A stretch of DNA of 64,000 bases from assembly GCA_964454905.1 (NCBI GenBank), contig CAYVTR010000001.1, forward strand, positions 44,436-108,435. The letters run 5' to 3'. A model generated the notes under the pieces. It ran no database searches. It worked only from the letters and a program-made list of their open reading frames with translations, and was not told where the DNA came from. This DNA is from an uncultured Woeseia sp. GTDB lineage: Bacteria > Pseudomonadota > Gammaproteobacteria > Steroidobacterales > UBA11654. Positions within the stretch are counted from its first letter, which is position 1, and every line of letters starts with the position of its first letter. The position numbers were made by a program, and so were the translations under genes. This document shows positions 1 to 64,000 of this stretch, piece by piece.

Positions 1-302
1 CAATAGGGCTTCCATCAATATTAATCCCTTACCCTTATGCAATGGATAATCATCAGTTTTATAATGCTCAATTTCTTGAAAATAAAGGAGGAGCACTAAT
101 TATTAAAGATAAAGACCTTAATCCAGAGATCCTTGCAAAAAAAATTCATAGTATTTTTAACAAAGATAGAAAGTTAGAAAGCATGTCCGAGGCTGCTTTT
201 GATATGAATTTTGTTGATGCAACTGAGAACATTGTTAATTTTTGCTATAAAACTATTGAAAAGCATCGGTTATTTCATCTTCATGATGATTATCCGAATT
301 AG
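1..302 (+). CDS. murG: MurG glycosyltransferase, C-terminal fragment (5' end lies outside the window)
   Basis: The frame from nt 3 reads IGLPSILIPYPYAMDNHQFYNAQFLENKGGALII, the conserved MurG C-terminal region. It sits directly upstream of murB/ddl/ftsQ/ftsA. Confidence 0.85.
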   Translation, partial: IGLPSILIPYPYAMDNHQFYNAQFLENKGGALIIKDKDLNPEILAKKIHSIFNKDRKLESMSEAAFDMNFVDATENIVNFCYKTIEKHRLFHLHDDYPN

Positions 303-307
303 ACGTC

Positions 308-1195
308 ATGGGATTAATTAATTGTCTTCGTAATGAACTCTTATCTAATCATATTTCATGGAAGGTAGGAGGTCCGGCAGATATTTTCTTTATGCCAGAT
401 AATCGTGATGATTTATCTCAATTCTTAAAACTTAACGACGATAAGCCCATCACATGGCTGGGCAATGGAACCAATGTCCTAGTTAGGGATGGTGGTATTA
501 GGGGTGTTGTTATTTCAACAAAAAAATCTATAAATAAGATAAATATCGAAGCTAAGAATTCTTGCCGAGTTGAAGTGGGTGCTTCATGTATGGATTTGGC
601 ATTGTTTGCAGAGAAGAATCAATTGGGACCTGCAGCATTCTTCTCTGGAATCCCTGGATCAGTCGGTGGAGCATTGACAATGAATGCGGGTTCATTTGGT
701 CATGAAACTTGGGATTTTGTTGAGTCTATAGAAGTTATTGACGAAGATGGAGTTATAGATCACTTGGATCCAAAAGATTTCAGGTTTTCCTACAGGACAG
801 TTGAATTTCCCTACCCCCTCTGGTTTGTCTCTTGCCTAATGCAATTTCCTGAATCTGAAACAACCACTAAATCAGAATTGAAAGCAATGAGAGACCAGAG
901 ACTTAAAACACAGCCTCTTAGTGAGGACACTTGTGGTTCAGTTTTCAAGAATCCAGAGAAAGGACATGCTGGAGATTATATTGAGAGAGCAGGCTTGAAG
1001 GGGCATAGAATTGGTGGATCTTCTATATCGACTAAGCATGCAAATTTTATTGTCAATGAGGGTAATGCCACCTCAGCAGATATTGAGGATTTGATTAAAC
1101 ATGTTCAAAGCGTCGTCAAAACCAAGTTTAATGTAAACTTAGAGACCGAAGTCAGAATCATAGGCGAGAAAATTCATGTCGATGACAAATATTGA
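308..1195 (+). CDS. murB: UDP-N-acetylenolpyruvoylglucosamine reductase
   Basis: 295 aa. FAD-binding N-terminus (WKVGGPADIFF) and MurB C-terminal block (CGSVFKNP, AGDYIERAGLKG, STKHANFIVN). dcw context. Confidence 0.95.
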   Translation: MGLINCLRNELLSNHISWKVGGPADIFFMPDNRDDLSQFLKLNDDKPITWLGNGTNVLVRDGGIRGVVISTKKSINKINIEAKNSCRVEVGASCMDLALFAEKNQLGPAAFFSGIPGSVGGALTMNAGSFGHETWDFVESIEVIDEDGVIDHLDPKDFRFSYRTVEFPYPLWFVSCLMQFPESETTTKSELKAMRDQRLKTQPLSEDTCGSVFKNPEKGHAGDYIERAGLKGHRIGGSSISTKHANFIVNEGNATSADIEDLIKHVQSVVKTKFNVNLETEVRIIGEKIHVDDKY

Positions 1196-2096
1196 ATTTG
1201 GAAAAGTTGCTGTTTTGTTTGGTGGTAATTCATCAGAACGAGAAATTTCTCTACTATCAGGTGAAGCTGTTTATAACGCCTTAAACTCAAAAGGAGTCGA
1301 TGTTCACCTAATCGACACCAAAGAACCTTTTATAAAGCGATTATTAGATGAACAATTTAATAGTGTTTGGATAGCCCTCCATGGAGCAGATGGAGAGGAC
1401 GGGAAGGTTCAAAGTTTATTAGAACTATCAGATATACCGTTTACGGGTAGTCGAACCTTGAGTTGTTCTTTGACCATGAATAAGTTATTTACAAAAAAAA
1501 TGCTTACTGCTAATAATCACCAGACACCAGATTTTTTGATATTGGATGACACAACAACTTTCTCAGAAATTTCAGATACTTTAGGATCTCCATTCATTAT
1601 TAAGCCTTGTTCTCAAGGATCTAGTTTGGGTATTTTTATTATCAAAGATGAGGATCAATACAATGAGAAATATTTAGAAATTGATCAATTAAATGATTGG
1701 ATAATTGCTGAAGAATATTTTGATGGACCTGAATACACCGCTGGGTTCTTAGCAGATAAGGTGCTGCCCTTGGTAAAAATTGATGCCAGCAATGAAGAGT
1801 TTTATAACTATGAAGCTAAATACTTTAGTGATGAAACAAAATATATTTGCCCAAGCGAGTTAGATAAAGAGGTTGAAGAGAGTATCAAGAAAGAGTGTTT
1901 AATTATTTTCGAACTTTTTAATATAAGAGGATGGGGAAGAATGGACTTTTTCTTAAATGATGAAAATCGACCGGTGATTCTCGAAATCAATACTGTTCCT
2001 GGTATGACAACTCATAGCTTGGTGCCGATGGCAGCTAAAGCACAAGGAATAGATTTCAACACCCTTTGCTTAGAAATTTTAAAAAGCCAGTCTTGA
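1176..2096 (+). CDS. ddl: D-alanine--D-alanine ligase
   Basis: 306 aa. KVAVLFGGNSSEREISLLSG N-terminus and ATP-grasp C-terminus (EINTVPGMT). Overlaps murB by 20 nt. Confidence 0.95.
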   Translation: MSMTNIEFGKVAVLFGGNSSEREISLLSGEAVYNALNSKGVDVHLIDTKEPFIKRLLDEQFNSVWIALHGADGEDGKVQSLLELSDIPFTGSRTLSCSLTMNKLFTKKMLTANNHQTPDFLILDDTTTFSEISDTLGSPFIIKPCSQGSSLGIFIIKDEDQYNEKYLEIDQLNDWIIAEEYFDGPEYTAGFLADKVLPLVKIDASNEEFYNYEAKYFSDETKYICPSELDKEVEESIKKECLIIFELFNIRGWGRMDFFLNDENRPVILEINTVPGMTTHSLVPMAAKAQGIDFNTLCLEILKSQS

Positions 2097-2860
2097 TTAA
2101 TTTGAGTGTTCTAAAAAAAACTAAGAAGAATAAAAAGAAACAGAGCCGTTTTAATTTTTTTAGTAAATTTCGCCGAAGAAACAAAAACAAACGCCCCTAT
2201 AAGTTTCTTATACTTGTTGTAATATTTGCTCTAATACTGTCGTTTGTTCTGGTGTCTTTGAATCAACCCATTCGTGTGATCAATATAGAAGGAGATTTTA
2301 AGCGAGTCTCATTAAAAGCGTTCCAATCTATTACGTTAGATATTAAAAACGAAGGATTTTTAAGTTTTAGACAATCTTTATTTAGAAAGAAATTGGAATC
2401 CCTTGATTGGGTTCAGTCCGTTCAGTTGACTAAAGAATGGCCTGACACTGTTAATATCAATGTTACTGAAGATGATGTCGTTGGAATATGGAATAATGAA
2501 CTCTTATTGAATTCATCTGGCAGTTTATATGCTTTAGATAAAAGAGTTATTCCAGGCGAGTTAATACAGTTTTTCGGTCCTGACGAGTTAGTTGATCAAG
2601 TCTATAAGCAATTCAAACTGTATAATAATGAATTGATTGCAAGGGGTATTCTAATAGAAAAAATAGGCCTCGATTTAAGAGGCTCTTGGAGTCTAACAGT
2701 GAGACCGGGTATAGAAATCAAATTAGGGGATCTGAACACAGATGAAAGATTTAATAGATTTTTAATGATTTGGGATGAATCTCTATTAGAAAATTTTGAA
2801 TTAATTTCTTATATTGATCTTAGGTATGCAGAAGGTTTTGTGATAAAACGGAAGAATTAG
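2066..2860 (+). CDS. ftsQ: Cell division protein FtsQ
   Basis: Lys/Arg-rich N-terminal tail, one TM helix (FLILVVIFALILSFVLVSL) and a POTRA-like region. Lies between ddl and ftsA. The start is uncertain: TTG at 2066 overlaps ddl, and an in-frame TTG at 2102 is the alternative. Confidence 0.8.
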   Translation: MLRNFKKPVLINLSVLKKTKKNKKKQSRFNFFSKFRRRNKNKRPYKFLILVVIFALILSFVLVSLNQPIRVINIEGDFKRVSLKAFQSITLDIKNEGFLSFRQSLFRKKLESLDWVQSVQLTKEWPDTVNINVTEDDVVGIWNNELLLNSSGSLYALDKRVIPGELIQFFGPDELVDQVYKQFKLYNNELIARGILIEKIGLDLRGSWSLTVRPGIEIKLGDLNTDERFNRFLMIWDESLLENFELISYIDLRYAEGFVIKRKN

Positions 2861-2872
2861 GTTGAAAATATA

Positions 2873-4105
2873 ATGTCCAGAAGTAACTCCACTGAAATCA
2901 TAGCTGCCATTGATATTGGCACATCTAAAATAGTTGCTCTTATCGCAGAGATTAGTGATGATTCTGAGCTAAAAATTATTGGAGCAGGTACCCATAGATC
3001 CACAGGACTAAAGAAAGGAGTGGTTGTCAACATAGAAGCCACTATTGATTCCATTGCTAAGGCCATAGAGCAGGCAGAACAGGTAGCAGAGTGTGAGATT
3101 AATACAGTCTTTGCAGGTATAGCTGGAAGCCATGTAAGAAGCTATGATGGTCATGGTTTTGTCAGAATCAATAGCGGGGAAGTTAACCGTCATGATATAG
3201 CAGGTGCTATTGATGCTTCTAAGGCCATGAAAATCCCCTCCGAAGAAAGGATATTACATGTGTTACCAAAAGATTATGTTATAGACGGTCAGGATGGAAT
3301 TAGAGACCCTATGGGGATGTCTGGTATTCGTTTAGAGGCAGATGTTCACATCGTCACTATCTCAAGAAGTGCTGAGGAAAATATTATTAAGTCGCTTGAA
3401 CGTTGCAATTTGGAAGTGCAGGAAATTGTATTAGAACCTCTTGCATCCAGTATGTCTGTATTAACCAAAGATGAGAAAGATCTGGGGGTTTGTCTAATTG
3501 ATATTGGGGGCGGCACAACTGATATTGCTATTTTTAAAGATGGCCAAATTCTTACGACAAAAGTTATACCTATTGGTGGTGATCATGTAACCATAGATAT
3601 CGCTCATGAGTTGAAAACACCAATTGATAGCGCTGAAGAAATAAAAATAAAACACGCCTGTACACTGTCTCAGTTGAACGGATCTAATGACATGATTGAA
3701 GTGCCAAGTGTTGGTGATCGTGCCCCGAGACAAACAGATTTAAAAGTTCTCTCAACAGTTGTTGAACAGCGTTATCAAGAATTATTTGAAGTTGTATTAG
3801 ACGAAATTGGCAAGATGAACACTGACAACCTTAGAGCCGGTATTGTTTTGACGGGCGGCACTTCACAGCTCAGTGGAGCTGTTCAATTAGCAGAGGACGT
3901 TTTTTCTTCTGATGTCAGGCTGGGTTATCCCCGACAAATGAGCGGGGCTTTTGAAACCATAAATAGCCCAGAGAATGCAACTGGTGCAGGGTTACTCTTA
4001 TATGCACTTAAAAAGTTTCGGTCAAACCCTGAAGAATTGATAAAACAAAAGTCCTCTGCCTCGTTAATTGAAAAAACGAAAGCGTGGTTTAACTCAAATC
4101 TTTAA
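2873..4105 (+). CDS. ftsA: Cell division protein FtsA
   Basis: 410 aa. Actin-fold phosphate motifs AAIDIGTSKIVALI and DIGGGTTDIAIF. C-terminal amphipathic tail (LIEKTKAWFNSNL). Confidence 0.95.
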   Translation: MSRSNSTEIIAAIDIGTSKIVALIAEISDDSELKIIGAGTHRSTGLKKGVVVNIEATIDSIAKAIEQAEQVAECEINTVFAGIAGSHVRSYDGHGFVRINSGEVNRHDIAGAIDASKAMKIPSEERILHVLPKDYVIDGQDGIRDPMGMSGIRLEADVHIVTISRSAEENIIKSLERCNLEVQEIVLEPLASSMSVLTKDEKDLGVCLIDIGGGTTDIAIFKDGQILTTKVIPIGGDHVTIDIAHELKTPIDSAEEIKIKHACTLSQLNGSNDMIEVPSVGDRAPRQTDLKVLSTVVEQRYQELFEVVLDEIGKMNTDNLRAGIVLTGGTSQLSGAVQLAEDVFSSDVRLGYPRQMSGAFETINSPENATGAGLLLYALKKFRSNPEELIKQKSSASLIEKTKAWFNSNL

Positions 4106-4202
4106 TTCTCAATAAAAAACAAACATTTGAGTAATAATCTTTGTTTATGATAGTCTTTAGCTGCTTTAGAGATTTCTAAGAAAAAAAGAGAGGGTTAAGA
4201 TA

Positions 4203-5117
4203 ATGCTTCATCAGCGAACCTTAGGTAAAACAATATCTGCAGCAGGCGTTGGACTCCATAGCGGCGAAAAGGTTGAAATGACCTTAAGACCTGCATCTGA
4301 GGATACAGGAATCCGATTTAGAAGAGTTGATTGTAATCCCTCACAAGAAATTGAGGCTCATGCTAACAATGTCACTGATACTCAATTAGGAACCACTATC
4401 TCCCAAAATAATATTTCAGTTATGACAGTTGAGCACCTTTTAGCTGCTTTTGCAGGATTAGGGATCGACAATGCTTATATTGATATCCATGGACCTGAGG
4501 TGCCTATAATGGATGGGAGCGCAGCATCATTTATTTTATTAGTTGAGTTAGCCGGCATCACAGAACAAAGCAAACCAAAGAAATTTCTTAGGATTAAGAA
4601 AAATATTAGAGTTGAAGACGATGATAAATTTGCTGAGTTTAAACCTTTTGATGGTTACCGACTAAGTTTTCAAATTGAATTCGAGCACCCTATGATTCAA
4701 CATAAACTAACAAAATTTAGCTTTGATTTTTCTACTCTAACTTTCCTAAATGAAATCTCAAGAGCTCGGACTTTTGGCTTTCTAAAAGAGATTGAAACAT
4801 TAAGGGCAAATAATTTAGCTCTAGGTGGGAGTTTAGATAATGCCATTGTCCTTGATGATTATCGTATCTTAAACCAAGATGGATTAAGGTTTGAAGATGA
4901 ATTAGTTAGACATAAAATCCTTGATGCTATTGGCGACTTATATCTTATGGGTCATATTTTAGTTGGGGAATTTAATGGCTATAAATCTGGCCATGAACTA
5001 AATAATAAACTGATAAGAAAGCTTTACGCTGATGAATCTGCATGGGAAGAGGTCGAGGAGTCAGAAATCACTGACATACCTATTTCTTATTGGACCGCAG
5101 CTTTAGGTAAAGCTTAG
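4203..5117 (+). CDS. lpxC: UDP-3-O-acyl-N-acetylglucosamine deacetylase
   Basis: 304 aa. N-terminus QRTLGKTISAAGVGLHSGEKV parallels E. coli LpxC ([21 protein letters not shown]). HKILDAIGDL zinc/active-site block. GAGGG ribosome-binding site upstream. Confidence 0.95.
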   Translation: MLHQRTLGKTISAAGVGLHSGEKVEMTLRPASEDTGIRFRRVDCNPSQEIEAHANNVTDTQLGTTISQNNISVMTVEHLLAAFAGLGIDNAYIDIHGPEVPIMDGSAASFILLVELAGITEQSKPKKFLRIKKNIRVEDDDKFAEFKPFDGYRLSFQIEFEHPMIQHKLTKFSFDFSTLTFLNEISRARTFGFLKEIETLRANNLALGGSLDNAIVLDDYRILNQDGLRFEDELVRHKILDAIGDLYLMGHILVGEFNGYKSGHELNNKLIRKLYADESAWEEVEESEITDIPISYWTAALGKA

Positions 5118-5404
5118 TAAGTCTTTTTAACTAAACACTTTATTTTCTTTGGAACAAATCCTATTTGTTCACAAAGTTTTTTAATTCTTATTTCTTCAAA
5201 GCGTATTTTAGATGAGGCCTCAGGATTAATTGATTCGATAATCAAAACATTATTTTTTTCAAGATATGCATCAGTTATATGCTGACCTAGTGCCCCCATA
5301 TTTTTCTTTAAACTTTTTAAGATGATAGTTTTTTGATCTAAAGATTCTGAGATTTTACTAAAATCACTTAAGTCATTTTTTAATACATCTGAAATGTGTT
5401 TCAT
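5114..5404 (-). CDS. Small DUF721/DciA-like protein (putative helicase-loader family)
   Basis: 96 aa on the opposite strand between lpxC and secA, a position where I recall DUF721 genes in other Gammaproteobacteria that lack secM. The pattern LGQHITDAYLEKNNVLIIESINPEASSKIRFEE...L...G...KKIKCLV fits my memory of DUF721. Not verified by HMM. Confidence 0.45.
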   Translation of the reverse strand: MKHISDVLKNDLSDFSKISESLDQKTIILKSLKKNMGALGQHITDAYLEKNNVLIIESINPEASSKIRFEEIRIKKLCEQIGFVPKKIKCLVKKTY

Positions 5405-5532
5405 CGTGCTGCTATCTATTTACTTATGAATGATAATATTTTTTAGCTTCAGGTTATAATATCAGCTCATAAAACCTAATAAACTTAAATACTTATTTTT
5501 ACTTCTGATCTAATTAATATCTGAGGCAACTT

Positions 5533-8244
5533 TTGAAAGAATTATTTAAAAGAATTTTTGGTAGCAGCAATCAAAGATTATTGAATCAGTATTCTAAGAT
5601 TGTTCATCAGATTAATACCTTAGAGGATGAAATTACTAGCTTAAGTGATAGTGATTTATTAGCAAAAACAGATGAACTCAAATCCCTTTATGAGTCAAAT
5701 AAAGATCTAGATAGCTTTTTACCGATGGCTTTCGCAGTGGTCAGAGAAGCTTCAAAAAGAACCATCGGGCTTAGGCATTATGATGTTCAATTGATTGGAG
5801 GCATCACTTTGCATCATGGGAAAATCTCTGAGATGAAAACCGGAGAAGGCAAAACTTTGGTTTCAACATTACCTGCTTATTTAAATTCATTATCTGGTAA
5901 TAGCGTGCATATTATAACTGTTAATGAATATCTCGCAGAAAGAGATGCTGAATGGATGAGACCTATTTATGAATTTTTAGGTTTAACAGTGGGCTGTATT
6001 AAATCAAACCAGAATCATGCGGAAAAGAAAGCGGCCTATGAATGCGATATTACTTATGGCACAAATAATGAGTTTGGTTTCGATTATTTAAGAGACAATT
6101 TATCTTATGAAAGCGAATCACAATCTCAAGGTAAATTAGCTTTTGCTATTGTTGATGAGGTTGACTCGATTCTTATTGATGAAGCAAGAACCCCTTTAAT
6201 TATTTCTGGTCAAGCAGATCAAAGTACTGATTTATATCAAAAAATGAATTCAATAGTTAGCCAATTAAACCCTGCAATAAGTGAATCAGAGACAAATGAT
6301 TACACGATTGATGAGAAAACTAAACAAATCTACCTCACTGAAACAGGACATTCAAATGTAGAAAAGATTTTAATGAAGATGGGTTTATTGGAACAGGGTG
6401 AAAGCTTATACGATCCAAAAAATATAAGATATATGCATCATATTAACGCAGCAATTAGAGCACATAAACTCTTTAATAAGGATGTCGATTATATTGTTAA
6501 AGATGGTGAGGTAGTCATTGTTGATGAATTCACTGGACGAACCATGGCAGGCAGACGTTGGTCAGATGGTCTTCATCAAGCGGTTGAAGCAAAAGAAAGA
6601 TTAAGGATTAAAGAAGAGAATCAAACCATAGCATCAATTACATTCCAGAACTATTTTAGACTCTATGAAAAACTCTCTGGAATGACTGGTACTGCTGACA
6701 CAGAGGCTTTTGAATTTGATCAAATTTATGGCTTAGAAGTGGTTGTTATACCAACTGATGAACCAATGATTAGAGATGATCAGGCTGATTTAGTGTATTT
6801 GAATATGGAAGGGAAGTTTAAAAATATTATTAAAGATATTAAGAATAGACAAGAAAAAAATCAGCCAATTTTAGTTGGAACTGCCTCAATAGAAAATTCG
6901 GAGTATATTTCAAATCTATTAAATAAAGAAGGCATTAAGCACGAAGTACTAAATGCCAAACAACATAAAAAAGAATCAATAATAATTGCACAAGCAGGAA
7001 AACCAGGTGCAGTGACCATTGCTACCAATATGGCAGGAAGAGGAACTGACATAGTACTGGGTGGTAATTTTGAGGCAGAATTGAAATTATCTGGTAATGA
7101 AATCAGCGACGAGAAAATGGCACTTCTCAAAGACGATTGGCAGAAGAAACATGATGTGGTTATTGAAGCTGGGGGACTGCATATCATTGGCACTGAACGT
7201 CATGAATCAAGAAGAATTGATAATCAGCTTAGAGGACGAGCTGGTCGACAAGGTGACCCTGGTTCAAGTAGGTTTTATTTATCTCTAGATGATGATTTAT
7301 TGAGAATTTTTGGTGATCCGGAAAAAACACAGAACATGTTATCTCGAGTTGGCATGGAGGAGGGCGAAGCTATAGAGAGTAATTTGCTGACACGTCAAAT
7401 AGAAAGAGCTCAAAGAAAAGTTGAATCACATAATTTTGACATGAGGAAAAATCTTCTTGAATATGATGATGTTGCGAATGATCAAAGAGCAGTTATTTAT
7501 CAATTAAGAAATGACATTCTTACTGCAGAAAGTATCAACGACATGCTTGAAGGGATAGGCGAAGAAGCTATTCAAGAATTGACTAGCCAATACGTTGATC
7601 CGGATTCCATGGAAGAAACTTGGGATCTTGATGGTTTGAGTCAGTCTATCTATAACGATTTTATGATTTCTTTAGATCTTGAATCAATGATAAATCAAGA
7701 TGATTCATTAAATGCTGACAATATTTGGAAGGTTATTTTTGAAGAATTCACACGAAACTACAGCGCTAAAGAAAGTTCAATAGGCGAAAGACCAATGAGA
7801 GAAATTGAAAAGGCTGTAATGCTTCAGCAACTTGATATGCAATGGCGCGAACACCTAGCAGCAATGGATCATTTAAGACAAGGGATTCATCTAAGGGGTT
7901 ATGCACAAAAGAACCCAAAACAGGAATATAAAAGAGAATCTTTTGAAATGTTCTCTTTTATGATGGATCAGTTGAAATTTAATGTAATTAGTATTCTGTC
8001 TAGAGCGCGATTCAGAGGTGAAGAAGATGCAGAGACTGTGAATGAGCAAATGCCAAATGTTGATGAGGTTCAACTTCAACATAAAGATGCTTCTATATTT
8101 AAGTCTGCCGATACTAAAGCCGAACCTGTACAAAACATAACTAAACCTTTTATAAGAGATCAGAAGAAAATAGGAAGGAATGAACCATGCCCCTGTGGTT
8201 CAGGCAAAAAATATAAAAAATGTCATGGGGCTATCGAGCAATAG
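5533..8244 (+). CDS. secA: Preprotein translocase ATPase SecA
   Basis: 903 aa with a TTG start. Motor motifs [27 protein letters not shown] and [11 protein letters not shown]-terminal zinc finger [14 protein letters not shown]. Confidence 0.97.
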
Positions 8245-8250
8245 GTTTTT

Positions 8251-8649
8251 GTGACTATTCATGAAAAGCCTTTGCAGGTAGTCATTGGCATTATAGGTAA
8301 CTCGAAGGGTGAATTTCTTTTATCAACCAGACACACTAAGCCTATCTATGATGATTATCTAGAATTTCCTGGGGGTAAGGTTAAATCTCCTGAAACAAAT
8401 GAGGATGCCCTAATCAGGGAGCTTAGAGAAGAGATTACCATCCATGCTGAGGAATTCTACGCAATGGATTCTATTGTTTGTCTATTTGATAACCTTAACA
8501 TTGAACTTCATCCTTATAGGGTTAAAAGTTTTTCAGGTAAGCCCATGGCTAATGAAGAAGAGGATATTATATGGGTGAGTAAGGAGCACCTTAAGGAGAA
8601 AAAAATCTTACCTGGAAGCATAGAGGTTTTTGATAATTTATTAAGCTAG
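8251..8649 (+). CDS. mutT: Nudix hydrolase, MutT-like 8-oxo-dGTP diphosphatase
   Basis: 132 aa with a GTG start. Nudix box GGKVKSPETNEDALIRELREEITI. Directly downstream of secA, the classical secA-mutT arrangement. Confidence 0.8.
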   Translation: MTIHEKPLQVVIGIIGNSKGEFLLSTRHTKPIYDDYLEFPGGKVKSPETNEDALIRELREEITIHAEEFYAMDSIVCLFDNLNIELHPYRVKSFSGKPMANEEEDIIWVSKEHLKEKKILPGSIEVFDNLLS

Positions 8650-8650
8650 A

Positions 8651-9421
8651 TCAACAAAGAGAAATTTTGAAATCAACATTCTCTTGATATTGCTGATAAT
8701 TATCGTCACCAGTGTTTTCAAAAAATCGAACGGCAATCAAGTGCTTGCCACCACTAATTTCAGGGAATATTTTCTTATTTTTTAGAAAAATTCTCACAAG
8801 TGAAATTTGAGTTCGCCTTTCTATTTGATGATTATATTGACCTCCGACAGCTATCGTTGCAATTGGTTCACTGCTTTCCCTTATGATCCACATTAATTTA
8901 TCAATGCCTTCACTAATTGGACGGACAATATCAACCCAAGTAGTGATTTTTTTACTAACAAGTCTCTTATCTCCTTCAAGAAAAAATTTGTATTTAGGTA
9001 AATCAAATTCAGCTTTACCACCTGGTAAAGTATGTCGATGTAACAAAGATGCAAGAAATTCATCTGTCCTTAACCGGGTCAGGTAATCAGTTCCTATATC
9101 AACTACCTCTTCTTTAATTAATTCTAGATCTTCAAGGATATTTGTCACCGTATTAGAATCAGCATCAGGAACCGACTGAAATCGTTGCATTTGCATTATG
9201 TATCTATCCAAATCTGCTAAAACTTCTCTGCGCACATCAGTTCTAGATAAAATTGAATATATTTCCAAGATAGTATGAATGACTGTCCGAGTTTCCCAAC
9301 TATCTTTTAAATCAGATGAGAAGTATCTTAGGCGAGCATAAAGGAATTCAATTCTCATGAATGTCCTTAGTCTTTCGTTTAATGGGAGTTCATATACTCC
9401 TTGTTCCATACATAAAGCCAA
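8651..9421 (-). CDS. zapD: Cell division protein ZapD (FtsZ-ring stabiliser)
   Basis: N-terminus YELPLNERLRTFMRIEFLYARL matches E. coli ZapD (FEHPLNEKMRTWLRIEFL). Adjacent to coaE as in E. coli. The true start is more likely the Met at 9409 (MEQGVYELPLNE). Confidence 0.85.
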   Translation of the reverse strand: MALCMEQGVYELPLNERLRTFMRIEFLYARLRYFSSDLKDSWETRTVIHTILEIYSILSRTDVRREVLADLDRYIMQMQRFQSVPDADSNTVTNILEDLELIKEEVVDIGTDYLTRLRTDEFLASLLHRHTLPGGKAEFDLPKYKFFLEGDKRLVSKKITTWVDIVRPISEGIDKLMWIIRESSEPIATIAVGGQYNHQIERRTQISLVRIFLKNKKIFPEISGGKHLIAVRFFENTGDDNYQQYQENVDFKISLC

Positions 9422-9473
9422 TTGTTAGAAAAGTATAAAATAGCACTTAGGGTTATTGATGTAACCTTTTTAT

Positions 9474-10076
9474 TTATAAAGTGCTGTAAAAATCGTTTAG
9501 TTGTATTACTTCAGTTTTGAGTTGATCAAAACTGGTACCTTCTTCATTAACAATGACATCATCACAAATTGCTCTTTTGCTCTCTAAATTTGCTTGGTTT
9601 TCAATAATGCTCTGAGCTTGTTGTTTAGTGCAATTGTCTCTTTTAATCAATCGCCTGATTTGAGTTTCAATTGAGCAATCTATAAGTAAAACTCTATCCA
9701 TTAATTTATTCATGCCTGTTTCAATCATGAGAGGGACAGCGATTATTAAATAAGGCGCAGTTGAATCAGAGATATTGTTATTAATTTCATTAAGTACTTT
9801 TGGATGGATTATATTTTCTAAGGCTTTTTTTTCAGCTACATCATTAAATATTATTGATCTTAATTGCTGTCTATCTAATTCGCCATCTAATCCAAGTATT
9901 TTTTTACCAAAATGATCTAAAATTTCTTCGAAAGCCAGACCATCCTTTTTTGTTATATCGTGTGATATTTTGTCTGCATCGATGATTTCAACAGATAGTT
10001 GTGAGAACAAGTCACAGACAGTTGATTTACCTGAAGCAATGCCACCTGTTAATCCAATTTTTAAAGTATCGTTCAT
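9474..10076 (-). CDS. coaE: Dephospho-CoA kinase
   Basis: 200 aa. P-loop IGLTGGIASGKSTV. coaE-zapD synteny. Confidence 0.9.
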   Translation of the reverse strand: MNDTLKIGLTGGIASGKSTVCDLFSQLSVEIIDADKISHDITKKDGLAFEEILDHFGKKILGLDGELDRQQLRSIIFNDVAEKKALENIIHPKVLNEINNNISDSTAPYLIIAVPLMIETGMNKLMDRVLLIDCSIETQIRRLIKRDNCTKQQAQSIIENQANLESKRAICDDVIVNEEGTSFDQLKTEVIQLNDFYSTL

Positions 10077-10168
10077 AAAAATAATAAAAAGGTTTAATTC
10101 ATTACTAGTTTAGATGAAAATAGCCTTTTGTTATAACTGAGTAATAATTATTTAAATTTTCTCATCTA

Positions 10169-11338
10169 ATGAATTTACACGAATATCAGTCAAAAGAACT
10201 ATTTTTGAACGCAGGCATACCTGTTCTTAAGGGAGCTATGGCGGCAAGCTCAGTCAAGGCAAAGTCTATCGCTGAGCAACTGGGCGGTGACACTTGGGTT
10301 ATTAAGGCACAGGTTCATGCAGGAGGTAGAGGTAAAGCAGGCGGTGTAAAAATAACCAACGATATTAATGAGGTAGAGAGTATTGCATCTTCTATGTTGG
10401 GCTCTAATCTGATTACAAAGCAAACTGATCAGAAAGGATTGCCAGTTGATTCTGTCTATGTTGAATGTGGAACAGAAATAAGATCTGAGTTCTACTTAAG
10501 TCTACTTATAGATCGAGCCAAAGAATCTTGGACCTTTATTGCTTCTTCTGAAGGAGGAGTGGATATAGAGGCTGTTGCAGATAAAACACCAAACAAAATT
10601 CTCAAATACACTGTTAATCCTATCGATGGTTTGAGTGAAACTGAATTATCTCATATGGCCACAGAACTTGGCTTTATGAGTCAGACGGTCAGAGAATTTA
10701 TTGACATCACAACTAAACTTTTTGTATTAGCAAAAAAGACAGACGCTAATTTAATTGAAATTAACCCTCTTATTATTAATTCAGCTGGCCATCTTATTGC
10801 CTTGGACTCTAAAATAAGCATTGATAGCAATGCTCTTTTTAGACAAGAAGTATTGATGCATTATAAAGATCCTAATCAGGAAAATGCACTTGAAGCTAAA
10901 GCCACAGAGAATGATTTAAGTTATGTTTCATTGGATGGAGATATTGCTTGCATGGTTAATGGGGCAGGTTTAGCAATGGCGACGATGGATTTAATTAAAC
11001 TGCACGGTGGAGAGCCTGCTAATTTTCTTGATGTTGGTGGGGGCGCAACCACAGAAAGAGTAAAAGTTGCATTTGAGATTATCATGGAAAACCCTAATGT
11101 TGAGGGCATCCTTATTAATATTTTCGGAGGCATCGTTAGATGCGATGTTATTGCAAGTGGTATTATCGAAGCTTTAAAGGAATCTAATATTGATTTTCCG
11201 ATTGTTGTTAGGTTGGAAGGTACTAACGTAGATTTAGCTAAAACCATGTTAGCTGAAGCAGGGTCAAAAATAATATCAGCAGATGACCTTACTGATGCCG
11301 CCATAAAAATTGTTCAATCAGTAAAGGGATCATTATGA
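10169..11338 (+). CDS. sucC: Succinyl-CoA synthetase beta subunit
   Basis: 389 aa. [13 protein letters not shown]-terminus, ATP-grasp fold, and GGGATTERV plus [10 protein letters not shown] blocks. Confidence 0.97.
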
Positions 11339-12204
11339 GTGTCTTAGTTAATGCCTCTTCAAAAATAATATGTCAGGGGATTACTGGTTCCCAAGGTACT
11401 TTCCACACTGAGCAGTGTATTGCATATGGCACACAGATAATTGGTGGAGTTACTCCAGGGAGAGGCGGCCAAGAACACTTAGGAGTTCCTGTTTTTAATT
11501 CTGTGAGAGAGGCAAAAGAGAGTATAGAGTTTGAGGTTAGTATGATCTTTGTTCCACCTAAATTTGCAGCAGACGCGATAATAGCGGCTGTTGAAGCTGA
11601 GGTTGGATTAATTGTTTGTATTACAGAAGGTATACCTGTGCAAGACATGATTGAGATTAAAGCTTGTTTAAAGAGTTCATCCTCAGTTTTGCTTGGACCA
11701 AATTGCCCAGGCATTATCACACCTGATGAATCTAAAATAGGTATTATGCCTGGTTTTATTCATCAGAAAGGTTCGATTGGAATAATTTCTAGATCAGGAA
11801 CCTTGACTTATGAAGCTGTGCATCAAACGACTAAACATGGTTTGGGTCAAAGCACATGTATAGGGATTGGTGGTGACCCGATTAAAGGTCTAAACTTCAT
11901 TGATTGTTTGAAATTATTTGAATCTGATATTGACACACAAGGTATTGTTTTAGTCGGAGAAATAGGCGGTTCGGATGAAGAAAAAGCAGCTGAATATATA
12001 AAAGAACATGTAACCAAGCCTGTGGTTGCCTATATTGCTGGTGTTTCAGCACCCTCTGGAAAAAGAATGGGACATGCTGGAGCTATTGTTACGGGAACAG
12101 AAGGAACCGCAGACAGTAAATATGAAGCATTTCAAGAGGCTGGCGTTCACACTGTTGAGTCCCCAGCACTCATTGGCGAAAAAATGCAATCAGTTCTGAG
12201 TTAA
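11335..12204 (+). CDS. sucD: Succinyl-CoA synthetase alpha subunit
   Basis: 289 aa. [21 protein letters not shown] and phosphohistidine loop MGHAGAIV. 4-nt overlap with sucC. Confidence 0.97.
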
Positions 12205-12208
12205 ATCT

Positions 12209-12964
12209 TTACCAGATTTTATACCAAGGATCGCTGTCTTCAGCGTCAACAGAAAGATTTGGATCCTTTGATTGATTAGCCAAGTAAATACTTTCTGCTT
12301 GTTCAGCAAGATCTCTCATCCCAAGTTTATCGTAGGCGTTTGCAATGATTTCCAAGGATTGAATGGTAGACGGGGATCCACTGTATTGTTCTAAGGCATA
12401 TTTGGCTCTATTTATAGCCGCGACATAGGCACCTCTTTCCATGTAATGTTGGGCCACATGATTTTCATATTTTGCCAGTCTATTTCTGAGAAAAATCATT
12501 CTTTGTTTAGCATCGCTAACATAGATACTATCGGGGTATCGCCTTATTAATTGTGAAAACACAGAAAAGGCTTCTTCGGTTTTTGTTGGCGGTCGTTTTG
12601 TCAGGTCCACATCAAATATTTCATGATACCATTCATGTTGACCTTCAAATGAAGATAAGCCTCTCATATAAAGTGCGTAATCAACTCTTGGGTGTGTTGG
12701 ATTCTCTTTTTCAAATTGCTTAGCCTCATCAATAGCCTCTTCAAAGGAAGAACTTCGATAATGGGCATAAATTAGATCTAACTGAGCTTGCTTGGCCTGG
12801 TTGCTAAAAGGGAATGAAGTGGTGAGCACTTCTAGGTAACGTGTGGCGTTTCGATAGTTAGCGTTATCAAGAGAAGATTTTGCTTTTTCATAAATAACTT
12901 CAGAAGATGACCTTAGATCTGTTGCTTCATCTTTGCTACAAGCAACGATAAGCAACAGACTCAT
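12209..12964 (-). CDS. bamD: Outer-membrane protein assembly lipoprotein BamD (YfiO/ComL)
   Basis: TPR-like BamD family with lipobox LIVAC. Divergent from rluD as in E. coli. The ATG-defined signal peptide is only 8 aa, so the ORF probably starts upstream at ATT 12997 (see findings). Confidence 0.85.
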   Translation of the reverse strand: MSLLLIVACSKDEATDLRSSSEVIYEKAKSSLDNANYRNATRYLEVLTTSFPFSNQAKQAQLDLIYAHYRSSSFEEAIDEAKQFEKENPTHPRVDYALYMRGLSSFEGQHEWYHEIFDVDLTKRPPTKTEEAFSVFSQLIRRYPDSIYVSDAKQRMIFLRNRLAKYENHVAQHYMERGAYVAAINRAKYALEQYSGSPSTIQSLEIIANAYDKLGMRDLAEQAESIYLANQSKDPNLSVDAEDSDPWYKIW

Positions 12965-13082
12965 TAGAAAAAATATTTTTTGTGTGTTTTTAAAAATTAC
13001 AGTTCCCTTTTATTACCTAGAAAGTTTTATTATGGAATTATAGCCTAAAATAAAATGCCTAGATTTAGGCATAATAGATTAG

Positions 13083-14075
13083 ATGAAAGAAGATGCAATA
13101 GAATTTCTCGTTCCAGCTGAAGATCATAATCAAAGAGTTGATAAGATCGTGACTTCATATCTAAAGGAGTATTCACGTGTAATCATCAAAGATTGGATAG
13201 AAGCAGGAAATATTTTAGTTGATAATCATATAGTTAAACCTAAAACTAAGGTTCATGAAGGGCAGCAGATTATAGTGCACCCTGTGTTAAAGGAACGCAC
13301 TGAGGTCAATCCTCAGAAGATGAATCTCCAGATTATTTTTGAAGATAATGACCTGATCATAGTGGACAAACCACATGGATTAGTTGTTCATCCTGGCCAT
13401 GGTCACCATGAGTCAACTTTGCAAAATGGTCTTTTATATCATCATCCTGAGCTGAAGATATTACCGAGGGCAGGCTTGGTTCATAGATTAGACAAAGACA
13501 CGAGTGGTTTATTAATAGTGGCAAAAAACTCTAACTCTTATAACGCTTTGAACACTGCTTTACAGTCAAGGTTGATAAAAAGAGAGTACCGAGCAATTTG
13601 TATTGGAGAGATGACCAGTGGTGGAACTATTGATGTCAATTTATCTAGGGACCCTAATAACAGAATAAAATATAAAGTATCAAACTTTGGTAAATCTTCA
13701 GTCACGCATTATCGAGTGCTTAAAAAGTTTCAAGGTCACACTTTGATTGGATTGAGATTAGAAACAGGAAGAACACACCAAATTCGAATCCATATGTCTC
13801 ATATTCGCCATGCTATATTAGGTGACCCTCTCTACGGGCAAAGATTAATGATTCCTAAAGGCGCTAGTGAAGACTTAAAAACAATACTTCGGTCCTTTAA
13901 AAGACAGGCTCTTCATGCGTGTCAACTTACATTTCAACACCCCTCTACATCTGAGCTAATCTCTTTCTCATCAAAGCTACCAAAGGATATGGAATCTATT
14001 ATTAAAGAACTATCAGGTAATGAATTGGACGCAGATACAATAAATAATTTGCAGTATCCAGATATTAAAATTTAG
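13083..14075 (+). CDS. rluD: 23S rRNA pseudouridine synthase RluD
   Basis: 330 aa. N-terminal S4 domain and RluA-family catalytic block HRLDKDTSGLLIVAK. bamD/rluD divergent pair. Confidence 0.93.
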   Translation: MKEDAIEFLVPAEDHNQRVDKIVTSYLKEYSRVIIKDWIEAGNILVDNHIVKPKTKVHEGQQIIVHPVLKERTEVNPQKMNLQIIFEDNDLIIVDKPHGLVVHPGHGHHESTLQNGLLYHHPELKILPRAGLVHRLDKDTSGLLIVAKNSNSYNALNTALQSRLIKREYRAICIGEMTSGGTIDVNLSRDPNNRIKYKVSNFGKSSVTHYRVLKKFQGHTLIGLRLETGRTHQIRIHMSHIRHAILGDPLYGQRLMIPKGASEDLKTILRSFKRQALHACQLTFQHPSTSELISFSSKLPKDMESIIKELSGNELDADTINNLQYPDIKI

Positions 14076-14139
14076 AAATTTTGTTGTCTCTATCGTAATA
14101 TACTCGATTTTATTAAGCTGATTATTAGATATAAAAACA

Positions 14140-14454
14140 ATGCCAATATACGAATATGAATGCAAAGAATGTGGCCACCAACTTGATGCTCTTCAGGGCA
14201 TCAATGAGCCGATGTTATCTGAATGCCCAGCTTGCAACACAATATCTTTAAAACGACTAATTTCTGCACCAAACTTTCGATTAAAGGGAGAAGGATGGTA
14301 TGAAACCGATTTCAAAACTAGTAATCGAAAGAACTTAGTAGAGGCAAAAGATGATAGACCTGCAAAGGAAGATAAACCCAAGGAAGATAAAACCAAGGAA
14401 ACACCAAAGAACAATAAAAAAGTTAAAGATAAAACACCCAAAGATAGCGTGTAA
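14140..14454 (+). CDS. FmdB-family zinc-ribbon protein with Lys/Glu-rich tail
   Basis: MPIYEYECKECGH...CPACN is the CxxC-CxxC FmdB zinc-ribbon signature. The C-terminal 40 aa are low-complexity K/E/D. Confidence 0.8.
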   Translation: MPIYEYECKECGHQLDALQGINEPMLSECPACNTISLKRLISAPNFRLKGEGWYETDFKTSNRKNLVEAKDDRPAKEDKPKEDKTKETPKNNKKVKDKTPKDSV

Positions 14455-14472
14455 TGTCATAATTAGAATAGT

Positions 14473-15093
14473 ATGAAAAGATTAAGAAGAATAATTGTAG
14501 CCGGTTTATTAGTTTGGTTACCTTTAGGAATTACAATATTTGTTGTAAAGATTTTGATTGATTTATTAGGCCAAACTTATCTGCTTATTCCTGAAGCATT
14601 AAGACCTGAGAACTTATTTGGCATCACTATTCCGGGTATCGGAATTATCATGGCTATTATAGTTTTATTCGCTACCGGATTGATTGCAGCAAATTATCTA
14701 GGTAAAACATTAGTCGATACCTGGGAGAGATTCCTAGATAAAATTCCATTGGTACGGAGTATCTACTCTCCACTTAAAAAGTTTGCTGAACTAGTTTTAT
14801 CAGATCAGACTCAATCTTTCTCCAAAGTTCTCTTGATTCAATACCCTAGGAAAGGTGTATATAGCTTATGCTTTCAGACATCAAAAGATGTTGGAGAAAT
14901 CAAAGAAAAAAGTGGAGAGAACGTTGTTTGTGTTTTTATTCCAACAACTCCCAACCCAACTTCTGGTTACATTATCATGGTTCCAAAGGATGAAGTTATA
15001 GAGCTAGATATGAGTGTCGAGGATGCCTTAAAAATGATTATATCTCTTGGTGTTGTTGTTCCTTCATCTGACAAAGATCTAACTGAAAGCTAA
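14473..15093 (+). CDS. DUF502 family membrane protein
   Basis: 206 aa, two N-terminal TM helices. Blocks IPGIGIIMAIIVLFATG, KIPLVRSIYSPLKKF and IQYPRKG are typical of DUF502. Confidence 0.75.
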   Translation: MKRLRRIIVAGLLVWLPLGITIFVVKILIDLLGQTYLLIPEALRPENLFGITIPGIGIIMAIIVLFATGLIAANYLGKTLVDTWERFLDKIPLVRSIYSPLKKFAELVLSDQTQSFSKVLLIQYPRKGVYSLCFQTSKDVGEIKEKSGENVVCVFIPTTPNPTSGYIIMVPKDEVIELDMSVEDALKMIISLGVVVPSSDKDLTES

Positions 15094-15101
15094 AAATAAG
15101 C

Positions 15102-16892
15102 ATGAGCAAAGAAAGAACACATAGAAGTCATTACTGTGAAGAATTAAACACCGAACATATTGGTGAGAGCATCACAGTCTCAGGTTGGGTCCATAGAAGA
15201 AGAGATCATGGAGGGGTTATTTTTATTGATTTAAGAGACACTTCGGGCATCCTTCAATTGGTTTTTGATCCATCAAACAAAGAATTATTTGCCGAAGCAG
15301 AAAAGATTCGAAGTGAATATGTACTCTCAGTTTCAGGCAGCATTAGAAATAGGCCCGAAGGGACTGTTAATCCTGACATGGTGACGGGAGAAATCGAGTT
15401 ATTGGTTGAAACAGGTGATGTATTAAACCCCTCATTAACACCTCCTTTTCATCATGATGAATCAGCAAATGAGGACATTAGGTTGAAATACAGATACCTT
15501 GATCTTAGACGCAAAAAAATGTCTAAGAATCTTAAATTAAGACATCAGATTATTAAGACACTAAGAAATTTTCTTGATGCAGATTCTTTTATTGAGATAG
15601 AAACCCCTATATTAACTAAAGCTACTCCTGAAGGTGCTAGAGATTATCTGGTTCCCAGCAGAACACAACACGGTGATTTTTTTGCACTGCCTCAATCACC
15701 TCAATTGTTTAAGCAATTATTGATGATGTCCGGATTTGACAAGTACTATCAGATGGCACGTTGTTTCAGGGATGAAGATTTAAGAGCTGATCGTCAACCT
15801 GAGTTCACACAATTGGACATTGAAATGTCTTTTGTTAATAAAGAACAAGTTAAAGAAGCTATGGAGAAGATGATCAGACATCTCTTTGAAACGATTCTAA
15901 ATTACACATTTGATCAACCGTTTGCTCAAATAACCTATACAGACTCAATGAACCGATTTGGCAGTGATCGACCCCATTTAGGAATTGATATGGAATTGAT
16001 TGAAGTCAGTGATTTAATGCAAGATGTTGAATTTAAAGTCTTTGCTGAGCCCGCTAAAGATAAAGAATCTAGAGTGGCTTGTTTAGTGTTAAAGAATCAA
16101 CCGGATATCAGCAGAAAGCAAATTGATGATTACACAGATTTTGTTGCTAATTATGGCGCCAAGGGACTTGCGTATATTAAAGTTCATGACCATAAGAAGG
16201 GGATAGAAGGAATGCAATCTCCAATATTAAAATTCTTAAGCGAAGACTGTATGGATGCTTTAGCAGACCGTTTAAACTTAGAGAATGGAGACACTATATT
16301 CTTTGGTGCTGATAAATTAGATATTGTTAACGCTTCTCTTGGAGCACTTAGAGAAGAATTAGCAAAAGATTTTAATTTAGTGCAATCTGGCTGGTTTCCA
16401 GTTTGGGTTACTGATTTTCCTATGTTTCACTGGGATTCTAAGGAGAAAAGATGGATGTCAGAACATCATCCATTTACTTCTCCAGTGACTGATAATCCTA
16501 AGGAGCTTACTTCTGATCCAAAAACAGCTGTGTCTTTAGGGTATGATCTGGTGCTGAATGGGAATGAAATTGGCGGAGGTTCAATAAGAATCCATTCTCA
16601 AAAGATGCAATCGGCCGTTTTTGAAATCTTGGGTATTAATGCTGAAGAGGCACAAGAAAAATTTGGTTTTTTCCTTGAGGCTTTAAAGTACGGTTGTCCA
16701 CCACATGGTGGGATAGCTTTTGGTATAGATCGAATAGTAATGCTTATGACTGAATCCACTAGCATTAGAGATGTTATAGCGTTCCCCAAAACTCAAACTG
16801 CAAGTTGCCTATTAACTGAGGCACCCAGCCAAGCTGGCAAGACTCAATTAAAAGAATTAGGCATCGCAGTTAAATCAAAATCTGATTCTTAA
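15102..16892 (+). CDS. aspS: Aspartate--tRNA ligase
   Basis: 596 aa. OB-fold N-terminus (GWVHRRRDHGGVIFIDLRD) and class II motifs (FRDEDLRADRQPEFTQLD, GGGSIRIH, GIAFGIDR). Confidence 0.97.
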   Translation: MSKERTHRSHYCEELNTEHIGESITVSGWVHRRRDHGGVIFIDLRDTSGILQLVFDPSNKELFAEAEKIRSEYVLSVSGSIRNRPEGTVNPDMVTGEIELLVETGDVLNPSLTPPFHHDESANEDIRLKYRYLDLRRKKMSKNLKLRHQIIKTLRNFLDADSFIEIETPILTKATPEGARDYLVPSRTQHGDFFALPQSPQLFKQLLMMSGFDKYYQMARCFRDEDLRADRQPEFTQLDIEMSFVNKEQVKEAMEKMIRHLFETILNYTFDQPFAQITYTDSMNRFGSDRPHLGIDMELIEVSDLMQDVEFKVFAEPAKDKESRVACLVLKNQPDISRKQIDDYTDFVANYGAKGLAYIKVHDHKKGIEGMQSPILKFLSEDCMDALADRLNLENGDTIFFGADKLDIVNASLGALREELAKDFNLVQSGWFPVWVTDFPMFHWDSKEKRWMSEHHPFTSPVTDNPKELTSDPKTAVSLGYDLVLNGNEIGGGSIRIHSQKMQSAVFEILGINAEEAQEKFGFFLEALKYGCPPHGGIAFGIDRIVMLMTESTSIRDVIAFPKTQTASCLLTEAPSQAGKTQLKELGIAVKSKSDS

Positions 16893-16973
16893 ATAAACAA
16901 AAATATTTTCTTTTAATTTTCCTTAAAGATCATTGATAATAGCTTCTATTTTTAAGGACAAGCAACAAACAAG

Positions 16974-17855
16974 ATGTCAACAAACTCCCTAGGTAAAACA
17001 ATAAATCTTATTTATATTGCTGCTAAGGTTCGTTTAGGATTTTTAATTATGGCTTGCACTCTTGCCGGCATAGCTGTTTCACCTTCCTCGACATTAACAC
17101 CTCTTGAAATTCTCTTATTGGCAGTTTGTGTTTTAGTGGCTTCATCAACTTCAGGCGCATTTAACCAATGGTTTGAAAGAGACATTGATTCTATTATGGA
17201 TAGAACGAAAGACAGACCTTTTGTAACCCAACAGCTTCAACCAAGCAATTTATTAAACGTTTGGCTCATTATTATTAGTTGTATCGCACTTTTTTTTACT
17301 TATCGAGTTGCTAATTTAGAAGCCAGCATCTATTTATTTGCAGGGATTTTTACCTATGGAATTATCTACACTGTTTGGTTAAAACGGAAAACATGGATGA
17401 ATATAGTCATTGGAGGACTTGCAGGCACCTTTGCAGTTCTGGTGGGTTCAGCTGCAACAGGTAACACTTTTTCAACAGCGCCCCTTATTTTATCGATCAT
17501 CCTTTTTTTGTGGACACCTCCACATTTTTGGGCTCTGGCTATTTGTTTTAAAGACGATTATGAGAAAGCTTCAGTGCCAATGCTACCTGTTGTAACCAGC
17601 ATTTCGACTACAAGTCATGCCATTTTTTGGCACACTTTATTATTAGTCTTGCTGTCATTCACTCTAATGTTTTACGGCATGCATTGGGTGTATCTAATAT
17701 TTGCATTAACTGGAGGGTTATATTTTCTCTACACCAGTGCTCAATTACTTAGAAAGCAGGACAACAGCTGGGCTAAAAAAACTTTTTTTGCCTCAATAAT
17801 ACATTTAGGTCTACTTTTATTAGGAACCATGTTTGATGCTATGATATTTGCTTAA
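16974..17855 (+). CDS. cyoE: Protoheme IX farnesyltransferase (heme O synthase)
   Basis: 293 aa polytopic UbiA-family protein. NQWFERDIDSIMDRTKDRPF and PPHFWALA blocks are typical of CyoE/CtaB. Confidence 0.85.
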   Translation: MSTNSLGKTINLIYIAAKVRLGFLIMACTLAGIAVSPSSTLTPLEILLLAVCVLVASSTSGAFNQWFERDIDSIMDRTKDRPFVTQQLQPSNLLNVWLIIISCIALFFTYRVANLEASIYLFAGIFTYGIIYTVWLKRKTWMNIVIGGLAGTFAVLVGSAATGNTFSTAPLILSIILFLWTPPHFWALAICFKDDYEKASVPMLPVVTSISTTSHAIFWHTLLLVLLSFTLMFYGMHWVYLIFALTGGLYFLYTSAQLLRKQDNSWAKKTFFASIIHLGLLLLGTMFDAMIFA

Positions 17856-17875
17856 CAAACATTTATCATGATTCT

Positions 17876-19525
17876 ATGAAAACACAGCTTCTGACAGTTC
17901 TCTTAGCCTTAAGTCTCTCGTCTTGTGCAATACAACCTCCGATTCAATTTGATGATGAGAGCTATTCACGTGGTGTTGCTGATGAAGGAGTGAATAGTTC
18001 TGGACCCAGTTTCGTTGATTACGACAATGATGGTGATATGGATATTTATGTTTCTACCGAATACCACGGAGATAATCAGGGTAATCGATTGTTTGAGAAC
18101 AATGGCAACGGTGAATTTATCGATGTTGCCGTTAAGCGGGGGGTTGATAATAAGGGAGGTTTAGGCCGAGGGGCTTCTTGGGGCGATTATGATAATGATG
18201 GTGACATGGATGTCGTGATCTCTAATATGCCCCCTTCAGATCGATCAACTCATGTTCCAACATCATTGTATAAAAATCTTTTAATTGAGACAGGTAGTCC
18301 AAATTTTGAAAATGCTTCAAGAGAAGCAAATTTATTTAGGAAAAACTTTCCTAATGATCAAGAAATAGGCGGTATCGGTAACACTGGTGCAGGGGTGGCT
18401 TGGGCAGACTTTGATAATGACGGCGATCTTGATCTGTATTGGAAGTGTGCAGAATATGATATTGATAACGCTCTTTTTAGAAACAACGGTGACGGCACAT
18501 TCACTGACATTACTGAAGAATCTGGGACCGGCATCTTGGACATGGTGACTGAAGCCAATTCACAGGGTTCTCCTAACTGGACTGATGTTAATCAAGACGG
18601 ATTAATCGATCTTTTGGTGACCAATGAGGGCGATCGAAAAATCATGCTATTAAACCAAGGTGACAGCACTTTTAAAAACATAACAACCTCTTTTAGGCCG
18701 CCTTCAGCTACAGTTTTTCTAAACCCTGGTAATGCCAATGGCGCATGCATCGGGGATATTGATAATGATGGTGATATGGATGTTTTCTTTCCTACCGCTG
18801 ATCAATCAAATCGTTTGTATATTAGTTTGTATAAAGACACGGGCTCAGTTCAGTACAAAGACATCACGTTAACTTCTGGAATAAGTCACAAATCAGGTGC
18901 ACGCGGATGTGCAATGGGTGATTTTGATAATGACGGCTTGCTGGATATTTACGTTAATAACGGAGGATTCCAAGACACACTGATTAATGATGTAATCGAT
19001 TTACCTATATTTGTTCAGTTCTATATAGCTATCGAGCCTGATTACAATAAATTATTCATGAACAATGGTGACCTGACTTTTTCTGACCTGACCAACCGAT
19101 CGAAAACCAAAGGGTTAGGGATTGGCAGTGGGGTCGGAGCTGCTGATATTGATGATGATGGATTTTTGGATTTGTTTTTTACTAACAGGACTTTTTATTC
19201 CTCAGGCAAACAAATCACTCCATCAGACCGTAATTTCTTGCTGAGGAATCAAGGCAATAACAATAATTGGATAAAACTTGATTTAGTGGGTAATGAAAGC
19301 AATAGAAACGGTTATGGAGCCAAGATTAAGTTAGTTTCAGGCTCATTGACTCAGTATCGGGAACACACCAGCGCCCATGGCTATAATTCAGCTAATGATT
19401 ATAGAGTGCATTTTGGTCTTGCAGATAACACCTCAATAGACTTAATAGAAATTCAATGGCCCTCTGGGAAAATTAGTGAATTAAATAATCAGGAGATTAA
19501 TCAAATATTGACTCTAAAAGAATGA
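17876..19525 (+). CDS. FG-GAP/VCBS seven-blade repeat lipoprotein with C-terminal ASPIC/UnbV domain (CRTAC1 family)
   Basis: Lipoprotein signal LALSLSSC. Seven DxDGDxD-type calcium-loop repeats (YDNDGDMDIYV, YDNDGDMDVVI, FDNDGDLDLYW, VNQDGLIDLLV, IDNDGDMDVFF, FDNDGLLDIYV, IDDDGFLDLFF). C-terminal NRNGYGAKIKL...HGYNS...HFGL block of the UnbV/ASPIC type. Confidence 0.8.
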   Translation: MKTQLLTVLLALSLSSCAIQPPIQFDDESYSRGVADEGVNSSGPSFVDYDNDGDMDIYVSTEYHGDNQGNRLFENNGNGEFIDVAVKRGVDNKGGLGRGASWGDYDNDGDMDVVISNMPPSDRSTHVPTSLYKNLLIETGSPNFENASREANLFRKNFPNDQEIGGIGNTGAGVAWADFDNDGDLDLYWKCAEYDIDNALFRNNGDGTFTDITEESGTGILDMVTEANSQGSPNWTDVNQDGLIDLLVTNEGDRKIMLLNQGDSTFKNITTSFRPPSATVFLNPGNANGACIGDIDNDGDMDVFFPTADQSNRLYISLYKDTGSVQYKDITLTSGISHKSGARGCAMGDFDNDGLLDIYVNNGGFQDTLINDVIDLPIFVQFYIAIEPDYNKLFMNNGDLTFSDLTNRSKTKGLGIGSGVGAADIDDDGFLDLFFTNRTFYSSGKQITPSDRNFLLRNQGNNNNWIKLDLVGNESNRNGYGAKIKLVSGSLTQYREHTSAHGYNSANDYRVHFGLADNTSIDLIEIQWPSGKISELNNQEINQILTLKE

Positions 19526-20988
19526 GCAAATTACTGCATTCACAAGTCTCTGAAATTCTATCAATCGATAGACGAACAACCTTAAAAACATTTGCTGCAG
19601 CTTCTGTGGCCTCATTGCTACCTTCGTCCCTTAAAGCTCGAAATCATTCTGACGTGATTGTCATTGGAGCTGGATTATCAGGGTTGTATAGTGCGACTAT
19701 TCTTCAGGATGAGGGATACAAGGTCACTGTATTAGAGGCAGATAGTCGAGTTGGCGGGAGAGTTCTTTCCCAAAAAAATATTCCTGGTAATCCTGAGACC
19801 GGAGGGACTGCATTCGGTTCTGGGTATGCAAGAATTATTGATATTTCCAATCGTTTTAATATTAAGTTGAATGATTTAAGCCCAATACTGCCTTATTTTA
19901 GAAAACAAGAGCTAGCCCTTGATGGTGAGCTAATTAGAATGAGTGAGTGGGCTAATCATCCAAAAAATGTTTTACCAGAAGCAATGAAAGCCATGCCTCC
20001 AAATGCTTTTTTTCAACAATTATTAGGTAACAATAATCCTGTTAAAACCCCAGGGGGGTGGATGAACCCTAAACACTTTATCCATGATATTTCAGTTCAT
20101 GATTGGCTGATTCAAAAGGGTTATAAGCAGGACCTTATTGATTTAGTTTACAACATGAATATTACCCATGGATATAACGCCAAAGATGTTTCTGTCTTAA
20201 TGCTGATGTTTGTAAATGCTTTTGCTAGCTCTCAAAGTCGTTTAGGTTTTAGAACCAGTTTATCTGCCGAAGGCGGCAATATGGTGATTCCAGAAGCTAT
20301 GGCGAATAATCTAGAACAACAAGTGCATTTTAAGAAAAGTGTCAATGCGATTGAAACTTACTCAAACATAGCCAAAGTTAGTTGCGAAGATGGATCAGTC
20401 TATGAAGCAGACCATGTCATATGTTCACTGCCTTTTTCAGTCTTAAAAAACATTTATATCAGACCTTCTGTTCAAGGTCTTCAGGCAGAAGCGATCAATA
20501 ATCTGCGTTCGCAAAAAATTAATATGTTGCATGTTGTTCCTAAGTCTCGATTTTGGGAAAATGATGGAATGAGCCCAAATCTATACACCAATGGACTCTC
20601 AGGAATGATGATTGCAAATCGCCATGTAAATACCCCTGATCAAGTGGATAGCCTCACGGTTTGGTTAAGGGGTCCCATTGCTGAGAGATTGGACAAGATG
20701 AATCAGCAAGAGGCGATACTTTCTGTGATTAAATCAATTGAAGAAATAAGACCAAGCACAAAAAATGCATTAGAGCCGGTCGCATATCATTCTTGGTTTC
20801 TTAGTCCATTCTCGATGGGTGATTGGGCTTATTGGAGTCCAGGCCAAATATCAAAATTTGGATCTTCTATTGGAAATCAACATGGCCAGATTCATTTTTG
20901 TGGTGAGCACACAGCTGTTTCAAATAGAGGAATGGAAGGTGCAATGGAATCAGGAGAAAGGGTGGCTTTTGAGATTATGGGTTTATAG
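19522..20988 (+). CDS. Flavin-containing amine oxidase family protein with twin-arginine signal
   Basis: Tat motif DRRTTLKTFAAASVASLL. FAD dinucleotide fold VIVIGAGLSGLYSATILQDEGYKVTVLEADSRVGGRV. C-terminal FCGEHT block. 4-nt overlap with the upstream gene. Confidence 0.8.
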   Translation: MSKLLHSQVSEILSIDRRTTLKTFAAASVASLLPSSLKARNHSDVIVIGAGLSGLYSATILQDEGYKVTVLEADSRVGGRVLSQKNIPGNPETGGTAFGSGYARIIDISNRFNIKLNDLSPILPYFRKQELALDGELIRMSEWANHPKNVLPEAMKAMPPNAFFQQLLGNNNPVKTPGGWMNPKHFIHDISVHDWLIQKGYKQDLIDLVYNMNITHGYNAKDVSVLMLMFVNAFASSQSRLGFRTSLSAEGGNMVIPEAMANNLEQQVHFKKSVNAIETYSNIAKVSCEDGSVYEADHVICSLPFSVLKNIYIRPSVQGLQAEAINNLRSQKINMLHVVPKSRFWENDGMSPNLYTNGLSGMMIANRHVNTPDQVDSLTVWLRGPIAERLDKMNQQEAILSVIKSIEEIRPSTKNALEPVAYHSWFLSPFSMGDWAYWSPGQISKFGSSIGNQHGQIHFCGEHTAVSNRGMEGAMESGERVAFEIMGL

Positions 20989-21032
20989 TTCAACTTTATA
21001 CTGGTAGACCTCAACCCTGTCAAGGTTAGCTG

Positions 21033-21839
21033 CTACCAAGGAATGGTTCTTCCATCCTCATAGTCAATAAATAAACCATTTTGCTCCATAGTTAGATTCT
21101 CTATTACTGCCATCATTTTAGTCACACTTTCATCTATCTCTATTGCCCCCATTAGAGAAGTGCCTGGTGTAGTATTAACCATGCCGGGTGAGAGAGATAT
21201 CGCGATAACATCTTTTTTCTTGGTTTCAAATGAAAGACTATAAATCATGCTATTTAGTGCAGCCTTACTCATTGCATAGCTATACATCATAGGAATCTTA
21301 AGCCTTTCTCCGAATGAACTAGCTTTACTTGATAAAGCTATAATTTTCCCATTTTCTGATCGCTCAACATTCTTCATAAATGCCTGGATTATCTTCATGG
21401 TGCCTAAAGCATTAATTTCAAAACTTGTTCTGGTGATGTCTTCGTCGACACCAGATAGTTTTCTAAATGCTGAAAAATGTCTGGGCGTTAATCCTGCATT
21501 ATTAAGCAGAATATCTATGGTTTGATTTTTGTATTTAGAAGATAAATTCTCAATGTGTTCATTGTTGGTTATATCAAGAAGTTCAATAACAACATTATTA
21601 TTATTTGCTGCAAACTCTTGTAATTCATCAGCTTCTTCTGGGTTTCTAGCAGTGGCTATGACATTCCAATTCTTTTTTGAAAACTGCTTAACAAATTCAA
21701 GCCCTAGATTCCTATTGGATCCGGTAATAAGGACTGTAGGCTCATCATTCTCGAACGCATGTAAATCATTATTTGGTAACCAACTACAGATAAGCAGAAT
21801 AGCGAGTACTGAAGACAATAATTTATTTTGGTTTTTCAT
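21033..21839 (-). CDS. Short-chain dehydrogenase/reductase family protein with N-terminal signal or anchor
   Basis: 268 aa. Hydrophobic N-terminus (LLSSVLAILLICSWL...LHA), then a Rossmann motif VLITGSNRNLGLEF and a YSYAMSK catalytic Tyr-Lys block. Confidence 0.8.
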   Translation of the reverse strand: MKNQNKLLSSVLAILLICSWLPNNDLHAFENDEPTVLITGSNRNLGLEFVKQFSKKNWNVIATARNPEEADELQEFAANNNNVVIELLDITNNEHIENLSSKYKNQTIDILLNNAGLTPRHFSAFRKLSGVDEDITRTSFEINALGTMKIIQAFMKNVERSENGKIIALSSKASSFGERLKIPMMYSYAMSKAALNSMIYSLSFETKKKDVIAISLSPGMVNTTPGTSLMGAIEIDESVTKMMAVIENLTMEQNGLFIDYEDGRTIPW

Positions 21840-22419
21840 GATGTCCTATTGGAGGAAAACTTTCAGGTTCACAATCCTGTGGTGCCGATAATTTTACATC
21901 GTTATAGAGAGTTTTTTCACTGTTAATGCTTTCTTCTGTCACCCCTGCAATCTGTTTCCAATCTTCAGGTTTGAACACTTGTTTTTCTAGATCATAGGTC
22001 GAATGACGATTTGTTGCCAGCATATTTATAAAAACATCGAGAAAATGAGCTGCTTCTCTTTTAAATAAATCTATCTCGTATAAACCAGATTTGACTAATT
22101 GATCCTTAGCATTATTAAGTTGGGTCATGGATTTCTCCATAGCACCTAAGCCCTTTGATAAGCTTTCAAGTTTATTTTTATACTCTGTATTATCAGCTTC
22201 CACGTGAGGTAAAAGTAAATCATGGAGGATGTAGTCTTGATTTATTAAGCGTTTCAGAGAGAAATCAAAGTAATTTGAGCAAGCAACATAAAAGTTCACT
22301 AGACCAGGGTCAACATTTTGAATCTCTAAGCTTTTTGTAAAAGCTCTTCTCACTTGAGACAAGTGAGTTCTCTCATTTGAGACATGTGATTCGAAATCAT
22401 TTAAAGCTGACCCGCTCAT
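21823..22419 (-). CDS. Hypothetical protein (no family recognised)
   Basis: 198-aa ORF, helical-looking with several His residues. It lies 8 bp downstream of the PON gene and overlaps the downstream SDR gene by 17 nt, so it is probably co-transcribed with both. Confidence 0.5.
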   Translation of the reverse strand: MSGSALNDFESHVSNERTHLSQVRRAFTKSLEIQNVDPGLVNFYVACSNYFDFSLKRLINQDYILHDLLLPHVEADNTEYKNKLESLSKGLGAMEKSMTQLNNAKDQLVKSGLYEIDLFKREAAHFLDVFINMLATNRHSTYDLEKQVFKPEDWKQIAGVTEESINSEKTLYNDVKLSAPQDCEPESFPPIGHHEKPK

Positions 22420-22427
22420 ATATTTAA

Positions 22428-23501
22428 CTATAACTCACAAATGTACATTTGCTTATCATCAATTGAGCCCATAAATAATTTTTCATCCCAGATTACGCCC
22501 ACACTCGTGGTTGACATATCGTAACCCTCACTCATAAAGAGTTCTTTGACTGTATGATTTCCTTTATCATCAAACTCAATTTTAACGACTTGAGATGGGG
22601 CAGGCTTATACTCATTATTCTGCAGGGCGATAAAATGTTGTATTAATGCCCATACCTTAGGAATATTCGCCACCACTAAACTCCCGTCTTCTAGAACATT
22701 AATATTATCGGGAGAGCCTGATAATTTTAATGTGTTTATTTTTACTAAGGATCCATCTTTCAAATTGCGTTTTAAGATTGCCATTCTCTTTGCATTTGTT
22801 TCTGAGGCATAAACCGTTAGCTGATCTGGTGATAGATTAATTCCTGAGACAGAGGACAAATTATCCATAGCAACTTTAGCTGACTTACCGTCAAAATAGA
22901 CCACCGTAGACATAGGTCTTCCCAGTTGCTCTTGAATTTTATCTAAAGCGCTTACTCCGCCCTTATCATTACCCACATAGAATTTTTCTTTATCAACAAG
23001 AAGGACATCGTTAGGGCTTTGAAACAATGGATCAGAGACGCTTCTCACAAAATTAAACACTCCATTGTTTGTCTCAGAAAAGAGATCAATCACTTCGGGT
23101 TCTTCACCTCTATTTTTTGGATGATTAATGATGGCGAGATGACGCTTATCTGCATTGTCTATATATAAGCTCATGCCATGTGGTCTTAGGTGTTCAGGCT
23201 GTTTTGATAAGGCAGAGACCAACGTGTAGGGTTTTTTATTCAGATCAATTTTTCCTATGAACCCTTGAGTATTTTCTCCTTTAATCAAGGCTTCTCTGTC
23301 TTGGATAGAAAGATAAGCTATACCTCTTGTGTAATCGATCTCGATATCCTCAGCACTTCCATTCATTGCAAAACTTTCACAAATCTCTGGGGTATTGTTA
23401 GTGACTGTTTTAAATGTATCCATCCGTTGCAACATCCATAGACTGAATAGAAGAATGAAAAGAATAATCCAGCCAATTATTTTTAATATTTTCTTTATCA
23501 T
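22428..23501 (-). CDS. Paraoxonase/arylesterase (PON) family six-bladed propeller hydrolase, N-terminally anchored; probable lactonase
   Basis: Blocks GSAEDIEI, RPHGMSLY, HLAIINHP, GINLSPD, PDNINV and the C-terminal end MGSIDDKQMYICEL. These parallel human PON1 (GSEDLEI, NPHGIS, LLVVNHP, GINISPD, VDNISV, ...KALYCEL). N-terminal TM helix as in PON1. Confidence 0.8.
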   Translation of the reverse strand: MIKKILKIIGWIILFILLFSLWMLQRMDTFKTVTNNTPEICESFAMNGSAEDIEIDYTRGIAYLSIQDREALIKGENTQGFIGKIDLNKKPYTLVSALSKQPEHLRPHGMSLYIDNADKRHLAIINHPKNRGEEPEVIDLFSETNNGVFNFVRSVSDPLFQSPNDVLLVDKEKFYVGNDKGGVSALDKIQEQLGRPMSTVVYFDGKSAKVAMDNLSSVSGINLSPDQLTVYASETNAKRMAILKRNLKDGSLVKINTLKLSGSPDNINVLEDGSLVVANIPKVWALIQHFIALQNNEYKPAPSQVVKIEFDDKGNHTVKELFMSEGYDMSTTSVGVIWDEKLFMGSIDDKQMYICEL

Positions 23502-23537
23502 AGATGGGTCTTTATTGTTATGCTTTGTTCACATATT

Positions 23538-23559
23538 TATTTTATCAATTGATTATGAA
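23538..23559. promoter_or_regulatory. Palindromic operator, site A (17/22 to consensus, 10-bp core perfect)
   Basis: TATTTTATCAATTGATTATGAA. Overlaps the ATG (23555) of the MFS-DUF1838-TetR operon and lies 37 bp from the divergent PON gene start. Confidence 0.6.
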
Positions 23560-24883
23560 TCAACCAGCAGAATCGTCAAAGAATAATGTTGCAGAAATGG
23601 GGATAAAGTTTGGCCCTATAACGCTCATGCCAGATATTGAGAAGCGTCATCTTTTCACCTTATTTTTTGGTGCATTCTTCGGTATTGCCAGTATGGCATT
23701 AGTAAATGTCTTTGGCCCATTGGTGTTCGATATACTTGAGATTCCTCAAAACGAAACGGGCGCCCTAGCAGGTAAACTGACTGCAATGCAAGAGATAGTT
23801 GTGGTCTGTGTGATCGGATTAGCTGGTGCATTTTCAGATAAAGTTGGAAGAAGAATTGTGTATTCAATGGGATTTGTTTTTCTCGGCATAGGTTATTTTC
23901 TTTATCCGCTAGCTGGAGATAGCACTGAGCTCATCATTTTCCGAATCTTTATTGCCCTAGGCTGTGCTTGCAATACAGTAATGCTGCCTACGACGGCTAA
24001 TGATTACGTTCATGAGAGCACTCGCGGAAAACTAATCGCAACCACATCGATATTGAACGGATTAGGCCTTGTCCTCATCATAGGAAGCTTTAGAAGACTT
24101 CCGGAGTATTTTGTTAATCAAGGTTTTGATAGTGCGATTTCAGGTCAATACACAATTTGGTGTGCTTCAGCAATGGTTTTAATCGTTTCTACTATTCTTT
24201 ATACCAATTTGAAAAAAGGTGCGCCTGCTCAGGTCACCAAAAAAGGGTCTTATTTTTCAACATTAGCAATAGCATTTAAAGAAGCTAGAAACCCAAGAGT
24301 CGCACTTGCTTATACCGCTGGCGTTGTATCAAGAGGAGATTTGTCAGTGGTCAGCACCTTTTTTTCATTATGGCTATTCAACGAGGCTATCACCATGGAC
24401 ATGAGTCGTGCTGAAGCGTTTAAATTATCCACTGGCTTTTATGTGATGGTTCAAGCTTTTGCTATTCCTGGAGCAGTTTTGATCAATTTTTTTATAGATA
24501 AAGTTGATCGTGTCATGGCCTTGGCAATTTCTATGTTTATTGCAGCCTGCGGATATCTGTATCTTGGTTTTATTGATGATATTTTCAGTAACCAAATGTA
24601 TTTCGGGGCAGCGCTTTTAGGTTTGGGTGAAATTTTTGCAAATATTTCTGCGATATCATTGATCGGAAGTGCTGCACCAGCAAAAGGTCGGGGCGCTGTC
24701 ATTGGCGGATTCAGTTTTTTTGGAGCAATTGGCATTCTGTTAGTTGCCAGTATTGGTGGCTATTTATTTGATAATGTAGGCCCAACCGCACCATTCACTA
24801 TGGTTGGTTTTGCTAATGTTGCTCTTTTAATTTTAGCGCTATTGTTGTTATTCTTTGAGAATAGAAAAAATAATTTAAATTGA
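23555..24883 (+). CDS. MFS transporter (paralog of 61767-63092)
   Basis: 12-TM pattern with MFS loop motif DKVGRRIVY. I prefer ATG 23555 (MNQPAESS) over the track start 23504, because 23504-23554 contains the operator palindrome and encodes an implausible N-terminus. Confidence 0.85.
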   Translation: MNQPAESSKNNVAEMGIKFGPITLMPDIEKRHLFTLFFGAFFGIASMALVNVFGPLVFDILEIPQNETGALAGKLTAMQEIVVVCVIGLAGAFSDKVGRRIVYSMGFVFLGIGYFLYPLAGDSTELIIFRIFIALGCACNTVMLPTTANDYVHESTRGKLIATTSILNGLGLVLIIGSFRRLPEYFVNQGFDSAISGQYTIWCASAMVLIVSTILYTNLKKGAPAQVTKKGSYFSTLAIAFKEARNPRVALAYTAGVVSRGDLSVVSTFFSLWLFNEAITMDMSRAEAFKLSTGFYVMVQAFAIPGAVLINFFIDKVDRVMALAISMFIAACGYLYLGFIDDIFSNQMYFGAALLGLGEIFANISAISLIGSAAPAKGRGAVIGGFSFFGAIGILLVASIGGYLFDNVGPTAPFTMVGFANVALLILALLLLFFENRKNNLN

Positions 24884-24895
24884 TTGAGGTTTAAT

Positions 24896-25891
24896 ATGGA
24901 ACGAAGACAATTTTTTAAGAACATAGGTAATTTAGGAGCTTTAAGTGCAGGTGCCGCAGCTCTTAGTATATTCTCAGATCAAGCCAATGCTGATTTACCC
25001 TCTGCCTATGGGGGCGCGAGAGGTGATGCCTTAAACGGACCTTATTTAGATCTTAAAACAGGTGTAGGTAATAAATTAGCCTATTCTAGATTAAATGGTG
25101 ATTTAGATGAATCAAAGCAAAAAATCGGTTGGTTTAAAGGTTATATTATGGCCGTCAGACCCAATAAGCCTATACTTGATGTTCTTGGTGTTGCAGGCTT
25201 TGGAGTGTCTAGATTAGAGCAGCAAGCTGATGGATCCTTTGCCAAGATTCTTAGAGAGGTTGCCCTTTATACTGATCTGAGATCTGGAGAGGTTTTAGAG
25301 GAATATAAGAATCCTATGACCAATGAAATGGTTAAGGTTGTTCCTATTGCTAATGACCCTTTTAATTATGTGATTGAGGATTATTTCCCTCAGCCACCAA
25401 AATTTGGTGATTTAAACACAGAGGAACCACCAAAGATTCCATTTATTTTACCGTGGCAACAACGAGGTGATCGATTGGATATGGAGATACATATCAATCT
25501 TTTTTATCCAAATGCTCTTAATCCAAATAAATGGAAACGCGAATCTTCAGGGCCTATGGTGCAGGTATCTGAGGCCTTTGCTTATCATATTGATGCACAA
25601 AAGATGCAGGATCCAAGTTACACTACACTGCCTTTTAGTGGCACTTGGAATCGAATTACTCCATGGCTTCCTTGGATGTATATGGGTGATACCCCAGGAC
25701 ACATGATATACTCAGCCTTTATGGGTTCTGGTGAAGATCTTGAAGAAGTTCATAGTCGACAGGTATTGGATTATGTAGAAAAAAATTATCCAAAGTATTT
25801 TACTGCCCCTGAGACCTATGATCCAAAAACACCAAGCCTTTCAAGTCTTGAGTTGTATGCGATAGAGCAAACACCAGCTCCAGTGAAGTAA
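24896..25891 (+). CDS. DUF1838-like protein with twin-arginine signal (paralog 1 of 3)
   Basis: Start at ATG 24896, preceded by GAGG. Canonical Tat signal MERRQFFKNIGNLGALSAGAAALSIFSDQANA. The core YKNPMTNEMVKVVPIANDP fits my memory of DUF1838 and is clearly homologous to 46722-47519 and 47516-48391. Confidence 0.6.
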   Translation: MERRQFFKNIGNLGALSAGAAALSIFSDQANADLPSAYGGARGDALNGPYLDLKTGVGNKLAYSRLNGDLDESKQKIGWFKGYIMAVRPNKPILDVLGVAGFGVSRLEQQADGSFAKILREVALYTDLRSGEVLEEYKNPMTNEMVKVVPIANDPFNYVIEDYFPQPPKFGDLNTEEPPKIPFILPWQQRGDRLDMEIHINLFYPNALNPNKWKRESSGPMVQVSEAFAYHIDAQKMQDPSYTTLPFSGTWNRITPWLPWMYMGDTPGHMIYSAFMGSGEDLEEVHSRQVLDYVEKNYPKYFTAPETYDPKTPSLSSLELYAIEQTPAPVK

Positions 25892-25902
25892 AAAAAATAG
25901 TT

Positions 25903-26559
25903 ATGGCAAAAATAGCAAAATTAAAATCAAAAAAAAGGTTAACTCCTAGAGACCGAGAACAAGAGATTGTTGATGAGGCTGTACAATTTTTTGCCGAAGT
26001 TGGTTTTGATGGAAAAACCAGAGACTTAGCAAAAAGAATTGGCATTACACAACCGCTCTTGTATCGATATTTCCCAACAAAAGATGATCTGATAGAAAGA
26101 GTTTATAAGGAAGTTTATTTAAATCAGATGGATTCTGATTGGTCGTTAAAGCTTAAAGACCGATCTGTGCCATTGGAAGAAAGATTGGTTGCTTATTATA
26201 AATCTTATGCCAAAGTAGTTCACCGGTATGAATGGATAAGGATCTATTTCTTCTCAGGTTTAATGGGTAACCCTTTAAACAGGAGATACATAAGAGTTGT
26301 TGAGGAAGAGATTTTAAAGCCCATCTGTGAAGAAATCAGAGTAACTTGTAATTTACCTTCAATCAGCGAAATCCCCATAACACCTATTGAATTGGAACAA
26401 ATATGGGTTTTGCATGGTGGATTATTCTATTACGCTGTTAGAAAGAATATCTATCACAGTAATGTTTTCGATGACTTTGAAGCAATTGTTTCCAGCACTG
26501 TTAAGGTTATGTTGGAGGGCACCAAAGTTTTTAGCATTGAAGAACAAAATTCAACTTAA
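25903..26559 (+). CDS. TetR/AcrR family transcriptional regulator
   Basis: 218 aa. N-terminal HTH REQEIVDEAVQFFAEVGFDGKTRDLAKRIGITQPLLYRYFPTKDDL. It is the only transcription factor in the window. Confidence 0.9.
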   Translation: MAKIAKLKSKKRLTPRDREQEIVDEAVQFFAEVGFDGKTRDLAKRIGITQPLLYRYFPTKDDLIERVYKEVYLNQMDSDWSLKLKDRSVPLEERLVAYYKSYAKVVHRYEWIRIYFFSGLMGNPLNRRYIRVVEEEILKPICEEIRVTCNLPSISEIPITPIELEQIWVLHGGLFYYAVRKNIYHSNVFDDFEAIVSSTVKVMLEGTKVFSIEEQNST

Positions 26560-26593
26560 GCTGAGATTAATACACTCTTAATTAGGACTAGTT

Positions 26594-27484
26594 TTGAATA
26601 GCAAAAATAATATTCATTCTGTAGGAGTGATTGGTTTAGGGATCATTGGTTCTGCTTTATCAAAGCATATACATTTAAGTGATTTTGATGTCATGGGATT
26701 TGATATTGATGATCTTAAAATTGAAGCAGCTATTGCTAACGGAATCGAAGCCACAAAAAAGCTCGCTAATATAACAGAATTTTCCGAAGTCTTAATTACT
26801 TGCTTACCGAGCAATAAATCCTTGGACGATACTGTCAATTATCTAATAGATAATAATTGTGATTCAGTAAAAATTATTATTGATACCAGTACTCTAAGTT
26901 TGGATTGCAAGACTAGGAACAAAAACGCACTGAATAAAATTGGTATTACTTTACTTGATTGCCCAATTAGTGGCACTGGCAAGCAAGCAGAAGATGCTGA
27001 CATTGTTATATACGCCAGCGGTAGTTCAAGTTCCTATGAAACAGTGCTTCCATTGATTAGAAGTTTTTCTAGAGAATGTTTTTATTTAGGTGATTTTGGT
27101 AATGGCACTAAAACAAAATTAATAGCTAACCTCCTTGTAGCTATTCATAATGTTGCCTCTGCTGAAGCCATTTTACTGGGAAAGAAAACCGGTATAGAAA
27201 TGGAGACGTTGTTTAATGTGATTGCTTCAGGTGCAGGAAGCTCAAAAATTTTTGAGCTCCGAGCTCCTATGATGATTGAGCGAGAGTATCAACCTCCAAC
27301 CATGAAAATGAGTGTCTGGAAGAAAGATTTAGAGCTGATTAAAGAGTTAGTGGATGCCCATGGAACTAATACACCTCTTTTTAATCTCACTAAAGAATTG
27401 TATAAAAAAGCAGTTGATCTTGGTTTAGATGATGAGGACACAGCCTCTATTTATGAAATACTTAATGCAAACTCTTCTCGATGA
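26594..27484 (+). CDS. NAD(P)-dependent oxidoreductase, 3-hydroxyisobutyrate dehydrogenase family
   Basis: 296 aa with a TTG start. Rossmann motif VGVIGLGIIGSAL and a GNGTKTKLIANLL block typical of the HIBADH/6-PGDH-like family. Confidence 0.8.
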   Translation: MNSKNNIHSVGVIGLGIIGSALSKHIHLSDFDVMGFDIDDLKIEAAIANGIEATKKLANITEFSEVLITCLPSNKSLDDTVNYLIDNNCDSVKIIIDTSTLSLDCKTRNKNALNKIGITLLDCPISGTGKQAEDADIVIYASGSSSSYETVLPLIRSFSRECFYLGDFGNGTKTKLIANLLVAIHNVASAEAILLGKKTGIEMETLFNVIASGAGSSKIFELRAPMMIEREYQPPTMKMSVWKKDLELIKELVDAHGTNTPLFNLTKELYKKAVDLGLDDEDTASIYEILNANSSR

Positions 27485-27499
27485 GTAGTTTTAAGACTC

Positions 27500-28267
27500 A
27501 TGGCGAATAGCCCAATCAATTTTTATATGCAAGGCAAGGGCCAACCTCTTGTTCTTATCCATCCTCTTGGTTTGGATCATAGACTCTGGGATTATTGTGT
27601 TAGTGGTTTGGCTGAACATCGGACTCTTATCACTTTTGACTTACCGGGACATGGTCAATCACCAGTGCCTGACATTAATTATTCAATTGAGGATATTTCA
27701 AAGAGTCTTTTAGAATCGCTGAGGCTAGCTCAGATCGAAAAAGCTGATTTTTTAGGTTTATCAATTGGCGGCATGATTCTTCAACATTTTGCTTCAGTAA
27801 ATGCGTCTATGGTAGACAAGCTGATTTTAGTGGATACCACGTTCAAATACTCAAAAGATTGGCAACTTAACTGGACTGAACGAGCCAGGACCTCAAGAGA
27901 AGAGGGCTTGGAGGGCATGTTAGAGAAATTACTCGAGGCCTTTTTTACTCCAGAGTATTTAGAAAAAGGATCAGACGACATTGATTATTGTAAGCACGTC
28001 ATTTCCAGAATGTCAGGAGAGGGTTACGCTTTAGCGTGCGAAGCTTTATCAAGATGTAACCTTGAGAAATCTGCGACTGCAATAACCTCAGAGACCTTAA
28101 TCTTATGCGGAGATCGAGACAATGATCTATTCAAAGACGCAACCTTATGGTTGTCTCAAAACATACCTAATGCTCAATATGAATGGCTCTCGCCTGCCCA
28201 ACATTTGTCACCGTTGGAATGCAAGAATGATTTTTTAAAAATTGTAAAACGATTCCTGCAAATATAA
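27500..28267 (+). CDS. Alpha/beta hydrolase (3-oxoadipate enol-lactonase-like)
   Basis: 255 aa. LVLIHPLG oxyanion region and nucleophile elbow GLSIGG. Length and pattern resemble PcaD-type lactonases. Confidence 0.75.
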   Translation: MANSPINFYMQGKGQPLVLIHPLGLDHRLWDYCVSGLAEHRTLITFDLPGHGQSPVPDINYSIEDISKSLLESLRLAQIEKADFLGLSIGGMILQHFASVNASMVDKLILVDTTFKYSKDWQLNWTERARTSREEGLEGMLEKLLEAFFTPEYLEKGSDDIDYCKHVISRMSGEGYALACEALSRCNLEKSATAITSETLILCGDRDNDLFKDATLWLSQNIPNAQYEWLSPAQHLSPLECKNDFLKIVKRFLQI

Positions 28268-28274
28268 GGACGAT

Positions 28275-29351
28275 TTACTTACTCAGTTTAGGGGTTACTT
28301 CTTTTGCCATTAATTCCATGGAGCGTTTTGACAATTCTGGATTAACCCAATCATGAGCCGCATAAACCAATGTGCCAAAGTCACCAGTGATGTCTTTAAA
28401 GGCCTCTATTTGTTCAACCACACTTTCTACAGTCCCGCATATAACCAATGAATCTAGAACATATTCTAGAGTGATATCAGAATCCGCCATGTCTCTGTCG
28501 TGCTTGAAGAGATCCGGCCTTCCATTTCCAATCAGTTTTTGCATGACTTGTTTGAAATAAAAATGATAAGGCCCCTTTGCCCCTTTGCCATATTCTTGAG
28601 CTGTTTTTTCATCATCAGCAACAAATATACTTTTAGCAACCCGCCAGTTTTCTGGTTTCGCTTCATAACCGCCTTGCTCGCAGCCTTTCACATACATAGG
28701 CCAATGCGAAGCCACCCAATTTGGTTGAAGAAAGTTTGCTGAAATCGGTTGCCAACCTCGTTCTGCAGCGGCAACGACGCCTTTAGAAAAAGGAGCGACA
28801 ACCGTCACTACTATTGGAGGGTGGGGTTGTTGATATGGGGTAACAATAACTCCCTGTCCTGTTTCTTCCACGTAGTTTTTTTCAGTAGTGATATCCCAAT
28901 ATTTACCTTTGATGTTATAGGGGGCAGGATTCTGCCATATCTCCAAAATATGATTAATTGATTCAACAAACATTTCGGTTCTATCGTTATCTAGATTTCC
29001 AAAAATTTCTGCATCTGACAATAAACCGCCTGGACTGATACCAAAAAGAAATCTACCTTCAAGCATATTATCAAGCATGGCGACTTGAGCAGCCACTGCA
29101 GCCGGATGGTTATTCGGCAGGTTAACCGTTCCACTGCCCAGTTTAATATTATTTGTAGAGTCAATGAGGCTGGCTATAAACACAAGGCATGAAGTAATTG
29201 CTTCTGCTTTATCTGTTATATGTTCACCAATAAAAGCTTCACTAAAACCTAATTGATCAGCAAGTATTATGGCTTCTCTATCTTCCTTTAGCACATCCAC
29301 ATAATTCCTGCTTGGAGGATGCAAGGGCATTGTAAATAATGAAAGATTCAT
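28275..29351 (-). CDS. Luciferase-like (LLM class) flavin-dependent monooxygenase
   Basis: 358 aa. The TIM-barrel LLM pattern (LGFSEAFIGEH, GSGTVNLPNNHPAAVA, GRFLFGISPG) resembles LimB/alkanal-type monooxygenases. Confidence 0.75.
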   Translation of the reverse strand: MNLSLFTMPLHPPSRNYVDVLKEDREAIILADQLGFSEAFIGEHITDKAEAITSCLVFIASLIDSTNNIKLGSGTVNLPNNHPAAVAAQVAMLDNMLEGRFLFGISPGGLLSDAEIFGNLDNDRTEMFVESINHILEIWQNPAPYNIKGKYWDITTEKNYVEETGQGVIVTPYQQPHPPIVVTVVAPFSKGVVAAAERGWQPISANFLQPNWVASHWPMYVKGCEQGGYEAKPENWRVAKSIFVADDEKTAQEYGKGAKGPYHFYFKQVMQKLIGNGRPDLFKHDRDMADSDITLEYVLDSLVICGTVESVVEQIEAFKDITGDFGTLVYAAHDWVNPELSKRSMELMAKEVTPKLSK

Positions 29352-29378
29352 ATTATTTATGTTATTAAAAAAGATTAT

Positions 29379-29400
29379 TTATTGATCAATTGATAAATAG
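29379..29400. promoter_or_regulatory. Palindromic operator, site B (20/22)
   Basis: TTATTGATCAATTGATAAATAG. Lies between the divergent LLM monooxygenase (start 29351) and the RidA-triple operon (start 29486). Confidence 0.7.
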
Positions 29401-29485
29401 TAGTATATCTGAATTGATTTAACAATTAAGTATCAGATTTAATCGAATACTATTGTTACAAATCAGTTAATATTCAAGGAGATTA

Positions 29486-30772
29486 ATGGCAGAACAACAA
29501 ATAACACCTATCGCAATATGGCCTGGATTGGAGGACGGGGTTCCCAAACCAATTATGCCTTATAGTCCAGCTATAAGACTAGGAGATTGGGTGTTTATAG
29601 CAGGGCAATTAGCCAGTGATTTTAAAACAGGCGTGCCCAAAGAGTTGATCCCTAAATCTGAAGGGGGTAGCACAGGGCTTCAACTTCAATCGGATTTTAT
29701 TTTCAAAAATATGACTCAGACTGTTCAAGCAGCTGAAGCTAATATGAGAACAGATGCTGTCAAACTTTGGGAATGGTTTGTCTCGAATAAACCTGATGCA
29801 CAAGATATTGCCAGTGGTAATAATGCTCATGATGTTGACATTAATAGTTATGAACGGTCACTACATCAGGCATTTGGTAACAAGTGTCCCTCTAGGTCTT
29901 CTATTGGCATTAAAGAACTAATGTGGCTTGGCACTAAAATAGAGTTAGAGGTGATGTGTCTAACCACAGAAGATAAGACCACTTATTATAATTTAGACTC
30001 TGATCCTGAAAAACATGGTGCATTGAGAAAAGGCGATTGGGTCTTTATTTCAAATCAAAATCCAGAGAATAATAAAGGAGAAACCCCAGAATCATTAGAA
30101 GCACAGTTTGATGTTGTTATGAGCAAGATTACAGAATTATCTGAACGCTCAGGTTCATCTTTAGAAAATGCAGTAAAAGCTGAGGTTTTTATCAGTCATC
30201 CAAACGACTTCATCGCAATTGACCAGTTATGGAAGAAATGGTTTCCTAATAACCCTCCAGCACGATTTGTTTTACCAAGATCAGCGATGCAAGCGGGCGA
30301 TTCAAAAGTTGAAGTTTCAATGATGTCTTTGGTTAATGACACTTCACTGTCTAAGAAAATTATTGAGACTTCTGAGGCACCAGAACCACTTGGACATGAA
30401 CCCCAAGCTGTGCAGGTTGATTATCTCTTATTTTACAGCACTCAAATGGCCTTTGATTCTTCAGGGAAGATTGCAGAAGGAATGACCAGGAATAATGCAG
30501 CACCTTGGTATGGCAGACCAGCTCAAGCACAAATGAGATATATGATGTCAAATATCAATACGATTGCTGAAGCAGCCGGTTCCTCAGTGGAGAATATTGT
30601 AAGACGAGCCTGTTTTCATAATGATTTACAGTGGTTTGCAGAATCAATTGAAGAATGGGCCAGGTATTTTCCAAATGATAAACCGGCTTCAACAACTATA
30701 GGCCTTAATGATTCATTGGTTATTGATGGCTCTAATACACTATTAGATTTAATAGCATATGTGCCTAAATAG
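29486..30772 (+). CDS. Triple-domain RidA/YjgF/TdcF-family protein
   Basis: 428 aa in three consecutive ~125-160-aa units, each opening with a RidA-like strand-helix start: PYSPAIRLGDWVFIAGQLA, HGALRKGDWVFISNQNP and EPQAVQVDYLLFYSTQMA. AAGGAG ribosome-binding site upstream. Confidence 0.7.
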   Translation: MAEQQITPIAIWPGLEDGVPKPIMPYSPAIRLGDWVFIAGQLASDFKTGVPKELIPKSEGGSTGLQLQSDFIFKNMTQTVQAAEANMRTDAVKLWEWFVSNKPDAQDIASGNNAHDVDINSYERSLHQAFGNKCPSRSSIGIKELMWLGTKIELEVMCLTTEDKTTYYNLDSDPEKHGALRKGDWVFISNQNPENNKGETPESLEAQFDVVMSKITELSERSGSSLENAVKAEVFISHPNDFIAIDQLWKKWFPNNPPARFVLPRSAMQAGDSKVEVSMMSLVNDTSLSKKIIETSEAPEPLGHEPQAVQVDYLLFYSTQMAFDSSGKIAEGMTRNNAAPWYGRPAQAQMRYMMSNINTIAEAAGSSVENIVRRACFHNDLQWFAESIEEWARYFPNDKPASTTIGLNDSLVIDGSNTLLDLIAYVPK

Positions 30773-30783
30773 CTTTTAAAATA

Positions 30784-31671
30784 ATGAAGAAAATCAGTTT
30801 TTTAGGATTGGGAAAGATGGGTTCAGTAATGGCACCATTATTCATTGAAGCAGGCCATCAACTGACAGTATTTAACCGTAATAAAGATAAAACTGAAGCC
30901 TTGAGAGAGCAGGGAGCTATGATTGCTTCCAGTCCAGCAGAAGCCTCTCAGGCATCTGAATATGTTTTTACTATGTTAAGCGATGATGCAGCGGCGGAGT
31001 CAGTGTTTTTGTCTGAACAGGGTCTGCTCAGCACTGATGTAAAAGATAAGTTGTTTATCGATATGAGCACCTTAAAACCGAGCACTGTTACGATGCTTGC
31101 CAAAAAAGTCTCTGATGCGTCAGCTTATTTTATTGATGCACCCGTTTCTGGAACAGTTGCACCAGCTGCAAAGGGGCAGCTGATGTTTTTTTGCGGCGGT
31201 GCTAGCGAGCAAATTGAAAGAGCTAGACCATTATTAGACATTTTATCTAGACGAATTATCCATGCTGGAGATATTGGGTCTGGCTCGCTTTTAAAGCTGG
31301 TGGTTAATTTGCCGTTGGCAATTTATTGGCAGGCTTTAGCGGAGGCAGTATCACTGGGTTCTTCAGGCGATCTTAGTGATGAGATTATGCTCGATGCAAT
31401 AGCAGATAGCTCAGCTGCTTTAGCAGTTCTGAAGATGAAGATACCTGTCATGCTAGGCGAAGATTTACCCGTGGCGTTTGATATGAACAGTATGGTAAAA
31501 GATTTGAAATCTATTCTTGTAACTGCTGATGAGTCAGGCCTAAGATTACCTACAACCACTTCAGCACTTAATGTGTATATAAAAGCCATTGAAGAGGGTG
31601 GAATGGGCCAAGATGATGCAGTGAAAATATTGAGTTTCGTGAAAACATTAGAAGATATTAAAACCTCTTAA
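30784..31671 (+). CDS. NAD(P)-dependent oxidoreductase, 3-hydroxyisobutyrate/tartronate-semialdehyde reductase family
   Basis: 295 aa. ISFLGLGKMGSVMA Rossmann motif, DAPVSG and GSGSLLKLVVN blocks. Confidence 0.8.
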   Translation: MKKISFLGLGKMGSVMAPLFIEAGHQLTVFNRNKDKTEALREQGAMIASSPAEASQASEYVFTMLSDDAAAESVFLSEQGLLSTDVKDKLFIDMSTLKPSTVTMLAKKVSDASAYFIDAPVSGTVAPAAKGQLMFFCGGASEQIERARPLLDILSRRIIHAGDIGSGSLLKLVVNLPLAIYWQALAEAVSLGSSGDLSDEIMLDAIADSSAALAVLKMKIPVMLGEDLPVAFDMNSMVKDLKSILVTADESGLRLPTTTSALNVYIKAIEEGGMGQDDAVKILSFVKTLEDIKTS

Positions 31672-31679
31672 AACAATCT

Positions 31680-33416
31680 ATGGAACAGTTCTCAGAAATC
31701 AAAGATGGTATGCAAATAGATTGGGATGTCTCAATTGAAATGGATGATGGACTGATCTTAAGAGCAGATATTTTTAGACCAATTAGTGAGGGACAATACC
31801 CTGTTTTAATTACATACGGACCTTATGCTAAAGGGCTTCCTTTTCAGCAGGGCTATCCTAGTGCTTGGGACAGAATGGCTGAAAAACACCCGGATGTTAC
31901 TGCTGGTTCTTCAAATAAATATCAAAATTGGGAAGTGGTTGATCCAGAGAAATGGGTTCCTGATGGATATGTTTGTGTACGAATTGATTCCAGGGGTTGT
32001 GGAGCTTCTCCAGGATATATAGATCATTTTTCTCCCAGAGAAACGCTCGACTTTGTGAATTGCATAGAATGGGCGGGACAACAAGAATGGAGTAACGGTA
32101 ATGTCGGTATTAATGGTGTGTCCTACTATGGTATCAATCAATGGCAGGTAGCTTCAAAGCAACCTAAGTACCTCAAAGCAATGTGCATTTGGGAAGGCGC
32201 GAGTGATTGGTATCGAGACATGACCCACCATGGCGGTATTCTTAGCACCTTTTGGGCCAATTGGTTTGATATGCAGGTTAAAACAGTACAATACGGACTT
32301 GGTCACAATGGCATGATTAATCAATTTAATCATAGACCTATTTGTGGCGATACAGAATTGACAGAAGCTGAGCTTGAGAAGAATCGTTGTAATTTTGGTG
32401 AAGAAATTAAAGCCCATCCAATGATGGATGAATACCATAAAGAAAGATCAGCGGTTTGGGAAAAAATTACAATACCATTCCTATCGGCTGGCAATTGGGG
32501 TGGCCAAGGTCTGCATCTGAGAGGGAATACTGAAGGCTTTGATAGAGCTGCATCCAATAATAAGTGGTTGGAGATGCATGGTCTTGAGCATTGGACGGAG
32601 TTTTATACAGATTATGGTGTCAATCTTCAAAAACGTTTTTTTAATCATTATCTTAAAGGGGCAAATAATGACTGGAGTCAGCAACCTAGAGTTCAACTTC
32701 AGGTCAGGTATATTAATGGTTTTAAGGAGCGTCATGAAAATGAATGGCCAATTGAAAGAACTCAATGGACAAAGATGTACCTTGATGCAGACAACAATTT
32801 GAATCATCAACATTCAGTTACTTCATCATCCTCATTATCATACGAAGCCATAGGTGAGGGTTTAAATTTCAAATCAAAACCCTTTGAGCAAGAGACAGAG
32901 ATCACAGGTCCATTGGCACTTAAATTATTTATTTCTTCTTCTACAGCTGATACAGATCTATTTGTTGCAATGAGATTATTCAGTGATACAGATAAAGAGA
33001 TAGTGTTTCAGGGAGCTGTTGACCCTTATACTCCAATTGCTCAAGGGTGGTTAAGGGCATCTCACAGAAAGCTGGATACAGACCTCTCTAAACCATGGAG
33101 GCCGTATCATAGCCATGATCAAAAGCAGTTATTGGATCCTGATGAAATTGTTGAGCTTGATATAGAGATTTGGCCAACTTCAATTGTTATACCTGAAAAT
33201 TATTATTTAGTCTTAACCGTCAGGGGTAAAGACTATGAATACCCTTTAGCAGAGACACAAATTTTATCTAATTTTAAGAATCAACTGACCGGTTGTGGAC
33301 CCTTCCTACATAATGATCCTTCTGATAGGAATGAGAATCTCGAGAGCATCACCACACTTCACTTTAGTCCAGAGAACCCTTCCTATTTGTTGTTACCAAT
33401 TATTCCTGAAAAATGA
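31680..33416 (+). CDS. CocE/NonD family (S15 X-Pro dipeptidyl-peptidase-like) hydrolase
   Basis: 578 aa. YPVLITYGPY, VRIDSRGCGASPG and serine elbow GINGVSYYG, with the large C-terminal jelly-roll domain typical of CocE/NonD. Confidence 0.8.
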   Translation: MEQFSEIKDGMQIDWDVSIEMDDGLILRADIFRPISEGQYPVLITYGPYAKGLPFQQGYPSAWDRMAEKHPDVTAGSSNKYQNWEVVDPEKWVPDGYVCVRIDSRGCGASPGYIDHFSPRETLDFVNCIEWAGQQEWSNGNVGINGVSYYGINQWQVASKQPKYLKAMCIWEGASDWYRDMTHHGGILSTFWANWFDMQVKTVQYGLGHNGMINQFNHRPICGDTELTEAELEKNRCNFGEEIKAHPMMDEYHKERSAVWEKITIPFLSAGNWGGQGLHLRGNTEGFDRAASNNKWLEMHGLEHWTEFYTDYGVNLQKRFFNHYLKGANNDWSQQPRVQLQVRYINGFKERHENEWPIERTQWTKMYLDADNNLNHQHSVTSSSSLSYEAIGEGLNFKSKPFEQETEITGPLALKLFISSSTADTDLFVAMRLFSDTDKEIVFQGAVDPYTPIAQGWLRASHRKLDTDLSKPWRPYHSHDQKQLLDPDEIVELDIEIWPTSIVIPENYYLVLTVRGKDYEYPLAETQILSNFKNQLTGCGPFLHNDPSDRNENLESITTLHFSPENPSYLLLPIIPEK

Positions 33417-34078
33417 ATATTAATAATCAGAAAATTATAGCTTTAATTCATGCCCTAGAAGAATCTGAAGAACCTATTAAGCAATCATTTAAAAAAATAT
33501 GGCCTGACGTGATATTAAATCAATATGCTGATTTTAAACTGTCTAAAGATAGAGCTAGAGGTGTAGATGAGGCTATTATTAGAGAGAGAATTATTGATCT
33601 GGGGATGGCTGCCATTGAAGATGGAGTCGATGCAATATTATACACTTGCAGCGCTTTCGGGGACGCAATTAATGCCGCTAAAGAGCAAATTAATATTCCA
33701 GTGTTTAGACCAAATGAGTCAGCCTTTGATGAGGCAATCATCAAAGGAAAAACGGTTCACATCTTAGTGACATTTATTCCATCATTAGAGCTGTTGGTCA
33801 ATGAATTTAAAACAATGAGCAAGGGATTAAATATAGATGTGAATGGTTATTTGGTTGACGGTGCTCTGAATGATTTGAAAAATGATCAGGTTGATCTACA
33901 CAACAAAAAAATCATCGAAGCAATAAGAAAGATTCCTGAAAATGAAACGGTCATTCTGGGACAATTCTCAATGGCTAGAGCTTCAGATTTAATTGCAAAA
34001 GAAATGCCAAATCGTCTTGTTCTTAATACTCCTGATGCATCTGTATTAAGACTAAGAGATACTATTGCACCCAAGTAA
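33413..34078 (+). CDS. Asp/Glu/hydantoin racemase-like family protein (assignment tentative)
   Basis: 221 aa with two-lobed alpha/beta organisation. A DAILYTCSAFG block resembles the racemase/arylmalonate decarboxylase superfamily. 4-nt overlap with the upstream gene. Confidence 0.45.
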   Translation: MNINNQKIIALIHALEESEEPIKQSFKKIWPDVILNQYADFKLSKDRARGVDEAIIRERIIDLGMAAIEDGVDAILYTCSAFGDAINAAKEQINIPVFRPNESAFDEAIIKGKTVHILVTFIPSLELLVNEFKTMSKGLNIDVNGYLVDGALNDLKNDQVDLHNKKIIEAIRKIPENETVILGQFSMARASDLIAKEMPNRLVLNTPDASVLRLRDTIAPK

Positions 34079-35546
34079 AACGACTTCTTTTTCTCAAATA
34101 TTGTCTGGAGTCAGTTTCATCCAAAAGCTGTTCTTGCAAATGATCTGATTCTCTTACAACTTCACCATGATCAATAGTTTTATGCTTGCCATTCTCAACA
34201 ACAACTTCTCCTTGAACCATTACTGCTGTAATTGCACCTTGATTCGGTCCATTGCCGTACACTAAATTAGCTATCATCGCACCCATCGGTGTCAAATGAC
34301 TTTCAGATGTTCTATCTATGAGTAGAATATCTGCAAACTTCCCTGACTCCAGAGATCCAATTTTTTCATCCATCATAAGGGCTTTAGCACCATCAATGGT
34401 AGCTAATTCAAGTGCTTGCTCAGCACTGCCATAAAGAACTTCATCACCCGTCCATTTAGTTTGAGTATCAGACATCATGGTGCGATGCTGATCCCCCATT
34501 CTTTGTGCTGTAAGGAAGCTTCTCATTGCCGTCCAAAGATCATGACCATAAGCAACCACTGGCCCATCTAGGCCTAGACCACAAGTTACATTTGATTCCA
34601 AAAACTTTTTTGCATCAAAATTAACTAAACCAAGTACTTGTTCCATATCCGGGACTAAAGCCACAGCTGCTCCACAATCAGCAATTAATTTCTCTTCTCC
34701 TGACCTTAGGTTTTGTGAGTGTGCAGAGATAACATTTGGACCTAGAATTCCAACATGATCTAACCATTCAAAAGAACCGCCTTCCCATCCTCTTCTGGAG
34801 GCAAGATATTTGTGATCTAGTACAGCTGGTGCATGAATATCAAATTGCCTATCATTATCAACAGTCCATTTCCAAAGTTCAATGAGCTGATCAGGTTCAC
34901 AGTAAGTGATTCCTATTGTTGAAGCGGTCACTGATATTTTATCATTCTCCCACTCAGATTTTACCCTTTCGGTTTCAGCTAATCCTTCATCTAATTCTTC
35001 TCTGAAACCATCGGGTACAGCTTCTTTGTCATTGATTGTTAGTCTCGCCATTCGACAACGTATCCCCGAGTCATCAATTGCTTTTAAAACTCCATCAATA
35101 GATCTTTTATGTAGATGTGTAAAATGATCATCAGCTGTTGTGGTTACACCTCTCAGCAGAAGATCCATGATTGGCGGCATTGATGCTATATAGGACCTTT
35201 CTTCATCGCATGCTCCTGTCATAGGGTAATAAAATCCAAACAATCTTTCTTCATAGGTTGTGCCATCTGCCATCCCTCTCATACACCCCTGGATTAAATG
35301 AGAATGTACATTGACTAGTCCTGGTAAAACAATAAAACCATCCCCTCCGAGTTGATTATCAGATTCATATTCACATTCACTTATCGATCCAACTGATTCA
35401 ATTATTCCATTGTTAACTGCAACATATCCATCGAGAAAAACATGTCGCTCTTGATCCATTGAAATAACAATTCCTTTGAGTAAAGTGTCACATTTTTTCT
35501 TCATGACCATTTTAATTATTTTTCCCCAATGACTGTTGATCCACAT
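34062..35546 (-). CDS. Metal-dependent amidohydrolase (TRZ/ATZ, aminohydrolase/deaminase-like)
   Basis: PGLVNVHSHLIQG HxH metal motif, plus later H and D ligands. The likely true start is ATG 35510 (MVMKKKCDTLL), 1 nt after the stop of the upstream MFS gene. Confidence 0.8.
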   Translation of the reverse strand: MWINSHWGKIIKMVMKKKCDTLLKGIVISMDQERHVFLDGYVAVNNGIIESVGSISECEYESDNQLGGDGFIVLPGLVNVHSHLIQGCMRGMADGTTYEERLFGFYYPMTGACDEERSYIASMPPIMDLLLRGVTTTADDHFTHLHKRSIDGVLKAIDDSGIRCRMARLTINDKEAVPDGFREELDEGLAETERVKSEWENDKISVTASTIGITYCEPDQLIELWKWTVDNDRQFDIHAPAVLDHKYLASRRGWEGGSFEWLDHVGILGPNVISAHSQNLRSGEEKLIADCGAAVALVPDMEQVLGLVNFDAKKFLESNVTCGLGLDGPVVAYGHDLWTAMRSFLTAQRMGDQHRTMMSDTQTKWTGDEVLYGSAEQALELATIDGAKALMMDEKIGSLESGKFADILLIDRTSESHLTPMGAMIANLVYGNGPNQGAITAVMVQGEVVVENGKHKTIDHGEVVRESDHLQEQLLDETDSRQYLRKRSRFTWVQ

Positions 35547-36834
35547 TGTAAAGCGTTATTAATAAACAGCTTATAAATAAACATATCACTGGGAAACCCC
35601 CAGCATTGAAATACATCATATTGATCACGCTCTCTGATTGAGAATTTGATGAGGCATCATAATCAACATAACCCAGCAAAATGCCCAAAATCGATGGCCC
35701 TATTGCAAAAGATAATTTCTCGACTGTTGTGTATACACCAGCCAAGATTCCTTCTCGTCTATGACCGCTGGTTTGAAAATCATATTGCATGGTATCTGGT
35801 AGCATCGATTGCCCCACTAAAAGAAGCCCACCTGCACCAATTCCAAGAAATACACCTCTGATGATGATACCTATTTCTGATTCTCCAGAAGTAACAAGCA
35901 TCCATGATAATGCTCCTAATCCCCAAGATATAGAGGCTAAATAGTAGCCATTTTTCTTACCAATCTTATTAACAATTTTTACCCAAATTGGCTGTGAAAT
36001 TAACATAACTGATCCTTGTACCAGAAAGTAGAAGCCCAAATAATTGTAGGAAAGATCCATGACCCTAGTAAATAAATAGGGCAAAGACGCTAAGAAAACT
36101 GCAAAGCCTGTTAATTGTGTAACCTTTATACCCAATAATATTGCAAAAGGTTTGATTTGAAATGCTGTCTTAAATTGTTGAAAGAATGAGCCAGATTCTT
36201 TTGTTTCAATATCTGAATTAACAAATGACGCGTCTTTGGTCATCCATACACAAAGAACTCCTGCTAGAACCATAATGATGGCTAACGTATTGGCCATACC
36301 ACTATGACCAATGATCCCACTACCAAAGAAGACAACCAATGCAGGCCCCAAAGCTGAGCCACCTAACTGGCCAGCCGCAACCGCCATCACTCTGTATGAC
36401 ATTAGATCAGTTCTTGCATTGTAATCCGTTGTAATCTCAGCAGGCATGGCTAAATAAGGCACATTAAAAATGGTATAGCCTGTGGCATTAAGTATCAGAG
36501 CAAATAGTGTAATCAAGATTATATTTTGAGAATCAGAAAAGAGAGCTAAATTGAATAGCAAAATAAAAGATAAAGCACACATTATGGTCCCCAAGAGAAC
36601 ATAGGGTCTTCTTTTCCCCCAAGAGCTTCTTGTTTTGTCACTAATCCTACCCATCACTGGGTCTGTGAGAGCGTCATAAATTTTAGATAACCCGATCAGT
36701 AGACCAGCTGTTGTGGCATTCATATTGACAAAATCAGTCAGGTAAACCAGCAAAAGCAAGCCATTGGCTTGAAACATCAGTGAAACTGTTAGAGTTCCAA
36801 TACCCCAGCCAAATTTTGTTTTAAAAGGGAGCAT
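35512..36834 (-). CDS. GPH-family (MelB-like) cation symporter of the MFS superfamily
   Basis: 440 aa, 12 TM. Signature DPVMGRISDKTRSSWGKRRPY is typical of glycoside-pentoside-hexuronide transporters. Confidence 0.8.
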   Translation of the reverse strand: MLPFKTKFGWGIGTLTVSLMFQANGLLLLVYLTDFVNMNATTAGLLIGLSKIYDALTDPVMGRISDKTRSSWGKRRPYVLLGTIMCALSFILLFNLALFSDSQNIILITLFALILNATGYTIFNVPYLAMPAEITTDYNARTDLMSYRVMAVAAGQLGGSALGPALVVFFGSGIIGHSGMANTLAIIMVLAGVLCVWMTKDASFVNSDIETKESGSFFQQFKTAFQIKPFAILLGIKVTQLTGFAVFLASLPYLFTRVMDLSYNYLGFYFLVQGSVMLISQPIWVKIVNKIGKKNGYYLASISWGLGALSWMLVTSGESEIGIIIRGVFLGIGAGGLLLVGQSMLPDTMQYDFQTSGHRREGILAGVYTTVEKLSFAIGPSILGILLGYVDYDASSNSQSESVINMMYFNAGGFPVICLFISCLLITLYNVDQQSLGKNN

Positions 36835-36849
36835 AAATTGATTGTCCTG

Positions 36850-37992
36850 TTATCTAAGTAGCTCTTTTGCAATCATGCTTCGCAGTGCTTCAGATGTGCC
36901 TTCATATATTCTCATGGGTCTAATATCTCGATAACATCTCTCCAGGATTGTCTCATCAGAGAGTCCAGCAGCACCATGAATTTGCATGGCTTTATCAACA
37001 ACTTTTGTGACCATTTCTGTTGCATGCAATTTGGACATTGCCGTTTGAAGATAAACTTTTTCACCTTCTTGCGCGCGTAAAGCTGTGTCGTAAACCAAAA
37101 GTCTGCAGTTATGTAATTCTAAAGCTGAATCTGCAATCATCCATTGTATAGCTTGTCGAGATGAAAGAGGTTTGCCGAATGTGTGCCTCACTTTTGCATA
37201 TTCTGTTGCCATTTCGAGACAACGATCAGCTATCCCTAAAGCTCTTGCAGCAATCTGAATTCTGCCTGAGAAAAGATAATCAGTGCCTGAAGCCCATGCT
37301 TGTCCTGTTTTGCCAAGTAATTGTTTTGCATCAACCACGCAATTGTCAAAGAATAATTCATATGTATTTTGTCCATGGATCATTTTTTGTTCTCTACCAA
37401 TTGTGAACCCAGGTGTTCCAGCATCCACAATAACCCATTGCAGACCATCATGACGCTCTGTGCCTTTTAGGCGGGTTAGAACTAGAATGAACCTTGCGGT
37501 TTTGGCTTTGAAGATCCAACACTTATTTCCATTGATCACCCAGCCATCTTGGCTTTGCTCAATAGTGGTTTGTATACCTGCCATGTCGCCACCTGCGCCA
37601 GGTTCACTAAATGCACTGGATCCATGAAACTCTCCTTTGACAGCGGGCACCATGTACTTATTTTTTTGTTCTTCTGTGCCTAACTCATAAAGCATTGAGG
37701 CAAATGTTGAAGAAAAAACACTGCAACCCGCAGTTGATCGATGAACTTGTTCTGTGATAATGCAATTATCCAGTGGCCCCAGTCCTGCACCTCCAGCATC
37801 TTCTGGTGTTTCTCTGGCCGTTAATCCCATTTCATGTACTTTTGCAGTTAATTCTAAGTAAATGTCTTCCGGGAGCTCGTAAGAATTTGGTCGATCAGGT
37901 AATTTCTTTTCCAGTGGTATGAGTTCATTGTCCACAAATCGTTTGACGTTATCTTGAAGCATCAAGGTTTCTTCTGGAAGCTTATAAAGCAT
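36850..37992 (-). CDS. Acyl-CoA dehydrogenase
   Basis: 380 aa. The three-domain ACAD pattern ends with IYEGTSEALRSMIAKELL, which carries the catalytic Glu block. Confidence 0.9.
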   Translation of the reverse strand: MLYKLPEETLMLQDNVKRFVDNELIPLEKKLPDRPNSYELPEDIYLELTAKVHEMGLTARETPEDAGGAGLGPLDNCIITEQVHRSTAGCSVFSSTFASMLYELGTEEQKNKYMVPAVKGEFHGSSAFSEPGAGGDMAGIQTTIEQSQDGWVINGNKCWIFKAKTARFILVLTRLKGTERHDGLQWVIVDAGTPGFTIGREQKMIHGQNTYELFFDNCVVDAKQLLGKTGQAWASGTDYLFSGRIQIAARALGIADRCLEMATEYAKVRHTFGKPLSSRQAIQWMIADSALELHNCRLLVYDTALRAQEGEKVYLQTAMSKLHATEMVTKVVDKAMQIHGAAGLSDETILERCYRDIRPMRIYEGTSEALRSMIAKELLR

Positions 37993-38025
37993 TGCTAAAT
38001 CTCTCTATTAATATTCTATTTATTA

Positions 38026-38805
38026 TTATTGAAGAAAATCAGTAAAAGAATCCACCCATTTTTTAGGTTCGTCTCTAATAATGAACACTGATCCTCCTTC
38101 TATTTCTATGTAATTAAAGTCCTCTCTCAGCGCTTGAACTCTTGGAACAACATAATGCAGAGGGTCACCGGTATTGGTGATGACTAGAACCGGTTTTTTT
38201 AGATTTAATATTGTCTTTTTTAAATCATACTGAAAAGCAGCATGATGGCAAAACCACTCATTTTCTCCAGCAAGAAACACATGCAGAAGCGACATCTGAC
38301 AAGATTCAAGGCTGGCTTTATCACCAACTCTGCTTTGAATCCAATTCCAATAATCAAGAAGGTGCGAACCATCTTTCTTCGGTGAGAGATCAACTTTTAG
38401 ATTATGCATTCGTTCCTCTCGTTCTTCAGCAGTATAAAGGGGAACACCATGCAGTATAATTTTCTCAACACGATCAGGAAAAGCATTTGCAAATTCACAC
38501 CCAATTGATGCCCCAGTGTGATGGCCAATCACTGAAGCTTTTTCTATTCCCATCTGATCTAGAACGGCAGTCAGAACTGATGCGTACTCTTCAATAGTCA
38601 ATGGTTGGTCAGGCCTATCTGACATGCCATATCCTAGAGTATCAGGAGCGATTACTTGATAGCCTAAGTTATTCAAAAAATTGAATGTAAAAATAAACTG
38701 AAGGGATGATTGTGGCGTCATGTGCAGCATCAGTAACGGTTTCCCTTCACCGCTTGATAGAAAATGTATCTGGCCTAATTCTGTGTCTGCATAGTTTTTT
38801 TTCAC
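38026..38805 (-). CDS. Alpha/beta hydrolase, epoxide-hydrolase/dehalogenase-like, with atypical GHHTG elbow
   Basis: 259 aa. The LMLHMTPQS...APDTLGYGMSD organisation resembles the HGxP...D.xGxGxS family. The nucleophile elbow reads VIGHHTGASIG instead of GHDWG or GxSxG. Confidence 0.7.
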   Translation of the reverse strand: MKKNYADTELGQIHFLSSGEGKPLLMLHMTPQSSLQFIFTFNFLNNLGYQVIAPDTLGYGMSDRPDQPLTIEEYASVLTAVLDQMGIEKASVIGHHTGASIGCEFANAFPDRVEKIILHGVPLYTAEEREERMHNLKVDLSPKKDGSHLLDYWNWIQSRVGDKASLESCQMSLLHVFLAGENEWFCHHAAFQYDLKKTILNLKKPVLVITNTGDPLHYVVPRVQALREDFNYIEIEGGSVFIIRDEPKKWVDSFTDFLQ

Positions 38806-38821
38806 GCTTTTATTAATCTGA

Positions 38822-41134
38822 CTATTTTATGGGTTTAATTTTAGGGAATCCCCACGGGGTTTTCCAAGGGGCTCTGAGATAGGTTGTGTCTCCATCTTTT
38901 TCAAATATTCCTAGGTATTCAATTTGCGGGTGTTTTACTAGTTCTTTTATGTCTGAAAATTCAACTGCCCAAACTTCATAACGGTTAAAGATTTCTAAAA
39001 CTTGCTTTGATGACATTGTTGTTAAGTATTTATCCCAAAGTGGGCTTGCATCGCTTGCTTTGGTTCCTACTCCAAAAGAATTCCACCAATTCTTTACTAG
39101 GATTTCATCTTCCATGAATTCATCATACATTCCAAATTCCTTAATCATTTTATGGAAGTTATCTTCAGTAAGGGCAGGAGAAGGGGTCGCAAAAATAGAC
39201 TTATCTTTAGTCCGTTGACCAAAGTTAGAGCCGGCAGTTTCATTTTTACAGAAATTTCCTTCCCAACTGTCTGGGTTACTCATTCCTGACCATTGAAGAG
39301 TTTTTAAAGACATCATCGTGCCCAGCATGCTGCCTGAAACTTTTTGTCCATTGCCGGTTTGTAACCGATGATAAAGAGCAGCTAGAATAGCAATAAAGTT
39401 CATTGCTGCGGTACAACCAGCAACAACATCCGCACCCACTCTAATGGGTTCTCCTCCAACATCTCCTAGTGTGCGAAGATATCCAGACATAGCTTGGATA
39501 CTCAAGTCACTCCCAGTCTGATTTTTCATTGGACCATGATGACCAAAAGCGGACAGTGAAAAATTAATGATTTTTGGATTAAATGATTTTAGTTTTTCAT
39601 AGTTATAGACAGAAGATTCATTTGCATCTTCTTTCCAGTCCTCTATCAAGATATCGGTTTCAGACAACATGGATTCAAATTCTTGTCGACCCTTGTCTGA
39701 TTGAATGTCAACTTCTTTAATAGTCTTATTGCGATTAAATGATTGATACAAGGCGCTGACCCCATGTTTTGTTTGTGGGCTTAGTTCTTTGGACCAATCT
39801 CCACCGACCGGTTCAATTTTTGTTACTTCAGCACCAGCCTCTGCAAGCATAAAGCTTAAGTAAGGTCCGGTGTAACCCTCGGTAAGGTCTAGAACACGTA
39901 TTCCTTTCAGCGGGTATTCGGCTTGATCTGTTTTTGCAATAGTCTCTTTTTTTGTAGAATTTTTGAAGCCATTACTCATGGCGTCTTCAGTGTCTGCTCC
40001 AGGCACAGGTATATTAAGATCTATTTGAGGCGGGCTTTCGCTAAACTCCCATGGTAGTCCACCAACATGAAATGGACCAGTGTGCTCACCATCAACTTCA
40101 ACAAGGAAATTGTTTTCGATAATTTGCTGATGTAATTGAAGATCGTCAAAGCATAAATCAAAACTGTGAGGAATGTTTTCATTATCAAATCTTAATGCCC
40201 ACCAACGTGATGGTTTTAAAAGAAATTGTGATTCAAGAATTTGATCTAACTCATCGCGGTTTTTTATTCGATCAACATTATTAATAAACCTGTCATCTTC
40301 AATTAAGTTCTCCATTTCTATTGCTCTGCAAAACCCTAACCATTGATCTTGGTTTTCACATGTGACTGCTATGTATTTATTATCTAAGCATAAATAACAT
40401 CGATTTGGAGCTGAGTTTGAAGAGCCACTGCCGAGTGGTTCTAATTCAGAATCAGCTAACAATACTTCTGAAACTTTACTGTTCATGTTAGCTAGTGCAT
40501 TAGCTAGATGTGAAGTTCTTACCCAACAAGCATGCCCGAAGCGCTCCCTTTCTATAAGGCCAAGCATTAATAACCCACAGAAAAAAATTGCCCCAGTCGG
40601 ATCTAAATGAGTGAAACGAATTAATTGACCGTCTCCACCCCTTGATCCGGTGACACCACTCATTCCACTGAAGGCTTGAAGATGTGGTTCAAGTGCTGCT
40701 AAATTTTTCATGGGCCCGTCATCGCCATAACCAGAGCTAGAGCCAAAAATCAGATTTGGATTTGATGCATGAAGTGTTTCATAACCAATACCCATTCGAT
40801 CAGCGACACCAGGTCTAAAATTTTCGATGAGAATATCTGCTTGATTTGCTAAGTTCAGCATAGCGTTCATGCCTTCAGGTTCTTTAGTATTAAGACCTGC
40901 AGATTTTTGGTTAAGGTTTGTAGAACTGTAAGCAGTTGAGAGATTATTTTGATGTGGGTAGAGCATTCTAAGGAATTCACCTTTTGGAGGTTCCACTTTG
41001 ATAACTTCTGCTCCAAGATAACCCAGTAAGGTTGCAGCCCATGGGCCCACGATTGAAGTGCCAATACTTAAGACTTTAATTCCTGCAAGAGGTCCTTTAT
41101 TTTCCTTCACTTTATCTCCAAAATTGGTGTTCAA
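38822..41134 (-). CDS. Tandem-duplicated family III CoA-transferase (two CaiB/BaiF-type modules in one chain)
   Basis: 770 aa. Module 1 opens GPLAGIKVLSIGTSIVGPWAATLLGYLGAEVIKVEPPKG. Module 2 opens YPLKGIRVLDLTEGYTGPYLSFMLAEAGAEVTKIEPVGGD at about residue 405. Each module has a GxGxxGP...QAxSG block. Confidence 0.85.
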   Translation of the reverse strand: MNTNFGDKVKENKGPLAGIKVLSIGTSIVGPWAATLLGYLGAEVIKVEPPKGEFLRMLYPHQNNLSTAYSSTNLNQKSAGLNTKEPEGMNAMLNLANQADILIENFRPGVADRMGIGYETLHASNPNLIFGSSSGYGDDGPMKNLAALEPHLQAFSGMSGVTGSRGGDGQLIRFTHLDPTGAIFFCGLLMLGLIERERFGHACWVRTSHLANALANMNSKVSEVLLADSELEPLGSGSSNSAPNRCYLCLDNKYIAVTCENQDQWLGFCRAIEMENLIEDDRFINNVDRIKNRDELDQILESQFLLKPSRWWALRFDNENIPHSFDLCFDDLQLHQQIIENNFLVEVDGEHTGPFHVGGLPWEFSESPPQIDLNIPVPGADTEDAMSNGFKNSTKKETIAKTDQAEYPLKGIRVLDLTEGYTGPYLSFMLAEAGAEVTKIEPVGGDWSKELSPQTKHGVSALYQSFNRNKTIKEVDIQSDKGRQEFESMLSETDILIEDWKEDANESSVYNYEKLKSFNPKIINFSLSAFGHHGPMKNQTGSDLSIQAMSGYLRTLGDVGGEPIRVGADVVAGCTAAMNFIAILAALYHRLQTGNGQKVSGSMLGTMMSLKTLQWSGMSNPDSWEGNFCKNETAGSNFGQRTKDKSIFATPSPALTEDNFHKMIKEFGMYDEFMEDEILVKNWWNSFGVGTKASDASPLWDKYLTTMSSKQVLEIFNRYEVWAVEFSDIKELVKHPQIEYLGIFEKDGDTTYLRAPWKTPWGFPKIKPIK

Positions 41135-41142
41135 TATATCAA

Positions 41143-41164
41143 TTATTTATCAGATGATAAATAA
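41143..41164. promoter_or_regulatory. Palindromic operator, site C (20/22)
   Basis: TTATTTATCAGATGATAAATAA. Lies 9 bp upstream of the start of the five-gene CoA-transferase operon (41134 down to 34062). Confidence 0.7.
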
Positions 41165-41240
41165 TAAGGGATATTTATTAAATCTTCTAAGTATTTAATA
41201 ATATCTCTCTCAATCCTTTCTAGCTATGCTATAAAAAATT

Positions 41241-42644
41241 TTATTTATCAGTTTTTACTAGATTCGCTGCGCTAAGTCCTGCTAACCGACCGAAAGTTGT
41301 AGCAGTTAATAAGCCGTTACCTGCAATGTAACCCCAATCTGACGGACCAGAAATACCTCGCGCTGAGCCGCCTCCTGCGAATAGATTAGGTAATGGAACT
41401 TTATTCTTGTTCATTACTTGAGCATGTTCATTTACTACTAACCCTCCTTGAGTATGGAAAAGAGCCCCAGTAACTTTCACTGTGTAATATGGTGACTCAA
41501 GTTTAGGTTTGATAGTGAAATCTCTACCAAAACTATCTTTTCTTTTCCCCTCAACCATCTCTTCAACTTCTATAATTGTTTTATTCAGAGATTCATTATT
41601 TATGCCTGTTAAAGCGCTTAATTCTGTTGTGCTGTCTGCGCTGATTATTGCATTGGCTTCAATCGCATTATTATAGTCTTCAAACTCCTTCATTAGTTCG
41701 TGTAGTCTTTCATCAAAGATATTCCAAGCAATTTTTTTTGGTTGACTAACTACTTTTACTGCTTGTTCCGAATACCCCAAACTTTCATCAGAAAATCGCT
41801 CTCCATTAATATTAACTTGAAAGCCTCCTTCCATAATCATAGGCCATAAGATTGGCACACCTCTGCCTGCAGCAAGTCCGCCATGTCCCTGATATGAGCC
41901 AATATCAGCTAAATCAGCACCTAAAGATTTCCCCCATTTGATGGCATCACCCTTATTACCGGGGTGACCAAAAAATTCAGCTTCTTTAATTTCAGGCATA
42001 TATTCTTCAACCATTTCTGGGTTTCCTGCAAATCCACAACAGGCAAGAATCAAAGCATCACAACCAATTTCTTCCGTTTGACCGTCTGTTCTTAAAACTT
42101 TCACTCCAAGAATCTTATTGTTGGAATCACTATAGAGATCAGTCACTAAAGCATTGGTTAGTACATCAATTCCTGCTCTTTCTGCCGCTCTACATAATGC
42201 ACCCATAAGCTCACTTCCAGTTCTATTTGGCGTTCCATGCATTCTCATGACCGAGTGCCCAGGGTAAAGAAAGCTGTCGACTAAACTGAGAGGAATTTGA
42301 TAGTTATCAATTAACCATTCAATAGTTTTTGAGGATTCAATGGCCAAACTAGTGGCAATCTCTGGATCTGTTTCACCTTTTGTTTTATTAATGATGTCGT
42401 TTGCAAATATTTCAGGGGTGTCCTCTATGCCTGCTGCTCTTTGTAGTTTAGTGTTTGCACCAGGTATTAATCCTGTGGACATTGCTGTTGTGCCCAACGG
42501 AGTTGAATCTCTTTCAATGACCAGGACTTCAGTATTGTTTTCTTTTGCTGACAAAGCTGCAGATAGACCACAACCTCCTGCTCCTACCACAACAATAGGA
42601 ATTGAATATTCAAATTCCTTATGATCATCAAAAACTACACTCAC
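41241..42644 (-). CDS. FAD-dependent oxidoreductase of the fumarate reductase / 3-ketosteroid-1-dehydrogenase type
   Basis: 467 aa. IVVVGAGGCGLSAALSAKENNTEVLVIERDSTPLGTTAMSTG N-terminus and C-terminal FAGGGSARG...G block. Confidence 0.75.
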   Translation of the reverse strand: MSVVFDDHKEFEYSIPIVVVGAGGCGLSAALSAKENNTEVLVIERDSTPLGTTAMSTGLIPGANTKLQRAAGIEDTPEIFANDIINKTKGETDPEIATSLAIESSKTIEWLIDNYQIPLSLVDSFLYPGHSVMRMHGTPNRTGSELMGALCRAAERAGIDVLTNALVTDLYSDSNNKILGVKVLRTDGQTEEIGCDALILACCGFAGNPEMVEEYMPEIKEAEFFGHPGNKGDAIKWGKSLGADLADIGSYQGHGGLAAGRGVPILWPMIMEGGFQVNINGERFSDESLGYSEQAVKVVSQPKKIAWNIFDERLHELMKEFEDYNNAIEANAIISADSTTELSALTGINNESLNKTIIEVEEMVEGKRKDSFGRDFTIKPKLESPYYTVKVTGALFHTQGGLVVNEHAQVMNKNKVPLPNLFAGGGSARGISGPSDWGYIAGNGLLTATTFGRLAGLSAANLVKTDK

Positions 42645-42653
42645 TGTTTACCC

Positions 42654-43691
42654 CTAGGCTCTTGAAAATAAATATAGGCCTTTTTCATCTATAGACTTTA
42701 TAAGTCTATTCTCAGCAACTAAATAATTCAGGTGTGACATGGTTTCACCAACTGCAAGTACTAGCGTGTGCTGATTGATTTTACTATCAAAAAGGACTGG
42801 GAAAAGCTCAGTTACACTTTTAGGCTCATCAATGTATTGATAGATTCTTTCAAGTTTTTCATGATGATTATTGACTATTGTTTCAATTCTTCCATGAGCT
42901 CCTTGATAGGGGTATCCATGAGATGGCAGGACCAGCACATCATGTGGAATACTTTGTTTTATTTTTTCTAAGCTCTCTAACCAATCTCTCAAAGGATTTG
43001 AGTCAGGATGAGCTGGGTTTACACTGACATTGGGTGTGATTCTTGGTAATAGAATATCTCCGCAAATGAAAATATTCTTTTTTTCTGAGTATAAGCAGGC
43101 ATGTTCAGGAGAATGACCTTTAGCTACAATTATTTTCCATTCTCCATCACTGAGTTTAAGAATTTCTTGGTCTTTGATGTGTTTAAAGCTTTTATTTAAT
43201 TTAGAGACTAATGATTTTCGGTACTCTATCCTCTCAATGAAATGTTGAAGTGATTCTTTGTCATAACCACATTTTTTATAATAATCTAGAGATATTTCTC
43301 TTTGTTCATGATCCATGCCATTGCTAATTTTTACTGTTTCTAGGAATTCTTTTTCAGTAAAGTATGGTTCAACATTCCATTCATTAGTCAACCATCCTGC
43401 TAACCCAGAATGATCAAGGTGCATATGAGTAACCAATAACTTTTCAAGCGGTTTTGTCTTGAAGCTATTCTCGAATAGCTTTCTCCAAATTGTTTTAGAT
43501 TCATCTGTTACCATTCCAGTATCAACAATGGTCCAGCCTTCATTGCCTTCCAATAACCAAAGATTGATGTGATTTAAGGCGATAGGTAAAGGCATTCTCA
43601 GCCAGTAAATACTAGACGCAACCTCAAGAGCTTCTCCATCAGGAGGTCTTTTCGAGAATGGATAATACAATTTTGAATTATTTTCTTTCAT
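42654..43691 (-). CDS. Metallo-beta-lactamase-fold hydrolase
   Basis: 345 aa. HxHxDH motif THMHLDHSG, with later H and D ligands (GHSPEH, CGD, PSHG). Confidence 0.85.
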   Translation of the reverse strand: MKENNSKLYYPFSKRPPDGEALEVASSIYWLRMPLPIALNHINLWLLEGNEGWTIVDTGMVTDESKTIWRKLFENSFKTKPLEKLLVTHMHLDHSGLAGWLTNEWNVEPYFTEKEFLETVKISNGMDHEQREISLDYYKKCGYDKESLQHFIERIEYRKSLVSKLNKSFKHIKDQEILKLSDGEWKIIVAKGHSPEHACLYSEKKNIFICGDILLPRITPNVSVNPAHPDSNPLRDWLESLEKIKQSIPHDVLVLPSHGYPYQGAHGRIETIVNNHHEKLERIYQYIDEPKSVTELFPVLFDSKINQHTLVLAVGETMSHLNYLVAENRLIKSIDEKGLYLFSRA

Positions 43692-43738
43692 ATTTAGTTA
43701 TTTTTTTCTTTTTATGTTAATTGCATTTCATTATGAAG

Positions 43739-45688
43739 TCAGTTTTCCTTTGCTAAGTCTCTATAAATAGACAATGAATCGGGGTTAGCTAGAGCATCAA
43801 TATTTTTTATCTCCCGTCCTTCAATTGCTGCTTTAACTGATAATTCAGAAATTTTGCCACTTATAGTTCTGGGTATATCATCAACTTGAATTATATGTTT
43901 TGGAATATGTCTTGGGCTAGCATTGGTTTTTAGCTGATACTTAATTGTTTCAACCAAATCATTAGTGAGTTTTTCCTCTTTTTTTAATACCACGAATAAA
44001 ATTATAGTTGACTCAGATTTTCTAGTTGTTTCAACTACCACAGCGTCGAGTATTTGAGGTAATTTTTCAGTTTGACGATAGATCTCAGCAGTCCCAATCC
44101 TCACTCCTGCAGAATTCAATGTGGCATCTGATCGACCAAAAATAATGACACCATTATTTTCAGTAATTGTTGCAAAATCACCGTGTGCCCATGTCTTCTC
44201 AAATCTTTTAAAGTAGCTTTGTTTATACTTTTCTCTATCCGGATCATTAAAGAACTCAATCGGCATAGAGGGGAAGGGCTGTGTGCAGACCAGCTCACCT
44301 TTCTCTTCTTTTTGTGCCTCTTGTCCTGCCTCGTTAAACACTTTAACAGCCATCCCCAAGCCAATGGATTGAATTTCACCGTCAAACACAGGAACAAGCG
44401 GATTACCCAGAGCAAAGCAAGAAATGATGTCCGTTCCTCCTGAAATGGACGATATCTGAACATCATTTTTGATAGCATCCTGTATATATTGAAAGTGATC
44501 TGAGAGTAATGGTGAGCCAGTAGAAAGAATTGTTTGCAGTGATTTCAGATTGTACTTTTCTAATGGCTTGATGTTTTCTTTCATCATCGTTGTGATATAA
44601 CGAGGACTGATCCCAAAGTGATTGATTTTTTCCTCTTCAGCAACAGTCCATAAAAACTCATTATGTGGATGAAACGGTGATCCTTCATAAAGAATAATTG
44701 TTGCTTTGCTTGCCAATGCACTGACAAGCCAATTCCACATCATCCAACCGCAGGTGGTGAAAAAGAACAATCTGTCATTTGGTTTCAAATCCAAATGCAA
44801 TTGATGTTCTTTCATATGCTGGATGAGTGTTCCTCCGGCAGAGTGGACAATGCACTTTGGTTGACCAGTGGTTCCAGATGAATACATTATGAACAATGGA
44901 TGATCAAAGGGTAGGGCGCTGAATTGAAGCTCTTCATCATGATTTAAATAATCATGAAATGGAACAGCATTTTCTAAGCTCTTATAGTCAATTTGTGTTT
45001 CTGAATCTTGAACGATGAAGATTTTAGATACGTGCTCTAAATTTTTTGAAACAGCTGTTATTTTTTCCATTAAATTAAATGTTTTGCCAGCGTATTCATA
45101 TTGATCTATAGCAACCAATACCTTGGGTTTAACTTGTCCAATTCTGTCCATAATTGCATCAACACCAAAATCTGGTGAGCAAGACGTCCAAATAGCCCCT
45201 ATCGCGCTGCTTGCAAGCATTGCAATTATAGTTTCAGGGCAGTTGGTCATAATGGCACCAACAACGTCGCCTTTGTTGACCCCTTGATCAGTTAGAGCCT
45301 TAGCAAATGAACCAACTTGATCAAAAAGCTCTTTATAAGATAATTCCTTTCTATGACCTCTTTCATCTCTATAGATGATTGCAGGGTGGTTATCCTTCCT
45401 AGATATAAGATGTTCTGCAAAATTAAGTTGTGAACCAACAAACCATTTTGTATCAATCATGTGGTCACCCAGTTCTAGAATTTTAGTTGCCGGTTCTTTG
45501 AAATTAATGCCAGTAAACTGTCTAAAAGATGACCAAAAAATCTCTGGGTGTTCTAATGACCAACGGTGTAACTGCTCATAACTGTCAAAGGTTTGATTAT
45601 GATCAGTGTTTAGACAATTCATGTACTCAGTTAATAGGCTAGATTCACTGTTTTTAGGTAGCCAACTAAGTTTTCTTGAGTGATTCAT
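43739..45688 (-). CDS. Acetoacetate--CoA ligase (acetoacetyl-CoA synthetase)
   Basis: 649 aa. N-terminal W-P-x-S-L-x-Y...LHRWSLEHPEIFW pattern and AMP-binding motif YSSGTTGQPK. The length is typical of acetoacetyl-CoA synthetases. Confidence 0.85.
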   Translation of the reverse strand: MNHSRKLSWLPKNSESSLLTEYMNCLNTDHNQTFDSYEQLHRWSLEHPEIFWSSFRQFTGINFKEPATKILELGDHMIDTKWFVGSQLNFAEHLISRKDNHPAIIYRDERGHRKELSYKELFDQVGSFAKALTDQGVNKGDVVGAIMTNCPETIIAMLASSAIGAIWTSCSPDFGVDAIMDRIGQVKPKVLVAIDQYEYAGKTFNLMEKITAVSKNLEHVSKIFIVQDSETQIDYKSLENAVPFHDYLNHDEELQFSALPFDHPLFIMYSSGTTGQPKCIVHSAGGTLIQHMKEHQLHLDLKPNDRLFFFTTCGWMMWNWLVSALASKATIILYEGSPFHPHNEFLWTVAEEEKINHFGISPRYITTMMKENIKPLEKYNLKSLQTILSTGSPLLSDHFQYIQDAIKNDVQISSISGGTDIISCFALGNPLVPVFDGEIQSIGLGMAVKVFNEAGQEAQKEEKGELVCTQPFPSMPIEFFNDPDREKYKQSYFKRFEKTWAHGDFATITENNGVIIFGRSDATLNSAGVRIGTAEIYRQTEKLPQILDAVVVETTRKSESTIILFVVLKKEEKLTNDLVETIKYQLKTNASPRHIPKHIIQVDDIPRTISGKISELSVKAAIEGREIKNIDALANPDSLSIYRDLAKEN

Positions 45689-45703
45689 TTGACAATAAAG
45701 TAT

Positions 45704-45725
45704 CTATTAATCATTTGATAAATAA
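45704..45725. promoter_or_regulatory. Palindromic operator, site D1 (19/22)
   Basis: CTATTAATCATTTGATAAATAA. Lies 16 bp upstream of the acetoacetyl-CoA synthetase start (45688, minus strand). Confidence 0.7.
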
Positions 45726-45743
45726 AAGATCTAATAATATACT
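45715..45743 (+). promoter_or_regulatory. Candidate sigma-70 promoter for the metF operon (-35 TTGATA, 17-bp spacer, -10 TATACT)
   Basis: TTGATA at 45715-45720 lies inside operator D1, and TATACT lies at 45738-45743. Operator D2 then starts about where transcription would initiate. By-eye prediction only. Confidence 0.35.
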
Positions 45744-45744
45744 C

Positions 45745-45766
45745 TTATTTATCAATTGATAAATAA
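45745..45766. promoter_or_regulatory. Palindromic operator, site D2 (22/22, perfect palindrome)
   Basis: TTATTTATCAATTGATAAATAA equals its own reverse complement. It abuts or overlaps the metF start, and its centre is 41 bp from the D1 centre. Confidence 0.75.
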
Positions 45767-46643
45767 GGAATATAAGTTGGTTAATTTCTCTTTAGAGTAT
45801 TTTCCTCCAGGCGATCAGGATGGACTCAAAAACTTGTCTAATCAGGCAAGGGTTATGTCTGCATATTCACCTCTGTATATGAGTATTACTCATAGTGCAA
45901 ACGGAGCAGAAATAAACGAAACAATGCGCACTGTTCAAATCCTTAAGGAACAACTATCAGTTGAAATTTCACCACATATGACTTGTTCTAGTTATTCTAA
46001 AGCTGAAATCATCAAAATGGCAGAAGATTATCTATCTTTAGGCGTGGAATCTGTGGTTGCATTGAGAGGTCATTTAATAGAGGACGCAACCATAGGCGAA
46101 CTTCGTTATGATAATTCCCCAGATTTTATTAATGCACTCAGTAAAAAGTTTGACTTCAGGATTTCAATTTCAGGTTACCCAGAAGGCCATCCTGAAAAGA
46201 AAGATGATGCATCAGAACTAAAATATTTGAGAAAAAAATGTGACGCTGGTGCTGATGAGATAATTACTCAATGGTTCTTTTCTAATGATTATTTACTTCA
46301 ATTTAGAGATCAGTGTGATGCCACCGGTATCAATATTCCAATTGTTCCTGGCATTTTGCCTATCAGTGATATTAAGAAGGTTAAGAATTTTGCAAAAGCC
46401 TGTGGATCAACGATCCCTAAAGAACTCGAGGAAGCATTTCTCAAAATTGATGGTGACATGGAGGCAACTGAAGAATTGGGCATCCATTATGCTATTCAAC
46501 AAATAGAGAATTTACATAAAGAAGGAATTGATAATTTTCACCTTTATACATTAAATAGAAGTGAGATGACTAAACAAATCATTGAGTATTTTGTAGTATC
46601 GATAACTGAGAATTATATAGCCTCAGAGAAAATGGCATCTTAG
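45756..46643 (+). CDS. metF: 5,10-methylenetetrahydrofolate reductase
   Basis: FSLEYFPP N-terminal strand, then SITHSANG, VALRG and GYPEGHPE blocks of MetF. The track start (TTG 45756) lies inside the operator palindrome. In-frame TTG 45777, preceded by AAGGAA, is an equally good start. Confidence 0.85.
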   Translation: MINKEYKLVNFSLEYFPPGDQDGLKNLSNQARVMSAYSPLYMSITHSANGAEINETMRTVQILKEQLSVEISPHMTCSSYSKAEIIKMAEDYLSLGVESVVALRGHLIEDATIGELRYDNSPDFINALSKKFDFRISISGYPEGHPEKKDDASELKYLRKKCDAGADEIITQWFFSNDYLLQFRDQCDATGINIPIVPGILPISDIKKVKNFAKACGSTIPKELEEAFLKIDGDMEATEELGIHYAIQQIENLHKEGIDNFHLYTLNRSEMTKQIIEYFVVSITENYIASEKMAS

Positions 46644-46721
46644 ACATTTCTTTTGTTCTCTAATAATATTGTCTTTGATTTGGCTGAAAAAGAGGATTAT
46701 TGTCAATATTAGGAATTAAAT

Positions 46722-47519
46722 ATGGATCGCAGAGCTTTATTATCGGGTAAATTTACAGAAGACACACTTAATCTGAGTAATTCAGGTCATAGTCTATATG
46801 CTTATGCAAAGTTATTGGGCTCAACAGATAATGCAATGGTTCACTTTAGTCTAGAGGGGACAATTTTCGCGCTATTACCTAATGGTGCCAAACCATTCAT
46901 AGGTTTTCAGGCCATACAGAAAGGCGTTTGGAAAAAACACGGTCAAAACTCATTTCAATTGAGATTATATGAAACTGGTTTTTTTCATGATCTAGACTCA
47001 AAAGAGCATATCGCGGTTTTTGAAAACCCCATTACCAATCAAACAAATCATCTGTCAGAGATCAGAGGCGGACCTTATGAAACTATAATTAAGCCAACAC
47101 AACATGATTGGGTAGTTTCAGGTGACGATGTTTGGATTCAGGAGCCCAATCCAAGAATAGGTTATTTTGGTTCAGCAGAAGCAAAAAATAAAAATAAACA
47201 AACTGCATTTGCTAACACTATTTTTAGAGGAAAGTTATCTCAGTTAAATGATGAATCATCCATAGCAGCATCAATGATGACTTACAATTATGTAAGTCCA
47301 TGGTATCCATTTTTTGAGATGGACAATGTTGAAGGAAAAATGTATTGGCAAGCTGTTGGAAATAAAACCCAATCTTGGTCTGATGTACCCACATCAATGC
47401 AAGAATTTTTAACAACAACCCAGAACAATTATTTTGAATCAACTAATCCATGGACTGAGAGAACGAGCACATTGAAGCATTTTAGACAATCTAATAAGCG
47501 GGATAAAATAAGACCATGA
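46722..47519 (+). CDS. DUF1838-like protein (paralog 2 of 3), with an RR motif but no hydrophobic signal core
   Basis: 265 aa. Shares YAYAKLLGSTDNAMVHF, GTIFA, KPFIGF, KGVWKK, FENPITN, SPWYPFFEM and YWQAVGNK blocks with 47516-48391. The N-terminus MDRRALLSGKFTED lacks an h-region. Confidence 0.6.
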   Translation: MDRRALLSGKFTEDTLNLSNSGHSLYAYAKLLGSTDNAMVHFSLEGTIFALLPNGAKPFIGFQAIQKGVWKKHGQNSFQLRLYETGFFHDLDSKEHIAVFENPITNQTNHLSEIRGGPYETIIKPTQHDWVVSGDDVWIQEPNPRIGYFGSAEAKNKNKQTAFANTIFRGKLSQLNDESSIAASMMTYNYVSPWYPFFEMDNVEGKMYWQAVGNKTQSWSDVPTSMQEFLTTTQNNYFESTNPWTERTSTLKHFRQSNKRDKIRP

Positions 47520-48391
47520 AAAAACAGATTAACAGGAGGCAAATGATTGGTGGCATGAGTGCTTTAGCGGTCTCGCCTCATTTAGTGTCTGGTCAAGGCC
47601 TTGATATCGTAGATCATAAGATTGATTTAAGTGATCCGGTTCAAAATGCACTAGCTTATGCCAAATTAGTGGGTACATCTGACAGAAGCATGATACACAT
47701 TTACTATAAAGGAACAATATTTGGAATGACTCCAGAGGAGGGCGTTAAGCCTATGATTGGCCACACCGGTGTTTTAAAGGGTGTTTGGAAACCATGGATT
47801 AACAATAGTTTTTACTACACGCTCTACGATGTAGGTTATTTTATGGATCTGAAAACAGGATTACCTGCAGAAGAATTCGAGAATCCTTTTACAGGTGAGA
47901 TTAATCGTCCAGTTAAGATTATTGGCGGCCCATTTGATCGAGTAATTAAACCAGAAGTACGACCATTTGAAAACAGGGGTGATGATCTTTGGTTAGATGA
48001 GCCTGCTTTTCTCAATTTTGTTAACAAGCTTGATCCAAAAATATGGAAGAAAGCTTCAACAGCAGAGAAACTCAGTTTTCTTTATGTTGAAACATATCAT
48101 GGAAAATTATCCGATTTAGCAAATCCTGATATCACAAGTGCACCCATGCAAATTACATCCACACACAATACCAGTTGGTATCCATTCTTTCTCATGGGAC
48201 AACGACCTGGAGGACACTATTGGCAAGCTGTAGGTAAAAAGATCCAGGATCTTGAAAGTGATGTCCCTATTGAATTGATTAATTATATTGAGAAAGAGCA
48301 ACCGGGGTATTTTGAGTCTGAAAAACCTTGGAAAAAAAGAAAAGGTACCTTTCAGGCCTATAAAGATGAGAGGGAGCCTATCCAAGGTTGA
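47516..48391 (+). CDS. DUF1838-like protein (paralog 3 of 3) with twin-arginine signal
   Basis: 291 aa. Tat signal NRRQMIGGMSALAVSPHLVSG. Same conserved blocks as paralog 2. ATGA overlap with the upstream gene. Confidence 0.6.
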   Translation: MKKQINRRQMIGGMSALAVSPHLVSGQGLDIVDHKIDLSDPVQNALAYAKLVGTSDRSMIHIYYKGTIFGMTPEEGVKPMIGHTGVLKGVWKPWINNSFYYTLYDVGYFMDLKTGLPAEEFENPFTGEINRPVKIIGGPFDRVIKPEVRPFENRGDDLWLDEPAFLNFVNKLDPKIWKKASTAEKLSFLYVETYHGKLSDLANPDITSAPMQITSTHNTSWYPFFLMGQRPGGHYWQAVGKKIQDLESDVPIELINYIEKEQPGYFESEKPWKKRKGTFQAYKDEREPIQG

Positions 48392-48399
48392 ACTAGGAG

Positions 48400-49890
48400 C
48401 TAGATCGTCGGCTTAATGTTTGCATTTAATCTGAATAAATTGGTTGGATCATATTTATTCTTGATTTCAACAAGTGTTTCATAATTACCAAGAAAATTGA
48501 GATTGACATCTTTTTGGCTTTCAGAGAATTCATCATTGATATAAAACCCATCCGTATATGGCGAGACTGTTTTCCAGTATCTTCTGGACCAAGCCATATG
48601 TGGTGCTGTATCGACCCCGACAGTCCAAAAGGAACCCGTGATCAAATTGTGTTCAGCATATCGACTAGGGAATGCTGTTGCATCTGAAGCGATGGTGTTG
48701 ATTTTTCCACCTGATTGCTGAAAGAAAGCCATACTTCCTCTTTCTGGATGAGCCTCAAGGTTTTCGACGAGGGCATCAATTAAGCCATCTGAAATATTGA
48801 TTGTATATCCGCCTTTTAGATACTGCGATGCTCCTCGCGGGTCATCATCATCGCCACTCTTTTGTAAATCACGATAGTCAATAATATCTATCTCATCATG
48901 AATCACCTTACCTGCTTTACGCAGAGGTGCGAAGGCCTTATCAGCATCTTTATGTGGCCCCGAGTAACAAACATCAAAGTACACTGTATTTCCATATCCC
49001 ATAGGTGGAGCAAAAACAACAGGATCTTGATACATATCCCATGAGGCTTCTAGAGAATGCTCCCCATGAAATCTTAATAATTGCTTAACATCTTTAAAAT
49101 CAAATGTGATTCTGCCTCCAATAACATCCTTATTCATCTCATGAAGTTTGAATTCAAATGTAGTAACTATTCCGAAATTGCCACCACCACCTCTGACGGC
49201 CCAAAAGAGGTCAGGGTTTTCGTTTTTGTCTGCATATCTTAACTCGCCATCTGCAGTGATGATTTCAATGCTTTTCATGTTATCTAATGTTAGTCCATAT
49301 TTTCTGCCCAATCTTCCAAAGCCACCCCCTGTAGCTAGACCGCCAACACCGGTGTGAGAAACAGTTCCAGCTGTTGTTCCCAGTCCATGAGGTATGGTCG
49401 CCGCATCCACTTCACCGAGCCATGACCCACCTTTTATAAAAAGTCTTTTATTTGCTTTGTCCAGTCTAGTCCCTCTGAAAGGGGAGAGGTCAATCATTAG
49501 ACCTTGGTCACATGTGCCTTTTCCAGAAACACTATGACCGCCGCATTTCACTGCCGTTAAAAGGCTAAATTCTCTTGCAAAATTTACAGCTTTTTGAATG
49601 TCAGTTTCATCAACACATTGAGCAATAAGGGCCGGTTTTTTATCGATGATTCTGTTTCTAACCAATCTAGCAACATCGTATCCATTATCATCTTGTAACA
49701 GCAGTGTGCCCTTAAGGCTGTTTCTAAGGTTTGTTATATCGGCCTTTTTAAGTATGAGATTATCACCATCGCCAGTAATCGCTAGTAATTCACTAGGTAT
49801 TAGATTTTCAGCTGAATATCCTCTCCATGAGGGGAACAGCATAGCTGAAACTGCCATGCTTGAATTAGTGATAAAATCTCTTCTTTTCAT
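48400..49890 (-). CDS. Tat-exported FAD-linked oxidase of the VAO/BBE (berberine-bridge-like) family, copy 1
   Basis: 496 aa. Tat signal MKRRDFITNSSMAVSAMLFPS. FAD_binding_4 blocks (VKCGGHSVSG, GTTAGTVSHTGVGGLATGGGFG, RGGGGNFGIVT). C-terminal BBE-type tail (YDPTNLFRLNANI). Confidence 0.85.
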   Translation of the reverse strand: MKRRDFITNSSMAVSAMLFPSWRGYSAENLIPSELLAITGDGDNLILKKADITNLRNSLKGTLLLQDDNGYDVARLVRNRIIDKKPALIAQCVDETDIQKAVNFAREFSLLTAVKCGGHSVSGKGTCDQGLMIDLSPFRGTRLDKANKRLFIKGGSWLGEVDAATIPHGLGTTAGTVSHTGVGGLATGGGFGRLGRKYGLTLDNMKSIEIITADGELRYADKNENPDLFWAVRGGGGNFGIVTTFEFKLHEMNKDVIGGRITFDFKDVKQLLRFHGEHSLEASWDMYQDPVVFAPPMGYGNTVYFDVCYSGPHKDADKAFAPLRKAGKVIHDEIDIIDYRDLQKSGDDDDPRGASQYLKGGYTINISDGLIDALVENLEAHPERGSMAFFQQSGGKINTIASDATAFPSRYAEHNLITGSFWTVGVDTAPHMAWSRRYWKTVSPYTDGFYINDEFSESQKDVNLNFLGNYETLVEIKNKYDPTNLFRLNANIKPTI

Positions 49891-49921
49891 AAATTTATAT
49901 CTTAATTAGATTCTATATTAC

Positions 49922-49943
49922 TTATTTATCAAATGATAAACAA
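49922..49943. promoter_or_regulatory. Palindromic operator, site E (20/22)
   Basis: TTATTTATCAAATGATAAACAA. Lies 32 bp upstream of the BBE-oxidase copy 1 start (49890, minus strand). Confidence 0.7.
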
Positions 49944-49968
49944 TAGAACTTTTTTATTTAAGATCATT

Positions 49969-50700
49969 TTAGTTTGATATAGTCCCTAAAGATTCGTCTA
50001 TTGCATTCAAAATACGGTTAGTGCAACTATCTTTTAGAATACAATTGACGGTCAATAAAGCTAAATCTTTTCTAGTAACTTTGCCTACAACATTTATATT
50101 GTCGCTTAAAAATGCTTTGTTTGTTGCTGGTGTATCATCATAAACGATAATGCCTGTTTTAATAATTGTGTAATTAAGGCCGCTATTAATTAGAGTATGC
50201 TCTGCTTCACCTTTAGCTATCAATATATCTCTCCACATACTGTGTTCAGGATCTGGACCAGCCCCAACTGATCCGATCAAAATAAAATGTTTTACACCAT
50301 TTATCTTTGACCACTTACTCAGATTAAGTTGTCCAATGGCATGTGGATTCTGACTTTCTCCGACTTTAGCAATTGCATTGATTACAACATCATAAGCGAC
50401 ATCAGTGAACACTTGTTGCATGTCTGTTTCTAGTAAAACGTTGCCTTTGAGGTATTTAATATTTTGGTCCTTTAACCTTCTGCGATTAGAGTCAGATCTA
50501 CTTAAAACGGTTATATCCCTGTAATCATCATGTAATGCTTTCACTATCTCAGAGCCGACTCGCCCTGTTCCACCAATAACTAAAATTTTTTCATTAGACT
50601 CTGCAAAGCCATTAGAGAAAAATAGAATGAAGATAAAGCTAAACTTTAAGGAGCGTTTAACTTTGTTTCCTAACCAAATAAAAAAACCACTATGAAACAT
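49969..50700 (-). CDS. NAD(P)H-binding atypical SDR (NmrA-like) protein with N-terminal hydrophobic signal or anchor
   Basis: 243 aa. LKFSFIFILFFSNGFA hydrophobic segment followed by ILVIGGTGRVGSEIVKAL. Confidence 0.7.
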   Translation of the reverse strand: MFHSGFFIWLGNKVKRSLKFSFIFILFFSNGFAESNEKILVIGGTGRVGSEIVKALHDDYRDITVLSRSDSNRRRLKDQNIKYLKGNVLLETDMQQVFTDVAYDVVINAIAKVGESQNPHAIGQLNLSKWSKINGVKHFILIGSVGAGPDPEHSMWRDILIAKGEAEHTLINSGLNYTIIKTGIIVYDDTPATNKAFLSDNINVVGKVTRKDLALLTVNCILKDSCTNRILNAIDESLGTISN

Positions 50701-50734
50701 ATTTTTAGTTTATTACTTTACAGTCTAGAGTATT

Positions 50735-50758
50735 TTATTAAAGATTAATCTTTTATAA
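50735..50758. promoter_or_regulatory. Second, different palindrome (TTATTAAAGATTAATCTTTTATAA; 14-bp perfect core AAAGATTAATCTTT)
   Basis: Lies 35 bp upstream of the NmrA-like gene start (50700, minus strand). It shares the TTATTA/TATAA flanks of the main motif but has a different core. Confidence 0.4.
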
Positions 50759-50778
50759 ATAATCTATAAGCTTATTGC

Positions 50779-50800
50779 TTATTAATCAAATGATAAATAG
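50779..50800. promoter_or_regulatory. Palindromic operator, site F (19/22)
   Basis: TTATTAATCAAATGATAAATAG. Lies 36 bp upstream of the MBL-fusion/FGE/cytochrome c operon start (50836). Confidence 0.7.
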
Positions 50801-50835
50801 TATAGAATTCAAGAAAATAATCTAAAGGGATACGA

Positions 50836-52653
50836 ATGAAACTTAAAGCCTTTCATATAGTTATAATTTTATGTTTTGTTGCAAAAAGCACTTTTATCCA
50901 CTCCACAGAACAGGGTAATAATGAAGCATTAGAGAACGCCATATCTGGTTTAGGTGGAACTTTGGCTTTGAGTCAACTGGAAGGCTATAAGATAGTGAGC
51001 GAAAGAGACGAGTACATTATGGGTCAAGGAGCTGAACCCGGAAAAGGCATGATGTTATTGGCTGCTCCTTCCACAATTGTTGCTCATAGACTTGATAACA
51101 AATCCATTAGGGTAGATTTAATCACCACTCTGGCGGCTAGAGAGGGAGGTTACTTAACTAGAGAAAGTAACATTTTACTGCTTGGAGATGCTGGGTACCT
51201 CAGTGAGGATGACGCTATGGGCATAGTGAAAGAAAGAGACAAAGTTCTTTCTCCTGATAAGGCAGCAGCAAATATAAAAACAGAACGACTTCTTAATCCA
51301 CATCTACTAATCAAAGAGGTTTTGAATGACCCTAGCTTGTTGTTAGATCAAAAAATTCAAACAAATTCTGAGCGAGGCTGGAGATATCATCAAGATGAAG
51401 TTATGCCCGTCACCATAGATCGTATTCGTCAAACAGGCTTAAGAACACTCATAGCGACTCAAGAGTGGGAGAATGAAGCGAGCAAGAAAGTTTTCTATCC
51501 AAAGATGATCAATAAAACAGTCATTAATCCTGAGTGGTTTAATGATTGGAAGAGTAATACCCAAATTGATGAAGAAAAGTTTGATCAATTCAGTTTAAGA
51601 GATAAAGTTTATCCCATCACTTTTTTCGTTAATAAAAAAACAGGCTTAATAGAAAAGTTAAGCACCATGGAGTGGGATGTTGTCTATGGCGATATTGAAA
51701 TTGAGGTAAAATTTGATGATTGGAACATGGACAATAAAATTCCTTTCCCTATGACGGTGAAAATGTCGCAAGGCGGCGCACCAAGATGGGAAATCAGGCG
51801 AAAAAGCATAGAACTCAATCCAGATTATTCGCCTGATTATTTTAGCCCTCCAAAGCAGCTAGATTATGTTCATGATGTGGGATCAGCTAAAAGAGGTTGG
51901 GAAGTAAGCCAAACAATGAGGATGTTTACCTTATCAGTTGCCTACAGACCTGAAATTAATGCATTAGAATTAGATGATGGAGTTCATTATCTTTCTGCTC
52001 TACCTATTGATGGGGTGTACACGATGGTTGTTGAGCAAGAGAATGGAGTAGTAGTAGTAGAGCCTGGGATGAATGACTTAAAGGGCGAAGAGATTATTAA
52101 ATGGATACAACAAAACATACCCGGTAAGCCCATCACACATATAATTCCTACACATCATCATAATGATCATGGTGCAGGCATTAGACCCTATGTCGCTGAA
52201 GGAGCAGCTCTCGTAGCACATGAGACAGCAGTAGATTTTTACCGTACTCAAATTAATCGACCAAAATCATCTGTGGTTATTGATGCGCTTGATAGGGAAT
52301 TTAAAAAAGGATCAGAAACGGTCATCGGTGTCACAAGTAATGATGCGTATACAATTGAAGATACCGATCGACCCGTTGTGATCTATCCTGTGTTGAATGG
52401 GCATGTGGAAGATATGGTTATTATCTTGGTGGGCAATAAAAATTTTCTATATGCAGGTGATCTATACGTTAGTGGTATTGCTAGGGATAAAAGATCAGGA
52501 ACCAAAAGAGGACCCAATGTTGTACCATATCATTCAGCCATATCATTGAATGAGACGATAATGAAATTTAACATTCCCAGAGGGCCTCTATTGGGTTCCC
52601 ATGATAAAGAAGCAGTCAGTTATCAAGATTTAATTGATTACATCACCGATTGA
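50836..52653 (+). CDS. Secreted two-part protein: unrecognised ~370-aa N-terminal domain plus C-terminal metallo-beta-lactamase fold
   Basis: 605 aa. Signal peptide (IVIILCFVAKSTFIHS). MBL motif IIPTHHHNDHGAG at about residue 438 with later His/Asp ligands. I recognise no family for the N-terminal part. Confidence 0.7.
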   Translation: MKLKAFHIVIILCFVAKSTFIHSTEQGNNEALENAISGLGGTLALSQLEGYKIVSERDEYIMGQGAEPGKGMMLLAAPSTIVAHRLDNKSIRVDLITTLAAREGGYLTRESNILLLGDAGYLSEDDAMGIVKERDKVLSPDKAAANIKTERLLNPHLLIKEVLNDPSLLLDQKIQTNSERGWRYHQDEVMPVTIDRIRQTGLRTLIATQEWENEASKKVFYPKMINKTVINPEWFNDWKSNTQIDEEKFDQFSLRDKVYPITFFVNKKTGLIEKLSTMEWDVVYGDIEIEVKFDDWNMDNKIPFPMTVKMSQGGAPRWEIRRKSIELNPDYSPDYFSPPKQLDYVHDVGSAKRGWEVSQTMRMFTLSVAYRPEINALELDDGVHYLSALPIDGVYTMVVEQENGVVVVEPGMNDLKGEEIIKWIQQNIPGKPITHIIPTHHHNDHGAGIRPYVAEGAALVAHETAVDFYRTQINRPKSSVVIDALDREFKKGSETVIGVTSNDAYTIEDTDRPVVIYPVLNGHVEDMVIILVGNKNFLYAGDLYVSGIARDKRSGTKRGPNVVPYHSAISLNETIMKFNIPRGPLLGSHDKEAVSYQDLIDYITD

Positions 52654-53651
52654 GAATTACATTGAGAAGGGTGTATCAGTTTTGTCAAATTACAGCGCCT
52701 CTGCTCTGTTTATCATTTATAGCTTTGAATATTAATTCCCATGAAATTAATGCATCACAATTGATCAAGGATTGTGAGCATTGCCCACAAATGATTATTA
52801 TAGAACCTGGTGAATTCATTATGGGCTCGTCATCAAGCGTTGAAGGATCTAGGGATGATGAGCGACCACAGCATCAAGTTCGCATAGAGTATTTTTTTGC
52901 TGCGGGACAGTATGAGGTCAAAAGAATTGAGTTTGAGCAATTTATACGAAGCACAGGATATGACATGTCAGGTGGTTGTTATGGAGCAACGGAAAATGGT
53001 ATTCAACTTGGAAAAAATTTAGATTGGAATGATCCTGGTTATCCTATTTCAGATGATCATCCAGTTGTATGTGTGAGCTGGAATGATGCCAAGGCATACA
53101 CAAGTTGGTTATCAAAAAAGACTGGTTACAGATATCGACTTTTTTCTGAATCTGAGTGGGAGTATGTAGCCAGAGCAGGAACAAACACCATTCGCTTCTG
53201 GGGAGACAGCGAAGAGGGGTGTGAATTTGCAAATGGTGCAGATCTTGATATTACACCAGAAGCATTTCTGGAAGAAATGCGAGCCAGACAAACAAAAATT
53301 GTGTTACCTGAAAACTGGAAAGTTGCAAACTGTCATGATGGTTTTATTACCTCAGCTTCTGTAGGTTCCTTCAAGCCCAATGCATTTGGTATTTACGATA
53401 TCTTAGGTAATGTTGCAGAGTGGGTAGAGGATTGTTATAACGATTCCTATATAAATGCCCCAAATGACGGCTCAGCAAGATTATACGGGGACTGTGATAG
53501 ACCTATTTTAAGAGGCGCTTCATATTACGACATGCCGATCTACTTGAGATCATCAAATCATTATGGTTTTCAATCAGATCAATCAAAAAATAAAGATACT
53601 CGTTACATCAATTTCGGTTTTAGAGTAATGCGAGAAGTGACAGAACATTAA
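52650..53651 (+). CDS. Formylglycine-generating-enzyme (SUMF1/EgtB/PvdO) family protein, predicted exported
   Basis: 333 aa with a TTG start overlapping the upstream stop. CEHCPQMIIIEPGEFIMGS, HPVVCVSWNDAKAYTSWLS, LFSESEWEYVARAG, GNVAEWVEDC and RGASYY blocks of the FGE fold. Confidence 0.85.
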   Translation: MRITLRRVYQFCQITAPLLCLSFIALNINSHEINASQLIKDCEHCPQMIIIEPGEFIMGSSSSVEGSRDDERPQHQVRIEYFFAAGQYEVKRIEFEQFIRSTGYDMSGGCYGATENGIQLGKNLDWNDPGYPISDDHPVVCVSWNDAKAYTSWLSKKTGYRYRLFSESEWEYVARAGTNTIRFWGDSEEGCEFANGADLDITPEAFLEEMRARQTKIVLPENWKVANCHDGFITSASVGSFKPNAFGIYDILGNVAEWVEDCYNDSYINAPNDGSARLYGDCDRPILRGASYYDMPIYLRSSNHYGFQSDQSKNKDTRYINFGFRVMREVTEH

Positions 53652-54277
53652 TGAGATCAATAACTGTTTTACTGAGCCTTGTATTTATTGTTATTTTCTC
53701 TAACGTGGTTTATGCCAATCCAAGTAATCTTCAATCTTTACCTTTATGCCAATCTTGTCATGGCGAATCACTTCAAGGGAATCAATCCCTCCAGGCGCCA
53801 TTATTATCAGGATTAAGTCAATGGTATTTATATCGTCAGATGAAAAATTATAGAGATGGTATTAGAGGTACCCATCCTCAGGATATTTTTGGTCAAAGCA
53901 TGCGACTAAGCATCATGAATCTGAATGATAGTGAGGTTCAAGCACTTGCAGAATATATTTCTAAAATCAGTGTTGATAAACAGCCAATAAGCATTCAAGG
54001 AGACATAGAGACAGGCAAATTTGTATTTGAACATTGTATTTCATGTCACGGTGAATTTGGAGAAGGCGATCAGACCATAGGTGCACCAAGATTAACAGGA
54101 CAAAGTGATTGGTATCTTTATGAGCAAATGATTAATTTTCAAAAAGACATAAGAGGTAACCATCAAGACGATCTATATGGAAAGCTAATGAAGGACATGG
54201 CATACATGTTTGATGAGCAAATGTTGAGAGATGTGGTGTCTTATATTTCAACCATTGATCAAGAAGACAATCAATAA
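53651..54277 (+). CDS. Diheme c-type cytochrome (c4-like), periplasmic
   Basis: 208 aa with a signal peptide. Two CxxCH motifs (CQSCHG, CISCHG), each followed by a repeat of the form AP.L.G.S.WYLY.QM.N...IRG. The start overlaps the upstream stop (TAATG). Confidence 0.9.
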   Translation: MRSITVLLSLVFIVIFSNVVYANPSNLQSLPLCQSCHGESLQGNQSLQAPLLSGLSQWYLYRQMKNYRDGIRGTHPQDIFGQSMRLSIMNLNDSEVQALAEYISKISVDKQPISIQGDIETGKFVFEHCISCHGEFGEGDQTIGAPRLTGQSDWYLYEQMINFQKDIRGNHQDDLYGKLMKDMAYMFDEQMLRDVVSYISTIDQEDNQ

Positions 54278-54281
54278 TCAG

Positions 54282-55763
54282 TTAAATAATTTCCTTAAAT
54301 TTTTCTTCAATAGTTTCCAAAAGTTCGGGAAACTCTTCTCTGAGGCATGCAATATTCATTTTTGAAAATGGTTTGTCAGTTTGGCTTTCTGTAGCATTTC
54401 TGGTTGCATCAATGATGATCCTGCTCCCTACGCCCTTTTCAGAGGAACTGGGATCTCCACTCAATGCATTAGCATTGTCAATTATTTCTGATGACCTCTG
54501 CGGCTGCCATCTTGACCCTAGTGCATGAAGCACCTGATTTAAGTTATGTATATCAACATCCTCATCAAGGAGAACGGTTATTTTTGCAATTTTCAAAGAT
54601 GTAGATATAGATCGACCTATATCAAAGGTTTTCTTAGTGCTAGTTGTTTTTATTTTTGCAAAACAAAAACCTGGAAATTCTAGTGGATAGTGTAAGCCAA
54701 TGAAATCATCAAACTCGTCACGATACTTTCTGTTCAGATTGGCTTCAATGGGTGCAGTTAAGCAACCTCGGGTAATACCTGTGAATTGATTTGGAACAAT
54801 AGGGTTATGTCTATGTGTGATGGTTTTAACATTCATCAAGAAGTTTTCCTTTTGCAGTTCACCGATGTATCCATACATCTCTCCAAATGGCCCTTCTTCT
54901 TCCATTTCATCAAGAGGTATTTCACCTTCTATGATCAATTCAGCATGAGCAGGCACAGATATAGCTGAGGTTTCACATTTAACAATTTCTATAGCTTGAC
55001 CCATGAGCCCGCCTGCTATAGCTAATTCATCTTCACCATATTTTGCTACTTTTGATCCACTCATGGAGAAAGTGATAGGGTCGGTACCTATTACAATTGC
55101 AACTTGAGCAGTGACTCTTCCTTGTGCTTTTAGTTGTTGAAGAAATTTCCAACCGTCTTGATTCACCTGAGGATTGATCCCAATTTTTTTTGAGCTTTTG
55201 ATTTGGCAACGATAAGTGCCCACATTTCTTCCCAGTTCATTATCCTCCAGAATCACGCTCCCAGTATTGATGTAACACCCATTATCTGCAGGGTTGGTTT
55301 GTAGGAATGGAAAATTGAAAAGATCCATGTTGTCTCCTTCGACAATATTTTCTTTGCACGGTGCCTTACTTGCATCAATGGTTACGGGTTTTATGATCGG
55401 CCATTTGCCATCTTGATCAATATGCTGCTCAATTTTCTCTATTGCCGACTGATAATTTTGTTCTGATGAAGACCCGTAAGGCATGATGCCAAGTGCTAGT
55501 GCCTCAAGATCCCATTTGCCGTATAAATTTCCAACGGATGATTGTTCAAATACATTGTCTCTGGAACGAATTTTGTCGAAAAATAAGACTGGTGCTTCAC
55601 GGACATTGTGTTTTTCAATGATTCGATACATTAAAGCAGTCGCTTCGTAGTTGTTTTGATTAATATCGTCAATATGGAGAATATGACCAAAATGCTCTAA
55701 GGCATCAAGGTATTGTCTTAATGATTGATAAGGGCCGAGATATTTATCCTTCATAAGGATCAA
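54282..55763 (-). CDS. UbiD-family (prFMN-dependent) decarboxylase
   Basis: 493 aa. UbiD blocks DLFNFPFLQTNPADNGCYINTG, NVGTYRCQ, DELAIAGGL, VPAHAELIIEGEI and EGPFGEMYGY. Confidence 0.85.
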   Translation of the reverse strand: MILMKDKYLGPYQSLRQYLDALEHFGHILHIDDINQNNYEATALMYRIIEKHNVREAPVLFFDKIRSRDNVFEQSSVGNLYGKWDLEALALGIMPYGSSSEQNYQSAIEKIEQHIDQDGKWPIIKPVTIDASKAPCKENIVEGDNMDLFNFPFLQTNPADNGCYINTGSVILEDNELGRNVGTYRCQIKSSKKIGINPQVNQDGWKFLQQLKAQGRVTAQVAIVIGTDPITFSMSGSKVAKYGEDELAIAGGLMGQAIEIVKCETSAISVPAHAELIIEGEIPLDEMEEEGPFGEMYGYIGELQKENFLMNVKTITHRHNPIVPNQFTGITRGCLTAPIEANLNRKYRDEFDDFIGLHYPLEFPGFCFAKIKTTSTKKTFDIGRSISTSLKIAKITVLLDEDVDIHNLNQVLHALGSRWQPQRSSEIIDNANALSGDPSSSEKGVGSRIIIDATRNATESQTDKPFSKMNIACLREEFPELLETIEEKFKEII

Positions 55764-55796
55764 AAAATAATTGTTTTTATTAAAAGAGTGATCATT

Positions 55797-56465
55797 TTAT
55801 AAGGGCTTCAACTCACCTAGGAATGCCATCAGAATAACCAAAACCCAAATAAGCAAGGCGGCTTTATTTAAAACTGCTTGCTCTTTCTTAATTGACTCTT
55901 CTCCTTGTGTTTTAGTTTCAGCGTCTTGCGCTAAGTGAATAGACTTTCGCATTCTCCCTACTATAGCTCTTATCCAGATGCCATTAACAAGAATTAGACC
56001 AAAGATTATAATTTTCCAAGACAGCCAGTCACTTTGTATAATTTGATTCGTAATAAGACAATAAATTCCTAAAGTAATTAATAAGCCTGACAGTATATAT
56101 CTTATAAGCAGATCTAATTTTCTTAGTAACTCTCCAAAGGCGGTTTCTTTTTTAAAATGAACCAGCCATATTAGTCCTAACCACACAAAGCTAAATAGCC
56201 ATATGACTGTTAAGGCTGTCCCTTTAATTTCTGAACCAAAGGTTGTTGCTAAGGTAAAGCCGATAGGTAGGAGTAGGACTAAGCTGGTTCTAGCAGACAT
56301 ATCAACAAGAAAACGCATCGATCTCACTCTCAGTCTTTCTTCAATAGTTAGTTCCTCTTTAGTGATGTAATTGCCTATAAAATAAACAGCAATGTCCCCT
56401 CCAATTGCATAAACAAAGAGAACAACATGAAAAAATGCCATTAGGTCATGAAAGTTAATAATCAT
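55797..56465 (-). CDS. Integral membrane protein, unknown family
   Basis: 222 aa with about six predicted TM helices. Sits between the UbiD and BBE-oxidase genes on the same strand. Confidence 0.55.
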   Translation of the reverse strand: MIINFHDLMAFFHVVLFVYAIGGDIAVYFIGNYITKEELTIEERLRVRSMRFLVDMSARTSLVLLLPIGFTLATTFGSEIKGTALTVIWLFSFVWLGLIWLVHFKKETAFGELLRKLDLLIRYILSGLLITLGIYCLITNQIIQSDWLSWKIIIFGLILVNGIWIRAIVGRMRKSIHLAQDAETKTQGEESIKKEQAVLNKAALLIWVLVILMAFLGELKPL

Positions 56466-56493
56466 AATGACAGTCTAGCGGAAATTTTTTGAT

Positions 56494-57969
56494 TCAAATA
56501 CTAGGTTTAATATTACCATTGAGCCTGAAAAGATTTCTCGGATCGTATTTATTCTTAATTTTCACCAGTCTTCCATAATTCTGACCGTAACTAGTGGCAA
56601 CAAATTGCTGATCTTCATCCATTAATTCATTGATATATATTCTATCAGCACAATACGGAGTTAGGGCTTTCCAGTAATCTCTTCCCCATTGTGTATAAGC
56701 CTCATTTTTTTCGTCATCAACCCAGTGTCCACCGACTTCAATGTCCCATTTAGCGTTTCTTCCAACCCAAGCTGTTTCATCTTCAGCAACTTCTGTAATT
56801 GCTCCTCCGAAGCGAACCACTCGCATGGTATCAAAACGACCTTCTTGGTAACCCCAACCTTCCATGAGTTCATCTGTTAACTTTGGATTGTATTCGTCAA
56901 TATGCCTGCCTTTTATATAATAATTTCTATGGTGGGCATTTCTTTTATCAGCAATTTGCTGATGATCACTGAAGTTTTTCTTTGATACGTCATCAGAAAT
57001 TGGTTTTCCAAAACTTCTAATCGTTTTAAGGGCCTTTTCTGCTTTATTTTCATCACCTAGATATAAGGCTCCTAGAAAAAAGTAACCTTCACCTTCAGCA
57101 ACATTCCACATGCCTGCATTAAGCATGATTTTCGAGTCCATGTCTTCAGAGTAATCGTAATAGAAATCCCAAAGTTCTTTTGCGTACTTAAGATCATAAA
57201 GATTAACGCCGACAATAATTTCTCCGTTTGGAAGAGGGCGAAGATTGTATTCAAATGAGGTCACGACACCAAAATTACCGCCGCCACCTCTGATTCCCCA
57301 GAAAAGATCTGGATTTTCATCTGCACTTGCTTTTCTCATAACACCGTCAGTCGTGATGATATCAACGCTTCTTAAGTTATCTATTGTGAGCCCATACATT
57401 CTCATTAGCGACCCTATACCTCCTCCGAGGGTTAAGCCGGCAACTCCAGTATGAGAAACAACTCCAGCAGGTACGACATACCCATACGGCAGTGTTTTTG
57501 AATCCAGATCATATAAGGTACAACCCGGTTCGACAGTAACTATTTTTCTTTGCAGGTCCACACCGGTTTTTCTCATTCTTGAAAGATCAATAATGATTCC
57601 TCCATCGCAGGTTGATTTGCCCGATATGCTATGACCTCCGCTACGAATTGCGGTGAGTATATTTTGTTCTCTTGAAAAATTAATTGCCTGTTGGATATCT
57701 GCAGCAGACTCACAAAAAGCTATGAGTGCAGGGCGTTTATCCCAAACCCCATTCCAAACCAATCTAGCTGTATCATAATCATAGTGTTCTTTTGTGATAA
57801 CACTGCCTTGAAAGCTAGCCATGAAGTCCAGTATATCGACTCTATCTAGAATTATTTCATTACCATTCAATGACAACGCCACTGTATCTTGGATTGCAGC
57901 ATTACTTATGGGCACGTAGGAGGCTAAAGAAATAATCCCTGCATTTTTAATAAATTCTCTTCTTTTCAT
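56494..57969 (-). CDS. Tat-exported FAD-linked oxidase of the VAO/BBE family, copy 2
   Basis: 491 aa. Tat signal MKRREFIKNAGIISLASYV. IRSGGHSISG, VSHTGVAGLTLGGGIG and RGGGGNFGVVT blocks, with tail YDPRNLFRLNGNI. Paralog of 48400-49890. Confidence 0.85.
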   Translation of the reverse strand: MKRREFIKNAGIISLASYVPISNAAIQDTVALSLNGNEIILDRVDILDFMASFQGSVITKEHYDYDTARLVWNGVWDKRPALIAFCESAADIQQAINFSREQNILTAIRSGGHSISGKSTCDGGIIIDLSRMRKTGVDLQRKIVTVEPGCTLYDLDSKTLPYGYVVPAGVVSHTGVAGLTLGGGIGSLMRMYGLTIDNLRSVDIITTDGVMRKASADENPDLFWGIRGGGGNFGVVTSFEYNLRPLPNGEIIVGVNLYDLKYAKELWDFYYDYSEDMDSKIMLNAGMWNVAEGEGYFFLGALYLGDENKAEKALKTIRSFGKPISDDVSKKNFSDHQQIADKRNAHHRNYYIKGRHIDEYNPKLTDELMEGWGYQEGRFDTMRVVRFGGAITEVAEDETAWVGRNAKWDIEVGGHWVDDEKNEAYTQWGRDYWKALTPYCADRIYINELMDEDQQFVATSYGQNYGRLVKIKNKYDPRNLFRLNGNIKPSI

Positions 57970-58078
57970 GGTGTCATAGTCCTCTTAAAATACTACTCAG
58001 CAGTTCAATTTATTGCACGTTTAACTGTAAAGAAAGGAATCTCTACTTGCTAAGGGTTAAAATTTTATACATTTTTCC

Positions 58079-58100
58079 TTATTAATCAATTGATAAATAA
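58079..58100. promoter_or_regulatory. Palindromic operator, site G1 (21/22)
   Basis: TTATTAATCAATTGATAAATAA. Lies in the 267-bp divergent region between BBE-oxidase copy 2 (start 57969) and the TonB-dependent receptor (start 58237). Confidence 0.75.
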
Positions 58101-58124
58101 ACTTTGCACTTGTCAGCGGTTTAT

Positions 58125-58138
58125 TATATATATATATA
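58125..58138. repeat. (TA)7 dinucleotide tract between operators G1 and G2
   Basis: TATATATATATATA, read directly from the sequence. Confidence 0.9.
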
Positions 58139-58146
58139 GGATATAT

Positions 58147-58168
58147 TTATTTATCGATCGATAATTGA
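58147..58168. promoter_or_regulatory. Palindromic operator, site G2 (18/22; own 14-bp perfect palindrome TTATCGATCGATAA)
   Basis: TTATTTATCGATCGATAATTGA. Lies 69 bp upstream of the TonB-dependent receptor start, with its centre 68 bp from the G1 centre. Confidence 0.55.
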
Positions 58169-58236
58169 TCTAAATCAAGACTGATTTGATCTTAATCATT
58201 GAAAATGAATGAAATTATATTTAAAGGGACAAGAAT

Positions 58237-60906
58237 ATGAAATTAATGCATAAATTAACTGTGTTATCACTAACGATAGCTATGGTGTCATTTGCTTTAC
58301 CGTCTAGTCTTTATGCTCAAGATGGATTGGCGATTGAGGAAATAACAGTAACAGCCAGAAAAAAAGAAGAATCATTAGCCGATGCGCCTTACACCATAAC
58401 GGCTTTAACATCACAGCAAATAGAGTTAGCAGGTATTAAACAACTCTCCGATGTGGTCGCGTATACACCCGGCTTCTTCTATTCAGACAACAATGTTGGT
58501 AAGAATAGTCGGTCGCATAAGAGATTGATCTTTAGAGGCATGAATCCAAGAACCGATATACCAACCCGACAAGCTTCCACGATGTTTATCGATGGCGCTG
58601 CGAGTGTTGGTGCTGAGTTTGGAGGTATTGAAAACGTAGAACGTATTGAAGTACTGAAAGGTCCTCAGGGAGCTCATTTTGGGCGATCAACTTATACCGG
58701 CGCAATTAATATAGTCACCAAGGATCCAGGGGATGAATTCTCAGGAAGAATCAATCTTGAAGCCGGTGATCATGGAACTACAAGAGCTGGCATAATTTTA
58801 GACGGACCACTGGGTGATAATTTAGGTTATCGCTTAACAACCAGTACCTATGACATGGACGGTATGTATGATAATGCCAATGTTGCAGGGCAAAAACTAG
58901 GAGAACAATCAACAGATGATGTCTCTTTGACTTTAGTCTTTGAACCTAATGATGTTTTTAAACTTAAAGCTCGATTCCATTCATGGGAAGATAGCGACGG
59001 CCCTGATGCAGGTACTGCTTATGATTACAGAAGCGGTCATCACAATTGTAGCCCAGGAGGTCTAGTTGAAAGATGGGACCCTGTGATGACTCAAGCAGCA
59101 GCAGCTTGGGTTTTTAATCCTGCAACCAATGTAGCCCATACAACTATTTGTGGGAAGGTAGCAGTTCCAACAGCGGCTGAAATTGGTCAAGACACTGGAT
59201 CTGCTAGAGCACTACAATTGCTAGGAATGAGAATTGATGGCCATCTTTTCCCTATTGCTAATGGGGTAAGAGATGTTCCTGATTTTATGGTTCCAAACCA
59301 CTTCGGAATGGAAAGAGAGGCTGAAGAATTAAGTATTATCGTTGATGTTAATTTTGATAATGGCATGAATTTAAATATTATCACGGCCAAACATGAGAAC
59401 GCCTATAGTAGTCATAACGATGTGGACAGAAGAGTCACTGAAGGACTTTACCTTGAAGGAAAGGGCGGAGGAATGTTTGGTGGGTTTGGTGCTAATCACC
59501 CAGCCGATGCCTCTGATCTAAGAATGAACTCCATGGAAGATAGCTCAATAGAAGTCAGATTGAGTTCAAATCAAGATCAAAGATTTCGATGGATGTTTGG
59601 TTACAGTGATGTTGACATGGATTGGTTCACCCAAAATATTGGTTCTATGATCGTTTACTATCCATCTGATGGTATTGATAATGGTGCAAGAGTGGCTGCA
59701 GGACAAATGCCGGTTAGCTATAACCCTTATTGGCCATTCTATGGCGCTGGTTTAGCTGGAAGTAATGCTGGTGGAGCTTATGGCGATGTCACTTCGAACA
59801 ATAATGACTTCAAATGGGACACAGTGAACACGTCTTCATTCTACGCTTCCTTGGAGGCTGATTTTACAGATAAGTTAACAGTGAGTCTTGATCTTCGAAG
59901 ACAAGAAGACGATGTGACCTCGGGAGGCCTAAGTGCATGGACAGGCACAGCTCCTAAAGTTGTCGGTACTCCAACTAACGTCCAACAAGATGTCTTTAAA
60001 TCCACACTCCCAAGAGTCATCTTTGATTACAAACCCAATGAAGACAGAACGATTTATTTCAGTTATTCAGAAGGTACTTTACCTGGGTTATTTAATCCTG
60101 CACTAGCATCACTCAGTGCAAGTCAATTAGATCAAGTGAAGGCACAAACCGGTGGAGCAGGAGTTAAGATTGATGAGGAAACCTCTGAAAATATTGAATT
60201 TGGAATTAAGAGTAGCATCATGGATGGTCGAGGCTTCGTTGCAGTAGCGTTCTATCAAACTGACCTTACCAATGTGCACACACCTTTATTTGCAGTTTCA
60301 TATACTGGCGATGATGGCACACAACAAGTGATAAGTGGTAACACCACCTCTCAAGGCGGTAAAGCAGAACTTTCAGGTATAGAACTTGATGGTACTATTC
60401 TGCTTAATGATCTGTGGTCACTTGATTTTACTTACGCTAAGAATGACAGTGAAATTAAATCAGATTTCCAAAGTGCTGATACTTTTGATCTGATGGGTGA
60501 CAGGAATGCTGTTATAGGGAATGAGTTCTCAAGATATCCGAAGAACAGCGGAAGCATCTCTGCAAATTATGCAAAAGAAATCGATGCTGAAAGGACAAGG
60601 TTTGCAAGGATGGATTATCTGTATACAGGAAAAATGTATGCATCTAATGCAATGCTTGCACACACAGGCTCTGGTGCGAAGATCAATTTAAGAGTAGGCC
60701 AGGAAACTGATAACTATCGAATTGAAGCTTATTGCACAAATTGTTTCAATGATAATCAGCCTAAAGGTTTACAACAGTTGTATGATTTATCTGGCATCAC
60801 CGGCGGATTTGGTGATGGTGCGACAACTGCCACTGGACCTAGGATAGTGTCTATTGCCTTGGCTGATAAAAGAGTGATTGGAATTAGAGCATCTTATAAG
60901 TTCTAA
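58237..60906 (+). CDS. TonB-dependent outer-membrane receptor
   Basis: 889 aa with a signal peptide. Plug domain (EEITVTARKKEESLADAPYTITAL, IEVLKGPQGAHFGRSTYTGAINIVTK), a long beta-barrel and a terminal aromatic residue (ASYKF). Confidence 0.92.
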   Translation: MKLMHKLTVLSLTIAMVSFALPSSLYAQDGLAIEEITVTARKKEESLADAPYTITALTSQQIELAGIKQLSDVVAYTPGFFYSDNNVGKNSRSHKRLIFRGMNPRTDIPTRQASTMFIDGAASVGAEFGGIENVERIEVLKGPQGAHFGRSTYTGAINIVTKDPGDEFSGRINLEAGDHGTTRAGIILDGPLGDNLGYRLTTSTYDMDGMYDNANVAGQKLGEQSTDDVSLTLVFEPNDVFKLKARFHSWEDSDGPDAGTAYDYRSGHHNCSPGGLVERWDPVMTQAAAAWVFNPATNVAHTTICGKVAVPTAAEIGQDTGSARALQLLGMRIDGHLFPIANGVRDVPDFMVPNHFGMEREAEELSIIVDVNFDNGMNLNIITAKHENAYSSHNDVDRRVTEGLYLEGKGGGMFGGFGANHPADASDLRMNSMEDSSIEVRLSSNQDQRFRWMFGYSDVDMDWFTQNIGSMIVYYPSDGIDNGARVAAGQMPVSYNPYWPFYGAGLAGSNAGGAYGDVTSNNNDFKWDTVNTSSFYASLEADFTDKLTVSLDLRRQEDDVTSGGLSAWTGTAPKVVGTPTNVQQDVFKSTLPRVIFDYKPNEDRTIYFSYSEGTLPGLFNPALASLSASQLDQVKAQTGGAGVKIDEETSENIEFGIKSSIMDGRGFVAVAFYQTDLTNVHTPLFAVSYTGDDGTQQVISGNTTSQGGKAELSGIELDGTILLNDLWSLDFTYAKNDSEIKSDFQSADTFDLMGDRNAVIGNEFSRYPKNSGSISANYAKEIDAERTRFARMDYLYTGKMYASNAMLAHTGSGAKINLRVGQETDNYRIEAYCTNCFNDNQPKGLQQLYDLSGITGGFGDGATTATGPRIVSIALADKRVIGIRASYKF

Positions 60907-60918
60907 TTTGTCCCCAAT

Positions 60919-60958
60919 AAAAAGGGAACAGGTCGCCTCCAAACCTGTTCCCTTTTTT
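60919..60958. terminator. Bidirectional rho-independent terminator
   Basis: AAAAA-GGGAACAGGT-cgcctccaa-ACCTGTTCCC-TTTTTT. A perfect 10-bp GC-containing stem with a 9-nt loop, an A-tract on one side and a T-tract on the other. It lies between the convergent TonB-dependent receptor gene and the 100-aa ORF. Confidence 0.85.
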
Positions 60959-61259
60959 AGTTTCCGATAACAAAAATACCAAGAACTTGAGTATCGAATG
61001 TAGCTATCCCTTTGTCCCAATTGACCTGAATGTTTTGTCCACCTGGTACATCAAAAATCAGATCATATTTTCTTGAAAGATCATTAAATATGTAAGCGCT
61101 TCTTTGGGCAATGCCTTGATAATAGCTCTCAGAAAATCCTTCAGGTTGACCCCAGTCGGTGACTACAAGGGCTACTTTATCATTATTGAGTACCCGAAAT
61201 GTGAACAGAGTAAGCAACCAAATAGCGGCTAATAAGAGTAAAATTTTAAGTATTTTCAT
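60957..61259 (-). CDS. Hypothetical small protein with N-terminal hydrophobic signal or anchor
   Basis: 100-aa ORF with N-terminus KILKILLLLAAIWLLTLFTF. No family recognised. Confidence 0.45.
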   Translation of the reverse strand: MKILKILLLLAAIWLLTLFTFRVLNNDKVALVVTDWGQPEGFSESYYQGIAQRSAYIFNDLSRKYDLIFDVPGGQNIQVNWDKGIATFDTQVLGIFVIGN

Positions 61260-61287
61260 AAATTAACACATATAAATAATTTATCGA

Positions 61288-61686
61288 TTATGCATTTTTT
61301 TCTGGAACAATGCCTTCATGATGATGGGTAATTTTCCATTCTTTATCTTCTAGGATAAACACATCAGTTATTCTAACCTTGCCAGAAATTGGATTTGGTT
61401 CTTTGTAAGAAAAATCAAGATAATAGAGTGCAATAGCTACTGCACCGTTAACTTTAATTATTGGCTTACCAACATTGATCGATAGTTCGCCTCGACTCTC
61501 CTTTTGTTCTTGATCCCTTTGGTGAAATGCTTCTAATTCATTTTTACCGTTTATCAATTCAGGCGTAAAGATATCCCAAACAGTTGCCTGAGGGTGGAGA
61601 TGATCTTCAATTGCTTTTGTGTTTCCGACTTTAAATGCATCAAAAATGGAAAAAATAATATTTTCTATGTCTTTGTTTATTGTCAT
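61288..61686 (-). CDS. NTF2-like (SnoaL/DUF4440-type) small protein
   Basis: 132 aa. The pattern IFDAFKVGNTKAIEDHLHPQATVWD...ITDVFILEDKEWKITHHH is typical of NTF2-like cone folds. Confidence 0.55.
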   Translation of the reverse strand: MTINKDIENIIFSIFDAFKVGNTKAIEDHLHPQATVWDIFTPELINGKNELEAFHQRDQEQKESRGELSINVGKPIIKVNGAVAIALYYLDFSYKEPNPISGKVRITDVFILEDKEWKITHHHEGIVPEKNA

Positions 61687-61766
61687 ACTTCACTATAATA
61701 ATGAGAGATCTTTAGTCTATAATCTTTAATTATATTTTTCGACATTTGTAGGGAGTTTCAAGATTA

Positions 61767-63092
61767 ATGAGTCAGTCATTTTTAAGTTTAAATTTTTTAC
61801 CTAAAGGTAGGTTCAGAGTTGATTTAGTTGAAGGGGTCACTAAAACTAATTTCTTTTCTATTTGTTATGGGGCCTTAACCACAATCGGTTTGTTAACCTT
61901 TATATCTTATGCAACCACTTACGTTTTGATAGAGAACCTTGACTATCAGCGAAATCAAATTGGTACGATTGTAGGTGATCTACAAGTAGTAGCAGAAATT
62001 GCTCTATTAATTATTTTTCTTCCTGTTGGTTTAATTGCCGATAAGATCGGAAGACGACAAGTCTATTCGTTTGGTATGTTTGCTATGGGCTTATCTTATT
62101 TTCTTTATCCTTTGGCCACAGGGATAGGTGAATTAACGATTTACCGAATCATCTATGCCATTGGGATGGGTGCAGCCACAGGCATGTTGGGCACGGTTAC
62201 TGCGGATTATCCACAAAACCACACGCGTGGGAAAATGATTGCAGTGACCGGGATTTTAAACGCCACCGGCGTTATTATTGTGTCTTTAGTGTTCGCACGT
62301 TTACCTGAGAACTTTGCACAGATGGGTTACGACCAAGTAACAGCAGGACAATATGCGATGTGGGTTGTGGCCGGCATGTGTTTAATAACCTCAGTAGTGG
62401 TTGCCTTTGGGTTACAAAAAGGAACACCAACAGAAGAACAAAAGAAAATACCATATATTCAGCAAATTAAGTCTGGTTTAGAGGAAGGCAAAAAACCAAG
62501 AATACTATTAGCTTATGCTTCAGCTTTTGTGGCTAGAAGTGATTTGGTTATTTTAGGCACGTTTCTTGTCCTCTGGGGTGTTGCAACGGGAACCGATATG
62601 GGCATGACTACCTCGGAGGCAACAAAAGCGGCAAGATTAGTGTTTGTAACATCCTCCATGTCAGCTCTTATTGCATCACCAATAATTGGTTATTTGATTG
62701 ATAAAGTTGACCGTATTCTCGCTGTCAGTGTTTGTATGGCTCTCGCCTCAGCCGGTTACCTTTCCATGTTTTTTATTGATAATGTTCTCGATCCAGGATC
62801 AAAACCGTTTTTTATTCTTCTCGGTGTTGGCCAGCAATGCGCTTTTTTTGCTGCAACAACATTATTAGGTCAAGAGGCCCCTAAGATGAAACGAGGGGCA
62901 ATTGTTGGGGTATTCAATCTTGCTGGAGCATTAGGTATTCTCTTTTCAACTGGAGTTGGAGGACGACTATTTGATGCTATTAACCCATCAGCACCATTTA
63001 TATTTATAGGTTTTTGTAATGTACTTGTGAGCTTATTTGCTTTGTATGTAAATAAAGTGTCGCCAACACCTAAAGAACCGATCGGAACTTAA
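61767..63092 (+). CDS. MFS transporter (paralog of 23555-24883)
   Basis: 441 aa. Shares long blocks with the other MFS: DKIGRRQVYSFG, YFLYPLA, TRGKMIAVTGILNA and PSAPFIFIGFCNV. Confidence 0.85.
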   Translation: MSQSFLSLNFLPKGRFRVDLVEGVTKTNFFSICYGALTTIGLLTFISYATTYVLIENLDYQRNQIGTIVGDLQVVAEIALLIIFLPVGLIADKIGRRQVYSFGMFAMGLSYFLYPLATGIGELTIYRIIYAIGMGAATGMLGTVTADYPQNHTRGKMIAVTGILNATGVIIVSLVFARLPENFAQMGYDQVTAGQYAMWVVAGMCLITSVVVAFGLQKGTPTEEQKKIPYIQQIKSGLEEGKKPRILLAYASAFVARSDLVILGTFLVLWGVATGTDMGMTTSEATKAARLVFVTSSMSALIASPIIGYLIDKVDRILAVSVCMALASAGYLSMFFIDNVLDPGSKPFFILLGVGQQCAFFAATTLLGQEAPKMKRGAIVGVFNLAGALGILFSTGVGGRLFDAINPSAPFIFIGFCNVLVSLFALYVNKVSPTPKEPIGT

Positions 63093-63553
63093 TTAGCTGC
63101 CGGGTAAAACCAATCAGGACCAACGCACTGTTGAGTCAACTCAATTGTGAAACTCTGATTTGAATTTGGAAAATCTTCATTTAAGTCAATTCCAGCAATA
63201 TCATTACGGGACTGGGTTGTGCACATGATGCCGTCTTGGTCAATATCCAACCAAGCATAGACGACCAAGCCTGTATTTCCTGAAGAATCATAAAGAAATG
63301 TATGATTAAAAGTCTGAGATTGACTAGTAAATGATTCTATTTCATATAGAGGGTGTTGTTGAAATCCAATCCCGGATTGAGCGTGAAAAACACTTAAGTT
63401 GAAAGCTCTACCCTGGACGTTTTCACTAGTTATTATTTGTCCTGAGATGGTTATTTCTTCGCCCTCTGGCTCAGATTCAGAGCAAGCATTGATTAGGAGT
63501 GCTAATGAGAGTAGGCAAATGCAATGAATGGTGTGTTTAATTTTTATCTTCAT
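63089..63553 (-). CDS. Hypothetical lipoprotein
   Basis: 154 aa. Lipobox LLINAC after a hydrophobic signal. No family recognised. Its 3' end overlaps the convergent MFS gene by 4 nt. Confidence 0.5.
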   Translation of the reverse strand: MKIKIKHTIHCICLLSLALLINACSESEPEGEEITISGQIITSENVQGRAFNLSVFHAQSGIGFQQHPLYEIESFTSQSQTFNHTFLYDSSGNTGLVVYAWLDIDQDGIMCTTQSRNDIAGIDLNEDFPNSNQSFTIELTQQCVGPDWFYPAAN

Positions 63554-63613
63554 GGTTATGAATTGTAATAAATAAAAACAAAGGCAGGTAGAAAATATGT
63601 TTATAATTTCATT

Positions 63614-64000
63614 ATGTCATTATTTGGTAAGATTCAGATTCCTCTTATATCATTTATTTTTCTTGCTTTTATTATTCAATCATGTTCTGTCATCCCAACA
63701 AATTTTACTGTTACAGAACCTCAGTATGAAATTAAAACCGAAGAATTTTCTTTAGAGTTTCAAAAACTAAATAAACAGTTACCCGTTAGAATTTCTTATC
63801 CTGTTGGTAAAATTCGATTTCCTGTTATTGTTTTTTCTCATGGAAACGGCTCAAAAGGAGACATGTATAAGGGGTTTACAGATTATTGGGCCAGCCATGG
63901 CTATGTTGTCATTCAACCAACACATATGGATTCTACCTCCTTGGGTTTTGAGACCAAAACAAATTTGAGGGAATTATATACGCAAATGCTCATCGTTACC
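63614..64000 (+). CDS. Alpha/beta hydrolase lipoprotein (PAF-acetylhydrolase / dienelactone-hydrolase-like), 5' fragment running off the window
   Basis: Not in the ORF track because it has no stop. My translation from ATG 63614 is MSLFGKIQIPLISFIFLAFIIQSC...RFPVIVFSHGNGSKGDMYKGFTDYWASHGYVVIQPTHMDS. It has a lipobox IQSC, and the VIVFSHG...ASHGYVV pattern is typical of this hydrolase group. Confidence 0.6.
   Translation, partial: MSLFGKIQIPLISFIFLAFIIQSCSVIPTNFTVTEPQYEIKTEEFSLEFQKLNKQLPVRISYPVGKIRFPVIVFSHGNGSKGDMYKGFTDYWASHGYVVIQPTHMDSTSLGFETKTNLRELYTQMLIVT

Follow-up and report, generated by a model that had tools for sequence, protein, structure and literature searches.

Few bacterial gene pairs are as conserved as ftsA-ftsZ. 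In E. coli, ftsZ takes a distal position and is fed by promoters within ddlB-ftsQ-ftsA, and this arrangement underlies the textbook account of the FtsZ:FtsA ratio. We confirmed the canonical gammaproteobacterial dcw order in E. coli K-12, Acinetobacter (murG-murC-ddl-ftsQ-ftsA-ftsZ-lpxC) and a Methylococcales MAG. The minimal division operon of Mycoplasma genitalium reads mraZ-mraW-ftsA*-ftsZ (PMC12957436, PMC8475190), and the published MraZ operator is a set of three GTG(G/T) boxes spaced by 6 nt (PMC12957436). We compared these systems with the dcw locus at the start of a 64-kb stretch of DNA, hereafter the window. We estimate a probability of roughly 80% that the window opens inside a rearranged yet intact dcw cluster of an uncultured, low-GC (~36%) marine gammaproteobacterium in which ftsZ has been relocated.

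The first 5117 bases (1-5117) carry murG(3′ end)-murB-ddl-ftsQ-ftsA-lpxC, as determined from open reading frames and family profile matches, in agreement with the order and coordinates given by the first-pass annotation of this DNA. The features are as follows.

1 to 302, plus strand: murG, 3′ end (C-terminal match to NCBIfam TIGR01133)
303 to 307, unstranded: murG-murB junction of 5 bp, the murC slot of E. coli K-12 (murG-murC-ddlB)
308 to 1195, plus strand: murB, UDP-N-acetylmuramate dehydrogenase, 295 aa, full length (NF010480, 343 bits, profile 16-301/303)
1176 to 2096, plus strand: ddl, D-alanine--D-alanine ligase, 306 aa (NF002378, 350 bits, profile 4-300/305)
2102 to 2860, plus strand: ftsQ (PF08478 POTRA_1 and PF03799 FtsQ_DivIB_C; gene calls)
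2873 to 4105, plus strand: ftsA, 410 aa (TIGR01174, 445 bits)
4106 to 4202, unstranded: ftsA-lpxC spacer of 97 bp, the canonical ftsZ slot
4203 to 5117, plus strand: lpxC, 304 aa (TIGR00325, 384 bits)
5114 to 5404, minus strand: conserved 96-aa ORF of unknown function, in the position of the secM slot of E. coli
5533 to 8244, plus strand: secA (NF009538, 1245 bits)
8251 to 8649, plus strand: mutT-like Nudix hydrolase (PF00293; NF008044 and TIGR00586, both under curated cut-offs)
8651 to 9421, minus strand: zapD, FtsZ C-terminus-binding division factor (NF003656, E 9e-59, 198.9 bits, narrowly below the curated cut-off of 213)
9474 to 10076, minus strand: coaE (PF01121)

The full murG gene is found on a matching contig (L001:8853-9995) and starts 841 bp before the window, whose base 1 corresponds to L001 base 9694; on the matching contigs MurG is complete (380 aa, PF03033+PF04101). 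Gene calls on these contigs place the ftsQ start at a TTG at 2102, in a frame open from 2066, and the window FtsA aligns full-length with E. coli FtsA at 38% identity. As a called gene, zapD spans 8651-9409, and the matching contigs give a PF07072 ZapD match. coaE completes a lpxC-secA-mutT-zapD-coaE synteny; the comparison with E. coli K-12 covered lpxC to zapD. The 96-aa ORF gave zero matches to Pfam or NCBIfam, and an orthologue, 37-43% identical, is found at the matching position in four relatives (L007-L010).

The first-pass annotation had reported that ftsZ and murC are missing from their canonical slots. This is confirmed by the 97-bp and 5-bp gaps that occupy these slots, and a tblastn search of the 64-kb window with E. 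coli FtsZ returned no ftsZ. Neither an ORF nor an ftsZ remnant was detected in the ftsA-lpxC spacer, by sequence or by tblastn, and since MurB and Ddl cover their profiles end to end, neither is a fusion with MurC; both observations had been made from the sequence before and hold up. An alignment of the spacers of the window and L007-L010 revealed a block at ~4140-4164, TTTGTTTATGATAGTCTTTAGCTGC, that is conserved in distant clade members and is probably an lpxC promoter or leader.

Near-identical metagenome contigs extend the locus upstream as far as rsmI. The whole cluster reads rsmI-rnpB-promoter (Pmra)-mraZ-ftsZ-rsmH-ftsL-ftsI-mraY-ftsW-murG-murB-ddl-ftsQ-ftsA-(97 bp)-lpxC-secA-mutT-zapD, and the order up to murG on these contigs thus places ftsZ 15 nt behind the mraZ stop codon, with an AGGAG ribosome-binding site upstream. 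In window coordinates, as derived from the matching contigs, ftsZ occupies -7066..-5918 and shares both strand and cluster with ftsA, so that its 3′ end lies 5.9 kb upstream of the window. From mraZ to lpxC, 13 co-directional genes are contiguous on the contigs that match the window, with gaps of at most 97 bp, and ftsZ sits between mraZ and rsmH. The proposal that ftsZ is encoded elsewhere was therefore right as to its absence from the window; the gene is found only ~7 kb ahead of the first base of the window, within the same dcw cluster, in the mraZ-rsmH slot. Likewise, the reported break between ftsA and ftsZ applies to their adjacency, which is lost to the 97-bp spacer and lpxC in all 11 loci compared (the window and L001-L010), but not to their linkage: since ftsZ lies within the same co-directional cluster, the two genes are still linked at the cluster level. 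Judged by gene order, ftsZ is shifted by ~10 kb, from the ftsA-lpxC slot to the slot directly behind mraZ. A division mode without FtsZ, of the type of Chlamydiae or Planctomycetes, is ruled out by the canonical ftsZ 5.9 kb upstream of the window.

The absence of murC from the cluster was also borne out, yet murC is not alone: gene order on the matching contigs and in relatives shows that murE, murF and murD are equally gone. tblastn searches of the 64-kb window found nothing, whether the queries were E. coli MurC, MurD, MurE and MurF or Mur ligases of alphaproteobacteria, and a scan of all window ORFs of at least 400 aa against NCBIfam or Pfam yielded zero Mur ligases. Within 91 kb (-17.4 kb to +74 kb), comprising 17.4 kb upstream, the 64-kb window and 10 kb downstream, no Mur ligase was detected. 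The Mur ligase genes are, as far as these searches read, removed from the cluster with no trace left, and are presumably encoded elsewhere in the ~1.5-Mb genome.

Next to mraZ, the relocated gene encodes a protein of 382 aa with the Tubulin/FtsZ GTPase and FtsZ C-terminal domains (PF00091 + PF12327). The GGGTGTG nucleotide-binding signature is present in the translation as FGGGTGTGASP and is invariant in the clade. The C-terminal peptide, LDVPQFLKRQDA here and LDIPAFLRKQAD in E. coli, is of the gammaproteobacterial type and is the predicted dock for FtsA, ZipA and ZapD. The protein is 53% identical to E. coli FtsZ, compared to 43-44% for alphaproteobacterial FtsZ, and in an FtsZ tree the clade protein branches among gammaproteobacterial FtsZ. 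The linker of clade FtsZ carries an unusual conserved motif. By its sequence, the gene that heads the cluster is thus an ftsZ of the ordinary gammaproteobacterial kind.

Two other histories of this gene were weighed against relocation. A foreign ftsZ could have entered behind mraZ, with later deletion of the native copy beside ftsA; this would yield an identical end state, and the clade FtsZ is rather divergent both in its identity to E. coli FtsZ and in its linker motif. Such a replacement is nevertheless improbable, given that the protein branches with gammaproteobacterial FtsZ rather than with that of alphaproteobacteria or others, keeps a C-terminal peptide of the gammaproteobacterial type, and still has its binding partners FtsA and ZapD. 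The head-of-cluster gene could also be an extra paralogue, with the working ftsZ, perhaps together with the Mur ligases, in a second cluster elsewhere. The covered 91 kb are a small part of the genome, and the Mur ligases must sit outside them. However, the gene has every canonical FtsZ feature and a position conserved clade-wide, the only ftsA seen lacks an adjoining ftsZ in 11 loci, and for this clade the FtsZ searches gave homologues that form one graded series, with a second type absent. We consider a paralogue very improbable, and relocation of the native ftsZ remains our preferred reading.

The arrangement is constant in every relative examined, comprising 51 JGI metagenome loci, 4 GTDB species genomes and 9 further contigs. 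Among the contigs with this order are 3 that were selected from more distant FtsZ tiers. The position of ftsZ is kept in 51/51 metagenome loci, with FtsZ 56-99% identical, and the 16 of these loci that extend to ftsA lack Mur ligases in between. The four GTDB genomes were the relevant ones from a MurG scan of genome contigs; they represent species other than the window's own and include the UBA11654-affiliated MAGs SP335 (L009) and MED641 (L010), which are handled as UBA11654 genomes in PMC11409719. Proteins of the window are 56-79% identical to those of these two MAGs. GTDB UBA11654 is also named the 'Taraoceanobacteraceae' lineage. Five loci (L073, L075, L080, L083 and L087) were left out, as they carry FtsZ without recognisable neighbours and belong to unrelated lineages.

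A chimeric join during assembly or binning could in principle have deleted ftsZ and murC from the contig, since the sequence is a metagenome assembly and some related scaffolds contain 100-N gaps. These gaps account for the apparent lack of mraY or ftsW in L001, L003 and L017, which we reject as biology; they fall inside mraY or ftsW, away from the junctions, and the N content of the window is zero. Six independent scaffolds from several samples and three datasets (TARA, SUTE22-1, SCRA20-1) carry the exact MurB of the window in the same gene order, and four of the six are 99.6-99.95% identical over 10 kb. The same junctions recur in >60 contigs, at 56% to 100% identity, which stem from separate projects and assemblers and also from single-cell genomes. 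An artefact is refuted to the extent that sequence comparison can do so, and we regard it as next to impossible. The junctions, which the first-pass annotation had flagged for confirmation, are thus real and recur in distant relatives. It had also stated that an arrangement shared by the whole clade would be a lineage trait and no novelty of this genome. The whole clade does share it, so that it is a lineage trait, neither an assembly artefact nor a single-genome peculiarity.

To the left of mraZ, rnpB is identified with 323 bits against Rfam, and the top sigma-70 match of the 16 kb scanned, TTGACA-16-TATAGT, is found shortly before mraZ. Downstream of it are three predicted MraZ boxes, GTGT-N6-GTGG-N6-GTGG, which fit the operator definition of PMC12957436. 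The promoter and the last two boxes (GTGG-N6-GTGG) are invariant in 9 clade members. No terminator-like sites were found between mraZ, ftsZ and rsmH; the 16 kb hold 12 such sites, not above the shuffle mean of 8.5 (sd 2.6). From the conserved sigma-70 promoter and the three boxes we infer a promoter-proximal ftsZ that is controlled by MraZ. It would be the first structural gene transcribed from a MraZ-controlled Pmra, and the excess of FtsZ over FtsA might be set by operon position and translation signals instead of by internal promoters in the ftsQ/ftsA region as in E. coli.

SAR86, together with its sister marine lineages, belongs to the most abundant bacteria of the surface ocean. In our survey, the ftsZ-before-rsmH order was found in this clade and in SAR86 (Magnimaribacterales) and in no other lineage. 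Both place ftsZ at the head of the cluster, directly upstream of rsmH and downstream of rsmI-rnpB, and in both ftsA comes last with no ftsZ behind it. In a small concatenated tree, clade and SAR86 were monophyletic in 300/300 neighbour-joining bootstraps on amino acids and 269/300 after Dayhoff-6 recoding, with a distance method and only three other gammaproteobacteria; both the clade and SAR86 are AT-rich. This grouping is in line with PMC11582366, which reports that the orders closest to SAR86 are marine and represented by MAGs alone. These data suggest one ancient relocation of ftsZ in the common ancestor of the clade and SAR86. A single origin is suggested and not shown, because a neighbour-joining tree of FtsZ alone does not group the two (7% bootstrap) and the concatenated tree is limited by its thin sampling, distance method and AT-richness.

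The 7% support in the FtsZ tree would also fit two convergent moves of ftsZ into the slot upstream of rsmH, as would the other derived features, all of which differ between the lineages. SAR86 has lost mraZ, so that rnpB ends 19 nt before ftsZ, but keeps murE, murF, murD and murC in their usual places; its cluster is without murB, and ftsA is followed by rpsF-rpsR-rplI-dnaB and not by lpxC. Furthermore, UBA11654 is not named among the SAR86 sister orders in PMC11582366. Against convergence stand the identical insertion point, directly in front of rsmH and after rnpB, the union of the two lineages in both concatenated analyses, and the restriction of this order to them. We therefore regard two separate moves as unlikely. 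The single relocation may have proceeded by a tandem duplication of rsmH..ftsZ with subsequent loss of redundant copies, after which this clade would have shed the Mur ligase genes from the cluster and SAR86 would have lost mraZ. As a fuller account, we offer tentatively, and with less than even confidence, that a single ancient transposition, in the ancestor that SAR86 shares with its sister marine lineages, made ftsZ promoter-proximal, and that positional control replaced the control of FtsZ:FtsA by internal promoters, with MraZ gating in the clade and read-through coupling to rnpB in SAR86.

In a whole clade of streamlined ocean bacteria, and in SAR86, division proceeds with ftsZ placed at the other end of the operon. 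Nature has in this way set up an experiment on the importance of ftsA-ftsZ adjacency and of a distal ftsZ. The arrangement predicts direct control of ftsZ by MraZ, a prediction that is testable because the SAR86 isolate HIMB1674 now exists (PMC11582366). It also bears on work that takes ftsZ transcripts as an index of SAR86 growth in situ (PMC13349992). In annotation, an ftsZ that seems to be missing behind ftsA in these lineages should not be taken to mean gene loss or an incomplete MAG. Our search of the full-text literature found no earlier account of ftsZ adjoining mraZ or of the SAR86 dcw order; the dcw survey of Megrian et al. 2022 lay outside this search, and an earlier description is thus possible.

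Compared to the canonical cluster of E. coli K-12 and Acinetobacter, the locus shares co-directional genes, mraZ in first place behind a MraZ-box promoter, and the relative order rsmH-ftsL-ftsI-mraY-ftsW-murG-ddl-ftsQ-ftsA. It also shares lpxC-secA-mutT-zapD downstream with E. coli K-12, with coaE following zapD in the window. It differs in that ftsZ is second and not last, ftsA abuts lpxC, and the cluster lacks murE, murF, murD and murC. Here murB comes after murG, just as it comes after murC in the Methylococcales MAG and in L070. Mycoplasma genitalium likewise has ftsZ near mraZ, in a short operon, and GTG(G/T) boxes at the promoter, which are bound by MraZ in Mycoplasma and predicted here; MraZ-bound boxes on the promoter of such a short mraZ..ftsZ operon imply direct MraZ control of ftsZ. 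In Mycoplasma, however, mraZ and ftsZ are close because every cell-wall gene has been lost, and mraZ-mraW-ftsA-ftsZ still keeps to the canonical order, whereas in this clade cell-wall genes are retained and ftsZ has jumped ahead of rsmH. In conclusion, the order with ftsZ at the head is a variant of the known dcw cluster.

A look-up of the exact MurB of the window gave six marine metagenome scaffolds, independent of one another (TARA, SUTE22-1, SCRA20-1), that each carry 10 kb of upstream sequence. The four that were compared directly with the window (L001, L003, L005 and L006) were 99.6-99.95% identical to it over 10 kb, and base 9694 of L001 is window base 1. All six share the upstream order petC-sspA-rsmI-[rnpB]-mraZ-ftsZ-rsmH-ftsL-ftsI-mraY-ftsW-murG, and two features of this region fall at the following positions (negative values lie upstream of window base 1):

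L002:1559-1893 (window about -7978 to -7644): rnpB, between rsmI and mraZ (Rfam RF00010, RNase P RNA class A, 323 bits)
L001:2627-3775 (window -7066 to -5918): ftsZ, 382 aa

The encoded FtsZ contains PF00091 and PF12327, together with the signature FGGGTGTGASP and, at its C-terminus, the docking peptide LDVPQFLKRQDA. It shares 53% identity with E. coli FtsZ and 43-44% with FtsZ of alphaproteobacteria. The gene is second in the one co-directional cluster of genes for division and the cell wall (dcw), some 10 kb upstream of the slot that it canonically holds, and is neither lost nor distant. We could consequently reject loss of ftsZ. The first-pass annotation had presumed that ftsZ is encoded elsewhere, which holds for the window itself but only as far as the upstream part of the same cluster. 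The FtsZ C-terminal linker, normally variable, carries a clade-invariant motif at residues 334-354 (F-x3-D-x-P-I-T-x-R-x2-L-x2-T-x-D-x-F; alignment A1) that could be an additional partner-binding site.

Within the window, an ORF listing and an NCBIfam scan confirmed the order murG-murB-ddl-ftsQ-ftsA-lpxC reported from sequence inspection; the last two rows give the neighbouring minus-strand genes.

up to 302: murG, 3' end
308-1195: murB
1176-2096: ddl
2066/2102-2860: ftsQ
2873-4105: ftsA
4203-5117: lpxC
5114-5404, minus strand: conserved 96-aa ORF
8651-9421, minus strand: zapD

Genes for secA and mutT lie between the 96-aa ORF and zapD, and coaE follows zapD. The 96-aa ORF has no Pfam or NCBIfam match; an orthologue (37-43% identity) occupies the matching place in the distant clade members L007-L010, and its position between lpxC and secA is that of E. 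coli secM, which is on the opposite strand.

The absence of ftsZ and murC from their canonical slots was likewise borne out. Only 5 bp separate murG from murB and 97 bp separate ftsA from lpxC, and tblastn of the 64-kb window found no match with E. coli K-12 FtsZ, MurC, MurD, MurE and MurF or with alphaproteobacterial Mur ligases. Profile scans of all window ORFs of at least 400 aa detected no Mur ligase. MurB and Ddl match their NCBIfam profiles from end to end, so neither conceals a MurC fusion, in agreement with the first reading. A conserved block in the ftsA-lpxC spacer (window ~4140-4164) is most simply read as a promoter or leader of lpxC itself.

The missing murC is not a lone absence, since murE, murF and murD are also missing from the cluster: ftsI adjoins mraY, mraY adjoins ftsW, and murG adjoins murB. 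No Mur ligase was found in the 91 kb covered (-17.4 kb to +74 kb). Because murA, murB, ddl, mraY, murG, ftsW and ftsI are all retained, the ligases are almost certainly encoded outside this interval. Farther upstream, positions 1-9000 of the relatives' contigs L017-L019 carry lptB-lptC-kdsD on the minus strand and then bolA-murA-petA-petB-petC-sspA-rsmI, which places murA, and no Mur ligase, near the cluster; we take this order to match the Pseudomonas aeruginosa PA4431-PA4400 neighbourhood.

The arrangement is genuine: a variant, shared across the clade, of a highly conserved cluster. It occurs in four GTDB species-representative genomes (single-cell AG-447-O13 and AG-365-L08; MAGs SP335 and MED641) whose proteins are 56-61% (MurG), 64-66% (FtsZ), 75% (FtsA) and 79% (LpxC) identical to those of the window, and in contigs picked at three levels of FtsZ identity (75%, 72% and 64%). 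It was also present in 51 of 51 JGI metagenome loci with FtsZ 56-99% identical; mraZ and rsmH both flank ftsZ in 42 of these, and the 16 that extend to ftsA show no Mur ligase gene on the way. In L001-L010, as in the window, ftsA adjoins lpxC. Since every relative examined shows the order, we rejected a feature peculiar to this genome; by the standard that the first reading set, the order is a lineage trait. Scaffold gaps of 100 N (L001:7418-7517, L003:7107-7206, L017:15948-16047) were discarded as a source of artefact: they lie within mraY or ftsW, where they account for absent or truncated gene calls on these three contigs, and leave the critical junctions unaffected. In two clade metagenome contigs, ftsZ is broken into two ORFs without N runs (L067:7595-8691, L077:754-1910), owing to a frameshift or else to misassembly. 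A second ftsZ copy in a clade genome is unlikely. In PMC11409719, MED641 and SP335 count as belonging to GTDB UBA11654 or as closely related to it; UBA11654 has been named Taraoceanobacteraceae (PMC7367891). A full-text literature search found no description of this gene order; the main dcw survey was outside its reach and a prior mention is possible. The finding should be of moderate interest to specialists in cell division and marine microbiology.

About 35 nt beyond rnpB lies TTGACA-16-TATAGT, which matches sigma-70 better (11/12) than any other site in the 16-kb cluster and is directly followed by GTGT-N6-GTGG-N6-GTGG. Nine clade members share this promoter and both GTGG boxes without change, while the rest of the spacer differs widely. 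MraZ is intact (PF02381; 42% identical to E. coli MraZ), its stop codon is 15 nt from the ftsZ start, an AGGAG site precedes ftsZ, and rsmH follows 42 nt after it. The mraZ-ftsZ-rsmH intervals hold no terminator-like site; the 12 such sites in the 16 kb are not in excess of what shuffled sequence gives (mean 8.5, sd 2.6). Given the promoter and boxes, the short gap, the AGGAG site and the lack of terminator-like sites, these sequence signals suggest that ftsZ would be the first structural gene transcribed from Pmra, the MraZ-controlled promoter ahead of mraZ. In E. coli, promoters inside ddl-ftsQ-ftsA set the excess of FtsZ over FtsA. Here, operon position and translation signals, instead of internal promoters, would set it.

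The window also contains a series of catabolic genes (34062-57969), among them an acyl-CoA dehydrogenase, a flavocytochrome c-like FAD protein and an acetoacetate-CoA ligase, together with the following:

17876-19525: FG-GAP/ASPIC-UnbV repeat protein, 549 aa
38822-41134: 770-aa protein with two CaiB/BaiF-type CoA-transferase halves
48400-49890 and 56494-57969: two BagG/FevA2-like FAD oxygenases
54282-55763: UbiD-family decarboxylase
58237-60906: TonB-dependent receptor, 889 aa

The 549-aa and 889-aa proteins, which lie outside the catabolic series, gave no NCBIfam match with an E-value of 1e-40 or lower.

The canonical order was verified in E. coli K-12, Acinetobacter and a Methylococcales MAG, and was also seen in six scan loci (L069-L072, L074 and L076). 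From it, a tandem duplication of rsmH..ftsZ could have placed an ftsZ copy directly before the second rsmH; if the first rsmH..ftsA copy and the distal ftsZ were then lost, mraZ-ftsZ-rsmH...ftsA-lpxC would remain. Since the relatives L070 and the Methylococcales MAG have murG-murC-murB-ddl, murC leaving the cluster is all that is needed to bring murB beside murG.

A metagenome scan yielded eleven further loci with ftsZ at the cluster head (30-32% GC; FtsZ 40-45% identical to that of the window clade), in the order sspA-x-rsmI-ftsZ-rsmH-ftsI-murE-murF-mraY-murD-ftsW-murG-murC. One of their FtsZ homologues is named 'SAR86 cluster bacterium' and some are on contigs of 1.09-1.13 Mb. Three more SAR86 contigs, reached via MurG homologues, read rsmI-rnpB-ftsZ-rsmH-ftsL-ftsI-murE-murF-mraY-murD-ftsW-murG-murC-ddl-(ftsQ)-ftsA-rpsF-rpsR-rplI-dnaB. 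In SAR86, which has no mraZ, 19 nt separate the end of rnpB (L090:9636-9985, L101:55-405 on SAR86 contigs) from the ftsZ start codon. This spacing leaves no room for a separate sigma-70 promoter, so ftsZ and the dcw operon may be transcribed by rnpB read-through or from a promoter inside rnpB. SAR86 resembles the window clade in having ftsZ directly upstream of rsmH; however, it keeps murE, murF, murD and murC and lacks mraZ, whereas the window clade lacks these Mur ligases from its cluster and keeps mraZ. An FtsZ-only NJ tree does not group the two (7% bootstrap). They do group in 300/300 replicates of a MraY+FtsW+MurG+Ddl+FtsA+FtsZ concatenation (1,765 columns), and, with Acinetobacter added, in 300/300 (amino acids) and 269/300 (Dayhoff-6 recoding) replicates of MurG+Ddl+FtsA+FtsZ; because few taxa were sampled and both lineages are rich in AT, we regard a single origin of the ftsZ relocation as likely only. 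A single origin agrees with PMC11582366, which reports that the marine orders nearest to SAR86 are represented by MAGs alone.

Follow-up and report, generated by a model that had tools for sequence, protein, structure and literature searches.

Nine copies of a 22-bp palindrome as probable operators of one TetR-family regulator in a catabolic gene island

The nine palindromes found in the window (the whole stretch of 64,000 nucleotides analysed here) are, judging from sequence and comparison with relatives, most probably the operators of a single TetR-family regulator encoded among them (Table 1). A TetR homodimer would recognise a 22-bp site of 9-4-9 architecture, TTATTTATC-N4-GATAAATAA, with TTATCA-NN-TGATAA as the conserved core. 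From sites in all seven main promoter spacers of an island of about 40 kb, the bound protein would hold 12 units (33 genes) off, its own operon included via site A, until a small molecule, either the substrate or an intermediate of the pathway, released it from the operators. In this way we infer that the protein binds the sites and represses rather than activates, that a ligand induces the units, and what kind of substrate is involved.

Table 1. Putative operators, regulator gene and predicted regulon in the window
Feature	Position	Strand	Sequence	Context
TetR-family regulator gene	25903..26559	+		218 aa; third gene in operon headed by site A
Site A	23538..23559	.	TATTTTATCAATTGATTATGAA	53-bp divergent spacer, PON-hyp-SDR (-) / MFS-DUF1838-TetR-dehydrogenase-hydrolase (+)
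Site B	29379..29400	.	TTATTGATCAATTGATAAATAG	spacer, luciferase-like monooxygenase (-) / RidAx3-dehydrogenase-CocE-racemase (+)
Site C	41143..41164	.	TTATTTATCAGATGATAAATAA	upstream of CoA-transferase-hydrolase-ACAD-GPH-amidohydrolase (-)
Site D1	45704..45725	.	CTATTAATCATTTGATAAATAA	divergent spacer, AACS (-) / MTHFR (+)
Site D2	45745..45766	.	TTATTTATCAATTGATAAATAA	perfect palindrome; centre 41 bp from that of D1
Site E	49922..49943	.	TTATTTATCAAATGATAAACAA	upstream of BBE-like oxidase 1 (-)
Site F	50779..50800	.	TTATTAATCAAATGATAAATAG	spacer, NmrA-like reductase (-) / MBL-FGE-cytochrome c (+)
Site G1	58079..58100	.	TTATTAATCAATTGATAAATAA	spacer, BBE2-hyp-UbiD (-) / TonB-dependent receptor (+)
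Site G2	58147..58168	.	TTATTTATCGATCGATAATTGA	centre 68 bp from that of G1, receptor side
Predicted regulon span	21033..60906	.		33 genes, 12 transcription units, SDR gene to TonB-dependent receptor

A palindrome confined to promoter spacers

Direct inspection of the window recovered all nine 22-mers of an earlier note with the positions and sequences reported there, and ATC at positions 7-9 and GAT at positions 14-16 were invariant in nine of nine, as that note had described. The central 4 bp vary freely, as a spacer would. With the consensus 22-mer and up to 3 mismatches, 8 matches were obtained compared with 0.00 in 100 dinucleotide shuffles, corresponding to seven of the known sites and a weak one within secA, while TWATCRNNYGATWA with up to 1 mismatch gave 14 matches compared with 3.97 ± 1.83. 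A matrix built from the nine sites scored them at 18.7-33.3 bits, and random first-order Markov windows reached at least 18.7 bits only 0.015 times per 64 kb. A second matrix, trained on 100 sites from TetR orthologue loci with high GC in other bacterial families, placed the nine window sites in the first nine ranks (16.6-25.9 bits), the best non-site match in the window being 10.7 bits; since the training sites were chosen by the core pattern, the independence of this test is limited to the flanks and positions 10 and 13. A chance origin of the nine sites can be excluded.

The scan covered the window, about 10 kb past its right edge and, in relatives, as much as 10 kb of flank; further sites may lie in the rest of the genome, and a second protein of like specificity may exist. 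No sites were found at 1-21 kb, at 58.3-64 kb or in the roughly 10 kb past the right end. The observation that the housekeeping part carries no copy of the palindrome was sustained, its sole weak match being a half-site at 7493 inside secA. Among gene-upstream spacers of at least 50 bp in the ORF table, a site is present in 7 of 8 between 23.5 and 58.3 kb, where only 46644-46721 is site-free, and in 0 of 8 elsewhere (hypergeometric p about 7e-4, computed by hand). In the scanned window, the sites are real, non-random and confined to promoters.

Intergenic copies could also be RNA hairpins (attenuators or terminators) or a small mobile or REP-like repeat instead of protein-binding sites, which we consider extremely improbable. 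Perfect copies can fold as an 8-bp hairpin of -5.4 kcal/mol, but for A, B and G2 the folding energy is 0 to -2.2 kcal/mol, not better than in shuffles, and the sites are located upstream of genes on both strands, divergent spacers included, and not at operon ends. A structured RNA or terminator was rejected, since three of the five folded sites were no better than shuffles, the arm mismatches are uncompensated and no Rfam match was found in the window. The lack of compensation, noted earlier, was confirmed across sites, and with hairpins weak or absent (0 to -5.4 kcal/mol) the preference for a dimeric DNA-binding protein over an RNA hairpin stands. The mobile repeat was also rejected: the same core is kept beside TetR orthologues in genomes of 36-70% GC from three classes, which such a repeat would not explain.

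The TetR protein and the motif in its relatives

A TetR-type HTH was identified in the candidate regulator by Pfam (TetR_N, residues 22-67, E 2.4e-13, 50 bits with a cut-off of 24). Its AlphaFold2 model is all-helical, with 10 helices and a pLDDT of 80.5, and has the two-domain TetR fold; compared with the PDB, it gave 80 matches at E <= 1e-3, and all 50 of the 50 listed are TetR-family regulators. This is the sole regulator gene found by Pfam in 17-64 kb, and no DNA-binding domains were found in 1-17 kb. In 20 orthologues the HTH region is nearly invariant, which fits an operator that is unchanged across classes.

TetR orthologues are present in Alpha-, Beta- and Gammaproteobacteria. The set analysed comprised 80 loci whose TetR is 49-89% identical; they come from genomes of Woeseiaceae-like bacteria, Porticoccaceae, Halomonas, Stellaceae, Rhodospirillales and Burkholderiales. 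In these loci the core with up to 1 mismatch occurred 139 times compared with 25 expected, and the core palindrome was found within 3.5 kb of the TetR gene in 68 of the 80. At the same distance, TTATC-N4-GATAA was present in 52 of 62 loci with at least 50% GC, about 2.2 sites being expected in total. In 27 of 80 loci, the 300 bp upstream of the TetR start contain a site, the layout that would be expected under autoregulation; in the window, site A heads the TetR operon. In genomes of 55-70% GC, the motif is mostly at the promoter of the TetR-containing operon, and in many of these loci the only common neighbours are the TetR gene and one to three enzymes. In addition, a pattern scan of GTDB species representatives gave 464 loci encoding a TetR relative in Alpha-, Beta- and Gammaproteobacteria. 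Among the loci compared, the motif was shown to co-occur and co-evolve with this TetR orthologue group. The earlier proposal of this protein as candidate regulator gains support from a core palindrome that travels with its orthologues through three proteobacterial classes.

Another regulator encoded outside the window, possibly a global one such as a Fur-like protein, might bind the palindrome, with the in-island TetR gene being just one of the regulated genes. We regard this as quite unlikely. The AT-rich motif with GATAA/TTATC superficially recalls Fur boxes, a TonB-dependent receptor is among the targets and the scan was confined to the window and about 10 kb; however, even in genomes of 55-70% GC from alpha-, beta- and gammaproteobacteria the motif accompanies the TetR orthologue and, the receptor aside, no iron-uptake genes were found among the targets by Pfam. 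The Fur box itself was rejected, since the sites match the 19-bp consensus GATAATGATAATCATTATC at 9-12 of 19 positions, like the window background (mean 9.6, 95th percentile 12).

The assignment of the sites to TetR agrees with their positions in diverged relatives. Conservation upstream of orthologous operons, which the earlier note had proposed as a check, was found, and it backs the idea of one regulon across the island. Site A, the weakest of the nine, overlaps the MFS ATG at 23555; it is kept as TTATCAAGTGATTA in L013, L014, L017 and L020. That this site, at the head of the regulator's own operon, is so weak and is missing from the related lineage L011/L015/L016/L018 speaks against the assignment. 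In alignment A3, site B stands out as an invariant block across 6 lineages, and the equivalent position is occupied in the distant genomes L023, L025, L037 and L055. Sites C to G2 hold position where the neighbouring proteins of relatives are only 50-67% identical. C, D2, E and F hold their positions in L094, L095 and L096, and relatives with MTHFR 87, 82 and 50% identical retain all five sites from C to F; E persists in L095 despite inserted genes, and F is also kept in L100, L103, L104 and L106. G1 is found 110-165 bp upstream of BBE2 orthologues 97-74% identical, with a second, weaker site 53-67 bp from it in 10 of these 11 loci (L098-L107 and L111; L102 has one site). At 67% BBE2 identity, one or more sites remain in two of three loci, the third having only 112 bp upstream, and at 48% one site remains.

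Promoter context and content of the island

The sites lie 6-190 bp from start codons, over or beside promoter-like hexamers, most of them being centred 6-50 bp from the start, with G1 and G2 at 80-190 bp. The earlier description of sites lying on a start codon or shortly upstream depends on the start call: with the starts of other gene callers, A overlaps the MFS ATG at 23555, and 10 nt separate the end of D2 from a TTG at 45777. TTGATA on both strands in each half, also described earlier, proved to be true only for D2, and C and G2 do not contain it on either strand. Site C overlaps the minus-strand promoter-like pair TTATCA-16-TATATT. D1 contains the -35-like TTGATA of the plus-strand pair TTGATA-17-TATACT, and D2, which lies just past the plus-strand -10, the -35-like TTATCA of the minus-strand pair TTATCA-17-TATTAT. 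In the D spacer, each site covers one promoter's -35-like hexamer and is situated downstream of the opposite promoter's -10, a geometry that suits repression. Since promoter-like hexamers are not enriched (49 compared with 61.6 in shuffles), the overlap with promoters is suggestive only.

With sites close to starts and over or beside such hexamers, a bound protein would hold the units off, and this overlap makes repression relieved by a ligand the likely mechanism. TetR-type repressors typically have autoregulatory sites upstream of their own gene and a catabolic setting, and both features speak against the alternative that TetR binds the sites but mainly activates or works dually, as LuxR/HapR do. 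To this alternative we assign a small probability. It draws on the nearest solved relatives and the 9-4-9 architecture, which are those of LuxR/HapR/SmcR, and on G1 and G2, whose 80-190 bp from the starts leave enough distance for activation, whereas most sites, at 6-50 bp, overlap -35/-10-like hexamers. LuxR/HapR-type TetR proteins are known for activation as well as repression, with symmetric palindromes as the repression-type sites (PMC8034623), and all nine sites here are near-symmetric.

Under ligand-relieved repression, the predicted regulon would contain the following genes. The earlier gene annotation was confirmed by Pfam, except that an NmrA-like gene at 49969-50700 (-), with site F at its promoter side, had been missed. 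Transporters are represented by the TonB-dependent receptor, MFS and GPH, and enzymes by many esterases and lactonases, by CoA-activating and acyl-CoA enzymes, BBE-like oxidases and UbiD. The luciferase-like monooxygenase is of the Baeyer-Villiger type and closest to 3,6-diketocamphane 1,6-monooxygenase. The island also holds three DUF1838 proteins, an FGE-like protein with cytochrome c and several hydrolases of metallo-beta-lactamase fold or alpha/beta type. The enzymes suggest that the ring of a cyclic ketone or lactone-type compound is cleaved and that CoA-dependent steps then complete the breakdown.

Regulation by a TetR-type protein through palindromic operators is a textbook mechanism, and its value here is in what the operators delimit. 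The switch is of an ordinary kind, but unusually large and well conserved. The operators would join 33 mostly vaguely annotated genes of an uncultured pelagic gammaproteobacterium as one functional unit, and link the island to a core operon, small and conserved, that hundreds of proteobacterial species of sea and soil carry. They would offer a handle on a catabolic pathway, with one regulator, one 22-bp site and one effector, as well as a candidate TetR/operator pair that would respond to a ligand and whose operator is very well defined. More tentatively, and at rather less than even chance, the TetR subfamily and its operator may mark a widespread uncharacterised pathway, whose small core operon would have grown to a regulon of about 40 kb and 33 genes in Woeseiaceae-like bacteria. 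Its core would be formed by the Baeyer-Villiger-type luciferase-like monooxygenase, a CocE/NonD hydrolase and a 3-hydroxyacid-dehydrogenase-like enzyme; the expanded single-regulator regulon with its own TonB-dependent receptor would belong to low-GC pelagic Woeseiaceae-like bacteria, and the regulator might work there in a LuxR/HapR-like dual mode. If true, the operator map would list all the genes by which one compound is taken up and broken down, a compound perhaps abundant in marine dissolved organic matter.

Comparison with the closest known systems

The rut operon for pyrimidine utilisation, with the TetR-family RutR, a luciferase-like monooxygenase, a RidA-family protein and an alpha/beta hydrolase, resembles the island in its TetR regulator, luciferase-like monooxygenase, RidA domains, alpha/beta hydrolase and 3-hydroxyacid dehydrogenase-type reductase, and RutR is among the fold matches of the TetR model. 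A Rut system was nevertheless rejected by scores far under the cut-offs for RutC (67.3 bits with a cut-off of 169.1) and RutD (45 with a cut-off of 238.5) and by a monooxygenase without RutA match. The RutR operator, TTGACCANNTGGTCAA, differs from the island palindrome.

Vibrio LuxR/HapR/SmcR/OpaR are TetR-family quorum-sensing master regulators with a 22-bp motif, TTATTGATA-N4-TATCAATAA. HapR, SmcR and LuxR are the nearest solved relatives of the window TetR by sequence (E about 5e-8, residues 8-116), as well as the top Foldseek matches. The published 22-bp 9-4-9 motif of LuxR/HapR/SmcR, TTATTGATAAATTTATCAATAA (PMC8034623), is in register with the nine sites at 14-18 of 22 identical positions, and shares with them the length, the 9-4-9 arrangement, a 4-bp spacer with little conservation and outer flanks that are AT-rich. 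The window TetR has a basic N-terminal extension with an arginine, R12, invariant in the orthologue alignment, which might read the outer minor groove as the arm of LuxR does. However, T6, C9, G14 and A17 are invariant here where LuxR has G6, A9, T14 and C17, so the sites do not conform to the LuxR motif; as the arms differ at positions 6 and 9, the invariant ATC/GAT is ATA/TAT in LuxR. LuxR/HapR orthology was rejected, the NCBIfam HapR model NF040929 giving 27.5 bits with a cut-off of 350, and the gene, probably autoregulated, belongs to a local catabolic island instead of a quorum-sensing cascade.

The tetO operator, bound by the tetracycline repressor, is TCCCTATCAGTGATAGAGA. Its half-site core TATCA/TGATA is found here in the same orientation, although the half-sites are one base pair further apart in the island palindrome (two central bases, not one). 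The recognition helices are similar, TRDLAKRIGITQPLLY in the window protein and TRKLAQKLGVEQPTLY in the tetracycline repressor, and the HTH is 33% identical to that of TetR(B) over 51 residues (with an approximate TetR(B) sequence). The likeness is confined to the HTH, the NCBIfam TetR model giving 32.9 bits with a cut-off of 265. As in the tet system, paired operators lie between divergent genes (D and G spacers) and the expected logic is ligand-relieved repression, but it would extend over nine operators and 33 genes, where the tet system has one divergent pair.

The nine palindromes and their scores

The earlier note had placed nine 22-bp palindromes, predicted operators named A, B, C, D1, D2, E, F, G1 and G2, in the window. 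Their coordinates and sequences were all verified, and the ATC-N4-GAT pattern said to be invariant was found in 9/9 sites. With the consensus 22-mer at up to 3 mismatches, 8 matches were obtained in the window and 0 in 100 dinucleotide-preserving shuffles, while the 14-bp core TWATCRNNYGATWA at up to 1 mismatch gave 14 matches against 3.97 ± 1.83 in shuffles. In a window scan with a symmetric scoring matrix built from the nine sites, seven of them reached 28.5–33.3 bits, G2 23.1 and A 18.7. The best non-site match in the window, inside secA, scored 17.8 bits and the remainder at most 10.9; in 200 first-order Markov random windows, 18.7 bits or more was reached 0.015 times per 64 kb. The nine-palindrome feature is real and well supported.

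Other origins of the repeat were considered. Agreement of the sites with the Fur consensus did not exceed background, and a Fur box was rejected. Read as RNA hairpins or terminators, they gave folding energies of 0 to −5.4 kcal/mol, three of five tested sites were no better than shuffles, and the window had no Rfam match; this reading was rejected as well. The arm mismatches were confirmed to be uncompensated and the folds are weak, in line with the earlier argument that such mismatches favour a dimeric protein over an RNA hairpin.

Co-occurrence with TetR orthologues

The proposed binder, a TetR-family gene (TetR hereafter), is the sole gene with a DNA-binding domain in the whole window according to Pfam. 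Its predicted structure shows the standard TetR fold. No family name could be assigned, as no NCBIfam model scored above its cut-off. More than 1500 protein homologues were found. Among GTDB species representatives, a pattern scan gave 464 loci with a relative, of which the best 80 were used; in these, TetR is 49–89% identical and the sources are Woeseiaceae-like bacteria, Porticoccaceae, Halomonas, Aquisalimonas, Stellaceae, Rhodospirillales and Burkholderiales. Among 20 diverse orthologues, the HTH region hardly varies.

In the best 80 of 464 loci, TTATC-N4-GATAA with up to 1 mismatch occurs 139 times, compared with 25 expected from composition. Of the 62 loci with at least 50% GC, 52 have a site no more than 3.5 kb from the TetR gene (about 2.2 expected, summed over these spans), and in 27 of the best 80 one is found in the 300 bp preceding the TetR start. 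Locus layouts were obtained by mapping the window proteins onto the orthologue loci. In Stellaceae and Rhodospirillales (66–70% GC), one or more sites are followed by the monooxygenase, sometimes CocE (CocE/NonD hydrolase), and TetR with a dehydrogenase. In Porticoccaceae, a metallo-beta-lactamase gene and a site precede a divergent TetR-dehydrogenase-RidAx3-dehydrogenase-CocE unit (RidAx3, three RidA genes), and in Burkholderiales the site separates the divergent monooxygenase and TetR genes. The Halomonas order (TetR 49–50% identical) is CoxSML-type molybdenum hydroxylase, site, TetR, second site and CoxG.

These counts and layouts indicate that the motif travels with TetR, usually at the promoter of the TetR-containing operon, as is characteristic of operators through which a TetR-type regulator controls its own gene. 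Conservation of the core beside TetR orthologues, across genomes of 36–70% GC and across classes, led to the rejection of a mobile or REP-like repeat. Conservation of the motif near orthologous genes, which the earlier note had proposed to check, holds across both the TetR loci and the island relatives. TetR, its candidate regulator, is likewise favoured by the co-occurrence of the core with orthologues and the recurring promoter placement.

A second matrix was trained on 100 sites from high-GC loci only. Applied to the window, it ranked the nine sites as the top nine (16.6–25.9 bits; next 10.7); the training sites had been chosen with a core taken from the window, which limits the independence of this test to the flanks and to positions 10 and 13. 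The secA match, TTATTTATCAATTAAGAAATGA, corresponds to a half-site, with 3 mismatches, and its 17.8 bits were obtained with the window-trained matrix; it was not among the top matches of the independently trained one and is probably due to chance.

Two locus-specific observations were made. In L090 (Halomonas sp. C05BenzN) and L082, where the TetR homologues are more distant (49–51% identical), the palindrome core lies on both sides of TetR, which is flanked by an operon for a CoxSML-type molybdenum hydroxylase and by a coxG-like gene; these loci suggest that the operator was recruited for another set of enzymes. Several ORFs called in the high-GC L090 locus gave no Pfam match and are probably in the wrong frame. 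In L013 (TetR 88% identical), the alpha/beta-hydrolase gene after the dehydrogenase is present as two ORFs of 142 and 116 aa, possibly a frameshift or pseudogene.

Extent of the island and conservation of its sites

Pfam agreed with the earlier annotation of the island, the catabolic genes at about 21–61 kb, except that an NmrA-like gene had been overlooked.

Features and their positions (window coordinates unless a locus is named)
Feature	Positions	Strand	Remark
ftsA	2873–4105		
Gap between ftsA and lpxC	4105–4203		97 bp only
lpxC	4203–5117		
secA half-site	7493–7514		within secA
FG-GAP/ASPIC protein and flavin amine oxidase genes	17876–20988		no operator
Predicted local regulon	21033–60906		
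DUF1838 paralogue	24884–25891		
TetR	25903–26559	+	
ATTTAACAATTAA block	about 29417–29429		LLM/RidAx3 spacer (LLM, luciferase-like monooxygenase)
Island spacer lacking a site	46644–46721		
DUF1838 paralogue	46722–47519		after MTHFR gene
DUF1838 paralogue	47516–48391		after MTHFR gene
NmrA-like gene	49969–50700	−	served by site F; Pfam
Three-gene operon	50836–54277		
L090 TetR region	6050–11470 (L090)		
L013 hydrolase gene	11580–12364 (L013)		two ORFs

From 1 to 17 kb, Pfam identified a gammaproteobacterial housekeeping row: murB, ddl, ftsQ, ftsA, lpxC, secA, a mutT-like gene, zapD, coaE, sucCD, bamD, rluD and aspS. ftsZ is missing from this otherwise typical murB-ddl-ftsQ-ftsA-[ftsZ]-lpxC-secA row. 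Gene-upstream spacers of at least 50 bp were counted from the ORF table: between 23.5 and 58.3 kb, 7/8 contain one or two sites, and outside this range 0/8 in the same window (hypergeometric p ~7e-4, computed by hand). The ~10 kb past the window's right edge, taken from a metagenome contig of identical sequence (L097), contain no site. The spacer counts and the site-free right flank point to a predicted local regulon of 12 transcription units and 33 genes. The earlier interpretation, of one regulon under a DNA-binding protein with TetR as the candidate, is essentially right.

The TetR protein is encoded in identical form on marine metagenome contigs of unchanged gene order, and the closest species representatives are 'uncultured Woeseia sp.' MAGs of ~37–40% GC. 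C, D1, D2, E and F lie at unchanged positions in relatives with MTHFR 87, 82 and 50% identical; in the 50% lineage three extra genes are inserted and the C–F sites are still present. In the D spacer, between AACS (−) and MTHFR (+), the stretch from D1 through a −10-like hexamer to D2 is conserved and the flanks have diverged. Upstream of BBE2 (BBE-like oxidase 2) orthologues 97–74% identical, 10/11 loci retain the G1/G2 pair. At 67% identity, one or two sites occur in 2/3 loci, and the third offers no more than 112 bp of upstream DNA; a single site is left at 48%, and none was found upstream of BBE homologues at 36–42%. In six lineages, site B forms an invariant block. The 73–89% lineages retain site A, which the L011/L015/L016/L018 lineage lacks. 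In every comparison the central four bases are free to vary. About 20 bp downstream of operator B, a second block, ATTTAACAATTAA, is invariant in six lineages (alignment A3, over the site B spacer) and could be a promoter element or another factor's site.

Other features of the region were recorded. Several related lineages preserve the synteny of the FG-GAP/ASPIC and flavin amine oxidase genes with the island (9 loci for the oxidase: L001, L011, L013, L015–L018, L020–L022). The three-gene operon encodes an unusual combination of a 605-aa metallo-beta-lactamase-fold protein, an FGE-sulfatase-domain protein and a dihaem-like cytochrome c. It is kept in L094 (82% MTHFR lineage), and the L096 (87%) and L095 (50%) contigs stop inside or just past its second gene. 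The regulon holds three DUF1838 paralogues, and its MTHFR shares only 36–41% identity with the other MTHFR homologues retrieved, those from Woeseiaceae MAGs among them.

Regarding the pathway, the monooxygenase (28275–29351) is closest to 3,6-diketocamphane 1,6-monooxygenase (E 7.5e-33), which belongs to the type II Baeyer-Villiger enzymes. Esterase/lactonase-type folds abound in the island: a PON-like protein, two metallo-beta-lactamase-fold proteins, a 3-oxoadipate-enol-lactonase-like hydrolase, another alpha/beta hydrolase and CocE/NonD (31680–33416). CoA-activating and acyl-CoA enzymes are present as well. Within the best 80 of 464 loci, the dehydrogenase is the partner most often conserved with TetR (51 loci), followed by the monooxygenase (38, ~69% identity), CocE (36, ~68%), RidAx3 (24) and the amidohydrolase (21).

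Promoter geometry and likeness to known systems

Site centres lie 6–190 bp from start codons; a start codon is within 50 bp of 8/9 sites, the nearest to G2 being at 79.5 bp. The D spacer carries TTGATA-17-TATACT on the plus strand, with the −35 inside D1 and the pair ending just before D2, and TTATCA-17-TATTAT on the minus strand, with the −35 inside D2 and running toward D1. Comparable promoter-like overlaps exist at C, E, F and G1. Such hexamer pairs were not enriched (49 vs 61.6 in shuffles), so the geometry fits repression without proving it. TTGATA had been described on both strands in each half-site, but it was found so only in D2 and on neither strand in C and G2, and distant orthologue-locus sites mostly read ATGATAA. 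TTGATA as a −35-like hexamer is no inherent property of the motif.

A TetR homodimer would repress all 12 units, its own included, and would be released by a pathway metabolite. TetR may possibly act instead as an activator or dual regulator, since its nearest solved relatives, HapR, SmcR and LuxR, both activate and repress; its match to PDB relatives is confined to the N-terminal, DNA-binding part (residues to about 116). The D-spacer geometry is consistent with repression, though promoter-like pairs are unenriched.

Literature searches found nothing relevant for TetR with luciferase-like monooxygenase and CocE, only two Streptomyces biosynthesis papers for DUF1838, and no occurrence of six operator strings. 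Protein families of the Rut system are common to the island, but equivalog scores fall far under the cut-off and membership of that pathway was rejected.

For Vibrio LuxR, the published motif, TTATTGATAAATTTATCAATAA (PMC8034623), is a 22-bp palindrome of 9-4-9 layout. In register, the nine sites match it at 14–18/22 positions (window background mean 6.6, 99.9th percentile 14) and differ at arm positions 6 and 9, exactly the bases invariant in the nine sites. TetR is not a LuxR/HapR orthologue (27.5 bits vs a cut-off of 350). The half-site core TATCA/TGATA is like that of TetR/tetO with one extra central base pair, and the recognition helix resembles that of TetR(B). Systems of this TetR type are well known, and this member is new and uncharacterised; its interest lies mainly in mapping an uncharacterised catabolic pathway and, further, in the unusually many operators for one local TetR regulator.

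Follow-up and report, generated by a model that had tools for sequence, protein, structure and literature searches.

We analyzed a 64-kb stretch of DNA (64,000 nucleotides, 37% GC; hereafter the window) in which positions 25903-26559 of the plus strand carry the gene for a TetR-family regulator, the proposed repressor discussed in this study. The gene belongs to a five-gene operon (23555..28267, plus strand), which was delimited by ORF spacing, Pfam and NCBIfam matches, and gene-order conservation. The operon comprises an MFS transporter (23555-24883), a DUF1838 protein with a twin-arginine signal (24884-25891), the regulator, a HIBADH-like dehydrogenase (26594-27484), and an enol-lactonase-like alpha/beta hydrolase (27500-28267). 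The successive genes are separated by gaps of 0, 11, 34, and 15 bp, and their order is kept in the nine closest genomes (L001-L009), in agreement with the preliminary description, which had placed tetR third in an operon of this composition. The MFS transporter starts at ATG 23555 (MNQP), and the same start is found in L006 and L007.

The regulator belongs to an uncharacterized TetR subfamily

The regulator gene encodes a protein of 218 aa, and Pfam assigned the TetR_N domain (PF00440) to its residues 22-67 (E=2.4e-13; 50 bits against a cut-off of 24). The AF2 model of the protein, the confidence of which is only moderate (pLDDT 77.3), is all-helical with 10 helices. When this model was submitted to Foldseek, the best 50 of the 57 PDB matches (E <= 0.001) were all TetR-family proteins, with TM values of 0.5-0.65; the top matches were SmcR/HapR/LuxR, Thermus FadR, AmtR, PhlH, and RutR, at 15-22% identity. 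By the model and the Foldseek matches, the protein has the two-domain, all-helical fold of the family with a C-terminal ligand/dimerization domain.

Sequence searches of PDB and NCBIfam retrieved no close characterized relative of the protein; the HTH region alone produced matches, and the scores were far under every NCBIfam equivalog cut-off. For the C-terminal domain, neither these sequence searches nor Foldseek identified a characterized relative, and the domain is highly conserved among the homologs. Because the PDB and NCBIfam matches are confined to the HTH and lie far under the equivalog cut-offs, and because the best fold matches are all TetR-family proteins, the protein is a TetR-family regulator of an uncharacterized subfamily. 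The homologs number more than 1500 and come from Alpha- and Gammaproteobacteria of marine and soil habitats; orthologs are 50-98% identical to the protein, and their HTH is almost invariant.

The surroundings of the operon were searched for further regulators. The Pfam scan of all ORFs of at least 150 aa and of small ORFs in the gaps detected no other DNA-binding transcription-factor domain in the 64 kb, which bears out the earlier statement that this TetR is the sole recognizable transcription factor of the window. The left 20 kb of the window is housekeeping DNA (murB, ddl, ftsQ, ftsA, lpxC, secA, zapD, coaE, sucCD, bamD, aspS, and others). The count of regulators carries two caveats, namely a Zn_ribbon_8/FmdB-like ORF at 14140-14454 and four ORFs with no Pfam match (5114-5404, 21823-22419, 55797-56465, and 63089-63553). 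The contig of the same genome runs 9 kb beyond the right end of the window, and an XRE-cupin regulator is located about 5 kb past that end, beside an aminotransferase operon.

Nine copies of a 22-bp palindrome lie in intergenic DNA

The window contains nine copies of a 22-bp palindrome, ttatTwATCA-NN-TGATwAataa, distributed over seven intergenic regions that lie from 23.5 to 58.2 kb. The sequence TTATCAATTGATAA was matched 10 times at two or fewer mismatches, against 1.5 matches expected, and none of 100 shuffles reached this number; nine of the 10 matches are intergenic and can be extended to the 22-bp palindrome. We built a site matrix from the window's own palindrome copies and scored sites in bits. 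Eight sites scored 22.7-32.1 bits, and all eight sites of at least 22 bits fall in intergenic DNA, which constitutes 4.9% of the window. The ninth site, designated site A, is level with an intragenic half-match in secA (18.9 bits). With this matrix, neither the 20 kb of housekeeping DNA nor the 9 kb that follow the right end of the window yielded a site.

The central two bases of the palindrome vary freely and the half-sites are fixed, a pattern typical of a dimer operator. It had been pointed out previously that the half-sites TATCA/TGATA are those of tetO with a centre of 2 bp instead of 1 bp, and this is read straight from the sequence. None of the sites has the 15-bp tetO form TATCA-N1-TGATA; all have the 2-bp centre and conserved flanks extending to 22 bp. 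A Fur box was also considered, and it was ruled out by the orientation of the half-sites and by the fact that the motif follows TetR genes in high-GC genomes.

The seven intergenic regions adjoin up to 12 transcription units comprising about 36 genes. The leftmost putative operator, site A (TATTTTATCAATTGATTATGAA; 23538..23559), is the weakest at 18.3 bits, and its core, TTATCAATTGATTA, contains the mismatched half TGATTA. The site lies 47 bp from the divergent start of a PON/SGL-like arylesterase, which together with an unknown protein and an SDR forms a candidate target on the minus strand (21033..23501; Pfam). The second putative operator (29379..29400; 28.2 bits) separates a luciferase-like monooxygenase (LLM; 28275-29351, minus strand) from an operon encoding a triple RidA protein (3xRidA), a dehydrogenase, a CocE/NonD hydrolase, and a racemase (29486-34078, plus strand), and it occupies the same place in L001-L007. 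Both units, annotated by Pfam and NCBIfam, are candidate core targets, and their genes are the commonest neighbours of TetR orthologs. Among solved structures, the LLM is closest to 3,6-diketocamphane 1,6-monooxygenase (E=7.5e-33). The combination of LLM, RidA, alpha/beta hydrolase, and TetR prompted us to consider a Rut-like pyrimidine system with a RutR-type regulator; this candidate was rejected, as the LLM did not match RutA, the RutC and RutD models scored far under their cut-offs, and RutR was only a distant fold match.

The remaining candidate targets were annotated by Pfam. A putative operator at 41143..41164 (28.1 bits; intergenic region 41135-41240) precedes a minus-strand unit encoding a double CoA-transferase, a hydrolase, an ACAD, an MFS_2 transporter, and a TRZ/ATZ amidohydrolase (41134-34062). 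Two putative operators share the divergent region at 45.7 kb. The first (45704..45725; 27.5 bits) is on the side of a minus-strand unit encoding an acyl-CoA synthetase, an MBL protein, and an FAD oxidoreductase (45688-41241), and its TTGATA half coincides with a -35-like hexamer. The second is a perfect palindrome (TTATTTATCAATTGATAAATAA; 45745..45766; 32.1 bits) and has a -10-like TATACT on one side and, on the other, the Shine-Dalgarno sequence and TTG start (~45777) of MTHFR, which forms a plus-strand unit with two DUF1838 genes (from 45777). Site 45704 and its 41-bp spacing from site 45745 are kept in L113 and L130, and the two-site layout persists in relatives in which the flanking proteins are only 55-66% identical.

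Farther to the right, a putative operator (49922..49943; 27.9 bits) lies 42 bp upstream of a BBE-type FAD oxidase (48400-49890, minus strand), and it is kept upstream of homologs in L090, L100, L125, and L159. Another (50779..50800; 27.5 bits; intergenic region 50701-50835) is flanked by an NAD(P)-binding protein on the minus strand and an operon for an MBL protein, an FGE-sulfatase, and a cytochrome c on the plus strand. The putative operator at 58079..58100 (30.5 bits), on the side of a minus-strand unit encoding a BBE oxidase, an unknown protein, and UbiD, overlaps a -35-like TTGATT on that strand. The last putative operator (58147..58168; 22.7 bits) is 80 bp upstream of a TonB-dependent receptor (58237-60906, plus strand; Pfam Plug and TonB_dep_Rec). 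The units from MTHFR to this receptor span 45777..60906.

In most of the regions, 19-47 bp separate the centre of a site from the closest start codon listed, and once the start of MTHFR is corrected, its site centre is about 21 bp away. This placement, over or just downstream of promoter-like elements, is what would be expected of a repressor. Because the promoter scan showed no enrichment of promoter-like matches over shuffles in this AT-rich DNA, the geometry is suggestive only.

The palindrome travels with tetR orthologs

We compared 80 ortholog loci, each including 10 kb on either side of tetR. These loci range from 36 to 72% GC and derive from Alpha- and Gammaproteobacteria, namely Woeseia-labelled MAGs (the closest, at 89% identity), Porticoccaceae, Halomonas, Aquisalimonas, Stellaceae, Rhodospirillaceae, and Burkholderiales. 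The results revealed a site of at least 20 bits in 58 of the 80 loci, compared with 0.67 loci on average when 30 palindromic matrices with permuted columns were used. A relaxed core was present within 10 kb in 68 of the 80 loci, compared with 0-2 in block shuffles. Five further loci had slightly variant sites; the other seven are for the most part on contigs that are short or truncated. Co-occurrence of the orthologs with the motif across genomes, which the preliminary description had put forward as a check, is therefore what the comparison found, and the pairing of this TetR with the palindrome as the putative repressor of the island is strongly supported by comparative genomics.

The association between the TetR and the motif recurs in many independent gene arrangements. 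A site is located less than 300 bp upstream of tetR in 23 of the 80 loci; in about 21 loci it is 63-210 bp upstream, and in L024 and L042 it overlaps the ATG of tetR. In the Stellaceae loci the site precedes an LLM-tetR pair, and in the Rhodospirillaceae loci two sites, 46 bp apart, precede a 2OG-oxygenase-tetR pair. L008 and L009 have the site between DUF1838 and the tetR sub-operon, and the Burkholderiales-type loci have TGATCAGGCGATAA about 20 bp before the tetR ATG. Throughout the orthologs, including those of these four arrangements, the recognition helix ITQPLLYRYF is invariant. Plasmid homologs are 41-49% identical and occur in other gene contexts; the homolog on pDSHI05 of Dinoroseobacter shibae has the helix TQSLLFRYF and a different upstream repeat, TGATCAyTTGCTC.

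When the protein was aligned with TetR(B) by BLASTP, its residues T39, R40, Q50, P51, Y54, and K60 fell on T27, R28, Q38, P39, Y42, and K48. We take these TetR(B) residues to be those that read the TGATA half-site in the 1QPI complex, and the half-site shared by the two systems fits this alignment. By analogy, the six aligned residues of the 218-aa protein would make the same base contacts.

We also scanned metagenome contigs in the reverse direction for the exact 22-mer TTATTTATCANNTGATAAATAA, which yielded 115 stretches, 80 of which were classed. The stretches are mostly short, and a TetR gene can lie more than 30 kb from a site. Approximately 14 stretches contain homologs of target genes from the window, with the site at the corresponding position, and 10 high-GC loci carry a TetR ortholog (43-49% identity) directly beside the 22-mer. 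Three loci (L093, L126, and L149) encode a distant TetR whose similarity is confined to the HTH, and the 22-mer lies 70-85 bp before the start of that TetR gene, indicating that different TetR lineages can use the 22-mer as an operator. In a further 24 loci of ~42% GC, which lack a TetR, the 22-mer separates a LysR-family gene from a divergent SoxG/GcvT-like gene; the rest are singletons in AT-rich DNA. Because the same 22-mer occurs in this LysR-linked promoter of another lineage, it is not exclusive to the TetR and can act for a different family of regulators, and its sequence alone does not name the regulator. A search of the literature on the exact motif and on DUF1838 found nothing useful.

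Other explanations of the palindrome

The LysR-linked loci lead to an alternative in which the palindrome is bound by a regulator from outside the window, for example one of the LysR type, and the TetR controls its own operon or nothing in the island. The absence of a TetR near those 24 promoters agrees with this alternative, as do the presence of only the weakest site at the TetR's own operon, the small part of the genome that the window represents, and the XRE-cupin regulator beyond the right end. We nevertheless consider it very unlikely: the 24 loci are a single orthologous locus in one lineage and hence one evolutionary instance, whereas the motif accompanies TetR orthologs at varied GC and in many different gene orders; neither the window nor the surroundings of the sites in the ortholog loci examined contain a LysR gene; and the scan of the 9 kb found no palindrome near the XRE gene.

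A second alternative is that a paralogous TetR with the same recognition helix is encoded elsewhere in the genome and shares or takes some of the operators, in which case the TetR of the window would not be the sole master. This also appears very unlikely, given that no second copy was found in the 64 kb or the 9 kb beyond and that the closest relatives have a single copy per locus, although one MAG (assembly DATNIT01) does contain two paralogs of the subfamily (L046 and L057) and the distant TetR subfamily of L093, L126, and L149 has the same 22-mer before its own gene.

The idea that the palindrome is no protein operator but a consequence of AT-rich composition at promoters, or else a short dispersed repeat, is close to refuted: the low GC content of the window, the likeness of the half-sites to -35 hexamers, and the weak enrichment of the core at three mismatches (24 against 13.9 expected) are compatible with it, but no shuffle reached the count at two or fewer mismatches, loci of at least 60% GC (60-70%) contain 35 copies of the exact core TTATCANNTGATAA against 0.002 expected from composition, and a free centre with fixed half-sites is the pattern of a dimer operator.

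Autoregulation is likely in the subfamily and doubtful at this locus

The observation that site A overlaps the first start codon of the operon was confirmed, since the MFS gene does begin at 23555, with a conserved ATG. The proposal built on it, that the TetR is autoregulated, was upheld in part. For the subfamily in general, autoregulation is well supported by the frequent position of a site upstream of or over the tetR start. In this genome, autoregulation through site A is doubtful, as the site is the weakest of the nine. Site A is kept in L001 and L007 at 14.5-14.7 bits, is degraded in L006, and is absent in L002, L003, L005, L008, and L009; in L002, L003, and L005, the TetR proteins of which are 74-77% identical, a different conserved element replaces it. 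The mismatch in site A and its loss or degradation in relatives suggest that self-control is ancestral for the family and is weak or partly lost here.

The target set is broad relative to the orthologs

In other lineages, the orthologs have 1-3 sites within 10 kb of tetR, which suggests that the nine-operator set is a lineage-specific expansion. In the Porticoccaceae-type loci, a single site precedes an operon consisting of tetR, a dehydrogenase, 3xRidA, a dehydrogenase, and CocE/NonD, and the homologs of other island genes nearby are without sites. The regulon had been described as unusually broad for a TetR. This holds in comparison with its own orthologs, but not in comparison with the family, in which the regulons of KstR (16-31 motifs and 74-83 genes; PMC1995591) and SmcR (at least 121 genes controlled through the 22-bp box TTATTGATWWRWTWNTNAATAA; PMC2859563) are larger. 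Most TetR-family members control an adjacent gene (PMC4482099).

Proposed model

On the basis of family membership, the enrichment and placement of the motif, and its co-occurrence with the orthologs, all of which were established by computation, we consider it highly probable that 25903-26559 encodes a homodimeric repressor of a conserved, uncharacterized Alpha- and Gammaproteobacterial subfamily that acts on nine operators. In the mechanism that we infer, which is standard for the TetR family, the HTH would read the half-site TGATA(A) in the 22-bp palindrome with base-contacting residues of the TetR(B) type, and a basic N-terminal arm may contact the outer TTAT/ATAA, as in SmcR/LuxR. The ligand-free dimer would bind the nine operators and block the adjoining units. 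The blocked set would include the TonB-dependent receptor, the MFS transporters, and the BBE oxidases, which are probably periplasmic, together with the Baeyer-Villiger-type LLM, the lactonase-like hydrolases, and the CoA-dependent steps. A substrate or intermediate of the pathway would then bind the C-terminal domain and release the repressor. The ancestral core regulon probably consisted of the regulator's own operon and the LLM, 3xRidA, and CocE/NonD genes, and the nine-operator set would represent an expansion in a low-GC marine lineage. Any self-control at this locus would depend on site A, the weak site over the start codon with which the operon begins.

A more elaborate version of this model is possible, and we offer it tentatively, as it is rather less likely than not to be correct in all of its parts. 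In this version, the operator would be a hybrid, with tetO-type inner half-sites spaced by one additional bp and outer TTATT arms of the SmcR/LuxR type, and the TetR would be the master switch of a 35-kb island. The outer TTATT arms would be read by the basic N-terminal arm and the inner half-sites by the R/Q/P/Y residues. An ancestral autoregulator of one operon would have been recruited as the single switch in one low-GC pelagic lineage, and the island would serve to take up and oxidize a substrate of the alicyclic ketone or lactone type. If this version is true, the locus would exemplify regulon growth by operator spread in a regulator-poor genome, and the tetO-like repressor/operator pair would likely be orthogonal to tetO.

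The simpler model of a repressor acting on nine operators has implications of its own. It would assign a specific operator to a widespread, never characterized TetR subfamily, and it would delimit a coherent regulon that includes a Baeyer-Villiger-type monooxygenase, a triple RidA protein, a CocE/NonD hydrolase, and a TRZ/ATZ amidohydrolase. The ligand of the regulator would name the substrate of this catabolic pathway. The locus would also provide a clear case of regulon growth, from the 1-3 operators of most lineages to nine, and a repressor that uses tetO-type half-sites at another spacing could serve as an orthogonal switch.

Comparison with known systems

TetR(B) and TetR(D) belong to the same family as the regulator described here; the HTH is 33% identical over 51 residues, the six contact residues are kept, and the half-site TATCA/TGATA is common to tetO and the palindrome. 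The regulator nevertheless differs from TetR proper, as it scores 32.9 with NF010319 against a cut-off of 265 and matches that model over residues 19-78 alone. The half-sites of tetO are spaced by 1 bp, compared with 2 bp here, and the operator here extends to 22 bp. The target of TetR(B) and TetR(D) is an efflux pump, whereas the targets here are catabolic genes, and the C-terminal domains are unrelated.

The nearest solved relatives are LuxR, HapR, and SmcR (sequence E about 5e-8 over residues 8-116; fold TM 0.58-0.64), which share the basic N-terminal arm and act on many targets. LuxR-type proteins both activate and repress, and they are not known to have a natural small-molecule ligand. 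The regulator scores 27.5 with NF040929 against a cut-off of 350, and the identity in structural alignments is 19-21%. The SmcR box is, like the palindrome, 22 bp long and pseudo-palindromic with outer TTATT/AATAA (PMC2859563), but its inner half is unlike that of the palindrome, and the targets here are clustered in one island. We regard the resemblance in box and N-terminal arm as a lead.

CamR, encoded on the CAM plasmid of Pseudomonas putida, was compared by operator and function. This TetR homolog represses its own gene as well as a camphor-oxidation operon, and the substrate releases it (PMC4592980). The LLM of the island is a close relative of the camphor-pathway 3,6-diketocamphane monooxygenase. 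CamR has a single operator, CAGGCTCTATATCTGCGATATACTGAGCAT (TATATC-N3-GATATA), in contrast to the TTATCA-N2-TGATAA repeated here.

The mycobacterial KstR (Rv3574), a TetR-type repressor, controls its own gene and a large catabolic regulon, in which a short palindrome recurs in many intergenic regions (PMC1995591). It differs from the present regulator in its motif (TnnAACnnGTTnnA), in its phylum, and in its larger and more dispersed regulon, and no specific sequence relationship between the two proteins is detectable. In function rather than as a sequence family, nine sites in seven intergenic regions adjoining up to 12 units place the present regulator in a KstR-like class, and by this analogy KstR is its best functional counterpart.

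Occurrence of the putative operator sequence beside other regulators

The putative operator of the TetR-family protein (window 25903-26559, plus strand) was also found beside other regulators. In 24 metagenome loci of approximately 42% GC (L082, L084, L087, L088, L092, L104, and 18 further loci), a LysR-family gene starts at a distance of 47-50 bp from the exact 22-mer TTATTTATCANNTGATAAATAA, a divergent SoxG/GcvT-like gene lies 32-80 bp away from the 22-mer, and no TetR gene was found near it in these loci. The same 22-mer was identified 70-85 bp upstream of the genes of a distant TetR subfamily (L093, position 1669; L126, position 597; and L149, position 7222). The helix-turn-helix (HTH) of this subfamily is TTRKIAEIAGIKQPMIAHYF, and its likeness to the TetR of the window was confined to the HTH (E about 1e-6). 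The R...QP signature was paired with TATCA half-sites once more in these three loci.

Weak and variant palindromes

Among relatives of the window, site A, the weakest putative operator, was replaced in the arylesterase/MFS intergenic region by another conserved element, AATCTTACTTGTTATTC-N7-CACTATCGAGCAATATT, at approximately 7500 in L002, 7450 in L003, 7500 in L005, and 3600 in L009. A weak palindrome, TTAATAAACAGCTTATAAATAA (35559-35580; 11.7 bits with the matrix built from the window sites), immediately precedes the amidohydrolase gene, whose start is at 35546, and is kept in the close relative L001 at 14418 with 14.5 bits; it may be a degenerate operator. The half-operator TTATTTATCAATTAAGAAATGA within secA (7493-7514; 18.9 bits), which comprises a perfect left half and a degenerate right half, is most likely due to chance.

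Other possible regulators and the cell-division cluster

Zn_ribbon_8 (FmdB-like) ORFs are frequently labelled "putative regulatory protein" in annotation. The small ORF of this type in the window (14140-14454, plus strand), which carries a lysine-rich tail, is no known DNA-binding factor. An XRE-cupin regulator was located approximately 5 kb past the right end of the window (6570-7124 of L081, a contig of the same genome), divergent from an operon encoding an aminotransferase, an aldehyde dehydrogenase, and an alanine dehydrogenase. No TetR-type palindrome was found in the 9 kb past this end, the XRE-cupin region included.

In the cell-division cluster, ftsA (2873-4105) directly adjoins the next gene, lpxC (4203-5117), with a gap of 97 bp. 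No ftsZ was found between the two genes (2873-5117), and a scan of all frames of the 64-kb window revealed no tubulin signature GGGTG[ST]G.

Proteins and possible chemistry of the island

The island encodes a 428-aa protein with three RidA/L-PSP domains in one chain (29486-30772, plus strand), which is conserved (identity 46-86%) and adjoins the TetR ortholog in 24 of the 80 ortholog loci, and a 770-aa fused double CoA-transferase family III protein comprising two units (38822-41134, minus strand). Three DUF1838 paralogs (24884-25891, 46722-47519, and 47516-48391) lie within the candidate regulon; the first carries a twin-arginine signal (MERRQFFKN), and a twin-arginine motif is also present at the N-terminus in homologs of the BBE oxidase (48400-49890). 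A putative operator is followed by a flavin reductase gene in some loci from Alphaproteobacteria.

Judged from sequence likeness, the luciferase-like monooxygenase (28275-29351, minus strand), together with PON/SGL-like and enol-lactonase-like hydrolases, points to a putative pathway of cyclic-ketone ring oxidation and lactone opening, because the nearest solved relative of the monooxygenase, matched over its full length (E=7.5e-33), is 3,6-diketocamphane 1,6-monooxygenase.
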